64,000 nucleotides of DNA from Macrostomum lignano (lineage: Eukaryota). The notes beneath the pieces were generated by a model, which worked only from the letters and a program-made list of their open reading frames with translations, was not told the origin of the DNA and did no database searches. The position numbers and the translations under genes are program-made. Below are positions 1 through 64,000 of the stretch, piece after piece. Numbering within the stretch: the stretch's first letter is position 1; each line of letters starts with the position of its first letter. The stretch covers positions 112,444 through 176,443 of the forward strand of contig NIVC01001302.1 of NCBI GenBank assembly GCA_002269645.1, given 5' to 3'.

Positions 1-215
1 GGTTCGTGGCCCACTGGAAAATCAATATAACCCTAGATGGATTAGGGGGGTTGTGGCCCACAGGAAATCAATAATAACCCTAGATAGGTTAGGGGGTTGG
101 TGGCCCACTTAAAAATCGATAATAACCCTTCTAGATGGGTTGGAAGTTTGTGGCCACTCAAAAATCGATAATAACCCTAGATGGGTTGGGGGTTGATGGC
201 CCACTGAAAAATTGC
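1..215. repeat. Degenerate ~40-bp tandem repeat at window start
   Basis: Recurring gtggcccact...aaaatc(g/a)ataataaccctagat(g/a)ggtt unit, about 5 copies. Confidence 0.75.
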
Positions 216-639
216 TGAGATTGCAACGGTATGTCCTTATACTCATAGATTTGGAATAATATAGCCCAGTGAAGGCTGTGAGTCTCTCTTAACGCAGTGT
301 TAAAATGAGTTAAATTAAGCTGCACAGTTCTTTGCTCTGTCCCATTATCTAGTCCTGCCGCTAATACAGCTGAATGCTTTTTTGGAAATTTTTTTATATT
401 CCATTAGTTTAGTTGAGCGTAGTTAAATTCTTTTAATTTGTCTCGCGCGAATTTTATTAAGTTGCAAGATATACTACTTGTCAGCTCCAGATGAGCCTAT
501 GTTAAGCGTTTTCCTTTTATTTTAGTTATTATGCAGACAATGCTTTTTGTTTTGGAAGATAAACCCGAAATTTTTATTTACTTATGATTTTTGCTTTCAG
601 CTTAATTCCAGTTAACCCTTTTTCTGTGAACCACCAATA

Positions 640-830
640 AACCCTTCTTAGCCTCACAGAATCTCCTTAAACCCTTCATAGCCTCACAGAATCTCCTTAA
701 ACCCTACTTAGCCTCACAATCTCCTTAAACCCTACTTAGCCTCACAATCTCCTTAAACCCTACTTAGCCTCACGAAATTTCCTTAAACCCTACTTAGCCT
801 CACAGAATCGCCAATAAACCCCCTTTAGTC
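640..830. repeat. ~28-30-bp minisatellite
   Basis: Repeats of ctccttaaaccctacttagcctcac(ag)aat. Confidence 0.8.
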
Positions 831-1026
831 TCACAGAATCGCATAAAGGGGGAGAAATCTATTTGATTAATAGATTTTCACCTGTGCAGCTCATACGCAT
901 GAATTACTGCTACTAGTAGTACAAGTCGGCATTTTCTGCTATGTTTACTCTAATCTGACAGTTTTTTTATTATAATGAAAGAGAGAAGGCTTGGACCACA
1001 GATAGTAAAATAATAACTAGACGGGC

Positions 1027-1446
1027 CACTCAGGCATATATACTTAGTAAAACAGCTTTCTATTGTACTTCCAGTTCAGTAGCAAAGAAGAATACATAAG
1101 CTATTTTATAATAGTAAAGGCGGCTGAAATGACTTTGATAAGTTTAGAAGCCCAAGCTTGAAGGCGTAAACAACTTGCTAATTGGTTCAGCAGTAATGTA
1201 CATTAGCCAGTCCACTGAAATGTACATGGCAGCTTTAGGTTGGAATTCTGAGAAAGGCAATAAAATTGAGGCGGGGCGGGGGGGGGGTAGTGTAGAAAGG
1301 CGCGTTCCGAGGGTTTAAGCTGAGGGTAAGAGCCAATAAATGAGCCTTGGCTTTAAAATGCATTAAAATGCTTCTGTTTAACTTACTACTGAACTGAAAG
1401 TAGCTTACGCGCAAATGTGCTAAGCGGCTTGTCTAGTTATTCTAGT
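1027..1446 (+). mobile_element. Dispersed ~400-bp repeat, copy 1 (possible Helitron-type 3' fragment ending in CTAG)
   Basis: Aligns by eye with 23551-23961 (caggcatatatacttagtaaaac ... gcaaatgtgct ... ttattctagt); ends ttattCTAGT with an imperfect hairpin about 20-45 nt upstream. Confidence 0.6.
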
Positions 1447-1682
1447 TGTGGGACGATGAGCCAGTAAGTGGCATAGAAAAAAAGGCGAGCGAAGCGAGAA
1501 TTTTTTTCTATGGTGCTTACTTTTGCGAAATCGTCCCTGATAAGATTGGGTAACGGTGTCACATAGGAAAATGACGTTTTTCAACTTTGAAACGCTGCGC
1601 ATAAAAAACGGTACGACCGATTTACAAACAGTTTTTGCCAAAATGTGTCAAAGACCTAGCGCTATCGGATGCACAATAGTTG

Positions 1683-1723
1683 GTTGCTATGGCAACGCGT
1701 TTTGGTTGCCATGGCAACCAAAA
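1683..1723. promoter_or_regulatory. Tandem pair of RFX X-box motifs (also at 5909-5949 and 10130-10170)
   Basis: GTTGCTATGGCAAC (1683-1696) and GTTGCCATGGCAAC (1705-1718), the latter inside a perfect 24-bp palindrome 1700-1723; function not demonstrated. Confidence 0.5.
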
Positions 1724-4079
1724 ACTGCGTTTTTTCGACTTTGTCAAAAACTTTGATCTCAAAAAATAAGGATTGAGAATATGGCAGCGCTTAGCGAGTG
1801 GGCTCAGTAAACGCGGGCATTCAAACGCTACAATGATCAGAAATGGATTTTTTGATTGTACTTTAACTTTTAGGGTAAAAGTGCAAAAAACGTGTTTTTT
1901 GAGGTCGAAAAATCGGCATTTTTTTCAACTTTGCCTCACCGCAGCGAAAAGGACGCGCGATAGCGCGGCCTTTGAGCTGCCTCATAGCGTCAATAACACC
2001 TGGGGCTGTTTGATGCGCTATAGTTTTTAGGGCTAAAATGTACTTTTCACATGGCTGCCTATCTGCTGTTTAAAAGTACAAATTTTTAGTGCACTTTTGT
2101 GAGGCCTATGGCGTCGAGATGGAAAACTTTATTTTTGCTGTTTTGTATACCAAATAACTCAAATGGATGTCTTCTATTCGGAAACATTGAGATTTGGCCG
2201 ATTGGGCCATCAATAACCTGCCTAGGTGCCAAAGAGTGCCTAAAAACGACATTTTCGAAAAATTGGGTCACGTTTTCAAAAAGTAGTCCCCAAAAATAAG
2301 GAAGCGTTTTATGCTACGGTGTTGAGACTTTAACACGACGTGTCAAACATTTGGAAATTTGTTTTCCTGAATTTTCTAAGCATTGGGACCTACCTGTGCT
2401 GAGCAGTGACCCGGAAACCAGGGAAAAAAGAGGCCGGGGGCTCTGCAGAAAATCAAACGTTGTTAAGGAAATTTTTTTAAAATGGGGCGAATTTTTTCGA
2501 GTGTAGTGTCAAATTGTAGCCCATCGGATGCCCTTTTGAATGACATAAGACACTCCTGAAAAAACCCCTGTTAACAGGTACTTTTTACCTGTTAAGTGAA
2601 AAACGGCCCATTTGGGGGTACAAACTTTGAAGTCGAAAAATAAGAAATTTTGCGCACCGATTTTTCTGCATTTTCAATATTGTTTAGTCGAATAGCTAAA
2701 GTTTCACCGGTCATACGCCAATATGGCTGGAAAATTCGTATTTTTGAGCAAACTGCATCTGATTTTGAAAAATGCAATTTTTCGGCCAATTTTTTGTACA
2801 TGTTTTTCAACCTTGCCCGTACTGCAGCGAAAAGGACGCGCAATAGCGCGGCTTTTGAGCTGCTGCATAATGTAAACAACACCTGGGGCTTTTAGATGCG
2901 CTATAATTTTTTGGGCTAAAATGTACTTTTGACATGGCTGCCTATCTGCACTTTAAAAGTACAAACCGTTTGTGCACTTTAAAGAGGCTTATCCTATACA
3001 GATGCAAATCTTGATTTTTTCAATTTTTCAACCCAAATCACTCAAATGGATGTCTTTTATTCGGAAATGCTGAGATCTGCTTGATTGGGCCATTCATTGC
3101 TGCTCTATATGGCTACAAGGGTCAAAAAGAGTGTTTTTGAAAATTTGGGTCACGTTTTCAAAAAGTAGTCTCCAAAAATAAGAAAGTGTTTTAAGCTACG
3201 GTGTTGAAATTTTAACAAAACGTGTCAAACATATGGAAATTTGTTTTCCTAAATTTTCTAAGCATTTGGACCTACCTGTGCGGAGCAGTGACCCGGAAAC
3301 CGGGGAAAAAAGAGGCCGGGGGACTCGACCAAAAAAGCATATGTTGTTAAAGAAAAATTTTTATTACTGGGCGAATTTTTTCGAATGTGGTGTCAAATTG
3401 TAGCCCATCGGATGCCCTTTTGAATGACATAAGACACTCCTGAAAAAACCCCTGTTAACAGGTACTTTTTACCTGTTAATTGAAAAACGGCCCTTTTGGG
3501 GTACAAACTTTGAAGTCGAAAAATAAGAAATTTTGCGCACCGATTTTTCTGCATTTTCAATATTGTTTAGTCGAATAGCTGAAGTTACACCGGTCATACG
3601 CCAATATGGCTGGAAAATTCGTATTTTTGAGAAAATTGGCTCCGAATTTTGAGTAGGCCATTTTTGGGCAAATTTTGAGCATACTTTTGCTAATAACTCT
3701 GCATTGGCGAGACCTAGAGACTCAAGTTTGGTGTCTAAAAACAGCACTATGGATGCATTATGCAGCTAAATCAGTTTTGAAAACTGATTCTTAGGTTAAC
3801 AGGTCTTAATACCTGTTTGATTACCTGCCAGAACAGGTGAAAATTAATATTTTGGCGCCTAGCAGCCGAAAAATTTGTTGACATAATTTGAAAATGCATT
3901 GGATGAATGCGCCTTGATGTTATCTCTGTAACGACATGCGACTCGTATTTTTAGGTAGAAGCGTTGCGATGCAACGAGCAGAAATGTATGAAAAAGCAGA
4001 AAAAATGGTAGAAATGGCTGCTATTAGCGATATTCGATATAAAATACGTGTACAATAGGCCAACTTAGTAAGCAATTTG

Positions 4080-4134
4080 TGGCTCAGTGGCAGAGTTAGT
4101 TTCCATATAATTCAGTGCTGCAGGGTTCGATTCC
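4080..4134 (+). promoter_or_regulatory. tRNA-type Pol III internal promoter (A box + B box), also at 8305-8359 and 12527-12581
   Basis: TGGCTCAGTGG (A box) and GGTTCGATTCC (B box) 33 nt apart, TTTTT about 15 nt downstream; the cloverleaf stems do not pair, so not a canonical tRNA. Confidence 0.55.
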
Positions 4135-4456
4135 CAAGAGATCCGAAAAATTTTTAGTTTAAAGTTCTTTTAGAGCAAACAGTTTTTTAGTATTTTTATT
4201 TCTCTAACTATTATGTTTTTTATACAATTAAATTACATTTATTTAAATTTATTTTTCTTTTTATACGTATTTAAAGAGTAACAGTGAATCTTTTAGTGCG
4301 GCACGTATGATTGTTAGTGCAAAAAGTATATTACGATACATGTCGGCAAGCAAGTATTTGATGTCTGGTCGTTTGAAGGCTAGAATATAGTTGTAACATA
4401 TTACAAAGACGTGTTTAGATGTGGGAAAAGTTCTCGAGGGGTGGTGGAGCGGTGGG

Positions 4457-5560
4457 GGAGCCAGCCCCCTTTACCACTAGACTAACTAATGCCAGGGGCG
4501 TGGGGGGCGGCTAGCCCCCACTATACCACTATACCACTAGACTAACTAATGCCAGGGGCGTGGGGGGCGGCCAGCCCCCACTATACCACTAGACTAACTA
4601 ATGCCAGGGGCGTGGGGGGCGGCCAGCCCCCACTATACCACTAGACTAACTAATGCCAGGGGCGTGGGGGGCGGCCAGCCCCCTACTATACCACTAGACT
4701 AACTAATGCCAGGGGCGTGGGGGGGCGGCTAGCCCCCACTATACCACTATACCACTAGACTAACTAATGCCAGGGGCGTGGGGGGCGGCCAGCCCCCACT
4801 ATACCACTAGACTAACTAATGCCAGGGGCGTGGGGGCGGCCAGCCCCCCACTATACCACTAGACTAACTAATGCCAGGGGCGTGGGGGCGGCGAGCCCCC
4901 CACTATACCACTAGACTAATAAATGCCAGGGGCGTGGGGGGCGGCCAGCCCCCACTATACCACTAGACTAACTAATGCCATGGGCGTGGGGGCGGCCAGC
5001 CCCCCACTATACCACTAGACTAACTAATGCCAGGGGCGTGGGGGCGGCCAGCCCCCACTATACCACTTAGACTAACTAATGCCAGGGGCGTGGGGGCGGC
5101 CAGCCCTCCACTATACCACTAGACTAACTAATGCCAGGGGCGTGGGGGGCGGCCAGCCCCCACTATACCACTAGACTAATAAATGCCAGGGGCGTGGGGG
5201 GCGGCCAGCCCCCACTATACCACTAGACTAACTAACGCTAGGGGCGTGGGGGGCGGCCAGCCCCCCACTATACCACTAGACTAATAAATGCCAGGGGCGT
5301 GGGGGCGGCCAGCCCCCACTATACCACTAGACTAACTAACGCCAGGGGCGTGGGGGGGCGGCCAGCCCCCTACTATACCACTAGACTAACTAATGCCAGG
5401 GGCGTGGGGGCGGCCAGCCCCCACTATACCACTAGACTAACTAATGCCAGGGGCGTGGGGGCGGCCAGCCCCCCACTATACCACTTAGACTAACTAATGC
5501 CAGGGCGGCCAGCCCCCCACTATACCACTAGACTAACTAATGCCAGGGGCGTGGGGGGCT
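4457..5560. repeat. ~52-bp GC-rich minisatellite, about 21 copies (unit 1)
   Basis: gccaggggcgtggggggcggccagcccccactataccactagactaactaat. Confidence 0.95.
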
Positions 5561-5672
5561 TTTTAGCTCTCAATTTAGGTTAAATAAATAGATGTCATAG
5601 CCATAAACAATAATTGACACAATATAAACCATCGTCCCACCTTTGAAGACGACAGCGTCTTCATTCACTAGT

Positions 5673-8600
5673 TGTGGGACGATGAGCCAGTAAGTGGCAT
5701 AGAAAAAAAGGCGAGCGAAGCGAGAATTTTTTTCTATGGTGCTTACTTTTGCGAAATCGTCCCTGATAAGATTGGGTAACGGTGTCACATAGGAAAATGA
5801 CGTTTTTCAACTTTGAAACGCTGCGCATAAAAAACGGTACGACCGATTTACAAACAGTTTTTGCCAAAATGTGTCAAAGACCTAGCGCTATCGGATGCAC
5901 AATAGTTGGTTGCTATGGCAACGCGTTTTGGTTGCCATGGCAACCAAAAACTGCGTTTTTTCGACTTTGTCAAAAACTTTGATCTCAAAAAATAAGGATT
6001 GAGAATATGGCAGCGCTTAGCGAGTGGGCTCAGTAAACGCGGGCATTCAAACGCTACAATGATCAGAAATGGATTTTTTGATTGTACTTTAACTTTTAGG
6101 GTAAAAGTGCAAAAAACGTGTTTTTTGAGGTCGAAAAATCGGCATTTTTTTCAACTTTGCCTCACCGCAGCGAAAAGGACGCGCGATAGCGCGGCCTTTG
6201 AGCTGCCTCATAGCGTCAATAACACCTGGGGCTGTTTGATGCGCTATAGTTTTTAGGGCTAAAATGTACTTTTCACATGGCTGCCTATCTGCTGTTTAAA
6301 AGTACAAATTTTTAGTGCACTTTTGTGAGGCCTATGGCGTCGAGATGGAAAACTTTATTTTTGCTGTTTTGTATACCAAATAACTCAAATGGATGTCTTC
6401 TATTCGGAAACATTGAGATTTGGCCGATTGGGCCATCAATAACCTGCCTAGGTGCCAAAGAGTGCCTAAAAACGACATTTTCGAAAAATTGGGTCACGTT
6501 TTCAAAAAGTAGTCCCCAAAAATAAGGAAGCGTTTTATGCTACGGTGTTGAGACTTTAACACGACGTGTCAAACATTTGGAAATTTGTTTTCCTGAATTT
6601 TCTAAGCATTGGGACCTACCTGTGCTGAGCAGTGACCCGGAAACCAGGGAAAAAAGAGGCCGGGGGCTCTGCAGAAAATCAAACGTTGTTAAGGAAATTT
6701 TTTTAAAATGGGGCGAATTTTTTCGAGTGTAGTGTCAAATTGTAGCCCATCGGATGCCCTTTTGAATGACATAAGACACTCCTGAAAAAACCCCTGTTAA
6801 CAGGTACTTTTTACCTGTTAAGTGAAAAACGGCCCATTTGGGGTACAAACTTTGAAGTCGAAAAATAAGAAATTTTGCGCACCGATTTTTCTGCATTTTC
6901 AATATTGTTTAGTCGAATAGCTAAAGTTTCACCGGTCATACGCCAATATGGCTGGAAAATTCGTATTTTTGAGCAAACTGCATCTGATTTTGAAAAATGC
7001 AATTTTTCGGCCAATTTTTTGTACATGTTTTTCAACCTTGCCCGTACTGCAGCGAAAAGGACGCGCAATAGCGCGGCTTTTGAGCTGCTGCATAATGTAA
7101 ACAACACCTGGGGCTTTTAGATGCGCTATAATTTTTTGGGCTAAAATGTACTTTTGACATGGCTGCCTATCTGCACTTTAAAAGTACAAACCGTTTGTGC
7201 ACTTTAAAGAGGCTTATCCTATACAGATGCAAATCTTGATTTTTTCAATTTTTCAACCCAAATCACTCAAATGGATGTCTTTTATTCGGAAATGCTGAGA
7301 TCTGCTTGATTGGGCCATTCATTGCTGCTCTATATGGCTACAAGGGTCAAAAAGAGTGTTTTTGAAAATTTGGGTCACGTTTTCAAAAAGTAGTCTCCAA
7401 AAATAAGAAAGTGTTTTAAGCTACGGTGTTGAAATTTTAACAAAACGTGTCAAACATATGGAAATTTGTTTTCCTAAATTTTCTAAGCATTTGGACCTAC
7501 CTGTGCGGAGCAGTGACCCGGAAACCGGGGAAAAAAGAGGCCGGGGGACTCGACCAAAAAAGCATATGTTGTTAAAGAAAAATTTTTATTACTGGGCGAA
7601 TTTTTTCGAATGTGGTGTCAAATTGTAGCCCATCGGATGCCCTTTTGAATGACATAAGACACTCCTGAAAAAACCCCTGTTAACAGGTACTTTTTACCTG
7701 TTAATTGAAAAACGGCCCTTTTGGGGTACAAACTTTGAAGTCGAAAAATAAGAAATTTTGCGCACCGATTTTTCTGCATTTTCAATATTGTTTAGTCGAA
7801 TAGCTGAAGTTACACCGGTCATACGCCAATATGGCTGGAAAATTCGTATTTTTGAGAAAATTGGCTCCGAATTTTGAGTAGGCCATTTTTGGGCAAATTT
7901 TGAGCATACTTTTGCTAATAACTCTGCATTGGCGAGACCTAGAGACTCAAGTTTGGTGTCTAAAAACAGCACTATGGATGCATTATGCAGCTAAATCAGT
8001 TTTGAAAACTGATTCTTAGGTTAACAGGTCTTAATACCTGTTTGATTACCTGCCAGAACAGGTGAAAATTAATATTTTGGCGCCTAGCAGCCGAAAAATT
8101 TGTTGACATAATTTGAAAATGCATTGGATGAATGCGCCTTGATGTTATCTCTGTAACGACATGCGACTCGTATTTTTAGGTAGAAGCGTTGCGATGCAAC
8201 GAGCAGAAATGTATGAAAAAGCAGAAAAAATGGTAGAAATGGCTGCTATTAGCGATATTCGATATAAAATACGTGTACAATAGGCCAACTTAGTAAGCAA
8301 TTTGTGGCTCAGTGGCAGAGTTAGTTTCCATATAATTCAGTGCTGCAGGGTTCGATTCCCAAGAGATCCGAAAAATTTTTAGTTTAAAGTTCTTTTAGAG
8401 CAAACAGTTTTTTAGTATTTTTATTTCTCTAACTATTATGTTTTTTATACAATTAAATTACATTTATTTAAATTTATTTTTCTTTTTATACGTATTTAAA
8501 GAGTAACAGTGAATCTTTTAGTGCGGCACGTATGATTGTTAGTGCAAAAAGTATATTACGATACATGTCGGCAAGCAAGTATTTGATGTCTGGTCGTTTG

Positions 8601-9893
8601 AAGGCTAGAATATAGTTGTAACATATTACAAAGACGTGTTTAGATGTGGGAAAAGTTCTCGAGGGGTGGTGGAGCGGTGGGGGAGCCAGCCCCCCTTTAC
8701 CACTAGACTAACTAATGCCAGGGGCGTGGGGGCGGCTAGCCCCCACTATACCACTATACCACTAGACTAACTAATGCCAGGGGCGTGGGGGGCGGCCAGC
8801 CCCCACTATACCACTAGACTAACTAATGCCAGGGGCGTGGGGGCGGCCAGCCCCCACTATACCACTAGACTAACTAATGCCAGGGGCGTGGGGGCGGCCA
8901 GCCCCCTACTATACCACTAGACTAACTAATGCCAGGGGCGTGGGGGGCGGCTAGCCCCCACTATACCACTATACCACTAGACTAACTAATGCCAGGGGCG
9001 TGGGGGCGGCCAGCCCCCACTATACCACTAGACTAACTAATGCCAGGGGCGTGGGGGCGGCCAGCCCCCCACTATACCACTAGACTAACTAATGCCAGGG
9101 GCGTGGGGGCGGCGAGCCCCCCACTATACCACTAGACTAATAAATGCCAGGGGCGTGGGGGCGGCCAGCCCCCACTATACCACTAGACTAACTAATGCCA
9201 GGGGCGTGGGGGCGGCCAGCCCCCACTATACCACTAGACTAACTAATGCCAGGGGCGTGGGGGCGGCCAGCCCCCCACTATACCACTTAGACTAACTAAT
9301 GCCAGGGGCGTGGGGGCGGCCAGCCCCCACTATACCACTAGACTAACTAATGCCAGGGGCGTGGGGGCGGCCAGCCCCCACTATACCACTAGACTAATAA
9401 ATGCCAGGGGCGTGGGGGCGGCCAGCCCCCACTATACCACTAGACTAACTAACGCTAGGGGCGTGGGGGGCGGCCAGCCCCCCACTATACCACTAGACTA
9501 ATAAATGCCAGGGGCGTGGGGGGCGGCCAGCCCCCCACTATACCACTAGACTAACTAACGCCAGGGGCGTGGGGGGGCGGCCAGCCCCCTACTATACCAC
9601 TAGACTAACTAATGCCAGGGGCGTGGGGGGCGGCCAGCCCCCCACTATACCACTAGACTAACTAATGCCAGGGGCGTGGGGGGCGGCCAGCCCCCCACTA
9701 TACCACTTAGACTAACTAATGCCAGGGCGGCCAGCCCCCACTATACCACTAGACTAACTAATGCCAGGGGCGTGGGGGGCTTTTTAGCTCTCAATTTAGG
9801 TTAAATAAATAGATGTCATAGCCATAAACAATAATTGACACAATATAAACCATCGTCCCACCTTTGAAGACGACAGCGTCTTCATTCACTAGT
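5673..9893 (+). mobile_element. Same element, unit 2 (4221 bp)
   Basis: Near-identical to unit 1; junction ttcattcaCTAGTtgtgggacgatg; the ORF track repeats the same short ORFs at about +4.2 kb. Confidence 0.7.
8685..9781. repeat. ~52-bp GC-rich minisatellite (unit 2)
   Basis: Same monomer and largely the same order of variants as unit 1. Confidence 0.95.
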
Positions 9894-12800
9894 TGTGGGA
9901 CGATGAGCCAGTAAGTGGCATAGAAAAAAAGGCGAGCGAAGCGAGAATTTTTTTCTATGGTGCTTACTTTTGCGAAATCGTCCCTGATAAGATTGGGTAA
10001 CGGTGTCACATAGGAAAATGACGTTTTTCAACTTTGAAACGCTGCGCATAAAAAACGGTACGACCGATTTACAAACAGTTTTTGCCAAAATGTGTCAAAG
10101 ACCTAGCGCTATCGGATGCACAATAGTTGGTTGCTATGGCAACGCGTTTTGGTTGCCATGGCAACCAAAAACTGCGTTTTTTCGACTTTGTCAAAAACTT
10201 TGATCTCAAAAAATAAGGATTGAGAATATGGCAGCGCTTAGCGAGTGGGCTCAGTAAACGCGGGCATTCAAACGCTACAATGATCAGAAATGGATTTTTT
10301 GATTGTACTTTAACTTTTAGGGTAAAAGTGCAAAAAACGTGTTTTTTGAGGTCGAAAAATCGGCATTTTTTTCAACTTTGCCTCACCGCAGCGAAAAGGA
10401 CGCGCGATAGCGCGGCCTTTGAGCTGCCTCATAGCGTCAATAACACCTGGGGCTGTTTGATGCGCTATAGTTTTTAGGGCTAAAATGTACTTTTCACATG
10501 GCTGCCTATCTGCTGTTTAAAAGTACAAATTTTTAGTGCACTTTTGTGAGGCCTATGGCGTCGAGATGGAAAACTTTATTTTTGCTGTTTTGTATACCAA
10601 ATAACTCAAATGGATGTCTTCTATTCGGAAACATTGAGATTTGGCCGATTGGGCCATCAATAACCTGCCTAGGTGCCAAAGAGTGCCTAAAAACGACATT
10701 TTCGAAAAATTGGGTCACGTTTTCAAAAAGTAGTCCCCAAAAATAAGGAAGCGTTTTATGCTACGGTGTTGAGACTTTAACACGACGTGTCAAACATTTG
10801 GAAATTTGTTTTCCTGAATTTTCTAAGCATTGGGACCTACCTGTGCTGAGCAGTGACCCGGAAACCAGGGAAAAAAGAGGCCGGGGGCTCTGCAGAAAAT
10901 CAAACGTTGTTAAGGAAATTTTTTTAAAATGGGGCGAATTTTTTCGAGTGTAGTGTCAAATTGTAGCCCATCGGATGCCCTTTTGAATGACATAAGACAC
11001 TCCTGAAAAAACCCCTGTTAACAGGTACTTTTTACCTGTTAAGTGAAAAACGGCCCATTTGGGGGTACAAACTTTGAAGTCGAAAAATAAGAAATTTTGC
11101 GCACCGATTTTTCTGCATTTTCAATATTGTTTAGTCGAATAGCTAAAGTTTCACCGGTCATACGCCAATATGGCTGGAAAATTCGTATTTTTGAGCAAAC
11201 TGCATCTGATTTTGAAAAATGCAATTTTTCGGCCAATTTTTTGTACATGTTTTTCAACCTTGCCCGTACTGCAGCGAAAAGGACGCGCAATAGCGCGGCT
11301 TTTGAGCTGCTGCATAATGTAAACAACACCTGGGGCTTTTAGATGCGCTATAATTTTTTGGGCTAAAATGTACTTTTGACATGGCTGCCTATCTGCACTT
11401 TAAAAGTACAAACCGTTTGTGCACTTTAAAGAGGCTTATCCTATACAGATGCAAATCTTGATTTTTTCAATTTTTCAACCCAAATCACTCAAATGGATGT
11501 CTTTTATTCGGAAATGCTGAGATCTGCTTGATTGGGCCATTCATTGCTGCTCTATATGGCTACAAGGGTCAAAAAGAGTGTTTTTGAAAATTTGGGTCAC
11601 GTTTTCAAAAAGTAGTCTCCAAAAATAAGAAAGTGTTTTAAGCTACGGTGTTGAAATTTTAACAAAACGTGTCAAACATATGGAAATTTGTTTTCCTAAA
11701 TTTTCTAAGCATTTGGACCTACCTGTGCGGAGCAGTGACCCGGAAACCGGGGAAAAAAGAGGCCGGGGGACTCGACCAAAAAAGCATATGTTGTTAAAGA
11801 AAAATTTTTATTACTGGGCGAATTTTTTCGAATGTGGTGTCAAATTGTAGCCCATCGGATGCCCTTTTGAATGACATAAGACACTCCTGAAAAAACCCCT
11901 GTTAACAGGTACTTTTTACCTGTTAATTGAAAAACGGCCCTTTTGGGGTACAAACTTTGAAGTCGAAAAATAAGAAATTTTGCGCACCGATTTTTCTGCA
12001 TTTTCAATATTGTTTAGTCGAATAGCTGAAGTTACACCGGTCATACGCCAATATGGCTGGAAAATTCGTATTTTTGAGAAAATTGGCTCCGAATTTTGAG
12101 TAGGCCATTTTTGGGCAAATTTTGAGCATACTTTTGCTAATAACTCTGCATTGGCGAGACCTAGAGACTCAAGTTTGGTGTCTAAAAACAGCACTATGGA
12201 TGCATTATGCAGCTAAATCAGTTTTGAAAACTGATTCTTAGGTTAACAGGTCTTAATACCTGTTTGATTACCTGCCAGAACAGGTGAAAATTAATATTTT
12301 GGCGCCTAGCAGCCGAAAAATTTGTTGACATAATTTGAAAATGCATTGGATGAATGCGCCTTGATGTTATCTCTGTAACGACATGCGACTCGTATTTTTA
12401 GGTAGAAGCGTTGCGATGCAACGAGCAGAAATGTATGAAAAAGCAGAAAAAATGGTAGAAATGGCTGCTATTAGCGATATTCGATATAAAATACGTGTAC
12501 AATAGGCCAACTTAGTAAGCAATTTGTGGCTCAGTGGCAGAGTTAGTTTCCATATAATTCAGTGCTGCAGGGTTCGATTCCCAAGAGATCCGAAAAATTT
12601 TTAGTTTAAAGTTCTTTTAGAGCAAACAGTTTTTTAGTATTTTTATTTCTCTAACTATTATGTTTTTTATACAATTAAATTACATTTATTTAAATTTATT
12701 TTTCTTTTTATACGTATTTAAAGAGTAACAGTGAATCTTTTAGTGCGGCACGTATGATTGTTAGTGCAAAAAGTATATTACGATACATGTCGGCAAGCAA

Positions 12801-14123
12801 GTATTTGATGTCTGGTCGTTTGAAGGCTAGAATATAGTTGTAACATATTACAAAGACGTGTTTAGATGTGGGAAAAGTTCTCGAGGGGTGGTGGAGCGGT
12901 GGGGGAGCCAGCCCCCTTTACCACTAGACTAACTAATGCCAGGGGCGTGGGGGGCGGCTAGCCCCCCACTATACCACTATACCACTAGACTAACTAATGC
13001 CAGGGGCGTGGGGGGCGGCCAGCCCCCACTATACCACTAGACTAACTAATGCCAGGGGCGTGGGGGGCGGCCAGCCCCCCACTATACCACTAGACTAACT
13101 AATGCCAGGGGCGTGGGGGGCGGCCAGCCCCCTACTATACCACTAGACTAACTAATGCCAGGGGCGTGGGGGGGCGGCTAGCCCCCCACTATACCACTAT
13201 ACCACTAGACTAACTAATGCCAGGGGCGTGGGGGGCGGCCAGCCCCCCACTATACCACTAGACTAACTAATGCCAGGGGCGTGGGGGGCGGCCAGCCCCC
13301 ACTATACCACTAGACTAACTAATGCCAGGGGCGTGGGGCGGCGAGCCCCCCACTATACCACTAGACTAATAAATGCCAGGGGCGTGGGGGGCGGCCAGCC
13401 CCCACTATACCACTAGACTAACTAATGCCAGGGGCGTGGGGGGCGGCCAGCCCCCCACTATACCACTAGACTAACTAATGCCAGGGGCGTGGGGGCGGCC
13501 AGCCCCCACTATACCACTTAGACTAACTAATGCCAGGGGCGTGGGGGCGGCCAGCCCTCCACTATACCACTAGACTAACTAATGCCAGGGGCGTGGGGGG
13601 CGGCCAGCCCCCACTATACCACTAGACTAATAAATGCCAGGGGCGTGGGGGCGGCCAGCCCCCCACTATACCACTAGACTAACTAACGCTAGGGGCGTGG
13701 GGGGCGGCCAGCCCCCACTATACCACTAGACTAATAAATGCCAGGGGCGTGGGGGGCGGCCAGCCCCCACTATACCACTAGACTAACTAACGCCAGGGGC
13801 GTGGGGGGCGGCCAGCCCCCTACTATACCACTAGACTAACTAATGCCAGGGGCGTGGGGGCGGCCAGCCCCCCACTATACCACTAGACTAACTAATGCCA
13901 GGGGCGTGGGGGGCGGCCAGCCCCCACTATACCACTTAGACTAACTAATGCCAGGGCGGCCAGCCCCCCACTATACCACTAGACTAACTAATGCCAGGGG
14001 CGTGGGGGGCTTTTTAGCTCTCAATTTAGGTTAAATAAATAGATGTCATAGCCATAAACAATAATTGACACAATATAAACCATCGTCCCACCTTTGAAGA
14101 CGACAGCGTCTTCATTCACTAGT
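9894..14123 (+). mobile_element. Same element, unit 3 (4230 bp)
   Basis: Near-identical; ends ttcattcaCTAGT at 14119-14123, followed by unique sequence atctatggct. Confidence 0.7.
12905..14011. repeat. ~52-bp GC-rich minisatellite (unit 3)
   Basis: Same monomer and order of variants. Confidence 0.95.
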
Positions 14124-14654
14124 ATCTATGGCTAGGAGCGGATGTTTCTGAATCAACAGGTTTCTGCTGCAAATGTTACAATGCATGCGCAGTGCCGTTT
14201 TCAATCCGGTTAACGATTTGCCTGAACATGACTGTCTGTTGTTTAGCGTAAGTCCACTTTATATTTGATTTATATTATATGGTTTATAATATTTTGCTTT
14301 GTATTTTAAAGCTTATAAATTTCTGTCGTCTTATTGGTTTAAATATACAATAATGTTATAATAGTATGATTAGTTAACTACGACTTTATATCTGTTAGAC
14401 AGGCATTAATCTTGGCGATGACGTAAACTTTTTCTACATTTGATGTTGTATTACCTTTTCCTAAATATACGTGTACAAGTCTCTGTCTGAGTCTTTGTTA
14501 CTCTACTTTTCAATTACGATATTATTAAACTCTGTTTATGCAAAAATGCAAGCATATTAAATATACTATCGCGGCATATAATTGAACATTTTTGTAGCTT
14601 TTAAAAGTTAATCTATAAGTAGTTTGTGTTTTATTTTACTAAACTGGTTTTATA

Positions 14655-15530
14655 GTCGGTTACAGGCAGCTACAGACAGTCATGATCAGTTACAGACAGC
14701 TACAGACAGTCATGATCAGTTACAGACAGCTACAGACAGTCATAGTCGAATACAAACAGCTTCAGACAGTCATAGTCGATTACAGACAGCTACAGACAGT
14801 CATAGTCGGTTACAGACAGCTACAAACAGTCATAGTCGATTACAGACAGCTACAGACAGTCATAGTCGATTACAGACAGCTTCAGACAGTCATAGTCGAA
14901 TACAGACAGCTACAGACAGTCATAGTTGGTTACAGACAGCTACAGACAGTCATAGTCGGTTACAGACAGCTACAGACAGTCATAGTTGGTTACAGACAGC
15001 TACAGACAGTCATAGTCGGTTACAGACAGCTACAGACAGTCATAGTCGAATACAGACAGCTACAGACAGTCATAATCGGTTATAGACAGCTACAGACAGT
15101 CATAGTTGGTTACAGACAGCTACAGACAGTCATAGTCGATTACAGACAGCTTCAGACAGTCAAAGTCGAATACAGACAGCTACAGACAGTCATAATCGGT
15201 TACAGACAGCTACAGACAGTCATAGTTGGTTACAGACAGCTACAGACAGTCATAGTCGGTTACAGACAGCTACAGACAGTCATAGTCAGTTATAAAAGCT
15301 ACAGACAGTCATAGTTAGTTACAGACAGCTACAGACATTTATAGTCGGTTACAGACAGGTACAGACAGTCATAGTCAGTTATAAAAGCTACAGACAGTCA
15401 TAGTTGGTTACAGACAGCTACAGTCATAGTCGATTACAGACAGCTTCAGACAGTCATAGTCGATTACAGACAGCTACAGACAGTCATACTCGGTTACAGA
15501 CAGCTACAGACAGTTATAGTCAGTTATACA
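14655..15530. repeat. 30-bp minisatellite upstream of ABCB10
   Basis: tacagacagctacagacagtcatagtcggt; explains the repetitive ORFs 14624..15085 and 14682..15314. Confidence 0.95.
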
Positions 15531-15800
15531 GACAGCCATAATCGGTTATAGTCAACTATTATAGACAAGCATTGTAGGCAACAGCCAATTACATGTACAG
15601 CCAGAATACAGACTGCTACAGACAGTTATAGTAGGCAACAGCCAAATACAGTCAGAATACAGACAGCCACAGTCGCAAAAACAGCCTCTAACTACGAATT
15701 CTTCAACACACTTCCCCTCTGCAGTTGCGAGCCCTGGATCTGAGCTACCATATGCTACTTAGAGTAGGCTGACGATACGAAATCATTTAAAGCCCAAGTC

Positions 15801-18800
15801 ATGTTGCGCCTGTTGCCAACTCTTCGAGGCCAACGGTGCCTTCACCAGCAGCAGAGCTGGCATCAGAGACACCGGCAAGACTTGCTGTTTTTCTGCCGGC
15901 GTCAGCTGCAGTCCTCAGCTCCGCAGCCGCCGAAGCAGCGGCCCAGACTGAGCGACATCCGCCGATTGGCGGCTCAATCTCGGCCCGAACGGCGGCACAT
16001 CCTGGCCGGCATCGGCCTGCTGGCAATCTCCAGCGGCATCACCGTGTCGCTGCCGTTCTTCATCGGCCGAATTGTTGACGTCATCGATTCGGAGAAAGAC
16101 GACAAAGCTGCCTTGAGTCGATCGTTGACGCGGATTTCGGCGGGATTGGCGGGGCTGTTCCTGCTTGGCGGGGCCGCCAATGCCGCCAGGGTGTACCTGA
16201 TGCGGTCCGCCGGCCAGCGGATTATCAAGCGGATGCGGGATGCCGTGTACTCCAGCACGCTGACCCAGGAGGTGGGCGCGTGGGCACTGGGAGAAGAACC
16301 AAGGAATTCCAAGAGCACAGCAAACAGGGGAATTCTTGGAACATGTTGAACAGGGAAATTCCAAGAGCATAGCGAACCGGGGAATTTTAGGAACAGGGAG
16401 AACAAAACTGGGGAATTCTAGGAACACGGAGAACAGGGGAATTCTAGGAACACGGAGAACAGGGGAATTCTAGGAACAAGGAGAACAGAGGAATTCTAGG
16501 AACACGGAGAACAGAGGAATTCTAGGAACACGGAGAACAGAGGAATTCTAGGAACACGGAGAACAGAGGAATTCTAGGAACACGGAGAACAGGGGAATTC
16601 TAGGAACAAGGAGAACAGAGGAGTTCTAGGAGCACGGAGAACAGAGGAATTCTAGGAACAAGGAGAACAGAGGAATTCTAGGAACACGGAGAACAGAGGA
16701 ATTCTAGGAACACGGAGAACAGATGAATTCTAGGAATAGAGAGATTCTAGGAATTCTGGGAATTCTAGGGGGACAGAGCACAAAACAGGGGAATTCTAGA
16801 AAAGGAGGTAACAGGGGAATTCTGGGAACAGACGGAACAGGGAATTCTAGGAACAGAGAAGCACAGAACAGGGGAATTCTTGGACCACTGACAGTAGGGG
16901 AATTCTAGGAACAGTATCACAAACAACCAGTCTTACCGATCCGCCCAGATTGCTTTCTTCGACCGGTCGCGCACCGGCGAGCTGGTGAATCGCCTGTCAG
17001 CCGACACCGCCCTCGTTGGCGAGTCGCTCACCCTCAACGTGGCGGACGGAATCCGGTCAACTTTCATGGCCGTAGCCAGCGTCGGCATGATGATCTACGT
17101 CTGCCCCCGCCTTGCCGCCGTGTCCCTCGCCGTGGTGCCGCCCGTGGCCGTCCTGGCGGTTGTCTATGGCCGCTACGTGAAGCGGATCACTCTGCAGGTG
17201 CAGGACCGGCTGGCCGCGGCTACCCAGCTCGCCGAGGAGCGCTTCAGCGGCATCAGGACTGTGCGGGCCTTTGCTAAGGAGGCCCACGAGATTCGCAGGT
17301 TGGAGTTCAACTGCTGCTGCTGCTGCTCTCACTCTCCCTATCTCTCTCTCACTCTCCCTCATCTCCCTCTCATCTCCCCCTCACTTTCCCTTATCTCCCT
17401 CTCACTCTCCTATCTACCTCTCACTTTCCCTTATCTCCCTCTCACTCTCTTATCTCCCCCTCACTTTCCCTTATCTCCCTCTCACTCTCTTATCTACCTT
17501 TCTATCTATCTATCTACCTTATCTACTCTTTCCTATCAACCTCTCACTCTCCCTCATTTCCCTCTCACTCTCCCTCATCTACCTCTCACTCTCCTATCTA
17601 CCTCTCACTTTCCCTGATCTCCCTCTTACTCTATCTTATCTACCTCTCACTCCCTCTTATTTACCTCTCACTCTCCTTAATCTCCCTCTCATTTTTCTCT
17701 TATCTCTCTGTCACTCTTTCTTATCTACCTCTCACTCACCTTTATCCACCTCTCTTTCTCTTCTGTATCTCCTTACTTTCCCTTATTTACATCACACTCT
17801 TTTATGTCTCCTCAATTTAATATCATTTTTTTCACTCCCTCCTTCATCAACACCTGAACCTCCCTCTCTACTGCCGAGTATCAAACCCAGAATTCTGGAT
17901 AACAAGCAGAGTCGCCCGCAACCCTCCCAGCTACTCCCAGGAGACCCAGTCTGTCTACCTGGTCACCCTGAACGAAGCCAAAGCTCGAGCAGCTTTCTTC
18001 GGCTCCGTAACCGCCGCCGGGAATCTGGTAGTACTCTGCGTACTTTATTCCGGCGGTTTAATGATGTCGGACGGCAGACTAAGCGTAGGGAATCTGTCCG
18101 CTTTCCTGCTCTACGCCGTCTATGTTGGAGTGTCCATCAACGGGGTGAGCTCCTTCTACTCGGACCTCATGCGAGGCCTGGGCGCCAGCCAGCGCCTGTG
18201 GCAGCTCATCGACCGGCAGCCGCTGATCCCCGCTCTGCCGGTTGCCGGGCAATCAGCGGCATCGGCGACCGACAGCCGATTAGGCAGAGTTCGAGGCGAG
18301 ATCAAGTTCGAGAGAGTGGCCTTCTCCTACTGCGGAGGCGGTCTGGGCGAGGAGGCGGCTCGGCTGCAGCTGTTCCACGGCCTGGACCTGACTGTGCCGG
18401 CCGGGGCCAGCGTGGCCATCGTTGGACCGTCGGGCTCGGGCAAGTCCACGCTCGGCCATCTGCTCATGCGCTTCTACGATCCCGACCAGGGGTTCGTCCG
18501 GCTGGACGGGGTGGACATTCGGACATTGGACCCGGTGTGGCTGCGGAATCAGGTGCGTGTGGGATTTTATGTGGGAATTCGTGGGATTTTATGGGGGAAT
18601 TAGTGGGATTTTTTGGGGGAATTCCTGTGATTTTATGGAGGAATTCCTTGGATTTTTTTGGGGAATTCCTGGGATTTTTTAGGGGAGTACCTGGTATTTT
18701 TTGGGAGAATTCCTGGGATTTACGAGCGTATGGGAGAACTCCTGTGTATGGGATATCTGGTTGAGAGAGAAAAATACTAAAGAGGGGATAATGGGATATG

Positions 18801-21800
18801 GGGTGGGGGCAGACAGTGGGATATGGGGTGGGGGGAGACAGTGGGATATGGGGTGAGTGGTAAACAATGGGATATGGGGTGAGTGGTAAACAATGGGATA
18901 TGGGGTGAGTGGTAAACAATGGGATATGGGGTGAGTGGTAAACAATGGGATATGGGGTGAGTGGTAGACGATGGGATGTGGATGGGTGGTGGACAATGGG
19001 ATATGGGGTGGGGGGAGGCAGACAATGGGATATGGGGTGGCAGACAATGGAATATGGGGTGACAGACAATGGGATATGGGGTGGCAGACAATGAAATATG
19101 GGGTGACAGACAATGGGATATGGGGTGGAGGGAGGCAGACAATGGGATATGGGGTGGCAGACAATGGGATATGGGGTGGCACACAATGGGATATGGGGTG
19201 GCACACAATGGGATATGGGGTGGCACACAATGGGATATGGGGTGCAGACAAGGGGATATGGATGGCAGACAAGGGAATATGGGTGGCAGACAAGGGGATA
19301 TAGAGTGGCAGACAAGGGAATATAGAGTGGCAGACAAGGGGATATGGAGTGGCAGACAAGGTGTGATAAAAAGGCAATTAGATAAATAGCATGCACGGTA
19401 AGCAATGATTTAGGCCCTAGACAAACCTATTTTTGGAGCGTTCGGAGATTTTAAAGCTATTAGCCCTAATTGCCTATCGCCGGTCGGCGAGTCCTACCAG
19501 TCTTTCTCCAATAGCCGCAGGTACAGTACAAGAAAAGAAAGAACACGAGGGAACACGAACCGAGCAGATTTAGAGAGTGATATCCTATCAGAATAGCTAA
19601 TAATTGATTGACTTGACGATTTAATTGATTAATTTGACAATGGTTACAAAACTCAAATGCAATTCGCGCGGACAATTAGACTTGACAACAACGGAAATAA
19701 CAACGAGACAACGATTAGATTACGCAATGGCAAGCAGATCTCAGCTGAGAAAGAAGAGAAGAAGAAACCGAACACGGGACCACGGAGAAAGACTCCTAAC
19801 CCCTGGCCTAAGCCAGAACCTACACTCAACGAGAGCCCTGCCGAACCGACCGTTCAACGGAGTACCGACTAACTTCTATCGGCACTGCCCTTCAGTGTGA
19901 CACTGAGGCCCTCGGGGTCGAGGCCGCGTACTTGATCAGATCCGACAGTCTCTATCTAACCGCGCTTGACAGCGACGACTTCAGACAAGGATTTGCCGTA
20001 GACGTTACGCCACAAGACTAAAGCGGTTGGGCAAGGGAACAAAGAATGGACCGGGGTGACGAAATCAAAACGCCTCAAAGCGCAAACCAAAAAGGGAAAC
20101 AGGCCACCGGCCGGGAAGCTGAACAAAAACCAAAGACCGGGAAGAAAAGGAAAGAAAAAGAGATGAGATCTGATTGCCAAACACACTTTCATTATAGTCA
20201 GAGTCACAACCCCCCAAAACCCCCTCAAGCCGGGTGGTGGTCGTCTGGCCGGCCGCTTGCTAAGCCGGATTGCACTGTGCCCGCGGCGCCGGGTAGACTT
20301 AGAACTTGCCGCGTGCCAGGGTCCAGGCCGGTTCTGATTGGCTGGCCGCGCAAAGCTGGGGTTCGCAGAAAACTCAACCCTCCGCTGAGTCACAGATTGG
20401 CTTCTGACTTCTAACCTGTTTACGCAAAATAGATTTTAACTATCAAGAAAAGTACATTGAAAACGCATGACTAAACTAAAGCAAATAACAATTCAACAAC
20501 AACATAGAACCCAATACAATTAATTAACTAACAAAAGATGCTCACACTACAAAGGGGATATGGAGTGGCAGACAATGGGATATGGAGTGGCAGACAATGG
20601 GATCAATTCCATCCGCACGGTCCTGACGCTCTGAGCAGATCGGCTGCGTGCCCCAGGAGCCGATGCTGTTCTCCTGCAGCGTCGCCGACAACATTCGCTA
20701 CGGCGCCGCCCTGTCGTCGACGACTGTGTCGCAAGCCGACGTCGAGGCGGCGGCCCGGTTGGCCAACGCGCACGGATTCGTGTCGGCTCTGCCGCAGGGC
20801 TACGACACTCTGGTTGGCGAACGGGGCGTTCTGCTGTCCGGCGGGCAGCGGCAGCGGGTGGCCATCGCTCGGGCCATCGTCAAGAATCCGCGGGTACTGC
20901 TGCTGGATGAGGCCACCAGGTGAGCACAGCAGCTGCTGGTGGGCGGAAGTGGTTTAGGGACCGGATAGGCTGCTGAATTACTCGTAGTTTTCTAATTAGC
21001 GATGCATTACCTTCCTAATTAGCGATGCATTAGCTTCATAATTAGCGATGCATTAGCTTCATAATTAGCGATGCATTAGCTTCATAATTAGTGATGCATT
21101 AGCTTCCTAATTAGTGATGCATTAGCTTCCTAATTAGCGATGCATTAGCTTCCTAATTAGTGATGCATTAGCTTCCTAATTAGCGATGCATTAGCTTCCT
21201 AATTAGCGATGCATTAGCTTCCTAATTAGTGATGCATTAGCTTCCTAATTAGTGATGCATTAGCTTCTTAATTAGTGATGCATTAGCTTCCTAATTAGCG
21301 ATGCATTAGCTTCCTAATTAGCGATGCATTAGCTTCCTAATTAGCGATGCATTACCTTTCTAATTAGCGATGCATTACCTTTCTAATTAGCGATGCATAA
21401 GCTTCCTAATTAGTGATGCATTAGCTTCCTAATTAGCGATGCATTAGCTTCCTAATAAGCGATGCATTACCTTCCTAATTAATGATGAATTAGCTTCCTA
21501 ATTAGCGATGCATTAGCTTCCTAATAAGCGATGCATTAGCTTCCTAATTAGCGATGTATTAGCTTCCTAATTAGCGATGCATTAGCTTCCTAATTAGCGA
21601 TGCATTAGCTTCCTAATTAGCGATGCATTACCTTTCTAATTAGCGATGCATTACCTTTCTAATTAGCGATGCATAAGCTTCCTAATTAGTGATGCATTAG
21701 CTTTCTAATTAGCGATGCATTACCTTTCTAATTAGCGATGCATTACCTTTCTAATTAGCGATGCATAAGCTTCCTAATTAGTGATGCATTAGCTTTCTAA

Positions 21801-22590
21801 TTAGCGATGCATTACCTTTCTAATTAGCGATGCATAAGCTTCCTAATTAGCGATGCATTCATTAGCTTCCTAATTAGTGATGCATAAGCTTCCTAATTAG
21901 CGATGCATTAGCTTCCTAATTTGTGATGCATTAGCTTTCTAATTAGCGATGCATTACCTTTCTAATTAGCGATGCATAAGCTTCCTAATTAGCGATGCAT
22001 TCATTAGCTTCCTAATTAGTGATGCATAAGCTTCCTAATTAGCGATGCATTAGCTTCCTAATTTGTGATGCATTAGCTTTGTAATTAGTGATGCATTAGC
22101 TACCAAATAAGTAATGCACTAGTTTTCTTATTAGCGATTTCGATACATATCGGCTTTTTTCTCGGCCAGACGGTTCTTGGAAAAATCAATTACACAGACA
22201 GACAGACAGACAGACAGACCGAAAAACAGCGTAAATTAATATACAGATTAGCTTCCTAATTAGCAATGTATTAGCTACCAAATTAGCGCCGAAATTAGTC
22301 CCTAAAGATCACCTACGCTCGTAAAAATAACTTTCTGAAAAACATAAAAAATCCCCTCAAATTTCAGCGCACTCGACGCGGAAAGCGAATACCTTGTGCA
22401 CGACGCTCTACTAAAAGTAGCCAAAGGCAGAACAGTGATCACCATAGCGCACCGATTGTCCACTATTAGAACAGCGGATCTCATTGGAGTTCTGTCCGAC
22501 GGTCGACTAGCCGAGCTGGGCAGCTACGTCGAACTGATGGCGAGGCCGAATGGAGTGTTTAGGCGGCTCATCGATCGGCAAACTCTGTGA
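15801..22590 (+). CDS. ABCB10: ABCB10-like mitochondrial ABC half-transporter, 5 exons, about 648 aa
   Basis: Exons 15801-16271, 16949-17298, 17931-18552, 20639-20919, 22368-22590 join in frame with GT-AG introns (1947 nt). Arg-rich N-terminal leader; [22 protein letters not shown]; Walker [10 protein letters not shown]; Q-loop VPQEP; signature LSGGQRQR; Walker B LLLDEATS; H-loop IAHRLST. ABCB10 versus ABCB8 assigned from motif recall. Confidence 0.88.
16290..16910. repeat. 26-bp minisatellite in ABCB10 intron 1
   Basis: gaattctaggaacacggagaacagag. Confidence 0.9.
17325..17860. repeat. CT-rich low-complexity tract in ABCB10 intron 2
   Basis: ctcactctccctcatctccct-type degenerate repeats. 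Confidence 0.9.
18790..19360. repeat. 22-bp minisatellite in ABCB10 intron 3
   Basis: gggatatggggtggcagacaat; the array resumes at about 20553-20600. Confidence 0.9.
19362..20546. mobile_element. ~1.2-kb insertion interrupting the intron-3 minisatellite (LTR-like, unclassified)
   Basis: Minisatellite on both sides; termini TGTGA...TCACA; no target-site duplication found; no recognisable ORF. Confidence 0.4.
20990..22110. repeat. 23-bp minisatellite in ABCB10 intron 4
   Basis: ctaattagcgatgcattagcttc, containing the palindromes CTAATTAG and ATGCAT. Confidence 0.95.
22119..22247 (-). mobile_element. 129-bp mini-Helitron
   Basis: Minus strand A|TCTGTATATT...(GTCT)n...cgata-tg-tatcg hairpin...aaaaCTAG|T; removing it restores the host repeat gtaatgca+ttagcttcc with no TSD. 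Confidence 0.7.
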
Positions 22591-22639
22591 TGGGGATAAT
22601 TCGGGGATTATTTTTGCTTTCTAATATCAGGATTTTTAG

Positions 22640-23050
22640 GGTAACATTAGGCATTAGTGAGAGGCCAATTAGGTATTAGAAACTTGTAAGCGACTGATTA
22701 GGCAATAGTGAGAAGCCAATTGAGAGGCTAATTAGGCATTTTTAGCACTAGTTAGTCATTAGCGAGAGGCCAATTAGGCATTAGTGAGAGGCCAATTAGG
22801 TATTAGTGAGAGGCAAATTAGGCATTAACGAGAGGCGAATTAGGCATTTTTAGCATTAGTTAGTCATTAGCGGGAGGCATTAGGCATTTAGCGAAAGGCT
22901 AATTAGGCATTAGCGAAAGGCTAATTAGGCATTAGCGAAAGGCTAATTAGGCATTAGCGAAAGGCTAATTAGGCATTAGCGAGAGGCCAATTAGGCATTA
23001 GTGAGAGGCTAATTAGGTATAAGTAAAGTGCTAATAAGCATTAGAGAGCT
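22640..23050. repeat. 22-bp minisatellite downstream of ABCB10
   Basis: taattaggcattagcgaaaggc. Confidence 0.85.
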
Positions 23051-23550
23051 TTTACTTTTAATAAATAGTAAATTACGAGTATATGTTTGCGATCGTTTTA
23101 ATAACCATTTTATGATGGCTTGGATTTGAGTCATTGCTCGCATAAGCTTTGTGCTTTGCACCATTGGCAATGCAAAGTTGATTTTTTAAAATGCAAATTA
23201 GTGTTGGTCTAAGTTGACTCGACTAACTCATAATTGGTGCTGTAGTATAATGTACAATAGTATTCATATCTTTATCTAAGCTTTTTTGCAATTATCGTCT
23301 GTACGAGTAATAAGACCACAAGCTATCATGCTGAAAATTAATGGCTGTCATTTTTAAATATGGAGCATAGAAGTTGGTTTGTTATGCTTTGTTTTACGTC
23401 GTGGTTCTTAAATTGAAAATATTACATCGTTTTTTATGATTTAATTGAGTCTTGAGACTAAGAAGCCGTGGCTAATTTGATAAAGCACTGATTGCTGGTA
23501 ACCTGAAGGTAAAAAAAACAATTAAAAAATTAACTGCCTTACTAATTATG

Positions 23551-23961
23551 CCACGCAGGCATATATACTTAGTAAAACTGCTTTCTACTTTCAGTTCATT
23601 AGCAAAGAAGAATACATAAGCTATTTTATAAAAATAAAGGCAGCTGAAATGACCTTGATAAGTTTAGAAGCCCAAGCTTGCAGGCGTAAACAACTTGCTA
23701 ATTGGTTCAGCAGTAATGTACATTGGCCAGTCCACTGAAATGTACATGGCAGCTTTGGGGTGGAATTCCGAGAAAAGCAATAAAATTGGGGCGGGCGGGG
23801 GGTAGCTTAAACGGTTGGAGGGTCTAAGCTGGGGGGGTAAAAATCAATAAATGAGCCTTGGCTTTTAAATGCATTAAAATTCTTCTGTTTAACTTACTAC
23901 TGAACTGAGAGTAGCTTACACGCAAATGTGCTGAGTGGCCCATCTATTTATTCTAGTATCT
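23551..23961 (+). mobile_element. Dispersed ~400-bp repeat, copy 2
   Basis: Homologous to 1027-1446; ends ttattctagtatct. Confidence 0.6.
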
Positions 23962-24717
23962 GGGTGAGCCAAGTGCTTTTAGTCACAATGCCTGCATTGC
24001 ACGCAATCAACTGGACACAACAGAATTTTAGCCAGGCCCTCGACTGCAAGTGCACCATGTACCTGTTTGCTCTGGATATTAATGAGTCGCATTTTTTAAT
24101 CTAGATATTGCTGTGTAGCTTCATTTCACTGTTCTAAATTGTTGTAATCATGTTCTTCGAAATTTGCGTGTTGTGTCGTTATAAACGAATTTTTTTACGT
24201 TTAAAAGCTGTAAATGTTAATTGAGAAAAAATAAAATAGCTGCCTGTTTACTGACTTCAGCTAGAACTCGCTGTACTTGCGGCAACAGATATATCATTGA
24301 TTGACAATAAAACCGAATTGAAAAATGAACGTTATAACAAAACTTGTTTATTTTTTTGTGAAAATAGTTTGCTCGGAAATATTAGTAAAAAACAGAAAAT
24401 AATAATCAGAGGTAAAAGTAGAAAACTTCCCTGCAATTAATTAGAGGAATCTAAGTTTAGAAACATTGGAAGGTGCGATGAATTATACTGCAATTTGGCT
24501 TCTCTGCACGTTTCTAGTAGTATTTTCCGAACTTAAAGTGAATCAAATTTAAAACCACCTTCTAAACATGCTGGTTTCCAATGATTCTTAGGTTTTTTTA
24601 GCTCTTTAGCAGGTTCTCTATAGATATGCTTTCCTCAGCCTTGCTAGTTCTACTGGCAATTAATGGCTATGATTAACACAATTAGCAAAAAGTTCGTCAG
24701 TTTGGAAGTATATTCAA

Positions 24718-25579
24718 TCAGTTTCTGTTCTGCGACTCCCTAATTGGAAAGTACAGCAGCTTTCTAAGCGTTGTTACCGATTCAACAACCTGCTGTCCGT
24801 TGGTTTCTTGATAAACCTGGTCAACCACCTTTGGCAACAGGTGGGTGAACTCTTTGTTCCTTAGATCGACGCTCAAAATGACCTTGTTGAGCGCTTGCGC
24901 GAATGCGCCACCAGTGTTAGGGTCTCTGTGCGACGGCAGGCCCTCCGAGGTGCTGTAGATGTACAGACAGTCTTCCAAGCCTTGTAGGCAAGTCCGCGGT
25001 GTCGCCTGTTGGGTACCCGGCTCGCGACAGGCTTGAATGACGAAGATCTTCGGCTTGCCAGCCAGTCCGGGACACTCGCGCACCTGTTCAAACAACGACT
25101 CCAATAAAACTTTATTATTATCCGAGCCGCAGATGTAGCCATGTTCACCGTGGCTCATCAAGCACAAAAGAAATACGTCGTGCTGTGCATAGTCAGATAT
25201 TGGTCTGTTTAAGCTTAGCAAGGGTTTCTTCATGAAGTGGCTAGTAGTGTTCTTGTGCAGCTCAACATACAGGCCCAGCCGCTTGAAGCCCTGGTACAGT
25301 CCGGTCTGGCTGCTGTCTGCCATGGCGCCTTGTCTTTCGTTAAAACCGGAGTTGTTACACTCTGGATCGATGTTGTTTATCACTATAGCAACGCCTCGGA
25401 AGCTGGCTGTCATGCAGTATCTCTCTTGAACATCGACCGGACTCAGAGTCGGTTGTTGAGATACGCTGTCCGCAGCCTCGAGCGCCTCGCTCCATGGCGA
25501 CGATAAAGTTTCGTGGTCGTCGTCGTCGTCGGCAGCTGCTGCCGACTCTGCGGTAGCGTCTCTTTGATGTCTGCGAATG
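24718..25579 (-). CDS. Caspase (peptidase C14A) domain exon of paralog A
   Basis: RGVAIVINN, ERQGAMAD, LMSHG, KPKIFVIQACRE, YST..G..SHR. Confidence 0.92.
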
Positions 25580-28500
25580 CTGTTTTGAGAGGAAGTGTTT
25601 GACAATATCACATGTACTTCCTAAGCAATGTTTTACTTCACAGGCTCGCTAAATTCTCAAAAAGTTTGAAATTTCAAGTCGACATTGTTTGAGACTCCTC
25701 AAGAGTGTGGATTTTGCTCTTAAAGTTCGAAACTTCACATCGTCGAAAATACTTTTTAGCTCGTAGTCCCTTTCGCTAGCTTAAGAATATTTGATTTGAG
25801 CTGGTAGATTTCCGCTCTAGTGAAAATATGACGAAACAATTCTGCACTCGTGAGTAAATTTTTGAGTCTAGACCAACAGCATTGTCAGGGGGTGGACTTT
25901 TACTTTTCGAAGCATTACATTTTGAGACCTTTGACGTTATTTAGCATATAGCTTTTTTAAACTAATGCTTTATTTTGAACCACGTCTTGCGGGGTGAATA
26001 CCCAGTCATTGCAGTTAAACAAAGTTCTAATAGAATTTTTTACGATGCCCATTTGTTTTCTCTTTGCTATACGTGCTGTATAGTTTTAGCTGCGGAGCAA
26101 AGACTATAGGCAGTTTTCTGCTCACTATTTTACCGCATAAAGAAAATGACGACGACGAGTATTTGAAGTACCATATACAGCTGCTGGCCTTAACGCCTCA
26201 GTGCTTAGCCAGCCATTCGAAATTGAGACAGCTTTGGCATGCATAGAACAAAATTTCAGTCTAAAGCGCTAGTCTTTGAGAAAAGCTCTATTGTATAATA
26301 TTCGAGGGGTATGGACAGTTTGCTCGTAAAACCAGTGTTGCGAGAACTAGCTCGTAGCATGCTATGAAGATGCTTTTCATAGTTATTGCCTGAATACGTT
26401 ATAACAAAAGTTTATTTCGTCTATTGTGCCTTTCATTTATGCCATTGCATTTTCTTCTATCTTGTATAACTTCAAGCGCACCAAAGTTTTGACGCTATTC
26501 TACACTAAGTAAATGGCTTCGAGCCAAAACGTTTTCTCGGACATTTCGTTGGAGGCTTGTTTACACCGCTACCAAATTAGCCATCGAATTACAGAACTAA
26601 CGTAATAATGTACAAAACGAGGACAAAAAAGGTGCTCTTGCACATCTAGCTCGTATAATCCTTCATTTGGCAGTCATCCTGCCAAAATTTGGCGTAATTT
26701 GATGATGGTGTGAACGAATCTCTTGGGAAGTAGTGTTTAACTGTATATTGCTCAAGCAAGGCCGCTTCTGCTATACTTGTTGTACATGTAGTTAATCGCA
26801 TCAACTCTCACCACTGCTTGATGGTATCCTCAACGGCCCGATGGCCTAAGTACACCGCCCACTGCAACGCTGACATGTGGTACTCCCCACGGTGTGACCA
26901 ATAGGCCGGCTGGTCCAAGGCCGGGTCGAGTGCCACCACAACTCTACTGTGATTCTCTCTGGCCGCCCAGATGAGCGGCGTGTTGCCGCAATAGTCCACA
27001 GTGTGGGCCTCCGCCTTCAGCTTTATCAAAGCTTCGACGCACCTGTCGGAGCCTTGAATGGCTGCGTGGGTCAGCGCGGTTTGCTCACACCGATCCTAAA
27101 GAGCGTGAAAGGGTGATCTCCACGATTTAATGGCTTGAGGATGGCGCAATTAGATGTTAAGAGGATCGTTCGACATGTGCAAATAAAATGTCGATGAATC
27201 TTGGTCAACAACAGACAAAAAGCTCTCAGGCCCAATTTTTGTAAACCCAAAGTTTTTGGGACCGCACCTACAGGGAATCGAGCCTACAGGGACTACACCT
27301 ACAGCTACACCTACAGGGACTACACCTACAGCTACACCTACAGGGACTAAAACTACAGCTACACCTACAGGAACTACACCTACAGCTACACCTACAGGGA
27401 CTACACCTACAGCTACACCTACAGGGACTACACCTACACCTACACCTACAGGGACTACACCTGCAGCTACACCTACAGGGAATCGAGCCTACAGGGACTA
27501 AACCTACAGCTACACCTACAGGGACTACACCTACAGCTACACCTACAGGGACTACACCTGCAGCTACACCTACAGGGAATCGAGCCTACAGGGACTACAC
27601 CTACAGCTACACCTACAGGGACTACACCTACAGCTACACCTACAGGGACTACACCTACAGCTACACCTACAGGGACTACACCTACAGCTACACCTACAGG
27701 GACTACACCTACAGCTACACCTACAGGGACTACACCTACAGCTACACCTACAGGGAATCGAGCCTACAGGGACTAAACCTACAGCTACACCTACAGGGAC
27801 TACACCTACAGCTACACCTACAGGGAATCGAGCCTACAGGGACTAAACCTACAGCTACACATACAGGGACGCGAGACTCGGCCGCGTTATTGCGCTATCA
27901 CTACTCACAGCAGGTACAGACTCAAGCTCAGTTTAATGCGCTAGCGTACTAGCCGCGACCGACTCAGCTTAACTTGCCGTACTGGTAGCAAAATGCCAGC
28001 AATGCTTTTGAGAAGCCACACAGGTATTGGGGGGGGGGGGGGCTTGATAAACGAATATAGCTATAACTCACCTTTTTGTTCACATCAGCTCCCATATTGT
28101 GCAATAGCACAACTACATCCGGATGGTCGTTAGCAGCGGCATGCATCAGTGGAGTTTTGAGCGAATTATCCCGCGTGTTAACTTCGTCAACCAGAGTGCG
28201 GCGCCCCTCCAAGGCTTTAAGAATCTCACTCTTTCCATAGTAACTAGCTACTGTAATCGGCGATTGTCCGAGGGTGTCCTTTTCATTGAGCGAAGCTCCG
28301 TGGTTTAGCAGATTGAGCAAAAGGTTTGGATCGCCATATTTTTCTGCCGCAATAAGTGGCAGTTCGTTCAAGTCATTTAGAGATAAACTCGCTTTATTCT
28401 CTTTGATTAGAGACATGATGCAGTCTTCGGAAATCTGGTGTTTTAGATCCGACTCATAGTCTGCATCTTTGCTCTGTTTTACACTTGACTCTTCAGCTAA

Positions 28501-31500
28501 GCAATGCTTTTCTACAATTTTTCTTGAAGACAACGTCCTCCTTGACCGCTTTAGCTTGCTTGAAGTCGCGTTGCCTTTTTGAATTTCCTCTTGAGATGAA
28601 GAGGTGCCACACTTAGTTTTAGGCAAGTTCACAGATATTCCACTCTCAGGTCTCTCCATTAGCTTAGGGGATAACTTAATTTCAGTGGAATCTAAAGACA
28701 CTCCACTCTCTGGACGCTCCGATGGGCCTAAAGACACTACTCCACTCTCAGGTCGCTCAGAAGGATCCTCTGAAGAGACCTCGTTCCCAATCTCGGGTCG
28801 CTCGGGAGGATTCAAAGACGCTTTTTTCCGAATTTCAAGTCGTTCGGGAGGATCCTCCGAAGACACCTCGTTCCCAATCTCGGGTCGCTCGGAGAATTCT
28901 CCGAAGACACCTCGTTCCCAATCTCGGGTCGCTCGGGAGAATTCTCCGAAGACACCTCGTTCCCAATCTCGGGTCGCTCAGGAGGATCCGAAGACACTTC
29001 GTTCCCAATCTCGGGTTGCTCAGAAAGATCCTCTAAAGACACCTCGCTCCCAATCTCGGGTCGCTCGGGAGGATCCTCTGAAGACACAACGTTCCCAACC
29101 TCGGGTCGCTCGGGAGGATCCTCTGAAGAAACCTCGTTCCCAAATCCGGGTCGCTCAGGAGAATATGAAAACACCTCGTTTCCAGATTGCTCTGAAGAGT
29201 TTTCGGTAAGGCTCGTAAATTTGGAAGCCTCGTTTTCATGGCTCACTCGCGGAGATGAAGATGCACCACAGTCTGACGCCACTTGTGGATTCAAAAACGC
29301 CTCGTTCTCTCGACTATCTGGTGCAATAAAAAAATCTGGCTTTTTCAAGACACATTGTTGTTGTGAGTTAAAAGGTACGTAAGTTTTGTCCTTATGGGTT
29401 CTCGACGATGAATACAACGGCCGGTCACTGCTAGGTCCACCGAATGAGATTGGAATCTCACTACTAGGTCTTCTCAACTGACGCGCTCGCGAGGGTATGT
29501 GCCTTTGCGGTGGATCACCTGAACTCAATTGCCTCATAGGTGGCTGTTGCTTTTTCGCCGCCAGTCTTAGCAAAACGGGCGTCTGAGCTGACTGAAGGTT
29601 TCTCTCCGTACTTGTTGCATTGAAGCTCAGTTTTAGCGACTCATCGTTTGGTCTAAAATTTTGTTTCGGTTTTTTGAATTAAATTTTATGTTGCACCTTG
29701 CTCATCGAATTCTTTACTTAACCATCCCGTGTTGCTATATGGTATTTGTTAGTTAATTTTCAAAGGCTTTGGGAAATTGCGCAACTTCTGGCGACGGTCA
29801 ACCCGCAGCCAGCGAGAAGATAAAAATGGTATAGGTCTCCCGATCGCTGACACCTGAGCACGTGAACTTACATGGATACGAACGCACAGGGGTGAAAAAT
29901 TCCCTATAGCTATTCAGTGGTCCGTACAACATGAGTAGCAACTCATTGCCTCAAAGGGTTGGCCCTCAGGAGCGTACATGCAAATCGCACAAGGAAGCAC
30001 GATCCAATGTAAACCCGGAATTAATAGGCGTGGCCATGTTGCGACATCAAACACGGGGGAACTCGGGGAAGCATTGTTGACTTATAAATTTTGCTAGCAT
30101 ACTCGTATTTCAAAAAAATTCTTACTGAACAATATCGAAGTAATTGTGTCCTTCGTACCTGAAAAATAGAAGAAATGTAAATAAAAGTGCTAGCACGATA
30201 CACCTTTAAAATTTAGGATTGAAAAGACATTGCCAGCTTACTGCTGCAGCAGAGTAGACAGAGAAGTTTTACGGCTCTCCCTTGCCATACTCAGCGCCGT
30301 GTTGCCAGCGCTGTTTCTCGCAGTCCAGTCTGCGCCCGACTGCAGCAACAGCCGAGACATTTTCACAGCCACAGCGTCGTCACAGCCGGTTTGGCGGGCC
30401 GCTTGCATCAAAGGCGTGGTCCCGTCTTCAGTGCAGGCGTTCACGTCTACGCCAGCGCCAAGTAGGATCTGCAAGGCTACCAAGTTGCCGCTTAGCATCG
30501 CCGCGTGCAAGCAGGTCCCGCCGCCAACGTCTGCGCAGGTTGGATCGCAGTTGGACAACAACGATCGGGCAATATGTTTATTGTTTTCCTTGCCGTCAGA
30601 GAAAATACACAGGGCGGTTCTGCCGGTTCTGTCGGGCAAATCCGAGTTTGACAACGTTAATAGTTCTCTTAGCTCGCTATTTTGGCTCTTCTCGGCGAAT
30701 CTTACGAGCCGTTTTCGCGTGTCTTCAAGCTGGAAGTTGAATTTTTTAAGTTTCTGTAATAGTTTTACGTCGTAGTAGTGAGGCGCATTCACAGCAGCAT
30801 CGATTCGAGCAATCTAATCACGCGACTGATGTACTCGTAAAAAGCGATGTGCAGCCGTATCACGCCACTACGAGCTAAATTGGTCTGATCTGGTGAGCGG
30901 GCATTTAGGCTGGTGACAAATATTTTCAGGAAAAATTAGAGATCCGACGACTTTCACATATTTTTCGTTGCTTTGTACATCAGTCGAGTGATTTGACCAA
31001 GCATAACTGATACGCGGCTTGAATGAGCTTTGAAGGAACAAACTCATACTTCTGAGCTGTGTTAAACTGCACAGTTAAGCGATGTGAGTCTTACTGTGTG
31101 CTCCAAGAAGATTGAGCGGGGTCCGGCATGATTAAAACCGATTTCACTAAAATAGTAGCAATTTGGTAGCCGATTAAAATTTTCTTGTGTGACTCGGTAA
31201 GTTGATCAATCAAGCTATAAACATACTTTTCAATCATCTGCGCGATATCATTCTTGCCGCCATCTTTCGCGATGTCCAACGCTGTGCGACCGTCGCCAGC
31301 TCTGATGTGGATGCAGCTGTCACGCTGTTGGCGGTATCTGCTCTGGCGCAATAGATGCAGCAGATGCTTGGCGCATTTCCAGCTGCCAGCCTGAACAGCC
31401 ACCATGAGAGGCGTGAAGCCCATGCTATTGAGTAACCACTTTGCTTCGAACGGCAGCAGTGCCAGTAGTTGTATATTATCGAGAGCGGCTGCCATGTGCG

Positions 31501-33003
31501 CGGCCGTGTTTCCCGAAGTGTCGCTTGCTCGAGGATCGCAGCCGCTGTGAATCAAATAGCGTACGCACTTGGCAGCCGAGGCTTTTGACTGCAGAGCGTC
31601 GACTGTCGCCGCCAGCATCAAGACCGTCTGACCGTTCTTACCGTAAAACCGCATGAGCTCGGGTGTGACGATCGCCCGAATCGCCTCGAAATCACCTTTC
31701 ATGGCCCACTGGGCGAGCAGCGTCTGGATCTGGTAGTTTAAAGTACATAAAAATACACACATCATTCAGCAAAATTGCGGATGCTACGGTTACGGGGTGC
31801 CATCACCCCAGCCACTTAATGAGTCTTTACACTTCACATTTGAAAAATAACTGAAAAGTCACCAACGAAGCACTGGTCTGCTCAAGCGACCTGTTGCGCT
31901 GTCGGCGACTCCATCTGGCAATTGTACAGCACACAGCCGGTGCAGGAGGTGCTGCTGGTGACGCTCAAGGAAAGTGTCAATCGTGAGATCAAGTTCGTCG
32001 CACGGGAATAAAAAGCTCAAACTTGTGATCGCTCCTACGAGATTTTGCGTCCCTTAGCATTTAAACTGCATCTAACTTCGCACTTCGGTAATCCTTTTTG
32101 TGGCCTGTGGCAATCTCCCACATGCCCATCATTCATACCGCAAATGTGTTCAATATCAGCCTTATTAGGGAAGTTTGAAGTGTTATATTATCATATTTAT
32201 CATTGTTGTGCGTATCTAATTATAGATTTCATAGTGCATCTACTGATAGTGAAATGGACGAGCAACCACTTTTCCTTTTGTAAGGCCAGGAAAACAACTG
32301 GCCTTAACTAAAACAACTTCTTAACTTTATGAGCCTTTGCTTAAGTATAGAAGTAACATTGATGTCTGGCAGTGAATTTGAATCACCTAAGGCGGGAGGA
32401 TAAAGCACGAATAAGTACGATAATTTGTCTCCCTTTGCACAAAATTCTCACCTCGTCAAGTGGCATAACGCAGCTGCAATGAACATAAGCCGCTCTTCCA
32501 TTGTACTCGCCCAGCCACCAGCCGAGGTCGCTTGTACGCCTGTGGAGAATCCACAGAACTTGGCTCACTGCCAGGCTGTGCTCGTCCTCCTCGCGGGCCG
32601 AATAGGCGCGGACAACAACTGCCAAATCTTCCGAGCAGTCAAAATAGAACCAATCGATTGGCCTGGTGTAGCAACTGTCGCCGCAGTAGAACGGGCAGCC
32701 GGGCTGTTGCATTCTGATCTCAGTGATCAGCACCTCTGCAGCAGCTTGCAGCTGGTCAAAGTTGCTGCGCAAGTTAGCCCGGATGCATCGCATGAGACAG
32801 TCGCTGGGAAATATTCCCGTCTGCCCAGTTGATAAGTTTCGACCATGGATTGTTGGACTATCAAATAAAGGCGGGTTACAGGCACAAATAAGGTCACCTG
32901 TTTGCACAGCTAGCACCCTCCCATCTGCAGAGGCTGATTGGCAGCGAGTTGCCGCGTACGTGTAGCTGCAGTCCTCTGGTTCGCCCGTGCTGTTGCTGGC
33001 CAT
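24718..33003 (-). CDS. SH3-ankyrin-caspase fusion gene, paralog A (about 1468 aa if a 1-bp frameshift near 28891 is corrected)
   Basis: Minus-strand exons 33003-32452 (SH3s), 31729-31227 (ANK), 31146-31095 (micro-exon), ~30813-30242 (ANK; acceptor uncertain), 29652-28072 (linker+ANK), 27095-26812 (ANK), 25579-24718 (caspase); all GT-AG, phases 0,2,0,2,0,2. Confidence 0.7.
27270..27870. repeat. 27-bp minisatellite in a paralog A intron
   Basis: cctacagggactacacctacagctaca. Confidence 0.92.
28740..29200 (-). repeat. Coding 45-bp (15-aa) tandem repeat in the paralog A linker exon
   Basis: SSEDPPERPEIGNEV-type units in ORFs 28812..29573 and 27964..28866. Confidence 0.8.
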
Positions 33004-34483
33004 GCTGCAAGAAAATAATTAAAAAAGCTGGTGCCGAATGCCATAGCCGTCTTAGAAAAAAACAACTCCAAGCAGAGATATCTGAATGGCATATAAGCCG
33101 GGATTTAAGTTTAGGCGCAGAATCGGCCAAATGGTTAGCATAAGCTTGCGTCACCTCTACGGAAAGTTAACACAGTAGAACTACTAAAAGGGATTCACCC
33201 TGACTTGTTTTTGAACGGAGTAACGCAGGCACACGAAATTCAAGGGTACAGGCTAACTTTTTATTTCTCTCAAACAAGAATCAGGTCGCCAGCCCTTGAG
33301 ACCGTCCACGAGCGAAGACGTTCAATACAGCCAATAGAATTCTTTGTTCACTAGCATTCTGGACCTTCAACAAGTGGCACCAGGGGGGCATACACCCCAT
33401 TTGGCACATGCATTTCGGAAATATGGCTTGGTATTCCTACTGTTAAGGTCCAGTTCACCCTGCTGCTCGGGGCAGAAGCTGCTTAGCGGTAAACGACTCT
33501 GACTCTCGCGTCACGAACTATATGGAATTTCACTTCACTGGGGGGATTTACGAGCGTACACACATTTTAGTGTATAAGCTTGGCTATAGGCCTCTGTATT
33601 CTCTTTCTCCATTACTGAAACAATGACACTCGGAAACTTACAAATTTTAAAGATGAAATACCAAAGGAGCAAGATTTGAAGGCTCAAATGCCAAATCACA
33701 ATGCTGGGCGGGTGCAGGCTAATAGAATTTCAGATTACTCAGATTACATGGCTTAATGCATAAATTTACTTAATTAAATCACCCTAGTGACAAACAAAGA
33801 TGAAACAATGAGATAACTAATAACCAAATGACTATCATAATAAGTGTAAGTTAATAATTGAAACAAAATTATATTTACAACTGTTTACAATATTATAGTA
33901 CTTAAGAACTTAAATATATATTCTTAAATGTTTAAAAATAGAATTGCGACAATTTAAACATCTTAAAAGTTTACGTTGCATATCTAGCAACAACGATTTA
34001 TCTACATGGCTCTTAAATTAATAAATGACGTGCTATTTAAACAAGAAACATACAAACAATCTTAAAACTAAATAGCATAGTCTACTATATAAGAGAGAAG
34101 TTGGCGTGTCATTCTAGTCAGTTAGCTGAGCCCAAAGTTTGAAAATGATTGAAGTTTGCAATAGAAAAAATCAGCGAGATAATTTACATTTATCTATATT
34201 ACGAATAGTTAGCTATACACTCGTATCTCAATGAAGCTGAAAAATTGTTGTAAATTAATTTTAATTATCACGCAGTTTAAGTTTGATTTGATGACAAAAA
34301 AACTGATGTAGCTACTAAAACAAAATTATTGTCTCCGAATTTTTCCTATGGACGATCGAACATAATTAAATGTAAATTTTTCCGTTTTAGATTTTAAAAT
34401 TTACTGCTGAATCATGCACTTGAACGTTTTCATGGAGTATTTCACTCGCAGCACGGGGTCAGAGTGAGACAAAAATACATTTA

Positions 34484-34975
34484 GTAGATACCCATATTAT
34501 CATACGCGTAAGGCGGATACAGGTAAACTTCATTCGGGCTCATGAAAGCGTACCAACTCTACCACCAACCAGAACGTCCAGCGCACTTCCCATAGGGTCA
34601 ATTGTCATTATCAGAATCAGGAGTACTAAACGACTCATTCATCGATGAAGAAGCTAACGCCGTCGGTTGTCCAACGTTCGACCTGCTCGCGTCCAGCGGA
34701 CCCATCGAGCACCTGTACTTGTCAGCGGCAGGGCCTACAGAGAACGGAGCATTCTCAGCCCAGTACCAGTTGTCATTCCAGTCGCTGAACTCCCAACGGA
34801 CTCTCCACACTCCAGTGGCGGTGAGCTGGTGCAGCTGCTCCAGTCCCATTCAGTAGTTGAGACTCTCGCCCTGACCGAATCCGCTCGCGTACTCCGACCA
34901 GTTCCGGTTGAAGCTGACGGAGCCGTCGACTCTGTGCTGGAACGTCTGCCAGCAGGTCTCCGACGGATCCTTGAT
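34484..34975 (-). pseudogene. Fibrinogen-related domain (FReD) exon with three in-frame stops
   Basis: WQTFQHRVDGSVSFNRNWSEYASGFG...NY*MGLEQLHQLT...FSTPDSDNDN*PYGKCAGRSGWW*; stops at 34850-34852, 34598-34600 and 34559-34561; acceptor cag at 34976. Confidence 0.75.
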
Positions 34976-35794
34976 CTGAAGTACAAAACAGCAACTTTAA
35001 ATAAAATCCACTGTTTGGCTTAAAAACTATCAGCCATCGTGCTAAATGGAAGCATAAAACGAAATGGGTCACCAGTGGCGGATCTAGAGTTTCATTTTGG
35101 GGGGGGGGCGGTCCAAGTTTGAGGCGCTGGTGCGCCAACACGAGTGTAAAGGGCGCCAATTTTTAAGCTAGGGGGCGCAAAAAATGCGCGTAGAGGGCGA
35201 AAAATCAAGCTTAGGGGCGCAAAATTTTGCTCACTAGCAAGGCTGTCACTGTCACTTTTAGCAGACATTCTATAGAGAGAGTTCCAGCCAGGGGCTCCCC
35301 TTTGATGTGTGAATCAGCTAATGCGACTGTCACCTATGTGTGTCTGCGCATTATCGATTCGCACGTGATGTACGCGCAATGTTCATGCACCCGAATATGT
35401 ATTAGAATTGTACAACCGTTGTAAGTTGTGTAAAATTGAAATCCTCATTTTGGTAAGAAATTTATTTTCAAAAAAATTATCTGCTGGGAGTAGTGCTAAT
35501 TTGACGGGGGTTGGTGCTAAGCTGGAGGGATCGGGCTAACTTGTGGAAGCAGGTACTGGGAGCCTTTTTTATTCATTTTTTTCTAGTTCTACTGTTTTGG
35601 AAATTAATTCCGTGCTATTGGGGGGAGGCGCAAATTATAGCTAGTCCTATGTACTAAATGCCCTACACGAGTGCACGAGCTACTTGCCTGTATTTATGTA
35701 TGTATAATAATGTATAATATTGTATAATAATAATATAATAGCTGCGGCTGAGCTGTCGGCTGCACATCTGGCCCAATTGGGGCAGGTGTAATCA

Positions 35795-35830
<36 letters not shown>
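35795..35830. repeat. (ATT)n microsatellite
   Basis: About 12 ATT units. Confidence 0.9.
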
Positions 35831-35831
<1 letters not shown>

Positions 35832-36204
35832 GTCTTATTAGCTATTATTATGTATAATACTCTCACAGGTATTAAACGATACGCGGACTGCCTGCTGTGC
35901 GACGCTGGGGAGCCCGACACTGCCAACAGAGCGGACTTTGTTCGCTCCCAGGCTCTGCGGCGCGCCATCTGACGCGCCCTGCTCTAACTGTGACCTTTGC
36001 TTGCAGGGCCGCGTATTTTGTTATTGTTGTCACAGGTACTAAAGTTCAGCTGAAGTACATAATACCCTACACTGGAGTCCGGAACTTCATGAGATGTATA
36101 TACCTTGTACAAAAGTATGAGATTGGGGGTGAGATTCAGTCATCGTACGAGTACATTTACAGTATGCATCAGACATTATGCATCAGACATGCATGTAAGT
36201 ATAA

Positions 36205-36880
36205 TCTATACCTATAAAAATCAAAACTCTGTCTGTCTGTGTGTGTGGACAATTTTGATCGCTATGGACTCCCAAACCGCTCAACCAAATTACACCAAAC
36301 TTTACACCCACCCTAAACTTACTACGGAGAATGTCTTAGGCTACCTTTTAATTTCCTAAATTTGAGTCTTCCTACCTAAAAGTGCAAAAAACTGCTCAAA
36401 ATGCGCAATTTTTTCACTAAATCCTCCATAGCGCCGCTCCACTTCTACCGATTCTCTTGAAATTTGACACAGACAATTTTCAACTATTTCGGCACAATCA
36501 AAATAGTAAAATTTCGAGTCTGAAAGTTAATCCTGAACGGCGCTGTGCACTTTTAAAGTTTGGCTGTTTTTTTCAGCGAGGCAGCCACCCCAACCTCCGC
36601 CCGCCTGCCTCTCTTTCCCGATCTGGGCAAAGGGTGTGAGTAGGTTTTAAAATGCCTAACTTTCGGCTGCCATAGTTTTGCTCCACGTGAAGCGATTGAC
36701 TTCAAATTTGACACAATTCTTTATTGACTCATTCTCTGCCTACATGTAAAGTCTCAACTCTGTATCTCAATCAGGACAGAAACTGTAAGCATGTGAATTT
36801 TGTCTGCTTTTTCTGTTGTTTGTGCCTCTCACTCACTCATTCCCCCAGCCCAGACGAAGGGTCAGGCGATAGGGCTGAAT
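36205..36880 (+). mobile_element. Probable Helitron-derived fragment (5' end visible, 3' end uncertain)
   Basis: A|TCTATACCTATAAAAATCAAAACTCTGTCTGTCTGTGTG, the same TC start plus GTCT microsatellite pattern as the 22119-22247 element. Confidence 0.4.
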
Positions 36881-37429
36881 GTACATAGCAAATGTACAGT
36901 GTTTTGGAATAACTTTTTAATAGCCTTCTCGGCACCCCGCGCGCGGAGAGGCGTGTAGAGGAGAGACAGTTTCAGCGAGAGATTCAAACCACTGTCCTCT
37001 GTATAGACAAGTCTGCAGCCGTTTCACAGTGGATGGCAAATCAAGGCGATGTGGGATGGTTTGTAAAAATAGCGAAAAATTAATGAATAACTGATTAGTA
37101 CAATAGTACAACTGATTAGTACAATGCAATCCTACTAAATTAGTTACACCATGAAAATTTTAACTTCAAGATTCGCATAAGGTACTTTAAAATTTAAATG
37201 GCTCCTAAGAAATACGTATTTCCTTGGTTGCTAGACTGCTGCAGACTGTGGTGGTGGAGCTGGGCTGGAGGGAGATACACAAATTCCTCTCAAATTGGCC
37301 AGAAATTCTCAAATACACAAATTGGCCAGAAATATGATGTGATTAAAGCATAACAACTATGAGAGTACTACGTTCCACAAACGCTTTCGAAGCGGGGATT
37401 GACAGACTTTAACCTCAAATGCCAGATAA

Positions 37430-38800
37430 AGAATCAAGCTCATGGCTGATGAGATGAGAGTGAAAAGGAGAAAGAATAGACTATAAGAAGAGAGGAGAAG
37501 CGAGAGGAGGATAAGAGAAAAGATAGAAGACAAGAAGAGAGATGATGGGGTAAGGATAAGGAGTGAGCAGATAATATTGGAGTAAGAAGCGAGAGGAGGG
37601 GAGAGAGAAGAGAGAGGAAAGAGTAGAAGTGAGAAGAGGGAGAGAGAAGATGGGAGAGATGAGACAGGATCGATGACAGAGGAGAGCAGAGAAGAGTGAG
37701 AAGAGAGTAGAGATGAGAGATGAAGGAGGAGAGAGCAGAGTGCAGAAAGGCGAGAGAAGAGAATAGAGGGGAGAGAGTATAGAAGAGAGAAGAGAAGAGG
37801 AGTAAGGAAAGAGAGTAATCAGAGGAGGGTAAAGAGAAGAGTACACTGAAGATTGGAGAGTATAGATGGCAGAAAAGAGAGGGGATGAGAGTGAACACGA
37901 TATCTGAGAGGAGAGAGGAGAGAGGAGTCAGATGAGGGGAAAGAGAAGAGTACAGAGGAGAGAGGTGAGAACATAGGAGTATACGAGAGTAAAGATGACA
38001 GATGAGAGAGGGAATATAAGACTGAGAGAGCAAAGACGAGAGTGAACACACGAGAGATGGGAGAGTAGAGAGAAAAGAGGATAGATAAGAAATAAGAGAT
38101 GAGAGATGAAAGGTGAGACAAAGGGAGAGAGAGAGAGAAGTGAGTGAGGAAAGAGGAGGGGAGGGGAGAGAATCGAGAGGACAGGGGAAAGAGGGGAAAG
38201 GATGAGAGAGGGGTGAGGAGAGAGAGGGAGAGATAGAGGTAGAGAGCATGCAGAGAGAAATGAGAAGAGATAAGAGAGAAAAGATAAAAGAAGAGAAAGG
38301 AGAGATAGATAAGAGAGCAAAGACGAGAGAGGAGAGGTGAAGGAAGAGACGATAGAAGAGAGGAGAGAGAGACGAGAGAGTACAGAGTACAGAGGAGGGA
38401 GGAGAGGAGAAAGGAGAGAGGAGAAGTGTTCGGAGAGGGTAGAGTAAGGAGTGAGAAAAGGGGAGAGGGAAGAGAGAATAGAGAGTAGAGAGCAGAGAGA
38501 AGATAGTGCAGATCGATCAGAGGGAAGATAGAGTAGAGAGCAGAGAGAAGAGAGAGTAGAGAGCAGAAAGAAAATAGAGTAGAGAGGAGAGAGTAGAGAG
38601 CAGAGAGAAGATAGAATAGAGAGCAGAGAGAAATGGGAAGAGATAAAACAGGAGAAAGGGAGAGATAAGAGAGCAGAGACGAGAGAGGAGAGGAGAGGAG
38701 AGAAAATAATAAGAGGGAATAGACGAGAGAAGAGGGGATAGAGGAGAGAGAGAAGAGACCATAGACCAGAGAAGAGAGAAAACAGAAGAGAAGGTAGAGA
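37430..38800. repeat. Polypurine (GA-rich) low-complexity tract
   Basis: About 1.4 kb dominated by A/G on the + strand; the Leu/Ser-rich minus ORFs are artefacts. Confidence 0.92.
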
Positions 38801-40125
38801 TAGAAGTTTCTAAGGATCCAACTTCAAAGGGACACAAGGAGAGGCAGAGGCCATGAGTTTGCCTGACATTCTGTGCAGCACCCCAACCAACAATATTAAT
38901 GTTTGCTTCAAATACTAATTGTACACGAATGTACTCTATTTTATGTTTAACTCTATCCTAAATTCCTAACTATTAAAAAGTTTTTGTTTAAGTATGGGCT
39001 CAGATTTCTGAATAGATGCAAAAATAGTTCCAGGGGTTGGAATTCCCCGGGTTCAAATTCCGCGGGTTTCAACAGCTTGTGTCAGTATAAATATGAGAAA
39101 TAAAGTGCATTTTGTATTTCTAATCATGGCTGACTGAATTTATTTATATTTTAATTTTAAAATTCCTGACAATATAAAAAATAAAAGCGTAGAGATCGCA
39201 CAAAAGTTGCATAAGAAATGAATGCTCCGAAATAGGAAGAAACTGATTTTATACAGCGGATGACAGTTGGTACGATTTTTTCCTTGCTTTGTTGTCCCAA
39301 AACAAATTTCTGGATAAATATAGCTGCCTGAAGTCTCATTGAGGAAAACAGATAAAAGTGAAACATTTCTTTGGAAATAAATAAATAAAGGATCAACATC
39401 ACACAGAATTAGAGTGCAAGTTTTACAACTTTTGTATAGTGCTCAGTATTCTATTCTCTATTCATGTCAAAAGAATGAGAAGTTACATGGATGCCTTATA
39501 TAGTTTTCGTATTTCTGTAGCAAATGCATTTCAGTTGCTAGTGTATACAAAATCTAACAGAACTTTAAGAACCAATACAGACACCCGCATTTCAAGTAGC
39601 GATGAAAAATGTAGTTCTTTAACTGTGTCTAATTCTCAATACCATATTTTTCCTTGGGAATCTTTAGTAGCTACGGAAAAAATTGCTCTGATCGAAGCTA
39701 TTAATGCGAATTCAGCGTTTATCTACACGATTATATCAGACTACTTTACACAATCATTAGGTAAAAGCCAGATGACGCTTTAGATCGAGGCATGCCAACG
39801 CTTAAAAATGTTCGAAAATGTTTTTAATACTGTAGTGGCGCACGTGAGATTTCTTAGTGTAGAGATTTATAAAAACAGAATTAGATATCCACAAGAGGTA
39901 GCTATATATCAATGTTGCTGTTATAAAACATTTTTCAAGTATTAATATACGTTCGTGTACGAGTAACGTTTAAAAAAGTATCACAGAGTATAATACTGCA
40001 ATCAATGTTAATGGTTTTTTTAAAAACCGGCTGACCGTATAACTAAGAAGTCGTCGGTCATTCAAGTTTAAAGCTATAAACATGTAGTTATATGAGCTCA
40101 AATTAGCAAATGGCACTTCAGAAGT

Positions 40126-40948
40126 TTACGGATTGGTTAACAGATCGCGTGTTGGTGGAAGGTACAGCAGCTTAGAAAGAGTTGTCTCCGAACTCACAAC
40201 CTGAGCGCCGTTAGTCAGTTCCAGAACTCGCTTGACAACTTTAGGCAGCAGGTGAGTGAACTCAACAGATCGTAGGTCGGCGGCCAAGATTTCGTCTTTG
40301 AGCGCTTGAATAAATATGCAACCAGTGTTGGGATCTCGCCCCGACAGCTGACCTCTGCAAGCGCTGTAGATATACAGACAGTCTTGCCCGCGAATGACAT
40401 TGGCTGACTCTGCAGGATGGGAGGTACTCAACAAGCGGCAGGCCTGTACTATAAAAATCTTCGGCTTGCCCGCGAGGCTGTCGCACTGGCGCACCTGGTT
40501 GAACAAAAGCTCGAGTTCGATTCGCCGACCATCAGAACCAATTATATGGCCGTCCTCGCCGTGGCTCATAACGCAGAGCACGAACACATCGTGCTGCTCG
40601 TACTCTGTCTCATGCCTGTTTAGGCTGATTAGATTGTGGCTGTTGAAAAAGTGGCTACTCAAATTATGGTGAATCTCAACGCGCAATCCCAACTTGACGA
40701 AGGCTTGGTACAGTCCTGTCTCATGGGTGTCCGCCATCGCACCGTTTCTCCTGTCTGTATTGTCAAAATCCACATTATTTATCATGATGGCAACGCCTCT
40801 TGAGCTTGGCCTACTCAGCATCCGGTATCGGTCGTTGGGCAGAAGCGCAGGTAGCGGTAATTGTGCACTGATTGCTTCAGAAGCCTCAATTGATGGCATT
40901 TCCTGTGCAGCTTCTTGAGCTCGAGCATCGGTTTGGAGGCTGTTGATG
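40126..40948 (-). CDS. Caspase domain exon of paralog B
   Basis: RGVAIMINN, RRNGAMAD, VMSHG, KPKIFIVQACRL, YSA..G..SGR. Confidence 0.92.
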
Positions 40949-43900
40949 CTGGATTTAAAAAGTGGCTATAAATGTTCATAAAAGACGACAAATTCATATC
41001 CTACGTTATCAGAGGCAACGGTTATAAAATTGTGAAAGCTGGATCGATGTTTATCTAAAGAATATTTGCTCTGTCTACTCGTGAGTAGTGTAGTTAGGAA
41101 TTCTTTAGAATATGGATGCTTAATGCCGCATAAAGTTATACCCACGGACTACTTAAGTACTATCTACTAGTGGTCCTTGGTTATACCAGCTACGAGTATA
41201 ATGATGACAGATTACCTAGCTTTTTGGCCAGAAAATTAAGCCAAAACACCACTTGAATATAGCCTAAAGCAGTTACTTAGGCACGAGAGAAAGAGACTAT
41301 AAAAATAAAACTGCGAAACGAAAAGGCTTAAGTGTGTGCTTCTTATTTGATAGCGCTAGTTGGAATGAGATTACGACAATCAGTTTCATTCTCCACTACA
41401 CTGCTATACACTGTATCTCTAGACGCCTGCACCAGCAAATGCGCTGTAAAAGTTGTGCGCTTTTACGCTCACTGTGTGTAAGTCTAGAAAAGAAATTATA
41501 ATTTCAAATGTACACTCAAATACAGTTTTGAAGCGGAAGAAGTGTAAAGAGGTAAACTTGAGCAGAGAAAGAAGCCTTTACCTCAGCACAATCAAATTCG
41601 CAATCTTATGATGCTGCAAGTAAGTCGCCCACTCCAACGCGCTCATATTATACTCTCCACGATGTGTCCAATTCGACAGATTTTGCAGAACCTCACTCAG
41701 TTTTTCAATTACTCCAACGTGGTTTTCTCTAGCCGCCCAGATCAGAGGCGTGTTACCGCTAAAGTCTTCGGTGTGAGGCTCTGCGCCCAGAGAGAGCAGA
41801 ACGGCAACGCAATCCTTGTTCCCTCGCATAGCCGCGTGCGCTAGAGCCGTAAGCTTGGCTCGATCCTGAAAAGGTTGACAAAGAATCAGGCTTTGATCTT
41901 CTGGGTTGGTATCTCTGTCTCTTGATGGGCGCCCCTACCCGTGTCTCCTAGGCCGGTGAATACCACGTCCAAGGGTCGGCAAAAGTTAAATTCCTCTCAT
42001 TCGTTATTAGTGGAGATCGAGCTTTCTTTATGAGGGCGCTACAATGTTTGTGGGGTGCTGGGACCCTCTACGTAAGACATTGATACTGCTAGTTCTAACT
42101 CCACCATCTCCAACTGGCAAGCAACGTGATCCGGGGCTGAAAGCTCCTGCCCTCGTTCTGAGCAGCTGCTCAATACGCCAGGACCGTTCAGGCGGGGGCA
42201 AACGAGGACGCGGAGATACGTAGACTGCATCTTGAGCGATGCTGGGGCGACCGAAACCGTCAATGGGCCCGACATTGTCCTCTCGCTGGCACTTCGGCGC
42301 GCCTATCTGACGCTCCATCCACTGACTTACTAGGGGACTGTATCACGCCTTTGTTGTTGTTGTTAGTTCTAATTCCGAATACATGTATTCGCTATTTTAA
42401 ACTTTGCTGCTACTCTTACCCCTTGACTGAGATCGGTGGCTCCCATCTCGTGCAAAAGCTTTATTGTTGTCGGATAATTGTTTAAAGCGGCAAGCATCAC
42501 AGGCGTCTTCAGCGAGTTGTCTGGCGTGTTAACGGCTCGCTTAAGATCTTCTTTGTCAACCGACTGACGCAACTTACTTAGCGTCGTATTGTCCCCGTTA
42601 CTACTAGCAACCGCTACCTGCGTCTGTCCGAGCGAATTGTAACTTTCTAGAACAGGATTTCTTACAGGCAAATAAGACTCAGCTTCACTTATGTGTTCGT
42701 CGGCAGACCCTGGCCTTGTTGCAGGAGACGAGCGAATTTGGCGACTGGGTGCAGGGAAGACAAATTCTGTGGTGCTTTTTTCTCAGAATGTGGAGTAAAT
42801 ACCAGGCGCTCGGAATTCTCTGCTGCTGCAGGGCCCTCAGATTTATGAGGAAGTCTAAAATCCAGTTTTTTCATAGCGAATTAGTGTATATAATTCGGCA
42901 GACAATTGCGTAATGTATAATTCTTAACTGAAACGGCGTCCGGATACTCGTAAGAGTGAAAATAAAAATTACTCACTGAACTGTGTCGAAATAATCCTTG
43001 CCTTCATATCTGAAAGGTAGTTTAAATGCATATATAATATACGAACGTATTTTCACAAGTCAGACTTCAGATGATCAAATAAGTCAAACTTTTACTTCCA
43101 TAATGGCATCAACCTAAGCTTCTAGTGTGAAACTAACAAGGTCTAACACGCATCCTTTAATTAGGATTTAGGAGCCTTAGAAATTTCTTTAGTACGAGTA
43201 CTACTTAACTAACAAATCTTACTCCTCAAGCAGCTTCACAAGCGAATGCTTGTTGCTTTTCCGAGCCAGTTGCAAAGCAGTGCATCCGTTTCGGTCTCTT
43301 AAATTCCAGTTAGCATCATTCTCCAGTAGTTTTTTGGCCACCTGCACCGACTGTGAGTCACTGCAGCAGTCGCTACTGGCTAGGCGCATCAGCGGCGTCG
43401 ATCCGTCCTCTGCTGGAGCGTTCACATTGACGTCGAGTGCGATGAGCTCACGCACGGCTTCTAAATTTCCACTGTTTACTGCCGCGTGTAGGCAGGTGTT
43501 GCCAGTAGCATCTGCGCATGTTGGATCGGCTCTAATAGCTTCGTTCATGATGTCGCTGCACACTCCGGTTCCGCTAGAAATTCTCCACAGCTTGGTTCGG
43601 CCTTTCTCGTCTGGCACATCGCACTTGCAGATCGTTCGCTGGTGCTCGCAAGGAGCAACAGCTTGTAACTGGGCCAAATGGTCCTAGTGGAGTGTGAGCA
43701 GAGTAAAATGGCATTCAGTTAATCAATTCTAACGAAGTTTTAATCTCCTTGGCAAGAAGTTGTGACTTTAAAATTTTGAAAATTTATAGAAAAAAAACAA
43801 AATCTAAAATTTTGCATTGCGTACAATTTTGAGCCATCAACTAAAATAGCAACGAGGGGCAGAGCAGATGAGTGATAAACGCGTCTGGCTATTGCGTCAC

Positions 43901-45562
43901 GACCCCTGATTCGATTCATTTGGAAATTTGGCCAGAGGCTTGCCGTGCGATTCAACACCCAGGAGAGCCAGCTGCCAAAGCACAGAGAGTGTACATGCTT
44001 GATGATTAGAAAGTCAGGGCATGTGTATGAGTGCGTGTCTGCGTATAGCATTGGTGCTCTTGCTCAGGAGTCAGCGAATGGGCAGAATTGTCTCAGCCGG
44101 GATGATGTCGCCGAATGCGTTGTATCGGGCTGCCGGCCACCGCCTTTGTTTTTACTAAAACTGTAGCAAAGTAAAATGTTTGTTTTTAAGCGTCCCCTGT
44201 ATGAGTTAACTTACAGGGATGTGCCAATCACAACCAGCAGATGGTCTAAGTCCGAGTTCACTAAAATTTTCAATAATTAATAGTTTGTAATAATTCTGGT
44301 CTAATCCTGTATCGGACAAACTGTTGCAAATGTCAATAAGCCAGTCCAACCTACAACTCGATCATTTCTTCAATTTTGGCTCGCTTTGCGATATCCAAAG
44401 CTGACAGACCTTGACAGGATTTCATCTCATTCAGGTATTTCGTCTTGAATTGATGATATTTGTTCTGCCGAAAGAGATGCAACAGGTGTTTAATGCACCT
44501 CCATTTGCCAGCTTCCAACGCCACCATGAGAGGCGTGAGGCCCTGGTAATTCTGCAGCCACTTCGATTCAAACGCTAGCAAAGCGAGGAGTTGCAGATTA
44601 TTGTTTCCCGCCGCCAGGTGTGCGGCTGTGTCCCCCTTAGAATCCGTAGCGGAAGGATTGCAGCCTAAGTGGATCATGTAGTCAGCGCATTTTGCTGTTC
44701 GCCTCGCGTAAGTATCAGCGTCTGCTAGCATCAACAGGACGGTGCGACCTTGCAAGCCGTGCATCTTCATTAGTGTCGGATTTGCCAGCTTACGGACACT
44801 GTCAAAGTCTCCTTCCTTGGCAAATTTAACTAGCTGATTCATGGCCTGCAAAATGTGTTTTTTACATAATTGAAGTTTAATCAATGCAGTGTTTGCCTTT
44901 ATTTTTAGGAAGAGGCAAGTGTCAAATTCATCGATTTTGTTATTCTCGATTAAACTTTGAGGGTCTAAAGTCTCAAATGATTTGACTCAAATCCAATGAT
45001 CAGACTACCTGGCTCTTACCTCATTCAAAGACAGAGCATATTCCTCTGGAAAGTAGTCTACTTTGCCGTTTAAATATGCCAGCCACTTTCTTCGATGCTG
45101 AGTCGGCCTGCGCAAAGTCCAGACAATTTGTCCGGCTTTGATTTCGACGCCGAAAGCGGAATAATTATGCATCGCAATTGCCAGGTCATCGGCTTCACCG
45201 AAATCAAACTTATCAATAGGCAAGGAATAAGTGCTCCCGGCGCAGTAGAATGAGCAGCCAGGCGGTTTGATGCTCAGCTCGGTAATTAACACCTTTGTGC
45301 CACCTGGCAACCTGTTGAAGTCTCGAAGTAGCCGAGCCTGAATGCATCGCTTGAGACCGTCGCTAGGGAATGATCCAGTTTCTCCAGTGGACTCTTTTCT
45401 GCCCTTGATAATATCTTTACTAAACAGAGGCGAATCGGTCAAAACGAGATCGCCTGTCTCCAAGCTCGTCTTCGGCTTGCCATCTGCCAAGGTCGATGAC
45501 GATAAGCAGCGAGTTGCTACATACGAGTAGTAGCACTTCTGAGCTGAGCTGCTGCTGCTCAT
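40126..45562 (-). CDS. SH3-ankyrin-caspase fusion gene, paralog B (about 1027 aa if a 1-bp frameshift near 42776-42781 is corrected)
   Basis: Exons 45562-45020, 44845-44355, 44260-44215, 43683-43223, 42854-42420, 41865-41582, 40948-40126; GT-AG, same phases as A and C. Confidence 0.7.
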
Positions 45563-48500
45563 TCTGGTGTGTTTGGGGTAGAGTATTTGTTTAAATTATA
45601 TGCTTTTATGTAGCTGCAAGTATTGCATTTGTTATCCCATCTCAGTTTATGAGCACCCGATCTCAGCCATGCATAGAAATCATCAAATGGATCAAAGAGC
45701 CTGAGTCTCAATTGCGCCATAAAAGAACAGATGGTCTGCTATGAATGCTCAATGAATTGACGGAGTCTGGATGCTCGTGGCTGCATGGCTCTGGTTGTCC
45801 CAGTGATCGGAGATTGTCTATGCGGCGAACCCCTCCTTAACAGCGACGGTTGCATGAGATCGGATGCTCGAGGTTGAGTTTACGTGTCATGAAACACTAC
45901 GAAACACTACGCCATCCTCTATCGCTACAATAGATTTTTACGCATGGCTGAGATTGGTTGCGAAATGCAATTTATAAAAAATGAAGCACACCACCATAGA
46001 AGCATATGTTTTCAGTTTTGTGTAGCTAAATTGAAATTCGCCTTCGTAGATTACCAAAACTTTAAATAACATTTATTTTATTCTCCTATGGAACAATTGA
46101 GAGCCTTCCATAGTTTGGCTATGCAAATTTTGTTTTAACTCCACTGGACGAATTTTTAAACAAATTTCGACCCTAATCTATATATAAAACTAAATCGATA
46201 GCACTATATATTTTATTATCTTTTCATATTGTAGCATGGTACAAACTGGATAGGCTCTACAAGCTCTAGCTCTCTCTTCAGACTACAGAACTTCAATGCA
46301 AATACTCGAAATTCTGATGAACACCTTTTAGCCAACACAGTTAATTTCGTACAGTAATGCATATGTACCTGGATTTCTTTTCGTAACTCAAGTTCACTAG
46401 CGTCATATTTTTGAGATTGTTTTGGTTGGTAAATAGTTGCCAAATGCAACTGTACGTCCTAAAAATGACATTGACAGTTAATGCAATGTGTTAATTTTGT
46501 TTTAATTTGGGTTGTTATTTATATGTAGTTGCTTAACTCATATGAAAAAATATACGAGTGCAAGCTAAATAGACAGCTAAAATTTGAGTACTTACCGTTT
46601 AGTTTATGATACAGTGGTCAGTGAACTAATTCTTGAGTGTAATAATTAATTCAAGATTATAATCACGAAAATGTTTTAACTTGTTGTTTAAATACGCCGC
46701 GAGAAGAGCTTGGTTAGTCAATATAACAAATTATAGTGGATATCGATAATTAAGCAATTATAATAGAGATCCATATTAATAAAAAGACTGATTTAATATT
46801 TTAAAAAAATCTTACTTTATTTAAAATGAAGGAGCTAATTGAAACTATTACGAATAACTAACTAGAAGCGTTTTGAAGATTGATGATTAAATTTTCATTC
46901 TGTTTTAAAGACGCGTAGTGCGGCTTTGTCTGCTGTTGTGCGCGTACGTTGTAGTTTTCAAATTGCATGAAGTAAGCAGCCAAAAAAACACGGTTTAAGT
47001 CAATGGCGCAGGTGTCTGGATCCTATAATACGAGAGTATATAAAGCAATTCAAGCAGCAATCATGACTTTTATTTTGAAGCTGTACGCTAACCTAACAAA
47101 ATAATTTACATGTTCATGTACTACATACATATGATGGGTTCGGCCTTTTTAAGCCTATAGCTTCGGGCCTCAGAATTCAGAAATGAATCACTTAGAACTC
47201 TGGCCTCTCACTCCTGTCAGATGGTCAGCCCCATGGTAGCTAGATTGTGGGCGAGCAGCAATGTCCTATAGCTAAGAGAAGACAGCGAGAGACAAGCAGG
47301 GAGAGTTTGAAAGGTAGAGATTAGCTAATCCGCAGATTAACTAACCCGCTGCCACCAGTCCGTGCGCCCCGGCTCACCAAACGGGAGCTATCGAAATCGG
47401 ACTTCCGACTAGAGGGGCACTGCACTTACCTGCCATCTAGTGTCTTTTAGCTGTCTAAAACTCGAAGTCATAGCCGAATAGAAGGGACGCTGCTGGGACT
47501 AAGATCGCATTGGCCATGCAGGGACAGAGAGGATTTTTGCAGGGGTTCTTGCGCTGGCGAGCCTTCATACACTACTAAATGCACTATTTCATTACCAAAT
47601 TCCCAGAAGTACATTTATAAGTACACGCAACTGCACGCTTTTGGCACTAAATGTGTTAACACGTCGACAGATAGCGATGATGTAGATGCATTTTCACTTT
47701 CGGAGATCTTTAGACTAATATTTATCTCGTTTTATAGCCGCTTAGCTGCCTGAGACTGCGCGAAAGCACCAGTCTGGCACTTAATTCGCATGCTTATCAT
47801 GATTTCTGAGATCGACTGATTGACTGGGAACTGCGCCGCCTCCGGTCCACCGTGACCTCTGCCTCTAGATTTAGCCGCTCATCTCAGCTGGCATTGCGAA
47901 AAAGAAAGAAACGCTAAGTCTTTAACTTCCAGATTTAACTTTCTCACTTAATCCGCAATCCTAAACACTTTAGATTGAGTTGGAGCGAATGGCTACTTTT
48001 AATATTAACTGACACTTCTGCCTCGAGATTGACACACAAAAGCAAGTAAGCAAAAGTGCAAATCCTATCAGACTACCTAGGAAGGGGTCAGACAAAGGGT
48101 GCACCCAGTTAAGCAGGTCAAGAAAGCCTCTCACCCAACCAATCAGAGGACCTATCTGCCGGTAGCCAAGGAATCCACAGAGACCGCAGCGCTCAGACGG
48201 GATGCTGCTGCTGATCTTGACTGACGATCGCTGCCGCTACTCTTCACTTGCCGATGGTCGGTGCTGCTTTTGGTTCGCGGCCGGGAAAGACTGGTGACGT
48301 CTCCCGAGGGAAAAATTAGCTGCTGAAGCCGAAGCTGCCGGGGGAAGGGGGACCAGATGCCGAAGGGGCAGCCGGAACAAGATACCAGCAAGCCCGGAAA
48401 CACCTGAAGGGTCGTGAAAGCAAAGGGTCCCTGGGTGTCCGAGGACGGTTTACTCGAGCGCGGGTCGAGTCGCCGCCTTTTATAGCTCTCACGCGGCCGA

Positions 48501-50424
48501 TTTGTTATTACGCACGCCGAATTTTCTGATTGGTCGAGCCGGGGCAGTCAGGTCGACTCTGATTGGCTGAGTTCAAGACCCCAAAACCCACCCCACCAGG
48601 TGGCCTTCAGACCCCAGGGGAGCTGACAGGTGCGGTCATAAATCATGAGCAAAACCGAATAAAAGTCACTTGTCTAGACATCCTACTGGCACCAAAAGTG
48701 ACTGCAAAACGCCCATAAACCAAAGGAGAAGGTAACAGAGCGAGTGGGGAGAAAGCTGGAAAGACCTCTTTGACCCAGACAAGCTGGAGCCAAAAGTGAC
48801 AGCTAGACGGCCATAAATCACTGAAAACAGTGAAAAAGCCGCAAATCTGGGAGTCAGAATGGGGTTAAAAACGTCGTTCCTCCCAGACTTGGTGTCGCCT
48901 GTCTAGACTGTTGGAGGTCAATCCGTCTCAAACCCAGACAGTCTGACCTTCAAAGGTGCGTAAACAATCCAAAATTAGAATCCTAAGAGAAGTACATTGA
49001 GTTTCTAACATAACTAATAGTAATGGCATAAATTAGTATAGAACTTAGCCTAGATGAGAGAATGGAGAGAAATTCCTAAGCTGGCCTACTGACAGTAGGG
49101 GAAAAGCGCATCGAAGCAAAATGTGCGGTTCTAAGATTGAAAAAAAGTGCGTCCTCATCACATAATATAATTACACTTGTAGTTGAAAAAAATATGTCTC
49201 TACAGAAGCCAACTTGACGATAAAATATCAAATGTTCAAACACTTTAAGTATATGTAAGTATAAATACAGTACATTCATGTACGTGCCATAACAAATACT
49301 GTATGTATCTGCTCCATTTAGCTCCAGCACATGTAAACATGTAAATGTAATTTAAATACCGTCTGGTATCTAATTTTTGTGTTACTTGCTTTACTCAATT
49401 ACTGGATAGGACTCTTGCTTGAGCTCCAGTCCAGATGAGACTCATCGGATGATCCACACAATGCACAAGCCCACTCTTACTTTAATTTGTGTCTTTAGCA
49501 ACTTCTTGGTCGTTGGATTGTCGTTCGACAAGACAAGAAGCTGGGTGCAGTGTCAGGGTCTTCTCTATAGTCTGCAGCTCTGCATACTCGAGGCTGGCAC
49601 GCATCTACATGTAAAACTTCTCAGTAGATACTAAGGTAATTCAGGAAGGCAGTAAAATCACCCATTGGGCAATTGCTTTGTGTGACGAGTAATAGCCTAG
49701 TAAAATGTCCCAATGTGCCGAGAGGGATTTTAAAAGCTACATGTATGCTGCACGCTCGTATGCAATTTTAAGTATTGTGACGTAACCCGGGCTGCATTGA
49801 AACACCTGTACAGTGTGCAACCTCTGGGCTCTGGCGCTGAAAGGTACAGCCGCTAGCAAGGCCTCGTCTACCAGACTTTGTACGCCTTTGGATGGTGCGG
49901 TAGCTGCGTTGCTGCCAAGAAGATCCCAAACAAGGACCACTAGAAGTTATTTATAGCCATGAGTCCACGCGTAGGGTGATTACGTGAGCGTGATGAGTGG
50001 CATTGAAGGCGGTGACCTGTCCTTGACCTCCATTACCAAGCAACCCTGATGACGTCACCCACCAACCGCACTGTGATTGGACAAGAAGTTGGGGTGGGGC
50101 GCAGCGAAGAAAATGATTGATAATAGGGGATTACGTGCATGTATTGTAATAGGCGGGGAAAAGCTTGGGGAGATATGGGGGGTCGTAAAGCTGTCACACG
50201 CATGAATTATGAATTCGAACAATATAAAGTTGTTGCTTGGGGAGTACGGTGGGCGATAAACATGAGTCATCATTGGGATGAGTCATCACGGGGGACAGGA
50301 ACCACAAGGAAGGAAGGGGAGGTGCGCAAAGATTAGTGGGGGCAGGATGTTTGATTATCTGACATTCTGACGCAGCTCCAGCCTATTCTGATCAAACTGG
50401 CTCATGTACAGTATTGCTCCTACA

Positions 50425-51090
50425 TCAGATTGAATTTCCAAACGCCATGAGCTCGCGAATGGTAAGGGCTAAAGGCGGGTCGCTGCGACTCACGACTCGG
50501 ATTCGAGAGACGAAGGCGTTGCAGGTGAAGTTGGCCACGGAGAACGGCACGCTGACGTTCACCTGGTTGGACATGGACCCGTCCACTTGCAGGTCGAACT
50601 TGTTGAGCCTTTCAGCGCAGCAGCCCTGCCTGTTGTAGATGGTAACGAAAGTCACAAATGACTGGGCTGTAAAGCTGCCCTCCCACTACTTGTATTGCCG
50701 TCGATGGCTCCATTGAAGGGGTAGGGATAGACCGGTTCGGTTGAGCTCTGGCCGCAGCCCGAAAACGACAAACGCTTTGAGTTTGACGTTGAGGTAATCC
50801 GGTGAATTTCATCTGCATGTTTAGTTGAACTCATTTTTTTAATTTTTAAAGCCAACTTCCAAGTAGATAAAAATCTATGCAGCTGACCTACCGGCCACGA
50901 AGACGTGCCGGTGCTGACCCATGCCCTAGCGTTGAAAAACGCCTGCAAGTTGAACAGCCGACACGCTCCGAGCAGCCAGTAGAAGCCGAAGCAGTCCGGT
51001 CTGAAGCCGCAGCCGATGAGAAACTCCGATGGAGCGACAGCACTGCTCGTTCTGGCCGCGGTGAAATGTACAGTCTGGACGGAAGCCTCT
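50425..51090 (-). pseudogene. PAN/apple-like + F-type lectin (fucolectin/FTP) gene remnant with frameshift
   Basis: GCGFRPDCFGFYWLLGACRLF exon; next exon QSST...AIDGN, then a different frame WEGSF...VTIYNRQGCCAERLNKF...LTIRELMAFG. Confidence 0.6.
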
Positions 51091-54000
51091 TACGGCTACG
51101 GCAGCCATCAAGCACACAGAAATAATGGTCGCAAGATGATGTTTCATTCTGCGAGTCATGTTCGATTCTTGGTGTTAAAAATTTCATCATTAAGAGATTT
51201 TGAATTGGATGTTATTGTATATAGGCAATAGAGCACAAACTCACCAAAAATAAGCGGATTCCTCCCTGAGTACTGAGCTGTAGCAAATTTGTCAGCCCTT
51301 ACACTAAAGAGGTAGAGGATGCTTGTCTATTGTAAAACTAAAAAACGTCACTCAACGGCGGTTGCCATGGCTACGCTCGTACACGTCATTATATTTTCCC
51401 CTATTAAAATTGAAGCTGGTCCAGGGGTTTGAAATGAGCAGTCATTCAGTCTATGGAATTTAATAGCCAATGCTGAGTGCAGTGACGGGCAGCAGTTCAG
51501 TTGCGTTGGATGCGGGATGCGGGTGGAGAGAGAATGGTAGGCAGGGGGAATAAAATGTAGAAAATTTTCCCTAATATATCTCTGTAAATTTCCTTCATCA
51601 GAGAAGCGCGGTCCGGCATTTTTCACTAGTAAAGTGTAAAACTTTATCCGCCACCCTAGATCCTCACTCAGGAGTGTCTCATTGTCCAACAGAACAGCCG
51701 TTCCCATGGCAACCGCTCCGCTTTTCAATGTTTTGACAAAAAATGCTGCTTCTCTCCCAAGGGCTATTTATCTGGGATCGACTAGCTGGCTGTTTGCCCA
51801 GCTACACAGACCGCCTAAACCTCTGAGCAATGTCGTATTAGAATATGTTTGCGTTCTCTAGCTGGACTCTCCGACAACCTCCCTCTCCGTCTCTTCCTCC
51901 GACCTCTTCCTCGGCCCTCTCCGTAGCCGTACGGGGGCCGTAGCCCAGCACAGTGGTCCAGCAGTGCGGAGCTCTGATCTGGCTCGATTCCAAGTGCAGT
52001 CACATTAATTTGGGGCTAAATTGGAATCTCGGCTTTGCTCTGCTCGTGACCCTTGAGGGCCAACCCCCAAGGCACAGTGAAATGTACTTGCCATAACAAT
52101 GAATAAAGATAGGGCCGCTGTACACTCCTGTGTGAGTGTGTGCCTGTGCGTATGACTGCGTGTGTATCCGCGCGCTTGTGCGCCTGAGAATCATATATAT
52201 TTAATCCAATATTATTTAGAGGGACTATTAAGAATAGGATTTAGGTAAGGTTAGATCAGGAAATTAGGAAATTGCAATGTAATCAGAGTGTGGTGCAGTG
52301 CAGCAGTTGTGGAGGCCTGTACCCTTACTAAAAACCACAAGTGCTTGATGACGGGCATTGTAAATGGTGAGTGCAGGCCGCCCTAAAAGTCTGTTTCCAC
52401 TTTAAGGGTCTTATGTCTTATTTGGGACGGGGATTCAACTACATGTCCATCCAATACTAAGATAATTCAGAAGACGCACCAGCACGTCCAGCAGGAAGGT
52501 CCGTGAGAATCGGCCAGGATTGCGAGTCTGGGAGCGGCGCATTATTATTTGATGTGAACATTTTGAAGGGTTTGTGTGGGGGAAAACTAACGAGCTATTA
52601 TAAAGTTCCGACCAGACTTATCCTATACGCTTAATGCTTGCTTTAATATAATTGTAATTTTATGAAACCCAAATACTCGTACATATAGCTTTTCCTGCAC
52701 CAACAGTGGCGTACATATAATTAACAGAGCGCATATCAATTGACATATTGCATGCGAAAATCCCATTTAAAACTGCGCTGAAACGGTGCTACTTTCAGCC
52801 AATACCATGCAGGGATTCGCCAAAATGCTGGCACCGATATAAATGTAGTGCATATGTTGTGAGCTGCGCCTTACAATGCCCTTGCCCCGACTACTGTGCT
52901 CTCCGCCTCTCCTCTCCCTGCCGCTGGTTTACATTCTGGTCTGCCCCCCTGTCTTAAGCTGCCATTCTTCATTTTATTTTTTGTTTTCATTTTTACTGGC
53001 TGGCTGTCTCTCTCCCGTTTGGGCCAGTCCAATCATGTCTCTCGCCGCGCAGGCCCCTGATTGGCCAGCCTTCCCCCAATTCTTTCTCTCTCGCTCTTCA
53101 ACACCCCCCGTCCCCAGCCCTGCGTGGCTTAGCCCACTCAACCCCTTGCTCTCACCAAGTATTTACGTGCGCGCACGGCCCTCGCCCGGCTCTCGCCCTC
53201 CCCATGCCTCTAGCCTCTTCTGCTCCCTCTACCACTACGTACTTAGTACATAAGTCAGAGCAAAACGAATTAAAGCGACAAGGCAAAGCCAGACTGCATA
53301 AGCGCAGCAGCGAGAGTTACCCATCCCGGAAGTACAGAGTGTTGTTCTTCATTTATTTTTCGTCTTCCAAGTATTCTCTTCTCTCGTCACAGTCTTTATT
53401 CGGGTCTGCGAAATGTCCGTGTACGCCTCCAGAGACCTGGAACCTCCAGAAACCTCTGCTGCTGCTGAGTGTCTGTACGCTCTCAGCCCTCCACTTGCGC
53501 CCCTAAGTACGCCTAGGGGGTTGCCGCTCTCCCGCTTATATACCCGGCAAGCTCTGGGCAGTCCCGTACTCAAACCCCGATCACCCCGTATGCGCGGTCC
53601 GCACGGACGGATCGATCGAAGCGTAAAATAAAACACAAAATAAGAATTTATCATTTTTCATAAAGCAAAGTTTTTATTTAATTTTTTATCAAGATCTCAG
53701 CAAAAACTCCAGAAATTAATTGATTCGTTGTAACAAATTAAACAAAATGGTCGGAAAGATTTAAAAATATTTGTTAAGAGTAAAAATTGGCATTTAATGG
53801 CACTTAAAAAATGAGGAATATAAAAAATATTTGTAAAATTGTCAGAAAAGTGATACAAGCAGTTAGCTAGCTATCTATAAAATAGGACATTCGTTAAACA
53901 ATCGTTGGAACGTCATGAAAGGCTAGATTTAATTCCTGATACTCTCGCGAGATTCTGCAAAAAATGGGCGAAAAGCTGGAGAGGAAATTTCAGCTCAACG

Positions 54001-54960
54001 ATTTAAAAAAATTCTTTAAAGCAACAAAACTTCAGAACTGGTCTTGCTTTGTGATTTACATTTAAGACAGTAATGCATATTGATAGCTATTTATAGCTTA
54101 AAATCATCGGGGTCCAATCCGGTTGAGGTATCGCCCCATCCGCGTCCTTCCGGTTTGCTTCCGGTTTATTTTAAGAACGAGTTTAAGCAGGCTCAAACCC
54201 CGGGTGCAAACCGGATGCAGAATGTTAATTCACTTTAGGGCGTCAAGCGTAAAAATTCTACCTTATTAAAACAAACATTACATTACACCTGAAAAATCTG
54301 TCTACATTTTGAATTGAATTGACATTTTTACCCCATTTATAAAGCAAAACAACCGTTGGATTTTTTTCTACTTATGACGCAACGGCAAGTTGCATCAAAT
54401 TCGAATATCACAGTCAGCCTCTGTGCCGGTTTTTCCCGCTATTTCTGGGACAATTCCCTCGTACATGCATATAAATGTTACACGAAAAATTTCCTTTCAA
54501 AAGCACCACAAAATTTTCCAACTTTATTGTTTGTTTCAATCAGGCAAGTCCGGCAAACACCGAAAACTAAACTATTTGTGTCTTAAATAATATCTTAAAT
54601 ACTTTCAGTAGTAACTGTAGATAAATTCAGTACGATACATACGCAGTTTCTAATGATTAGGGTTAGAATAAGGATTAAGATTTAGGATGGGGTTATGGTT
54701 TGGTTAGGATTCAGGACACGAACTGACGAAATCGTATGTAAAAGCTGCGTAACACCTCAATTCTGATGAGGTTATAAACGCGCCTTGAATACACAAGAAT
54801 TTTTCATTTAACTTTACATTAATTCTTCAATTCAACTTTAAAGTATCAGCAAATATGCGTGTAAGCAGACACCTCACCTCAAGCCGGACAAACGTGGACA
54901 CAAAGGACAGCGATAAGAGGATGCGAACAGAAAAGGTGTGCAATACACAACAGTTAGCTT

Positions 54961-55837
54961 TTAATTTCTGTTTTGAACTCTAATTGGGGGAAAGTAGAGA
55001 TGCTTCTGCAGAGTAACTACCCATTCGACTACCTGTCGGCCCCCTGTTGCTTGATTAACTTGATTAGCAACTTGCAGCAACAGGTGGTTGTTGAAGTCTT
55101 CGAACCGCAGGTCGGCCGCCATGATGACGTCACGGAATATGTTAGTGAAAATGCCGCCAGTTGAACCACTTCGCTCCGACCCCAGACCCTCGGAAGTGCT
55201 GTAGATGTACAGGCAGTCTTCCAGACATTGCACCCGAGTTCGCGGCGCCACAGGCCCATCCACTACTCGGCAAGCTTGGACAATAAAAATCTTCGGCTTG
55301 CCACGGAGGCCGGGACACTCGCGCACCTGGCTGAACAAAGACTCCAGTTCGATTCTGTGGCCGTCTGTACTGAATATGCAGCCGTTATGGCCGTGGCTCA
55401 TGACGCACAATACAAAAACATCATGCTGCTGGTATTGTGTCACAGGCCTGTTTATAGCGGGCAGGTAGTGCGTAAAGAAGTGACTTGTCAGGTTGCAGTG
55501 AATTTCTACTTCCAGTCCCAACCTCTCGAACGCCTGTGTCAGCCCCGTCTCGTGGCTATCGTTCATTGCTCCATGCCTTCGAGGTAGACTCGCAGTGTTG
55601 AAGTTAACATTGTTTATTATAATTGCAATGCCTCTTGTGGGTCTGTCCATGGAGTATCGATTGGGAGGCAGCGGCATTGGCGGTGCTGTTGGCGGTAGCG
55701 ATGGAGGAACGACGGAAGGAGCAGCCGCCGCAGTAGCTTCGCTCCACGGAGCCCCGTTCTCATCTCCAGCCTCAGCAGTGCTTCCTCTGGCACTTGTAGC
55801 CAATGTTCTAGCGTCGCTTTGGTAACTTTTTGGCATA
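54961..55837 (-). CDS. Caspase domain exon of paralog C
   Basis: RGIAIIINN, RRHGAMND, VMSHG, KPKIFIVQACRV, YST..G..SER. Confidence 0.92.
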
Positions 55838-58800
55838 CTAAAATAAATGTTTTTTGCATTTATGCTCTAAAATTAATTAGGATTAATTTTCAAATTCGTG
55901 AGCAACTCTACTAGCTTATTGCTCTGAAATCTTTTATTACGAGCGGTCACGTAAATGGGTTCGGGGGCTTACGTTTATTGATGACAGTGGCTAGCTAAAT
56001 TGTATCACATTGTCCACTACTAGCGTAGAGACGCTACTGTTCAAATAACTGGTCTTTGCCAGGGGCTTACATGCTTACGAAGCGGGTTGTACAAAGCGTG
56101 AAGCTGAAAGAAGTTCCTAATAGTATGAGCTAGTTAGGTAATACAGACCTCATTTATGAAAATTTTCGAATGTCCTTATGACAAAAATCACTTAAGTTCG
56201 ATCTTCTTTCTGCGTAAATCGACTCGAATAATTACATGGCTCGACTTAATGGACTCTTGTAGCCTACGCTCCTAAAAAATTACAGATCTAAAATATCCGT
56301 GACGCAAGTTAAGTTTCCTGGAAGAATTGTTTCATTTACCTCTGTTGGATGAAATCACAGCAGTCCTGAAATTTATTGAACTTGGCCCATTCCAACGCTG
56401 TCATCTTGTACTCCCCTCGATGAGTCCACTCAAGCTCCGGAACTCGACTCAATTCCTTGATCACTTCCAGGTAATTTCCCCTAGCGGCCCAAATTAGAGG
56501 CGTGTTGTCGCAGAAGTCTTTGGTGTTTGCCTCGGCTCCGATATCGATCAGAATGGCCACACAGTTTTGCGACCCCCGCTTGGCGGCGTGCGCTAGGGCG
56601 GTAAGCTTGCACCGGTCCTATTAGTAATTTGAGGCGAGGACGCAATAGGCGAGATGGGCCTGGACGCAACTTAAATCATAGTTATGTAAGCATCAATAAG
56701 TTCTTACCACTTTCTTTACATCGGCTCCCATGCTATGCAGCAACTTCACCGTATCTGGATGGTTATTCGCGGCCGCGTGCATCAGAGGCGTCGAAAGAGA
56801 GTTGTCTGGCTTGTTGACTTCTTCGACCACGTTAAGATGCTTTATATGTGACTTGTTTGTAAAAATTTTAAGTAACTTATTGTTCCCTTGAGTGCTGGCC
56901 ATGCAAATCGGCGTCTGTCCAAGTGAATTTTTAGCCCGAATTGAGGCGCCAGCTTTCAATAATTTAACAGCCAGTTCGGGGTCTGCATCGCTTTTTGCCA
57001 ATAGCATGAGAGGAGTCTCGTTAGTGCCCCGGCTCCACTTCTCATTCAGAACTTTGTCCGGCTCTTCCGCATCGAACAAGCGCTCGATTTCCTCAGCGGA
57101 AATAGATTGCTGTCGTTTAGGAGTACTCGTTTCTTGTTCCGACTCTAGATCGGACTCATCAATTCTGCTTGCCCTTTTTTCTCTTTCCGAACGAATTTGT
57201 TGCAGCGTTAAAGCAAAATTGGATTCTCCTTCTACTCTTTCAGGGTGAATTGAAGATGCTGCACGGATAAGCGGAGTAGTGATAAAGCATTGCTCTTGTT
57301 TTTTCTTCGGATTAATTGACGACACTGGACGATTAGTGAGAGAGTCTTTGTCTGCTTCTTCAGTGTGAGCTGAGGTCGGTGCACCAATATCACAAAATTC
57401 TCTGTCTGATCCTTCAGTGTCAGCAGAAGTCGGCGCACCAATGTCACGAGATTCTTCATCTAATTCTTCAGTGTGAACTGCACTGTGTGAAGGAAGCAGT
57501 TGTCGTTCATTTCCTGATTCTTCTAATTGTCTTAAACCCGAAAAATCTGTGTTTTCTTCCAAAATCGCTTTCGGGCGGTGTGAAGGACCTTGAGGACGAA
57601 TGCGCTTCTTTATTTTTTCCGTCTCATATTTTAAACTAGTAGCTTCAGAGGATTCAGACTTTCGCAGAATATCTTCCTTCATGGACCCTTCAAGACGTCT
57701 TTTAGGAGGCTGCGTCTTCTGGAGTTGCACCATTGAGTACTCAAGGGCTTTGGCTGGAGCTGAGGCAGTAACGATGCTTGTTAAAGAGTGTCTTGCTTGA
57801 CTTGCTCTAAAATATTGTGTTTTAGAAGCATGTTTGTTTAATATAATAAATGCCGGAAATTTTACTTTAGTAACGGTTTGACTATATGAATAACAACGTT
57901 TGCGCTGATCGTGAATCATTGGTTCTTCCAGTTGGGTTTCTTTCTCGAATGTTGTAATTCAAAAGCAACATTCAGAGTGTGAATTATTCAGACTTTGTTA
58001 AAAAGTGGTTTCTGTACTAGTTCTCTGTAGCAATTATAGTCTATGGTACTGTTTGATATTTGTTTTTATGCAGGTGACTGCCTGTGGCAAGGATTTTGTA
58101 TGGGAATGTCTGTGACACGGATGGTCTACGGGAATGTCTGTGGCAAGGATGGTCTACGGGAATGTCTGTGGCAAGGATGGTCTACGGGAATGTCTGTGGC
58201 AAGGATGGTCTACGGGAATGTCTGTGGCAAGGATGGTCTACGGGAATGTCTGTGGCAAGGATGGTCTACGGGAATGTCTGTGGCAAGGATGGTCTATGGG
58301 ACTGTCTGTGACAACGTTTGGTGGCCGGTACAGTCACCGCGTATTTCTCAGCCTAATACCAGTAAGTTTTAAATCGGTAAATGACATTCACGGGTTTTCC
58401 GTGCCGTACGCTCGTACGATTCAAGAAAACAATAAAGTAGCTATAGAAAAAGCAAGCAACTACAGTAGCTAGCTAGTTTCGAGCCTTACCCAGCCACTTC
58501 GAAATACGATCTCCCTTCATATCTAAAATGGAGGAAAATAATGCACAAAGTTAAGAGTAAGAAGAAAGTGCATCGATTTTCGAAAACAAAACATAATACT
58601 TAATATCTTCAAAAAGTCCTAAGATTTTAATTAACAATTCAGATCATTTAAAGTGCTTTAAAGTCATAAATTGTACAGCCTAGTCCTAAGTTAACCTATT
58701 AACAAATTTTTGCTAATGGTACCCTCCAAAACGTATGTTTAGATGTTGGCCGACTTCAAATGATCTAGTTTTACTTTAGTGCCACTTTAGTGCTTACTTT

Positions 58801-61800
58801 AGTACTTGCTGTAATCAAGCAACGAAGCTTTAATGAATAATTTTTGATTCGCAAAAATAATTCTCACTGCGAAAGAAGCTTGACAAGACTGTTCTTTCCG
58901 TGCTCAACAGCGAATTTCAGGGCCGTAGAGCTGCTATTGCTCTCAATCGTCCAGTCCGCACCTGCATCCAGAAGCAGATCAGCAATTGTTACTGACTCGC
59001 TGTCCGAGAGTTCTGAGCTGGTTGCCACGCGCATTAAAGCGGTAACGCCGTCTTCAGTTCGCTCGTTCACGTTTACTCCTGCGTCAATGAGCGCTTTTAT
59101 GACTTCTTCGTTGCCTTTACGCACCGCCGCATGCAAGCAGCTGCTGCCAGCTACGTCGGCACAAGTTGGGTCAGCTTTGCTCATCAGAAGGCGCAGTAGG
59201 GATTCATTGCTCTGGTTGTCCTGGACGCACTGCCACAGAATCGTCCTCCCGTGTATATCTGGTAAGTCGCAGTTGCCAATCGTCAATTTTTGTTGCAGTG
59301 CCGATACGTTGTTGGATTGGAAAAACCGCATAAGCTGGTTTCGAACTTCTCCCTATGGTTTCATATGAGTTATGTATTGCAAACATAGCATTAATAAATG
59401 GTCCAAAATAGAGTCTTTTTAGCTAAACTATGAAAAAAACTGGGCAATGAATGCTTTTGGAAAGTGGCGTAGAAACTTTTGGTGGGTGCCAATGTCTCTT
59501 GGTGGGCACCCCTCTCTCTTTTGGTGGGTGCCACTGTCTCTTGGTGGGCACCCCTCTCTATTTTGGTGGGTGTTACTGTCTCTTGGTGGGCGCCCCTCTC
59601 TCTTTTGGTGGGTGCCACTGTCTCTTGATGGGTACCACTGTCTCTTGGTGGGTGCGACTGTCTCTTGGTGGGCGCCCCTCTCTATTTTGGTGGGTGTTAC
59701 TGTCTCTTGGTGGGCGCCCCTCTCTCTTTTGGTGGGTGCCACTGTCTCTTGGTGGGTACCACTGTCTCTTGGTGGGTGCGACTGTCTCTTGGTGGGTACC
59801 CTTCTCTCTTTTGGTGGGCGCCCACTATTCCTGTCTCTTAGGCCGGTTGCTGCAATGCTCAAAAGATGGCAAAAGTTAAGCTCCTGTCATTGGTCGAGGT
59901 CGGTTACTTTTTAAATTAGTTTTTGGAGAAGTATAACTTTTTGTAGAGTGATTGAGGAGCCACTTGGGGGAGGGGCCTCCCCACCATGGACTTCGCTCTG
60001 CGTACGCCATTGCGTAGAGTTTGAAGACTCAAACTTGAATTTTAATTTATTCTTTTTATCGATGTTATCTATTTATTTACGTAATTTTTGTCTGTTTCAG
60101 GCCAAATGCACCAACCATTGCACAATGAAAAAATCCTATATAGTTAGAGCAGAAGTTAAGAGATTCACCAATTCATTGCTTATGCAAACGGTTTTAGTAA
60201 GCGGGCAGTTCCTCGCCCAAGACACAGTTGCTTGCCATTCACTGGAACGAAATCGTATGAAGCAGTTCTAAGACTCGCTAAATCGCTTTAATATTTGCTA
60301 GACTATTGAAAAATAATTACTCGTAACTTACATTTCTATTAGATTTCCAATTTCCTCATTCCCGTTTTCCTTTGCAATATCGAACGCAGTTAAACCGTTT
60401 CGATCATTATTTGCAACAAAACCTTTCATTTTATAGTACCTTTGCTGCCGAAACAGGTGCAGCAGATGCTTCGCGCACTTCCAGTTGCCCAGCCTTGCGG
60501 CTTCCATTAGAGGCGTGCGTCCCTGGTCATTTTGCTGCCACTTCCAGTCAAATGGCACAGCGGTTACGTGAGTCAGCGCGGTGAGAAATCGAAGGTTGTC
60601 ACTTTGGGTTGCCAGATGTGCTGCTGTGTTCCCCTTTGCATCTATGGAATACGGGCAGCATCCTAGGTGTACTAGATAATGTATACACTTAGCGGTCCCT
60701 GGGCTGCTGTTTTTTGATTCGGCTGCTAGCATCAATACGTTGCGGCCTTGATCACCATGCATCATCATCAGCTCCCTGCTAGCTAGTTGGCGAACTCTTT
60801 CGAAATCGCCTTGGATTACGTGTTCAGACAATACAGTCATGACCTGCAATTGAAAGTTGTTTCGAGTATTCTAAAAGCATTTCTTGATTTTATGAGTTTT
60901 TACAATGCATGCTTATTATTGCTAAAAACTTTTTGCCATGAAACAAAACTAGACTTTGGGTGCAATCACAACTTCAATTATTTGAGCTGCTCGTCTGGGC
61001 GCCCCAGCTAAATAGCTGTAATCTTCAACCATGCATTGAATTTAGTAGTAGGATACTATATCTCAAAATATCGGGATAGATTGTTCAAATTCTAAGGCAG
61101 TCAAGTTTAATTTATTGGCATTTGAAAGCTCTAAGGGACTGCAACAATTAGGCGGGCAGTTGCCACAATGAGACCATTGCCTCACCAGCTGCAGTGTGAC
61201 GATATGCCAACGAAGGCTTTGTATCAGGGTTGTCCTCCAAGACCCTGTAATACAATGCTACTGTTGATGCTATAAGTAACAGTTGCCAAAATGAGTATGA
61301 TTTACCTTTTTTAATGGCCAAACGTAGTCGCTACAAAAGTAACTTGCCCGTTGACCATCGACCTCGCCAATCCACCAGTGACAAGAATCTGCATTGTCGG
61401 TATGCCTGTAAAGTATCCATACAATCTGTCCCACAGTAAGGGTAAGCTCGTCTTCATTTGTGGGAGAGTATGAGCCAATCACAACGGCCAAATCATCATC
61501 GCGCTCAAAGTAAAACATTTCAATTGGTTGTGTGTGTCTATTTCCATCGCAGTAGAACGAGCAACCCGGATGTTGCAAGCTCAGATCAGTAATGAGCGCT
61601 TCAGCGCCAGCTCTCAACTGTTTGAAGTTACGGAGCAAGCGAGCTCGGATGCATCGCTCGAGACAGTTGCTCGAGAACAAGCCCGCATCAAGCGTCGACT
61701 CATTGCGACCTTTGATGTATTCTGTGTCAAACTTAGGCAACTCTGTGGATACAACAAGGTCTCCTGGACGCAAACTTCGGACTTCGCCATCTTCAGAAGC

Positions 61801-61848
61801 TGGATGGCTGCGCTTTGCTACGTAAGTGTAGCACTTAGTGTTACTCAT
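54961..61848 (-). CDS. SH3-ankyrin-caspase fusion gene, paralog C (about 1282 aa, fully open)
   Basis: Exons 61848-61306, 60843-60332, 60241-60169 (least certain), 59334-58868, 57806-56708, 56617-56340, 55837-54961; total 3849 nt = 1283 codons with no internal stop; GT-AG, phases 0,2,0,2,0,2. Confidence 0.78.
58075..58315. repeat. 28-bp minisatellite in a paralog C intron
   Basis: gggaatgtctgtggcaaggatggtctac. Confidence 0.9.
59470..59830. repeat. 20/24-bp compound minisatellite in a paralog C intron
   Basis: tctcttggtgggtgccactg / tcttggtgggcgcccctctctctt alternation. Confidence 0.88.
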
Positions 61849-63642
61849 GCTAAAAAAATTAAAAATAGTGGTTAAAGTCCTTTTTTTAGCAAAGCGCATT
61901 ATCAAATCTAGATTCGGAAAAGACGGCACCCACAAGATTGTGGCGCGCAAAACTAATTCCCTAACACAATGGCTAACAGGTAAAAAAGGTGGAAAGTCAA
62001 AAAATAACCCCAAGAAAAATTTGGAAAATTACTACAATTGTCGAGACGAAGGGCAGTGAAGAGCCATTGGATAAGCATGGCAAAGGTTGATAGATGCAAA
62101 GTGATCTGCTCACAACGTCACGATCGCACGTAGATGTTTGATAAGAGAGTTGATAGAATTCTAATCAGAAATCCTATTATGAGTTTTTAAATGTCTAAAT
62201 GCTTGAATTGGAGCAGTAGCATTGAAACTAAATTAAAGGGAATTAATTAACAAAAAGTGAATAGTTATGCAAGACACTAAATAACTAAATATATTATAAT
62301 ATCATTAATAAATCAGACCATGTAGAAGCATTTATATTGCTTAAGTTGCATACAACTGCCAAAGTACTTTTATTATATGATATAAATGATAATTAGAAAA
62401 ATGAAAAATGAACTGAAAATATTAAGCGTTGACTTTGGAACTAAAATATTTGTAAAAATATACATAAGTTTATTTAGCTAACATGTTCACTTTGAATAAA
62501 TAGCTTAAAAGGCAGACAAAGCAGAATATCTTTATATTTTTAAAGGCTTATACCACTAGTGAAATAATGATCACATTTATTAGTAACAGTTTTTATTGCG
62601 GAAATACATATAAATACAAGTTTTTAGTGCTGCTATATGCTAAATCACCATCCTACATGCATATTACAACTGTGGATACTGTCCATAAAATCAGATGCGT
62701 AAAGCTAGAATATTTGTTCGTAATGATATTTCACAAACATCGTACTGTAACCTACCATTACACTAGCACAAATATAAATCTAATACAGACTGCACTTATA
62801 GCTTTTTATAGCATATAAATTTTATAATCCTAATTATTCGTGATGTCCGACAGATCTTTGGAACTGAGGATTTGACTGGCAGATGGGTAGTTCTCAAATT
62901 AAGGTCATGATGTTTTGGTACAGAAAAAAAAGTTTTCGAATAAAGTAATTGTTTTGTGAAAAACGATTATTTCGTCAATTTAATTAAAAAACTGCCATTA
63001 AAACCACAAGAAACTAAACATTTCAGACGAAATCTAGCAATTTGTTATTTTTCGCAACGGAGAATAAAACGACCAAAAATCGTGAAATAGTGCAAGTTTT
63101 CTTTAATTTTTATGGTTAAGATGCATCTTTTATTCTATTTTTACTATTTAATAAGGATTATTTCAAAAGAAAATGTTATTTTTAAATCAATATTTTGTTT
63201 TTTTCGTCTAAATTGCTTGTATTTAAAATTATCGCGTAACAAGAAACACCCGAAATAATTGTTATTGTACAACTCAAAGACTTGAATTATTGTACTTAGC
63301 ACCTAAATATGAAGCTCAAAATCTACAAAGATTGTTTCGCTAGAAATTAGGTTTACAAAATATGTCTTTTAATGCATTAAAAGTATTTTGAATTATAATA
63401 TATATAGTAAATGAGCTAGGACGCCATTTCTTTTAAAACCTGAAATACATGTATCTTTTTTCGAACAGACTTGCGTTTTCTTTTGAAAAAAGAATTCAGC
63501 AAGCATTTATATTCTGCAACATAGCTTTTAATGCTATTTTACTATTTTACAATTTTCTTATGCAATTAGCTAGGCTGCACATAATAGAACAGCTTTATTA
63601 ATTTAAATTAAGTAGTTTGGGCTTGGTAAGTTAATTGGCCTA

Positions 63643-63783
63643 TTACAGACGTCTGACTCGGCAGCCGCATGGATCACTGTGAACCTCCTTAATCGATTCT
63701 GGTCCTGCACTGTCATGCTCGGTGCAATTCGTCTCATTTGATAACCACCGATGCCTGCAGAACTGACCACATCCAAAGTACCA
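63643..63783 (-). CDS. Possible Cys-rich terminal exon of a gene lying mostly beyond the window
   Basis: Acceptor tgtacag|TGG, frame WYFGCGQFCRHRW...PCGCRVRRL*, AATAAA at 63594-63599 (minus); a second open frame overlaps. Confidence 0.3.
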   Translation of the reverse strand, partial: WYFGCGQFCRHRWLSNETNCTEHDSAGPESIKEVHSDPCGCRVRRL

Positions 63784-64000
63784 CTGTACAATGATGCGAG
63801 AGAGGTGTGCGGTTTGCAGTGCTTTAGCCAATTGGGTCAGTAGAATTAATTAATCGATCACATTAGAATAAAAGTAGATGTCGTTTGCTGTAAAAAGTAG
63901 ACGTCATATGTAACAAACCAATAGCAAGACATTATTAGATGTCTTTCCCTTCTACTGATGCTCGCATCAGCTGGCTGCCTCCACAGGCACAGCTCATCAC

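What the first reader, a model, noticed from the sequence alone, without database searches (positions are those of the whole stretch)
24718..61848. Tandem family of SH3-ankyrin-caspase fusion genes hidden by splicing
Seen in sequence: the SH3, ankyrin and caspase ORFs recur three times in the same order on the minus strand. Every apparent ORF end coincides with a GT donor (CA|GTAAGC, GA|GTAAGA, CA|GTGAGA after ANK exon 4; TG|GTGAGA, AG|GTAAAG, AG|GTAAAT after ANK exon 6). Phase-matched acceptors exist for every exon, including phase-2 acceptors that lead straight into the caspase frame. Phases 0,2,0,2,0,2 are identical in all three copies. Established: animal initiator caspases normally use CARD or DED prodomains. 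Inference: this is a large caspase whose recruitment/sensing region is SH3 + about a dozen ankyrin repeats, possibly a one-protein sensor-effector. I do not recall this architecture being described, but have not searched.
Basis: partly seen in the sequence, partly recalled or inferred. Interest (0 to 1): 0.92.

Follow-up and report, generated by a model that had tools for sequence, protein, structure and literature searches.

The report
Tandem flatworm SH3-ankyrin-caspase genes
Three neighbouring genes of the free-living flatworm Macrostomum lignano each join an SH3 domain and about ten ankyrin repeats to a caspase; this is a real but already partly catalogued kind of protein ('ANK caspases'), so far reported only from parasitic flatworms.

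Summary
The window is Macrostomum lignano DNA, identical to GenBank contig NIVC01001302.1. On the minus strand, three old paralogues (43-57% amino-acid identity, synonymous sites saturated) repeat the same exon order: SH3-containing exon, ankyrin exons, single-exon caspase.

The ankyrin-to-caspase splice has outside support:
- The RNA-guided GenBank annotation gives copy 3 a 1297-aa Ank+Peptidase_C14 product ending at the caspase stop.
- A near-identical second copy of copy 2 is annotated with exactly the predicted junction.
- Five other M. lignano proteins are colinear across ankyrin block B and the caspase.

Only copy 3 is cleanly intact. Copy 1 has a 1-nt frame break inside a 45-nt coding repeat. 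The RNA-supported acceptor of copy 2 truncates its protein at 579 aa, before the caspase.

The architecture is not new in kind. Ankyrin-prodomain 'ANK caspases' were described in flatworms (Krasovec et al. 2024) but called parasite-specific.

What looks new is the SH3 head, the tandem triplet, and the presence in a free-living flatworm. The same ANK-caspase part also carries other heads (kinase, possibly Mab21-like) in paralogues. Function is inferred only.

The parts
61306..61848 (-). c3 exon 1: ATG at 61848; about 120-aa conserved N-terminal region plus an SH3 domain; phase-0 donor AAAAAG|gtaaat
60332..60843 (-). c3 exon 2: ankyrin block A, first part; phase-2 donor AGAAAT|gtaagt
60190..60241 (-). 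c3 exon 3: predicted micro-exon. The acceptor ttccag|TGAATGG is clear; the donor is uncertain (60226, 60190 or 60169)
   Evidence: by analogy with the confirmed c2 exon 3
58868..59352 (-). c3 exon 4: ankyrin block A, second part ('DPTCAD'); phase-2 donor TTCGCA|gtgaga
56708..57806 (-). c3 exon 6: long low-complexity linker followed by the start of ankyrin block B. The acceptor at 57806 is predicted; the donor AAAGTG|gtaaga is phase 0
56340..56617 (-). c3 exon 7: last two ankyrin repeats ('NTPLIWAAR...'); phase-2 donor AG|gtaaat
54961..55837 (-). c3 exon 8: linker with the YQSD|A motif plus the whole caspase domain (SHG, QACR); stop at 54961-54963. The annotated 1297-aa product ends here
45020..45562 (-). 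c2 exon 1: N-terminal region with a degenerate SH3 (no Pfam hit)
   Evidence: identical to RNA-derived P0003
44355..44845 (-). c2 exon 2: ankyrin block A, first part
44215..44260 (-). c2 exon 3: 46-nt micro-exon, confirmed by annotated protein P0003
43223..43683 (-). c2 exon 4: ankyrin block A, second part; donor GAGGA|gtaaga
42977..43009 (-). c2 exon 5: 33-nt 'YEGKDYFDTV' exon, confirmed by P0003
42420..42841 (-). c2 exon 6: shortened linker and ankyrin block B. The RNA-supported acceptor near 42841 gives a stop at 42689 (579-aa product). The alternative acceptor at 42744 keeps the ankyrin frame (1001-aa product)
41582..41865 (-). c2 exon 7: last ankyrin repeats; donor AG|gtaaag
40126..40948 (-). 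c2 exon 8: linker with the LQTD|A motif plus the caspase domain. The acceptor at 40948 matches the junction in P0030 and P0001
32452..33003 (-). c1 exon 1: N-terminal region plus SH3 (SH3_9, 32.3 bits)
31227..31729 (-). c1 exon 2: ankyrin block A, first part; donor TGAAAA|gtatgt
31095..31146 (-). c1 exon 3: predicted 52-nt micro-exon (ttttag|TGAAATCGG ... ACA|gtaaga)
30242..30753 (-). c1 exon 4: ankyrin block A, second part (acceptor 30753 or 30813); donor GCAGCA|gtaagc
30126..30158 (-). c1 exon 5: 33-nt 'YEGHNYFDIVQ' exon
28072..29652 (-). c1 exon 6: long linker with 9.5 copies of a 45-nt (15-aa PERPEIGNEVSSEDP) repeat at 28742-29184, then ankyrin block B. A frame break (CC instead of CCC) lies at about 28893. 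The acceptor at 29652 is predicted
26812..27095 (-). c1 exon 7: last ankyrin repeats; donor TG|gtgaga
24718..25579 (-). c1 exon 8: linker with the HQRD|A motif plus the caspase domain. No ATG lies upstream of the domain except one 4 codons before it

Best explanation
The region holds three tandem, anciently duplicated genes of Macrostomum lignano. Each has 8 coding exons.

Each encodes a long-prodomain caspase with this layout: a conserved N-terminal region with an SH3 domain; ankyrin block A; a 'YEGxxYF' motif; a variable disordered linker; ankyrin block B; a short linker; and a complete caspase (p20+p10) domain on one exon.

They belong to a flatworm lineage of ankyrin-prodomain caspases. 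In M. lignano the same 'ankyrin block B + caspase' part is combined with different N-terminal heads: SH3-ANK here, and a protein kinase or a possible Mab21-like domain in paralogues elsewhere in the genome.

Most likely mechanism (inferred, not shown):
- The protein acts like an initiator caspase whose recruitment module is SH3 plus ankyrin repeats instead of CARD or DED.
- Binding of partners to this scaffold brings caspase domains together.
- They are then activated by proximity-induced dimerisation.
- The catalytic part may be released by cleavage at the conserved Q-x-D|A site at the start of the last exon.

Only copy 3 is an unambiguously intact fusion in this assembly.
For: Shown by tool results:
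- Domain content.
- Catalytic His (SHG) and Cys (QACR) are invariant in all three copies. The equivalents of the caspase S1-pocket residues are also kept: R in 'RxG', Q of QAC, and R in 'SxR' (alignment to caspase-3, E 1.7e-28).
- Old duplicates under constraint in every exon: dS is saturated and pN/pS is 0.38-0.65. c2 against its near-identical second copy shows 16 synonymous and 9 non-synonymous codon changes in exons 6-8.
- Exons 1-5 of c2 match the RNA-derived CDS P0003 residue for residue over 524 aa.
- The GenBank product of c3 is 1297 aa with Ank_2 and Peptidase_C14 and ends at 54961. My model gives 1292 aa, so exon 1 must be included.
- The exon 7 to exon 8 junction peptide is found in P0030 and P0001.
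- Residues 762/805-1285 of c3 align in single HSPs with PAA89054.1 (kinase-Ank-caspase), PAA59752.1, PAA80948.1, PAA93319.1 and A0A1I8GZ94. Residues 183-540 align with the ANK-kinase protein PAA75555.1.
- The GenBank annotation is an RNA-seq-guided transcriptome that cuts units at measured trans-splice and poly(A) sites (PMC5730564).
- The caspase frame is closed by a stop 17-41 nt upstream of each proposed acceptor. In c1 and c2 it has no usable ATG upstream of the conserved QxDA motif.
- The exon 7-8 introns (502-1232 nt) look like the other introns.
- No stand-alone caspase product is on record.

Inferred only: recruitment, dimerisation and cleavage at QxD|A.
Against: - No transcript reads were examined directly. 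The evidence comes through other people's gene models.
- The RNA-derived model of c2 stops at 579 aa before ankyrin block B. At least that copy may therefore make an SH3-ANK protein without the caspase.
- c1 has a frame break and apparently no annotated CDS over its first exon.
- In c3 the exon-8 acceptor is followed at once by ATG (ag|tATG), the same layout as at the three gene starts. A trans-spliced stand-alone caspase from c3 is not excluded.
- The inter-subunit linker is only about 17 residues with no conserved Asp, unlike classical caspases.
- The pentapeptide is QACR(E/L/V), not QACxG.
- The N-terminal fold could not be modelled (pLDDT 41).
- The SH3 of c2 is not detected by Pfam.
Confidence: 0.8

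Rival explanations
1. Two genes per unit. An SH3-ankyrin scaffold gene is followed by a separately translated caspase gene. The two are co-transcribed as a polycistronic precursor and separated by spliced-leader trans-splicing at the exon-8 acceptor. The fused models would then be annotation chimeras.
For: - M. lignano trans-splices about 39% of its genes, and about 7% of assembled transcripts are multi-gene precursors (PMC5730564).
- c3 exon 8 begins ag|tATG, like the ag|cATG and ag|aATG at the three gene starts.
- c2 is annotated as a 579-aa ANK-only protein.
- P0030 is named 'g2' of its transcriptional unit and starts at a Met inside exon 7.
Against: - c1 has no ATG before the caspase domain apart from one 4 codons upstream, and the ATG of c2 lies downstream of the conserved QxDA motif.
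- P0030 itself joins exon 7 to exon 8 in frame.
- The annotation pipeline cuts at measured trans-splice and poly(A) sites, yet it left c3 as one 1297-aa ORF.
- Five paralogues elsewhere keep ankyrin block B and the caspase in one ORF.
- No stand-alone product is on record.
- Poly(A) hexamers are no more frequent in the exon 7-8 introns than in the other introns.
Confidence: 0.12
2. The array is largely decaying. Only c3 is a functional fusion. c1 (frameshift) and c2 (exon-6 deletion with frame loss) are pseudogenes or have been reduced to truncated SH3-ANK proteins.
For: - A 1-nt frame break in c1 at about 28893.
- c2's exon 6 is 325-420 nt, against 1099 nt in c3 and about 1580 nt in c1. Its ancestral-type acceptor gives a premature stop.
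- The second copy of c2 (L002) has a disrupted exon 1-2 region and lacks exon 4.
Against: - Downstream of both lesions, all exons stay open, with catalytic residues intact and pN/pS about 0.4.
- c2 against its second copy shows an excess of synonymous changes in exons 6-8 (16 against 9).
- The c1 lesion is a homopolymer-length difference in a tandem repeat of a long-read assembly, a typical assembly error.
- An in-frame acceptor exists in c2 at 42744.
Confidence: 0.3
3. The caspase domain is a non-apoptotic or regulatory protease, or a pseudo-enzyme scaffold. The ankyrin repeats then act as an intramolecular inhibitor rather than as a recruitment module.
For: - The short inter-subunit linker has no conserved Asp.
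- The Gly of QACxG is not kept, and the Trp of 'GSWF' is replaced (GGAF, GCIF, GGIF).
- Ankyrin-repeat proteins can bind caspases, as cited in PMC11463336.
Against: The catalytic dyad and the S1 Arg/Gln/Arg equivalents are all conserved among paralogues that are saturated at synonymous sites.
Confidence: 0.15

Closest known systems
Platyhelminth 'ANK caspases' (Krasovec et al. 2024, Genome Biol Evol, PMC11463336; first noted in Schistosoma, cited there as Lee et al. 2014)
   Same: Ankyrin repeats replace CARD or DED as the caspase prodomain, and the proteins come from the flatworm lineage. The paper places an M. lignano 'protein-kinase prodomain' caspase as sister to this clade. Proteins with that architecture (PAA89054.1, A0A1I8GZ94) are the closest relatives of the caspases in this window.
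   Different: - The paper says the family is restricted to parasitic flatworms and absent from free-living ones. M. lignano is free-living.
- The genes here add an SH3-containing head and a second ankyrin block.
- No parasite sequence appeared among the 150 best caspase-domain hits, so orthology was not shown here.
M. lignano kinase-Ank-caspase (PAA89054.1, BOX15_Mlig030125g1) and Ank/Mab-21_C-like-caspase proteins (PAA59752.1, PAA80948.1, PAA93319.1)
   Same: They share a colinear ankyrin block B plus caspase (32-34% identity over about 500 aa in single HSPs). They are from the same species and the same RNA-guided annotation.
   Different: The N-terminal half differs: a protein kinase, or a region with borderline Mab-21_C hits, instead of SH3 plus ankyrin block A.
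Caspase-3/-6/-7 (closest solved structures) and DED caspases-8/-10
   Same: The caspase fold signature, catalytic dyad and S1 residues are shared. The best PDB hit is a caspase-3 (6wi4, E 1.7e-28). The only hits outside M. lignano in the word-indexed search were a DED-containing bird 'CASPA' protein and one unnamed metagenome protein. The long prodomain resembles that of initiator caspases.
   Different: There is no death-fold prodomain. The inter-subunit linker is very short with no conserved Asp. The prodomain is 700-1200 aa.
M. lignano ANK-kinase proteins (PAA75555.1, BOX15_Mlig034440g1; A0A1I8J237)
   Same: Ankyrin block A, including the 'Y-x-G-x-x-Y-F' end motif, is colinear at 38-40% identity over about 360 aa.
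   Different: They carry two kinase domains, or an unassigned C-terminal region, instead of the linker, ankyrin block B and caspase. They have no SH3 head.
Jellyfish Sanderia malayensis ANK-caspase (EukProt EP00794_P009253)
   Same: Ankyrin repeats lie directly upstream of a caspase domain. It is the only such protein outside M. lignano among the 150 best hits.
   Different: It has two ANK-caspase units in tandem and no SH3. It comes from a distant phylum and is probably an independent fusion.
SH3 + ankyrin scaffold proteins (ASPP/53BP2, OSTF1, SHANK) - recalled from memory, not tested
   Same: SH3 and ankyrin repeats are combined as a protein-protein interaction platform.
   Different: None carries a protease. 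The domain order and sequences are unrelated as far as is known.

Membership tests
Caspases (MEROPS C14A / Pfam Peptidase_C14) | Match to the Peptidase_C14 profile above the gathering score | tested here: met
   103.7, 107.0 and 107.1 bits against a cut-off of 21.4. The model is covered over positions 1-233.
Caspases (MEROPS C14A / Pfam Peptidase_C14) | Catalytic His (SHG) and Cys (QACxG) | tested here: met
   S85-H86-G87 and Q125-A126-C127-R128 are invariant in the three copies. The fifth residue is E/L/V rather than G.
Caspases (MEROPS C14A / Pfam Peptidase_C14) | S1 pocket for Asp (equivalents of Arg179, Gln283 and Arg341) | tested here: met
   R25 ('RxG'), Q125 and R160 ('SxR') are invariant. 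They are aligned with the corresponding caspase-3 residues.
Caspases (MEROPS C14A / Pfam Peptidase_C14) | Inter-subunit linker with an Asp processing site | tested here: not met
   About 17 residues lie between QACR and DCLYIYS. There is no Asp in the linker of c1 or c2, and only VVD|G in c3.
Caspases (MEROPS C14A / Pfam Peptidase_C14) | Asp-directed endopeptidase activity | not testable with these tools
   Needs recombinant enzyme and fluorogenic substrates.
Platyhelminth ANK caspases (PMC11463336) | Ankyrin repeats N-terminal to p20/p10 in one polypeptide | tested here: met
   Spliced c3 carries Ank_2 (237 bits, 9 stretches) plus Peptidase_C14. GenBank lists a 1297-aa product. The junction is in P0030.
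Platyhelminth ANK caspases (PMC11463336) | Placement inside, or sister to, the monophyletic ANK-caspase clade next to the DED caspases | tested here: inconclusive
   Indirect only. The closest paralogue type (kinase-Ank-caspase) was placed sister to that clade by the authors. No parasite ANK caspase was among the best 150 hits of the caspase profile. No tree was built.
Platyhelminth ANK caspases (PMC11463336) | Restriction to parasitic flatworms (a distribution claimed by the authors) | tested here: not met
   The window is M. lignano, a free-living macrostomid.
Initiator caspases with a death-fold prodomain (CARD/DED) | CARD or DED domain in the prodomain | tested here: not met
   No death-fold family reaches E <= 0.01 in the 1292-aa c3 protein or in the separate exons.
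SH3 domain | Sequence match to SH3 profiles or solved SH3 domains | tested here: met
   c1: SH3_9 32.3 bits (cut-off 30) and SH3_1 28.0 (cut-off 22.9). c3: SH3_2 26.5 (cut-off 21.8). c2: none. The profile of the three copies hits DNMBP, CIN85 and Vav SH3 domains at E 2e-6 over residues 122-181.
SH3 domain | SH3 beta-barrel fold | tested here: inconclusive
   The AlphaFold2 model of exon 1, built from a 3-sequence alignment, has mean pLDDT 41.3. It was too poor for a fold search.

The most novel reading that the evidence does not exclude
M. lignano, an early-branching free-living flatworm, has a modular family of single-chain sensor-effector death or immune proteins. A conserved 'ankyrin block B + caspase' part is fused by exon shuffling to interchangeable heads: SH3-ANK (this tandem triplet), a protein kinase, and a possible Mab21/cGAS-like nucleotidyltransferase. 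On this reading, ankyrin-prodomain caspases would predate parasitism. They would be the flatworm replacement for the DED/FADD extrinsic pathway, not an adaptation of parasites.
Probability: 0.3. Interest if true: 0.65.

Novelty: new variant of a known kind. Interest (0 to 1): 0.45.

Why it matters
Flatworms lack FADD, and the parasitic ones lack DED caspases. How they start caspase-dependent death apart from the APAF-1 route is unknown. 'ANK caspases' are the candidate replacement, but they have never been studied functionally and were thought to be specific to parasites.

Finding a multi-copy, constrained SH3-ankyrin-caspase family in M. lignano moves the origin of this architecture to free-living flatworms. 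This holds only if the genes are orthologous to the parasite ones, which was not shown here.

M. lignano is also a tractable model, with transgenesis and RNAi. The question of what ankyrin prodomains recruit therefore becomes experimentally accessible. It also corrects a published statement about the family's distribution.

The practical weight is moderate:
- The proteins are already in databases as 'hypothetical'.
- Nothing about their function is shown.
- Two of the three copies may be defective.

Tried and rejected
- **AlphaFold2 on exon 1.** With a 3-sequence alignment the mean pLDDT was 41. The model was unusable, so no fold search was run.
- **Homologues of exon 1.** The word-indexed search found only mis-predicted M. 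lignano isoforms of c3. No deeper alignment was possible.
- **Recovering the annotated 1297-aa c3 protein.** I enumerated splice-site combinations and got 341 stop-free solutions. My 1292-aa model may therefore differ from the annotated one at one or two boundaries: the exon-3 donor, the exon-6 acceptor or the start codon.
- **Stand-alone caspase products.** Look-ups of the contiguous caspase ORFs of c3 and c2 found nothing on record. This is weak negative evidence.
- **Bacterial promoter/terminator scan of the exon 7-8 intron.** This is irrelevant for a eukaryote and was discarded.
- **Poly(A) hexamer counts in introns.** They did not discriminate between the readings.
- **PDB sequence search with the putative Mab21-like region of paralogue PAA80948.1.** It found nothing. 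That domain call rests on borderline Pfam hits only.
- **Considered and rejected: chance ORFs or a prokaryotic origin.** Both are excluded by 100% identity to M. lignano contig NIVC01001302.1.
- **Considered and rejected: recent segmental duplication.** dS is saturated.

Full report
**What the window is**

A search with the spliced copy-2 protein returned Macrostomum lignano proteins at 70-99% identity. The locus fetched around one of them is 100% identical to the window. That locus is GenBank assembly GCA_002269645.1, contig NIVC01001302.1. The sequence is therefore nuclear DNA of a free-living macrostomid flatworm. The assembly is known to be redundant because of hidden polyploidy (PMC5730564).

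**Check of the observation**

The minus strand carries three units: c1 at 24718-33003, c2 at 40126-45562 and c3 at 54961-61848. Each has the same order of open reading frames.

- Pfam assigns Peptidase_C14 to the last ORF of each unit, at E 1.5e-30 to 1.6e-29.
- Ankyrin families are assigned to all middle ORFs.
- SH3 families reach gathering score on the first ORF of c1 and c3, but not on c2.
- A profile of the three first exons matches solved SH3 domains (DNMBP, CIN85, Vav) at E 2e-6 over residues 122-181. The first 120 residues or so are conserved among the copies but match nothing.

The copies are 41-57% identical in protein. Synonymous sites are saturated: dS is above 1.2 or undefined. pN/pS is 0.38-0.65 in every exon, and the caspase domain is the best conserved part. 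These are old paralogues kept under constraint, not a recent segmental duplication or chance ORFs.

**Gene structure**

Assembling c2 from the inferred sites gives a clean ORF. Its first 524 residues are identical to the RNA-derived GenBank protein BOX15_Mlig000288g1 (P0003). This confirms four introns exactly, including a 46-nt micro-exon.

It is a 33-nt exon encoding '(x)YEG(K/H/R)xYF(D/E)xx', is conserved in all three copies, and is phase 2 in and phase 2 out. Skipping it does not change the frame. There are thus 8 coding exons with donor phases 0,2,0,2,2,0,2.

'ORF ends at a GT' is therefore not independent evidence for those sites.

**Is the caspase exon part of the same gene?**

Several independent lines say yes.

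1. The GenBank annotation lists a 1297-residue product with Ank_2 and Peptidase_C14 hits, ending exactly at window 54961, the c3 caspase stop. My 8-exon c3 model gives 1292 aa. That length can only be reached if exon 1 is included.
2. This annotation is an RNA-seq-guided transcriptome. Transcriptional units were cut at experimentally mapped trans-splice and poly(A) sites (PMC5730564).
3. BOX15_Mlig004809g2 (P0030) lies on another contig and is 97-98.5% identical to c2 exons 6-8. It reads '...KIANLIVL-S-INSLQTDAR...', which is exactly the junction of donor 41582 with acceptor 40948.
4. An exhaustive HMM search with the caspase profile shows that the nearest relatives are other M. lignano proteins with ankyrin repeats directly upstream of the caspase. 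c3 residues 762/805-1285 align with five of them in single HSPs that cross both exon boundaries.
5. The caspase reading frame opens only 17-41 nt upstream of each proposed acceptor. In c1 there is no ATG before the domain except one 4 codons upstream. In c2 the first ATG lies downstream of a motif conserved in all copies.
6. The exon 7-8 introns (502-1232 nt, 37-38% GC) resemble the other introns and are not enriched in poly(A) hexamers.
7. No gene with a stand-alone caspase product is on record.

**State of the three copies**

- **c3** is intact.
- **c1** is open through all exons only if one base is restored where a repeat unit reads CC instead of CCC, at about 28893. This lies inside a 9.5-copy, 45-nt coding repeat. 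It could be a true frameshift or a homopolymer error of the long-read assembly. No CDS appears to be annotated over c1's first exon.
- **c2** has a much shorter exon 6. The acceptor used in the RNA-derived model (about 42841, homologous to the 'attttag|A' acceptors of c1 and c3) leads to a stop at 42689, giving a 579-aa SH3-ANK protein. An acceptor 97 nt downstream (42744) would keep the frame and give 1001 aa.

Exons 6-8 of c2 differ from the second copy by 16 synonymous and 9 non-synonymous codon changes. This suggests they are still under selection.

**Anatomy of the protein**

- *Head.* An N-terminal region of about 120 aa is followed by the SH3 domain.
- *Ankyrin block A* (exons 2-5) ends in 'YxGxxYF'. 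It is colinear at 38-40% identity with M. lignano ANK-kinase proteins.
- *Linker.* A variable, low-complexity linker follows: 15-aa repeats in c1, an acidic and Ser-rich stretch in c3, and mostly deleted in c2.
- *Ankyrin block B* (end of exon 6 plus exon 7) comes next.
- *Exon-8 linker.* It begins with a conserved Q-x-D|A: HQRDA in c1, LQTDA in c2 and YQSDA in c3.
- *Caspase domain.* SHG, QACR and the equivalents of the S1 residues Arg179, Gln283 and Arg341 are invariant. The closest solved structures are caspase-3, then caspase-6 and -7.
- *Unusual points.* The inter-subunit linker is only about 17 residues and has no conserved Asp. No CARD or DED is detectable.

**Most likely mechanism**

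This part is inferred. The protein would be a long-prodomain, initiator-like caspase whose recruitment platform is SH3 plus ankyrin repeats. Partner binding would concentrate the protease domains. Activation would be by dimerisation, which fits the absence of an inter-subunit cleavage site. Cleavage at QxD|A could release the catalytic part.

c3 also has a PLPPNR (PxxPxR-type) motif just before the caspase domain. That would allow an intramolecular SH3 contact, but the motif is not conserved in c1 or c2, so I give it little weight.

**Comparison with what is known**

The literature search found one relevant study, Krasovec et al. 2024 (PMC11463336). It describes 'ANK caspases', caspases with an ankyrin prodomain. 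[quoted passage not shown] For M. lignano it notes only a 'protein kinase prodomain' caspase, sister to the ANK caspases.

M. lignano proteins with that architecture (PAA89054.1, and A0A1I8GZ94 and its cluster) contain ankyrin repeats between the kinase and the caspase. They are the closest relatives of the caspases studied here. The architecture is thus already catalogued in kind, and fused models for these very genes exist in GenBank and UniProt.

What I could not find described:
- the SH3-containing head;
- the two-block ankyrin organisation;
- the tandem triplet;
- the existence of several ankyrin-caspases in a free-living flatworm.

Orthology with the parasite ANK caspases was not demonstrated. 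No parasite sequence was among the 150 best hits. The only ankyrin-caspase outside M. lignano in that list was from a jellyfish. Convergent fusion therefore remains possible.

**Verdict**

The feature is real and correctly located, and the fusion is well supported for at least one copy. Function is unproven. Interest is moderate.

Noticed in passing
window 1-14300: A tandem macro-repeat of about 4.22 kb, with at least 3 copies at 98-100% identity. Each copy has an internal 883-nt duplication and a 52-nt minisatellite array (4406-5526, 8751-9639, 12871-13768). There is no ORF of 110 aa or more.
   Followed up: partly
window 15801-20957 (+): A multi-exon ABC half-transporter gene. ABC_membrane exons lie within ORFs 15801-16349 and 16985-17617. 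ABC_tran exons lie within ORFs 18061-18603 and 20648-20923. The introns are filled with CT-rich satellites.
   Followed up: partly
window 34598-34849 (-): An isolated Fibrinogen_C exon (E 7.5e-9) lies between c1 and c2. It is a possible fibrinogen-related (lectin-type) gene or gene fragment inside the caspase array.
   Followed up: partly
window 50425-50655 (-): An ORF between c2 and c3 carries 'NRQGCCAERL..FDLQV', which by eye resembles an F-type lectin motif. It has no Pfam hit.
   Followed up: partly
window 33004, 45563, 61849 and 55838: All three genes have an AG acceptor one base before the start codon (ag|cATG, ag|aATG, ag|cATG). This suggests a 5'-UTR intron or a spliced-leader acceptor. 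The exon-8 acceptor of c3 has the same layout (ag|tATG).
   Followed up: no
window 27283-27870, 58082-58314, 59476-59822, 37440-38840: Minisatellites of 27, 28 and 42 nt lie inside introns of the caspase genes. A 1.4-kb GA/CT-rich low-complexity tract lies between c1 and c2. Several of these give long spurious ORFs in all frames.
   Followed up: no
paralogues outside the window: PAA59752.1, PAA80948.1, PAA93319.1 (P0043, P0189, P0047): These M. lignano ankyrin-caspases carry a region with borderline Pfam Mab-21_C hits (21.9-24.7 bits against a cut-off of 24.1). PAA80948.1 (P0189) also has, by eye, a 'GS...DxD' nucleotidyltransferase-like motif. If confirmed, this would be a cGAS-like domain fused to a caspase. 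A PDB sequence search gave no support.
   Followed up: partly
locus L002 (NIVC01000713.1:265423-287081): A second copy of c2 lies on another contig. Exons 6-8 are 97-98.5% identical to c2. Exon 1 is 78% identical, exon 2 is split, and exon 4 is absent, with about 7 kb between exon 2 and exon 6. A reverse-transcriptase gene is nearby. The exon 7-8 intron is 98-99% identical, while the exons carry 16 synonymous changes.
   Followed up: partly
P0004 (UniRef A0A1I8J237), outside the window: This protein has an ankyrin block A homologue followed by a C-terminal region of about 570 aa with no Pfam match. It is another head/tail combination in the same M. lignano ankyrin family.
   Followed up: no

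Follow-up and report, generated by a model that had tools for sequence, protein, structure and literature searches.

A Macrostomum lignano gene predicted to encode an SH3/ankyrin protein with an initiator-type caspase domain

Introduction

Flatworms possess caspases with an ankyrin prodomain (ANK caspases), which form the sister group of the DED, or caspase-8-like, caspases and have been proposed to act as initiators (PMC11463336). ANK caspases were stated to be restricted to parasitic flatworms with an origin tied to parasitism, and for Macrostomum lignano only a caspase with a kinase pro-domain was given (PMC11463336). M. lignano is described in the literature as free-living, and the FADD/DED route has been reported lost in flatworms. 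Here we describe an M. lignano gene, referred to as gene C, whose product would join SH3 and ankyrin domains to a C-terminal caspase domain. A caspase with an SH3 and ankyrin prodomain in a free-living flatworm was absent from the literature that we found.

Results

Locus identity

The window, meaning the whole 64-kb stretch of DNA that was analysed, makes up the final 64 kb of the Macrostomum lignano GenBank contig NIVC01001302.1 and matched the end of that contig with 100% identity across 19,040 bp. Gene C lies on the minus strand at 61848-54961, is one of three paralogs arranged in tandem (A, B and C) and corresponds to BOX15_Mlig016621g1, whose 5'-partial protein PAA69672.1 (P0208) is 1297 aa long. 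PAA69672.1 is labelled as a hypothetical protein, partial, and its CDS range corresponds to 61842-54961 of the window, without ATG 61848. The GenBank gene models of the NIVC assembly were built by genome-guided RNA-seq assembly (PMC5730564). A literature search using the identifiers Mlig016621, Mlig003046, Mlig001178 and Mlig004809 found no paper naming gene C. The sequence is already public as a hypothetical protein, and the encoded product is new relative to the literature found. A prokaryotic or viral origin, or a chance open reading frame, was excluded by the canonical introns, the metazoan domains and the 100% match to a flatworm contig.

Exon structure of gene C

The GenBank-matching model of gene C has eight coding exons (Table 1) and the product from ATG 61848 is therefore 1299 aa, with PAA69672.1 identical to residues 3-1299 of this model (the model minus its first two codons). 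An earlier sequence-only reading had chained seven exons on the minus strand (61848-61306, 60843-60332, 60241-60169, 59334-58868, 57806-56708, 56617-56340 and 55837-54961). This chain does sum to 3849 nt, is bounded by AG/exon/GT at every junction and translates into 1282 aa with a lone terminal TAA and no internal stop. However, the RNA-seq-based GenBank model uses acceptor 59352 and an extra 33-nt exon at 58522-58490, so that neither the seven-exon set nor its 1282-aa product matches that model, and that model has 60169>59352 where the chain has 60169>59334. The two junctions that had been named as decisive, 60332>60241 and 56340>55837, are both present in the RNA-seq-derived model.

Acceptor 59352 is 18 nt upstream of 59334 and adds the residues GEVRNQ. 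As the acceptor shift and the 33-nt exon are both in frame, closure of the reading frame was unable to expose either. Stop-free AG..GT segments that restore the frame number 110 between exons 2 and 4, and the intron after exon 4 holds 34 optional in-frame segments. Frame closure alone is weak evidence for an exon chain, and a hand-built chain may close the frame exactly yet carry an in-frame acceptor shift and lack an in-frame micro-exon.

Table 1. Features of gene C. Positions are those of the 64-kb window; a slash marks an exon boundary.
Feature	Positions	Strand	Description
Coding exon 1	61306..61848	-	543 nt, aa 1-181, begins with ATG 61848
Coding exon 2	60332..60843	-	512 nt, ankyrin block 1; identical in P0208
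Coding exon 3	60169..60241	-	73-nt micro-exon, ag/TGAATGG... (EWQATVSWARNCPLTKTVCISNEL); in P0208 and P0001
Coding exon 4	58868..59352	-	485 nt, ankyrin block 2; acceptor 59352
Coding exon 5	58490..58522	-	33-nt micro-exon, YEGRSYFEVAG; ttttag/ATATGA...GGCTGG/gtaagg; in P0208
Coding exon 6	56708..57806	-	1099 nt, Glu/Ser-rich linker then start of ankyrin block 3
Coding exon 7	56340..56617	-	278 nt, remainder of ankyrin block 3
Coding exon 8	54961..55837	-	877 nt including TAA 54963-54961; Ala/Pro-rich linker with PLPPNR, and caspase domain
SH3-like domain 1	aa 1-65, 61848-61654	-	BLASTP match to P0082
SH3 domain 2	aa 121-178, 61488-61315	-	Pfam and profile matches
Caspase domain	aa 1076-1289, 55635-54994	-	Pfam Peptidase_C14, 2e-29
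Key residues	His1156 (55395-55393), Cys1197 (55272-55270), Arg1095, Gln1195, Arg1230	-	alignment

Coding exon 3 shifts the frame from phase 2 to phase 0. The sequence-only reading had reported micro-exons starting ag/TGAA at the equivalent position of all three paralogs, and these were confirmed, with lengths of 73 nt in C, 52 nt in A (~31146-31095, EIGFNHAG...) and 46 nt in B (~44258-44213, ELGLRPSAG...), each being 1 mod 3. Public gene models contain the micro-exon of C (P0208) and of A (P0078 and P0210). The junction of exons 7 and 8, ...CCDFIQQS/MPKSYQSD, was found in P0208 with the equivalent ...CCDLIQQS/MP(K/N)SYQSD in P0001 and P0209.

The seven-exon, 1282-aa product could still be the main or regular isoform, using acceptor 59334 and skipping the 33-nt exon. 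Both differences (18 and 33 nt) are in frame, both alternative sites are canonical AG/GT, and animal genes commonly have cassette micro-exons and alternative acceptors separated by 18 nt. However, every public model that covers the acceptor uses 59352 (P0208, P0001 and P0077, all of which carry ...NELGEVRNQLMRF or ...GEVRNQLMRF), and paralog A retains the homologous residues LEDTRKRLVRF at this position. Both models that span the 33-nt exon (P0208 and P0001) include it, and its YEGxxYF motif is conserved in A (from 30157, YEGHNYFDIVQ), B (from 43008, YEGKDYFDTVQ) and P0003 (YEGKVYF), and more loosely so in P0002 (YQSKKFF) and in the kinase P0005 (YHDQIYF). We consider this isoform very improbable as the main or a regular product.

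The GenBank CDS is 5'-partial from 61842, so the translation start at ATG 61848 is putative, and SH3-like domain 1 along with it. An AG-N-ATG context at the start is common to paralogs A, B and C. Trans-splicing at AG 61845-61844 would be a poor explanation of the 5'-partial CDS: the published M. lignano spliced leader ends in ...GCATG and would give ATG-TAA, out of frame.

SH3 domains, ankyrin blocks and linkers

The N-terminal part of gene C is ordered as an SH3-like domain, an SH3 domain, ankyrin block 1, ankyrin block 2 and the boundary motif Y-E-G-x-x-Y-F. This is followed by an acidic linker of ~255 aa, then by ankyrin block 3 and a Pro/Ala-rich linker, before the C-terminal caspase domain (peptidase C14A). 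SH3 matches were weak in a Pfam scan; exon 1 scanned alone matched SH3_2 at 27.7 bits (cut-off 21.8, 2.3e-6) and SH3_1 at 24.0 bits (cut-off 22.9). When a profile of SH3 domain 2 was compared with solved SH3 domains, it matched those of dynamin-binding protein, SH3KBP1 and vav-2 (2e-6 to 3e-6) and CD2-associated protein (1e-5), and an SH3 search of a representative library gave ~125 generic SH3-protein matches. The significant profile matches identify aa 121-178 as a predicted SH3 domain. SH3-like domain 1 matched residues 3-84 of the double-SH3 protein P0082 by BLASTP (E 7e-12), a stretch unmapped to Pfam SH3 in that protein. SH3-like domain 1 itself had no Pfam match, and residues 19-70 of paralog A (P0078) matched SH3_2 at 19.6 bits, below the cut-off. 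An AF2 model of the N-terminal 181 aa, made from a three-sequence alignment, had a pLDDT of 35.6 and was unusable.

The ankyrin region matched Pfam Ank_2 at 5.5e-72, and by reading the sequence we counted ~14 repeats in three blocks, with ~4 in block 1. Coding exon 5 marks the end of a module comprising ankyrin blocks 1 and 2 (ANK1-ANK2). The Glu/Ser-rich acidic linker contains Glu at 36/256 and Ser at 32/256 residues.

The caspase domain

The C-terminal domain spanned 1-233 of the 233 profile positions of PF00656 (2e-29). Using phmmer against the PDB, the caspase-3/6/7 ancestor and caspase-3 were matched at ~1e-20 and caspase-8 at ~4e-19. The AF2 model of the domain had a pLDDT of 90.8 and a pTM of 0.89, and Foldseek gave TM scores of 0.79-0.84 to caspase-8, -6, -3, -7 and -9. 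Together the profile matches and the model point to a caspase/haemoglobinase fold with p20 and p10 parts. CARD or DED domains were not detected in gene C in a Pfam scan at E up to 0.1, in which all matches were to ankyrin families, Peptidase_C14 and SH3.

In the domain alignment, columns R31, H92, G93, Q131, A132, R134 and R166 show no variation among 8-9 family members, and the catalytic Cys is present in all aligned members save P0003 (QAGRG). In gene C the dyad motifs are S-H1156-G and Q-A-C1197-R-V, the fifth residue of the latter being Val and not Gly (QACRV vs QACRG). R1095, Q1195 and R1230 lie in the invariant columns R31, Q131 and R166; they were mapped to the P1-Asp pocket of caspase-3 (R64, Q161 and R207) by motif context and not by residue-by-residue superposition. 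Compared with that of caspase-3, the linker between the subunits is short in the alignment, presumably by ~11 residues. In gene C, VVD-G comes directly after QACR; paralogs A and B lack an Asp there, and the strand-flanking Asp (column D151) is the sole conserved one. With no Asp in the subunit linker conserved among A, B and C, activation is probably independent of cutting it. QACRV in place of QACRG and a short subunit linker, which could hinder formation of the active-site loops, are a counterpoint to activity.

Pseudo-caspases are known, c-FLIP being the counterpart of caspase-8, and the domain of gene C could likewise be a catalytically dead scaffold in a protein that serves only as an SH3/ankyrin adaptor. 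The QACRV motif, the unusually short subunit linker lacking a conserved Asp and the loss of the Cys in the family member P0003 would all fit such a scaffold, but all three paralogs retain His1156, Cys1197 and the Arg1095/Gln1195/Arg1230 pocket, and a caspase fold is predicted with confidence. We therefore regard a dead domain as quite unlikely.

Paralogs and other copies

The sequence-only reading had put gene C forward as the best full-length candidate. Gene C is indeed a genuine SH3/ankyrin/caspase gene and the sole uninterrupted paralog in the window, although not with the exact exon set that had been proposed. Paralog B is annotated at 579 aa and its frame meets a premature TAA at 42694-42692. 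In paralog A the frame changes within the 45-nt coding repeat near 28890, as judged against P0210, an intact copy in GenBank. The assembly holds three further copies of C, all of them frameshifted or fragmentary: P0001, in which 4 nt are duplicated and 1 nt is deleted, P0209 and P0207.

These broken copies and interrupted paralogs would be expected if gene C were intact by luck, a redundant or decaying recent duplicate in a polyploid genome that is under relaxed constraint and pseudogene-bound. The M. lignano assembly does hold 180 Mb in duplicated blocks that are at least 95% identical (PMC5730564). The dN/dS of C against a 98%-identical broken copy on NIVC01000070.1, from which it also differs by two indels, was 0.76 (13 non-synonymous and 4 synonymous changes), which also favors decay; but a ratio from 17 changes is uninformative, lending no support to purifying selection, and the high value may stem from the broken partner alone. 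Against decay, a 3900-nt frame in eight exons with canonical splice sites and all catalytic residues is unlikely to last long without selection, and divergence from the L001 copy is 0.46% in exons as compared to ~1.2% outside them. In addition, some of the breaks elsewhere may be assembly errors, such as the 1-nt deletion in a G run. Taken together, decay is an unlikely explanation for gene C. RNA-seq reads are unassignable between the 98%-identical copies.

An ankyrin module shared with other M. lignano proteins

The ANK1-ANK2 module of gene C, ~365 aa, aligns collinearly with another M. lignano caspase and with a kinase (37-39% identity, E 1e-67 and 1e-68). The shared stretch takes in the part that the 73-nt exon encodes and has YxGxxYF at its end. 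This ANK1-ANK2-YxGxxYF module links gene C to the ANK-caspases BOX15_Mlig009377g1 and Mlig016858g2 (P0002 and P0003) and the ANK-kinase BOX15_Mlig034440g1 (P0005). Unlike gene C, these three proteins have no Pfam SH3 and are too short for an acidic linker and a third block of ankyrin repeats. In P0005 protein kinase domains take the place of the caspase, while the caspase domains of P0002 and P0003 are only 25-27% identical to that of C. Proteins combining ankyrin and C14 domains in M. lignano further include P0034, P0041, P0043 and P0210.

Discussion

We estimate a probability of roughly 60% that BOX15_Mlig016621g1 is an eight-exon gene for an SH3/ankyrin protein of ~1299 aa with a predicted aspartate-specific caspase of the initiator type. 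Judging from its sequence, the product would be a cysteine protease, aspartate-specific and of the long-prodomain (initiator) type, in which SH3 and ankyrin domains replace the CARD/DED death-fold domains that classical initiators have. Its SH3 and ankyrin domains may recruit or cluster the protein on partners, with the caspase domains becoming active by induced dimerisation. Gene C differs from the classical initiators (caspase-2/8/9/10, Dronc and CED-3) in lacking CARD/DED, and it may act like an initiator without being a member of that group. It resembles caspase-8 and caspases-3/6/7 (C14A) at 24-31% identity in its fold, in the SHG His, in the QAC Cys and in the Arg/Gln/Arg Asp pocket, but has no DED, has QACRV and has a short subunit linker without a conserved Asp site.

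The closest described group is the flatworm ANK caspases (PMC11463336), in which, as in gene C, ankyrin repeats are N-terminal to a p20/p10 caspase domain and CARD/DED are lacking. That group has the DED caspases as its sister, and caspase-8 was among the best sequence and fold matches of gene C. Unlike the described ANK caspases, gene C comes from a free-living macrostomid and not a parasite, and has two SH3-like domains, ankyrin repeats in three blocks, an acidic linker of 255 aa and a subunit linker that is shortened. Word-indexed homology searches returned no parasite ANK-caspase sequences, and the likeness to the parasite clade is one of domain architecture. On this architecture gene C would be best filed as an ANK caspase of a free-living flatworm to which SH3 domains have been added. 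The restriction to parasitic flatworms does not hold for gene C, which argues against the stated distribution and not against the resemblance.

A tandem ANK-caspase cluster and at least four more ANK-caspases in Macrostomum would place the origin of the group earlier and uncouple it from parasitism. Tentatively, and with more doubt than confidence, we suggest that ANK caspases predate parasitism and are expanded and modular in this early-branching free-living flatworm. One ANK1-ANK2-YxGxxYF recruitment module may be wired to either a caspase or a protein kinase effector and, in the cluster of A, B and C, fused to SH3 domains, possibly serving lineage-specific death or immune signalling that replaces FADD/DED. 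The PLPPNR sequence (PxxPxR) just before the protease domain of gene C could bind the protein's own SH3 as an autoinhibitory latch. As transgenesis (PMC5730564) and knock-down phenotypes have been published for M. lignano, the activation of initiators without a death fold would be directly testable in this species. In a rough NJ tree, made without support values and without P0002, P0003 or the parasite ANK caspases, A, B and C fell on their own long branch, apart from P0041 and P0043.

Exon structure and annotation of gene C

Gene C had been proposed from sequence alone to consist of seven exons on the minus strand, running from ATG 61848 to TAA 54961. Rebuilding this chain from the window gave 543+512+73+467+1099+278+877 = 3849 nt, that is 1282 codons plus the TAA at 54963-54961, with zero internal stops and with AG and GT flanking each exon. 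The arithmetic, coordinates and frame of the proposal held up, but the model matching the GenBank product P0208 has eight exons and 1299 aa, leaving the proposed protein 17 residues short. The acceptor of exon 4 had been placed at 59334, while P0208 has it 18 nt upstream at 59352, adding GEVRNQ, and exon 4 had been joined directly to the following exon, overlooking a 33-nt exon at 58522-58490 (ttttag/ATATGA...GGCTGG/gtaagg, encoding YEGRSYFEVAG) that is present in P0208. The frame still closed because both corrections are multiples of three. All other junctions were correct, including the two named as decisive, 60332>60241 and 56340>55837, both of which are in the RNA-seq-derived P0208 model.

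The equivalent of acceptor 59352 is used in P0001 and P0077, two models of a sister copy of gene C, and paralog A retains residues homologous to the GEVRNQ stretch (LEDTRKRLVRF). The 33-nt exon is kept in A (YEGHNYFDIVQ, from 30157) and B (YEGKDYFDTVQ, from 43008), both between AG and GT, and its motif recurs in distant family members as YEGKVYF and YQSKKFF (the ankyrin-caspases P0003 and P0002) and YHDQIYF (the ankyrin-kinase P0005). The micro-exon starting ag/TGAA was recovered in all three paralogs as described, measuring 73 nt in C, 52 nt in A and 46 nt in B (lengths all 1 mod 3), and that of A is found in P0078 and P0210, which are public models of this paralog. By itself, a closing frame is weak evidence for an exon chain. 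The interval between exons 2 and 4 contains 110 stop-free AG..GT segments able to restore the frame and the intron after exon 4 contains 34 in-frame optional segments. The exon choice of the sequence-only reading was right because the paralogs had been compared. Minisatellites occupy introns of gene C at 59476-59822 (units of 42, 20 and 124 nt) and at 58082-58314 (28-nt unit, 8.3 copies).

The best database matches of the gene C model were all from Macrostomum lignano. The gene is public as PAA69672.1 (P0208), 'hypothetical protein BOX15_Mlig016621g1, partial', of 1297 aa, which is identical to residues 3-1299 of the eight-exon model; this model was built from the sister copy of C prior to the discovery of P0208. 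The 19,040-bp stretch of contig NIVC01001302.1 (GCA_002269645.1) that was compared matched window 44961-64000 in reverse complement with 100% identity. The window is the last 64 kb of this contig and the annotated range of P0208 maps to window 61842-54961. For this assembly, the gene models in GenBank derive from a genome-guided transcriptome assembly using StringTie and TACO on RNA-seq plus a mapped de novo transcriptome, and both Illumina and RNA-seq reads served to polish the genome assembly (PMC5730564). The public model is unnamed, and a search by gene identifiers returned no mention of it in the literature.

The GenBank CDS is marked 5'-partial from 61842, directly after a second AG at 61845-61844, and because it begins there ATG 61848 falls outside it. 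This partial start at 61842 is hard to reconcile with the published spliced leader, whose last bases are ...GCATG. An AG lies exactly one base 5' of the start ATG (AG-N-ATG) in all three paralogs (61842-61851, 33003-33006 and 45562-45565). A, B and C start at a homologous position, which together with the shared AG we counted in favor of ATG 61848, and the complete models of A (P0210 and P0078) begin at the homologous Met, which also favors this putative start.

Domain architecture of the gene C product

Pfam matches on the seven-exon product were Ank_2 (5.5e-72), Peptidase_C14 (2e-29, profile positions 1-233 of 233) and weak SH3 matches, and judged by their sequence the long exons of gene C are clearly coding. 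The domains are listed in the table.

Paralogs A and B in the window and domains of the gene C product. Residue numbering follows the 1299-aa model; ankyrin repeats were counted by eye from the sequence, with no tool.
Feature	Location	Strand	Evidence or remark
Paralog A	~32964-24721	minus	tblastn
Paralog B	~45547-40147	minus	tblastn
Putative divergent SH3-like domain	aa 1-65		BLASTP E 7e-12 to residues 3-84 of the double-SH3 protein P0082, a stretch unmapped to Pfam SH3
SH3 domain	aa 121-178		Pfam SH3_2, 27.7 bits vs cut-off 21.8, exon 1 alone
Ankyrin block 1	exon 2		~4 repeats
Short connector	exon 3 (73 nt)
Ankyrin block 2	exon 4		~4 repeats
YEGRSYF motif	exon 5
Glu/Ser-rich linker	exon 6, first part		~255 aa
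Ankyrin block 3	exons 6-7		~6 repeats
Ala/Pro-rich linker	exon 8, first part		includes PLPPNR
Caspase domain	exon 8, aa 1076-1289

At the position of the first SH3-like domain, paralog A scored 19.6 bits with Pfam SH3_2, under the cut-off. Profile searches matched the second domain to SH3 domains of known structure, those from dynamin-binding protein, SH3KBP1 and vav-2 at 2e-6 to 3e-6 and that from CD2-associated protein at 1e-5. When exon 1 was compared with 1.84 billion representative proteins, the complete N-terminal module was found in only three or four, which are copies of A, B and C, and the remaining ~125 matches were generic SH3. The ~365-aa stretch from ankyrin block 1 through the connector and block 2 to the YxGxxYF motif is collinear in the caspase P0003 and the kinase P0005, with 37-39% identity (E 1e-67 and 1e-68). 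This stretch behaves as a module, and in M. lignano one putative recruitment module is thus joined to two kinds of effector.

PLPPNR lies at window 55647-55664 (aa 1063-1068), seven residues ahead of the point where the Pfam caspase match begins. The pattern PxxPxR is the class II SH3-ligand consensus. As PLPPNR is conserved in neither A nor B, its binding to the SH3 domain of the same protein is purely speculative.

Caspase domain and predicted activity

The closest solved sequences to the caspase domain were a reconstructed caspase-3/6/7 ancestor, caspase-3 (6wi4) and caspase-8, with E values of ~1e-20 to 4e-19. AlphaFold2 prediction of the domain from a 42-sequence alignment gave a pLDDT of 90.8 and a pTM of 0.89, and Foldseek comparison of the predicted structure with caspase-8, -6, -3, -7 and -9 gave TM scores of 0.79-0.84. 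In alignments of gene C with other Macrostomum caspases and outgroups, the invariant columns included R1095 in PRRHG, H1156 and the Gly after it in SHG, Q1195 together with the Ala and Arg of QACR (C1197 lies between these) and R1230 in GSER, and the catalytic Cys was present in every aligned member except P0003. From their motif context we assign these residues to the catalytic dyad and to the P1-aspartate pocket of caspases, which is formed by Arg/Gln/Arg. In place of the usual pentapeptide QACRG, gene C has QACRV. In its short inter-subunit loop, the distance between the Cys and the strand-flanking Asp is 18 residues as compared to 29 in caspase-3, and the alignment of A, B and C contains no conserved Asp in this loop.

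Gene structure, splice pattern and domain content follow from the data above. As to function, we infer that the gene C product would be a long-prodomain protease specific for Asp. The SH3 and ankyrin domains would do the recruiting in place of a CARD or DED, and the protease would be switched on by induced proximity rather than by cutting of the subunit loop. The 'ANK caspases' of flatworms have been described as sister to the DED caspases, with a proposed role as initiators (PMC11463336). The proposed initiator-type mechanism fits this paper, the only one found on such proteins.

Comparison with published ANK caspases

By domain make-up, gene C is of the same kind as the published ANK caspases, a caspase with an ankyrin prodomain. 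That study confines the ANK-caspase clade to parasitic flatworms and reports for M. lignano only a kinase-prodomain caspase (PMC11463336). In contrast, this free-living macrostomid has a tandem cluster of three ANK-caspase genes, and further M. lignano ANK-caspases were found elsewhere (P0002, P0003, P0041, P0043 and P0210). Compared to the published proteins, the cluster members carry in addition two SH3-like domains (the first putative) as well as a long acidic linker and a third block of ankyrin repeats. The sequence model of gene C and the ankyrin-prodomain kind of caspase were already known. The pro-domains listed in PMC11463336 do not include SH3, and the term 'SH3' is absent from that paper.

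Paralogs A and B and other copies of gene C

A tblastn search of the window with the C model recovered two further collinear copies, which share the strand of C and have 38-56% identity. B is annotated as 579 aa with its start at 45562; after the 33-nt exon its frame hits TAA 42694-42692 (stretch 42692-42880, minus strand), which fits the 579-aa GenBank product, and its third ankyrin block and caspase domain are in another frame. The frame of A changes near 28890, within a coding 45-nt repeat, as compared to the intact 1435-aa P0210 from another contig. The linker exon of A (28742-29184, minus strand) carries this coding 45-nt tandem repeat in ~9.5 copies of the 15-aa unit PERPEIGNEVSSEDP. A separate minisatellite with a 27-nt unit is present in A at 27265-27870.

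Mlig_3_7 contains at least four assembled copies of C, of which the one in the window alone is uninterrupted. The copy on NIVC01000070.1 (9610-16450) is 98.2% identical over 8.5 kb; its exon 1 carries a 4-nt duplication (ATGG) and its exon 8 has lost 1 nt from a G run, due to which its model P0001 (951 aa) is without the N-terminus and caspase domain. Of the other models, P0209 (283 aa) runs off into unrelated sequence, ending within the caspase domain, and P0207 (240 aa) comprises only the caspase domain with a divergent C-terminal end. Some of these breaks may be assembly errors. The dN/dS between the window copy of C and that on NIVC01000070.1 was 0.76, from 17 changes, and RNA-seq reads are not assignable between C copies of 98% identity. 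Gene C had been singled out as the best candidate for a functional full-length member; within this contig it is, as far as sequence tells, with the frames of A and B interrupted. For this contig, the reading of C as a full-length and most probably functional SH3-ankyrin caspase holds for the most part. Between C and B, NIVC01000070.1 has ~0.9 kb extra, and its counterpart of window 49172-51094 is rearranged or inverted.

Other features of the window

Between A and B, 36000-40000 shows strong strand asymmetry (GC skew 0.20-0.41, AT skew 0.18-0.28), and a 269-aa ATG ORF at 37440-38249 (minus strand) had no Pfam match. A 23-nt satellite, TAGCTTCCTAATTAGCGATGCAT, is present in ~50 copies with 90% identity at 20985-22138, and 22722-23017 holds a related array with a 22-nt unit. 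The 182-aa ORF at 15801-16349 (plus strand) matched the ABC transporter transmembrane region PF00664 (3.1e-11) and is probably an exon of a neighboring ABC transporter gene. Window 1-14264 consists of a ~4.22-kb tandem repeat in at least three copies with 98-100% identity, each with a 52-nt minisatellite array (4460-5559, 8677-9778 and 12912-14010) and an internal sub-repeat at 883-nt spacing. This repeat structure explains the alternating 40%/50% GC in 2-kb steps.
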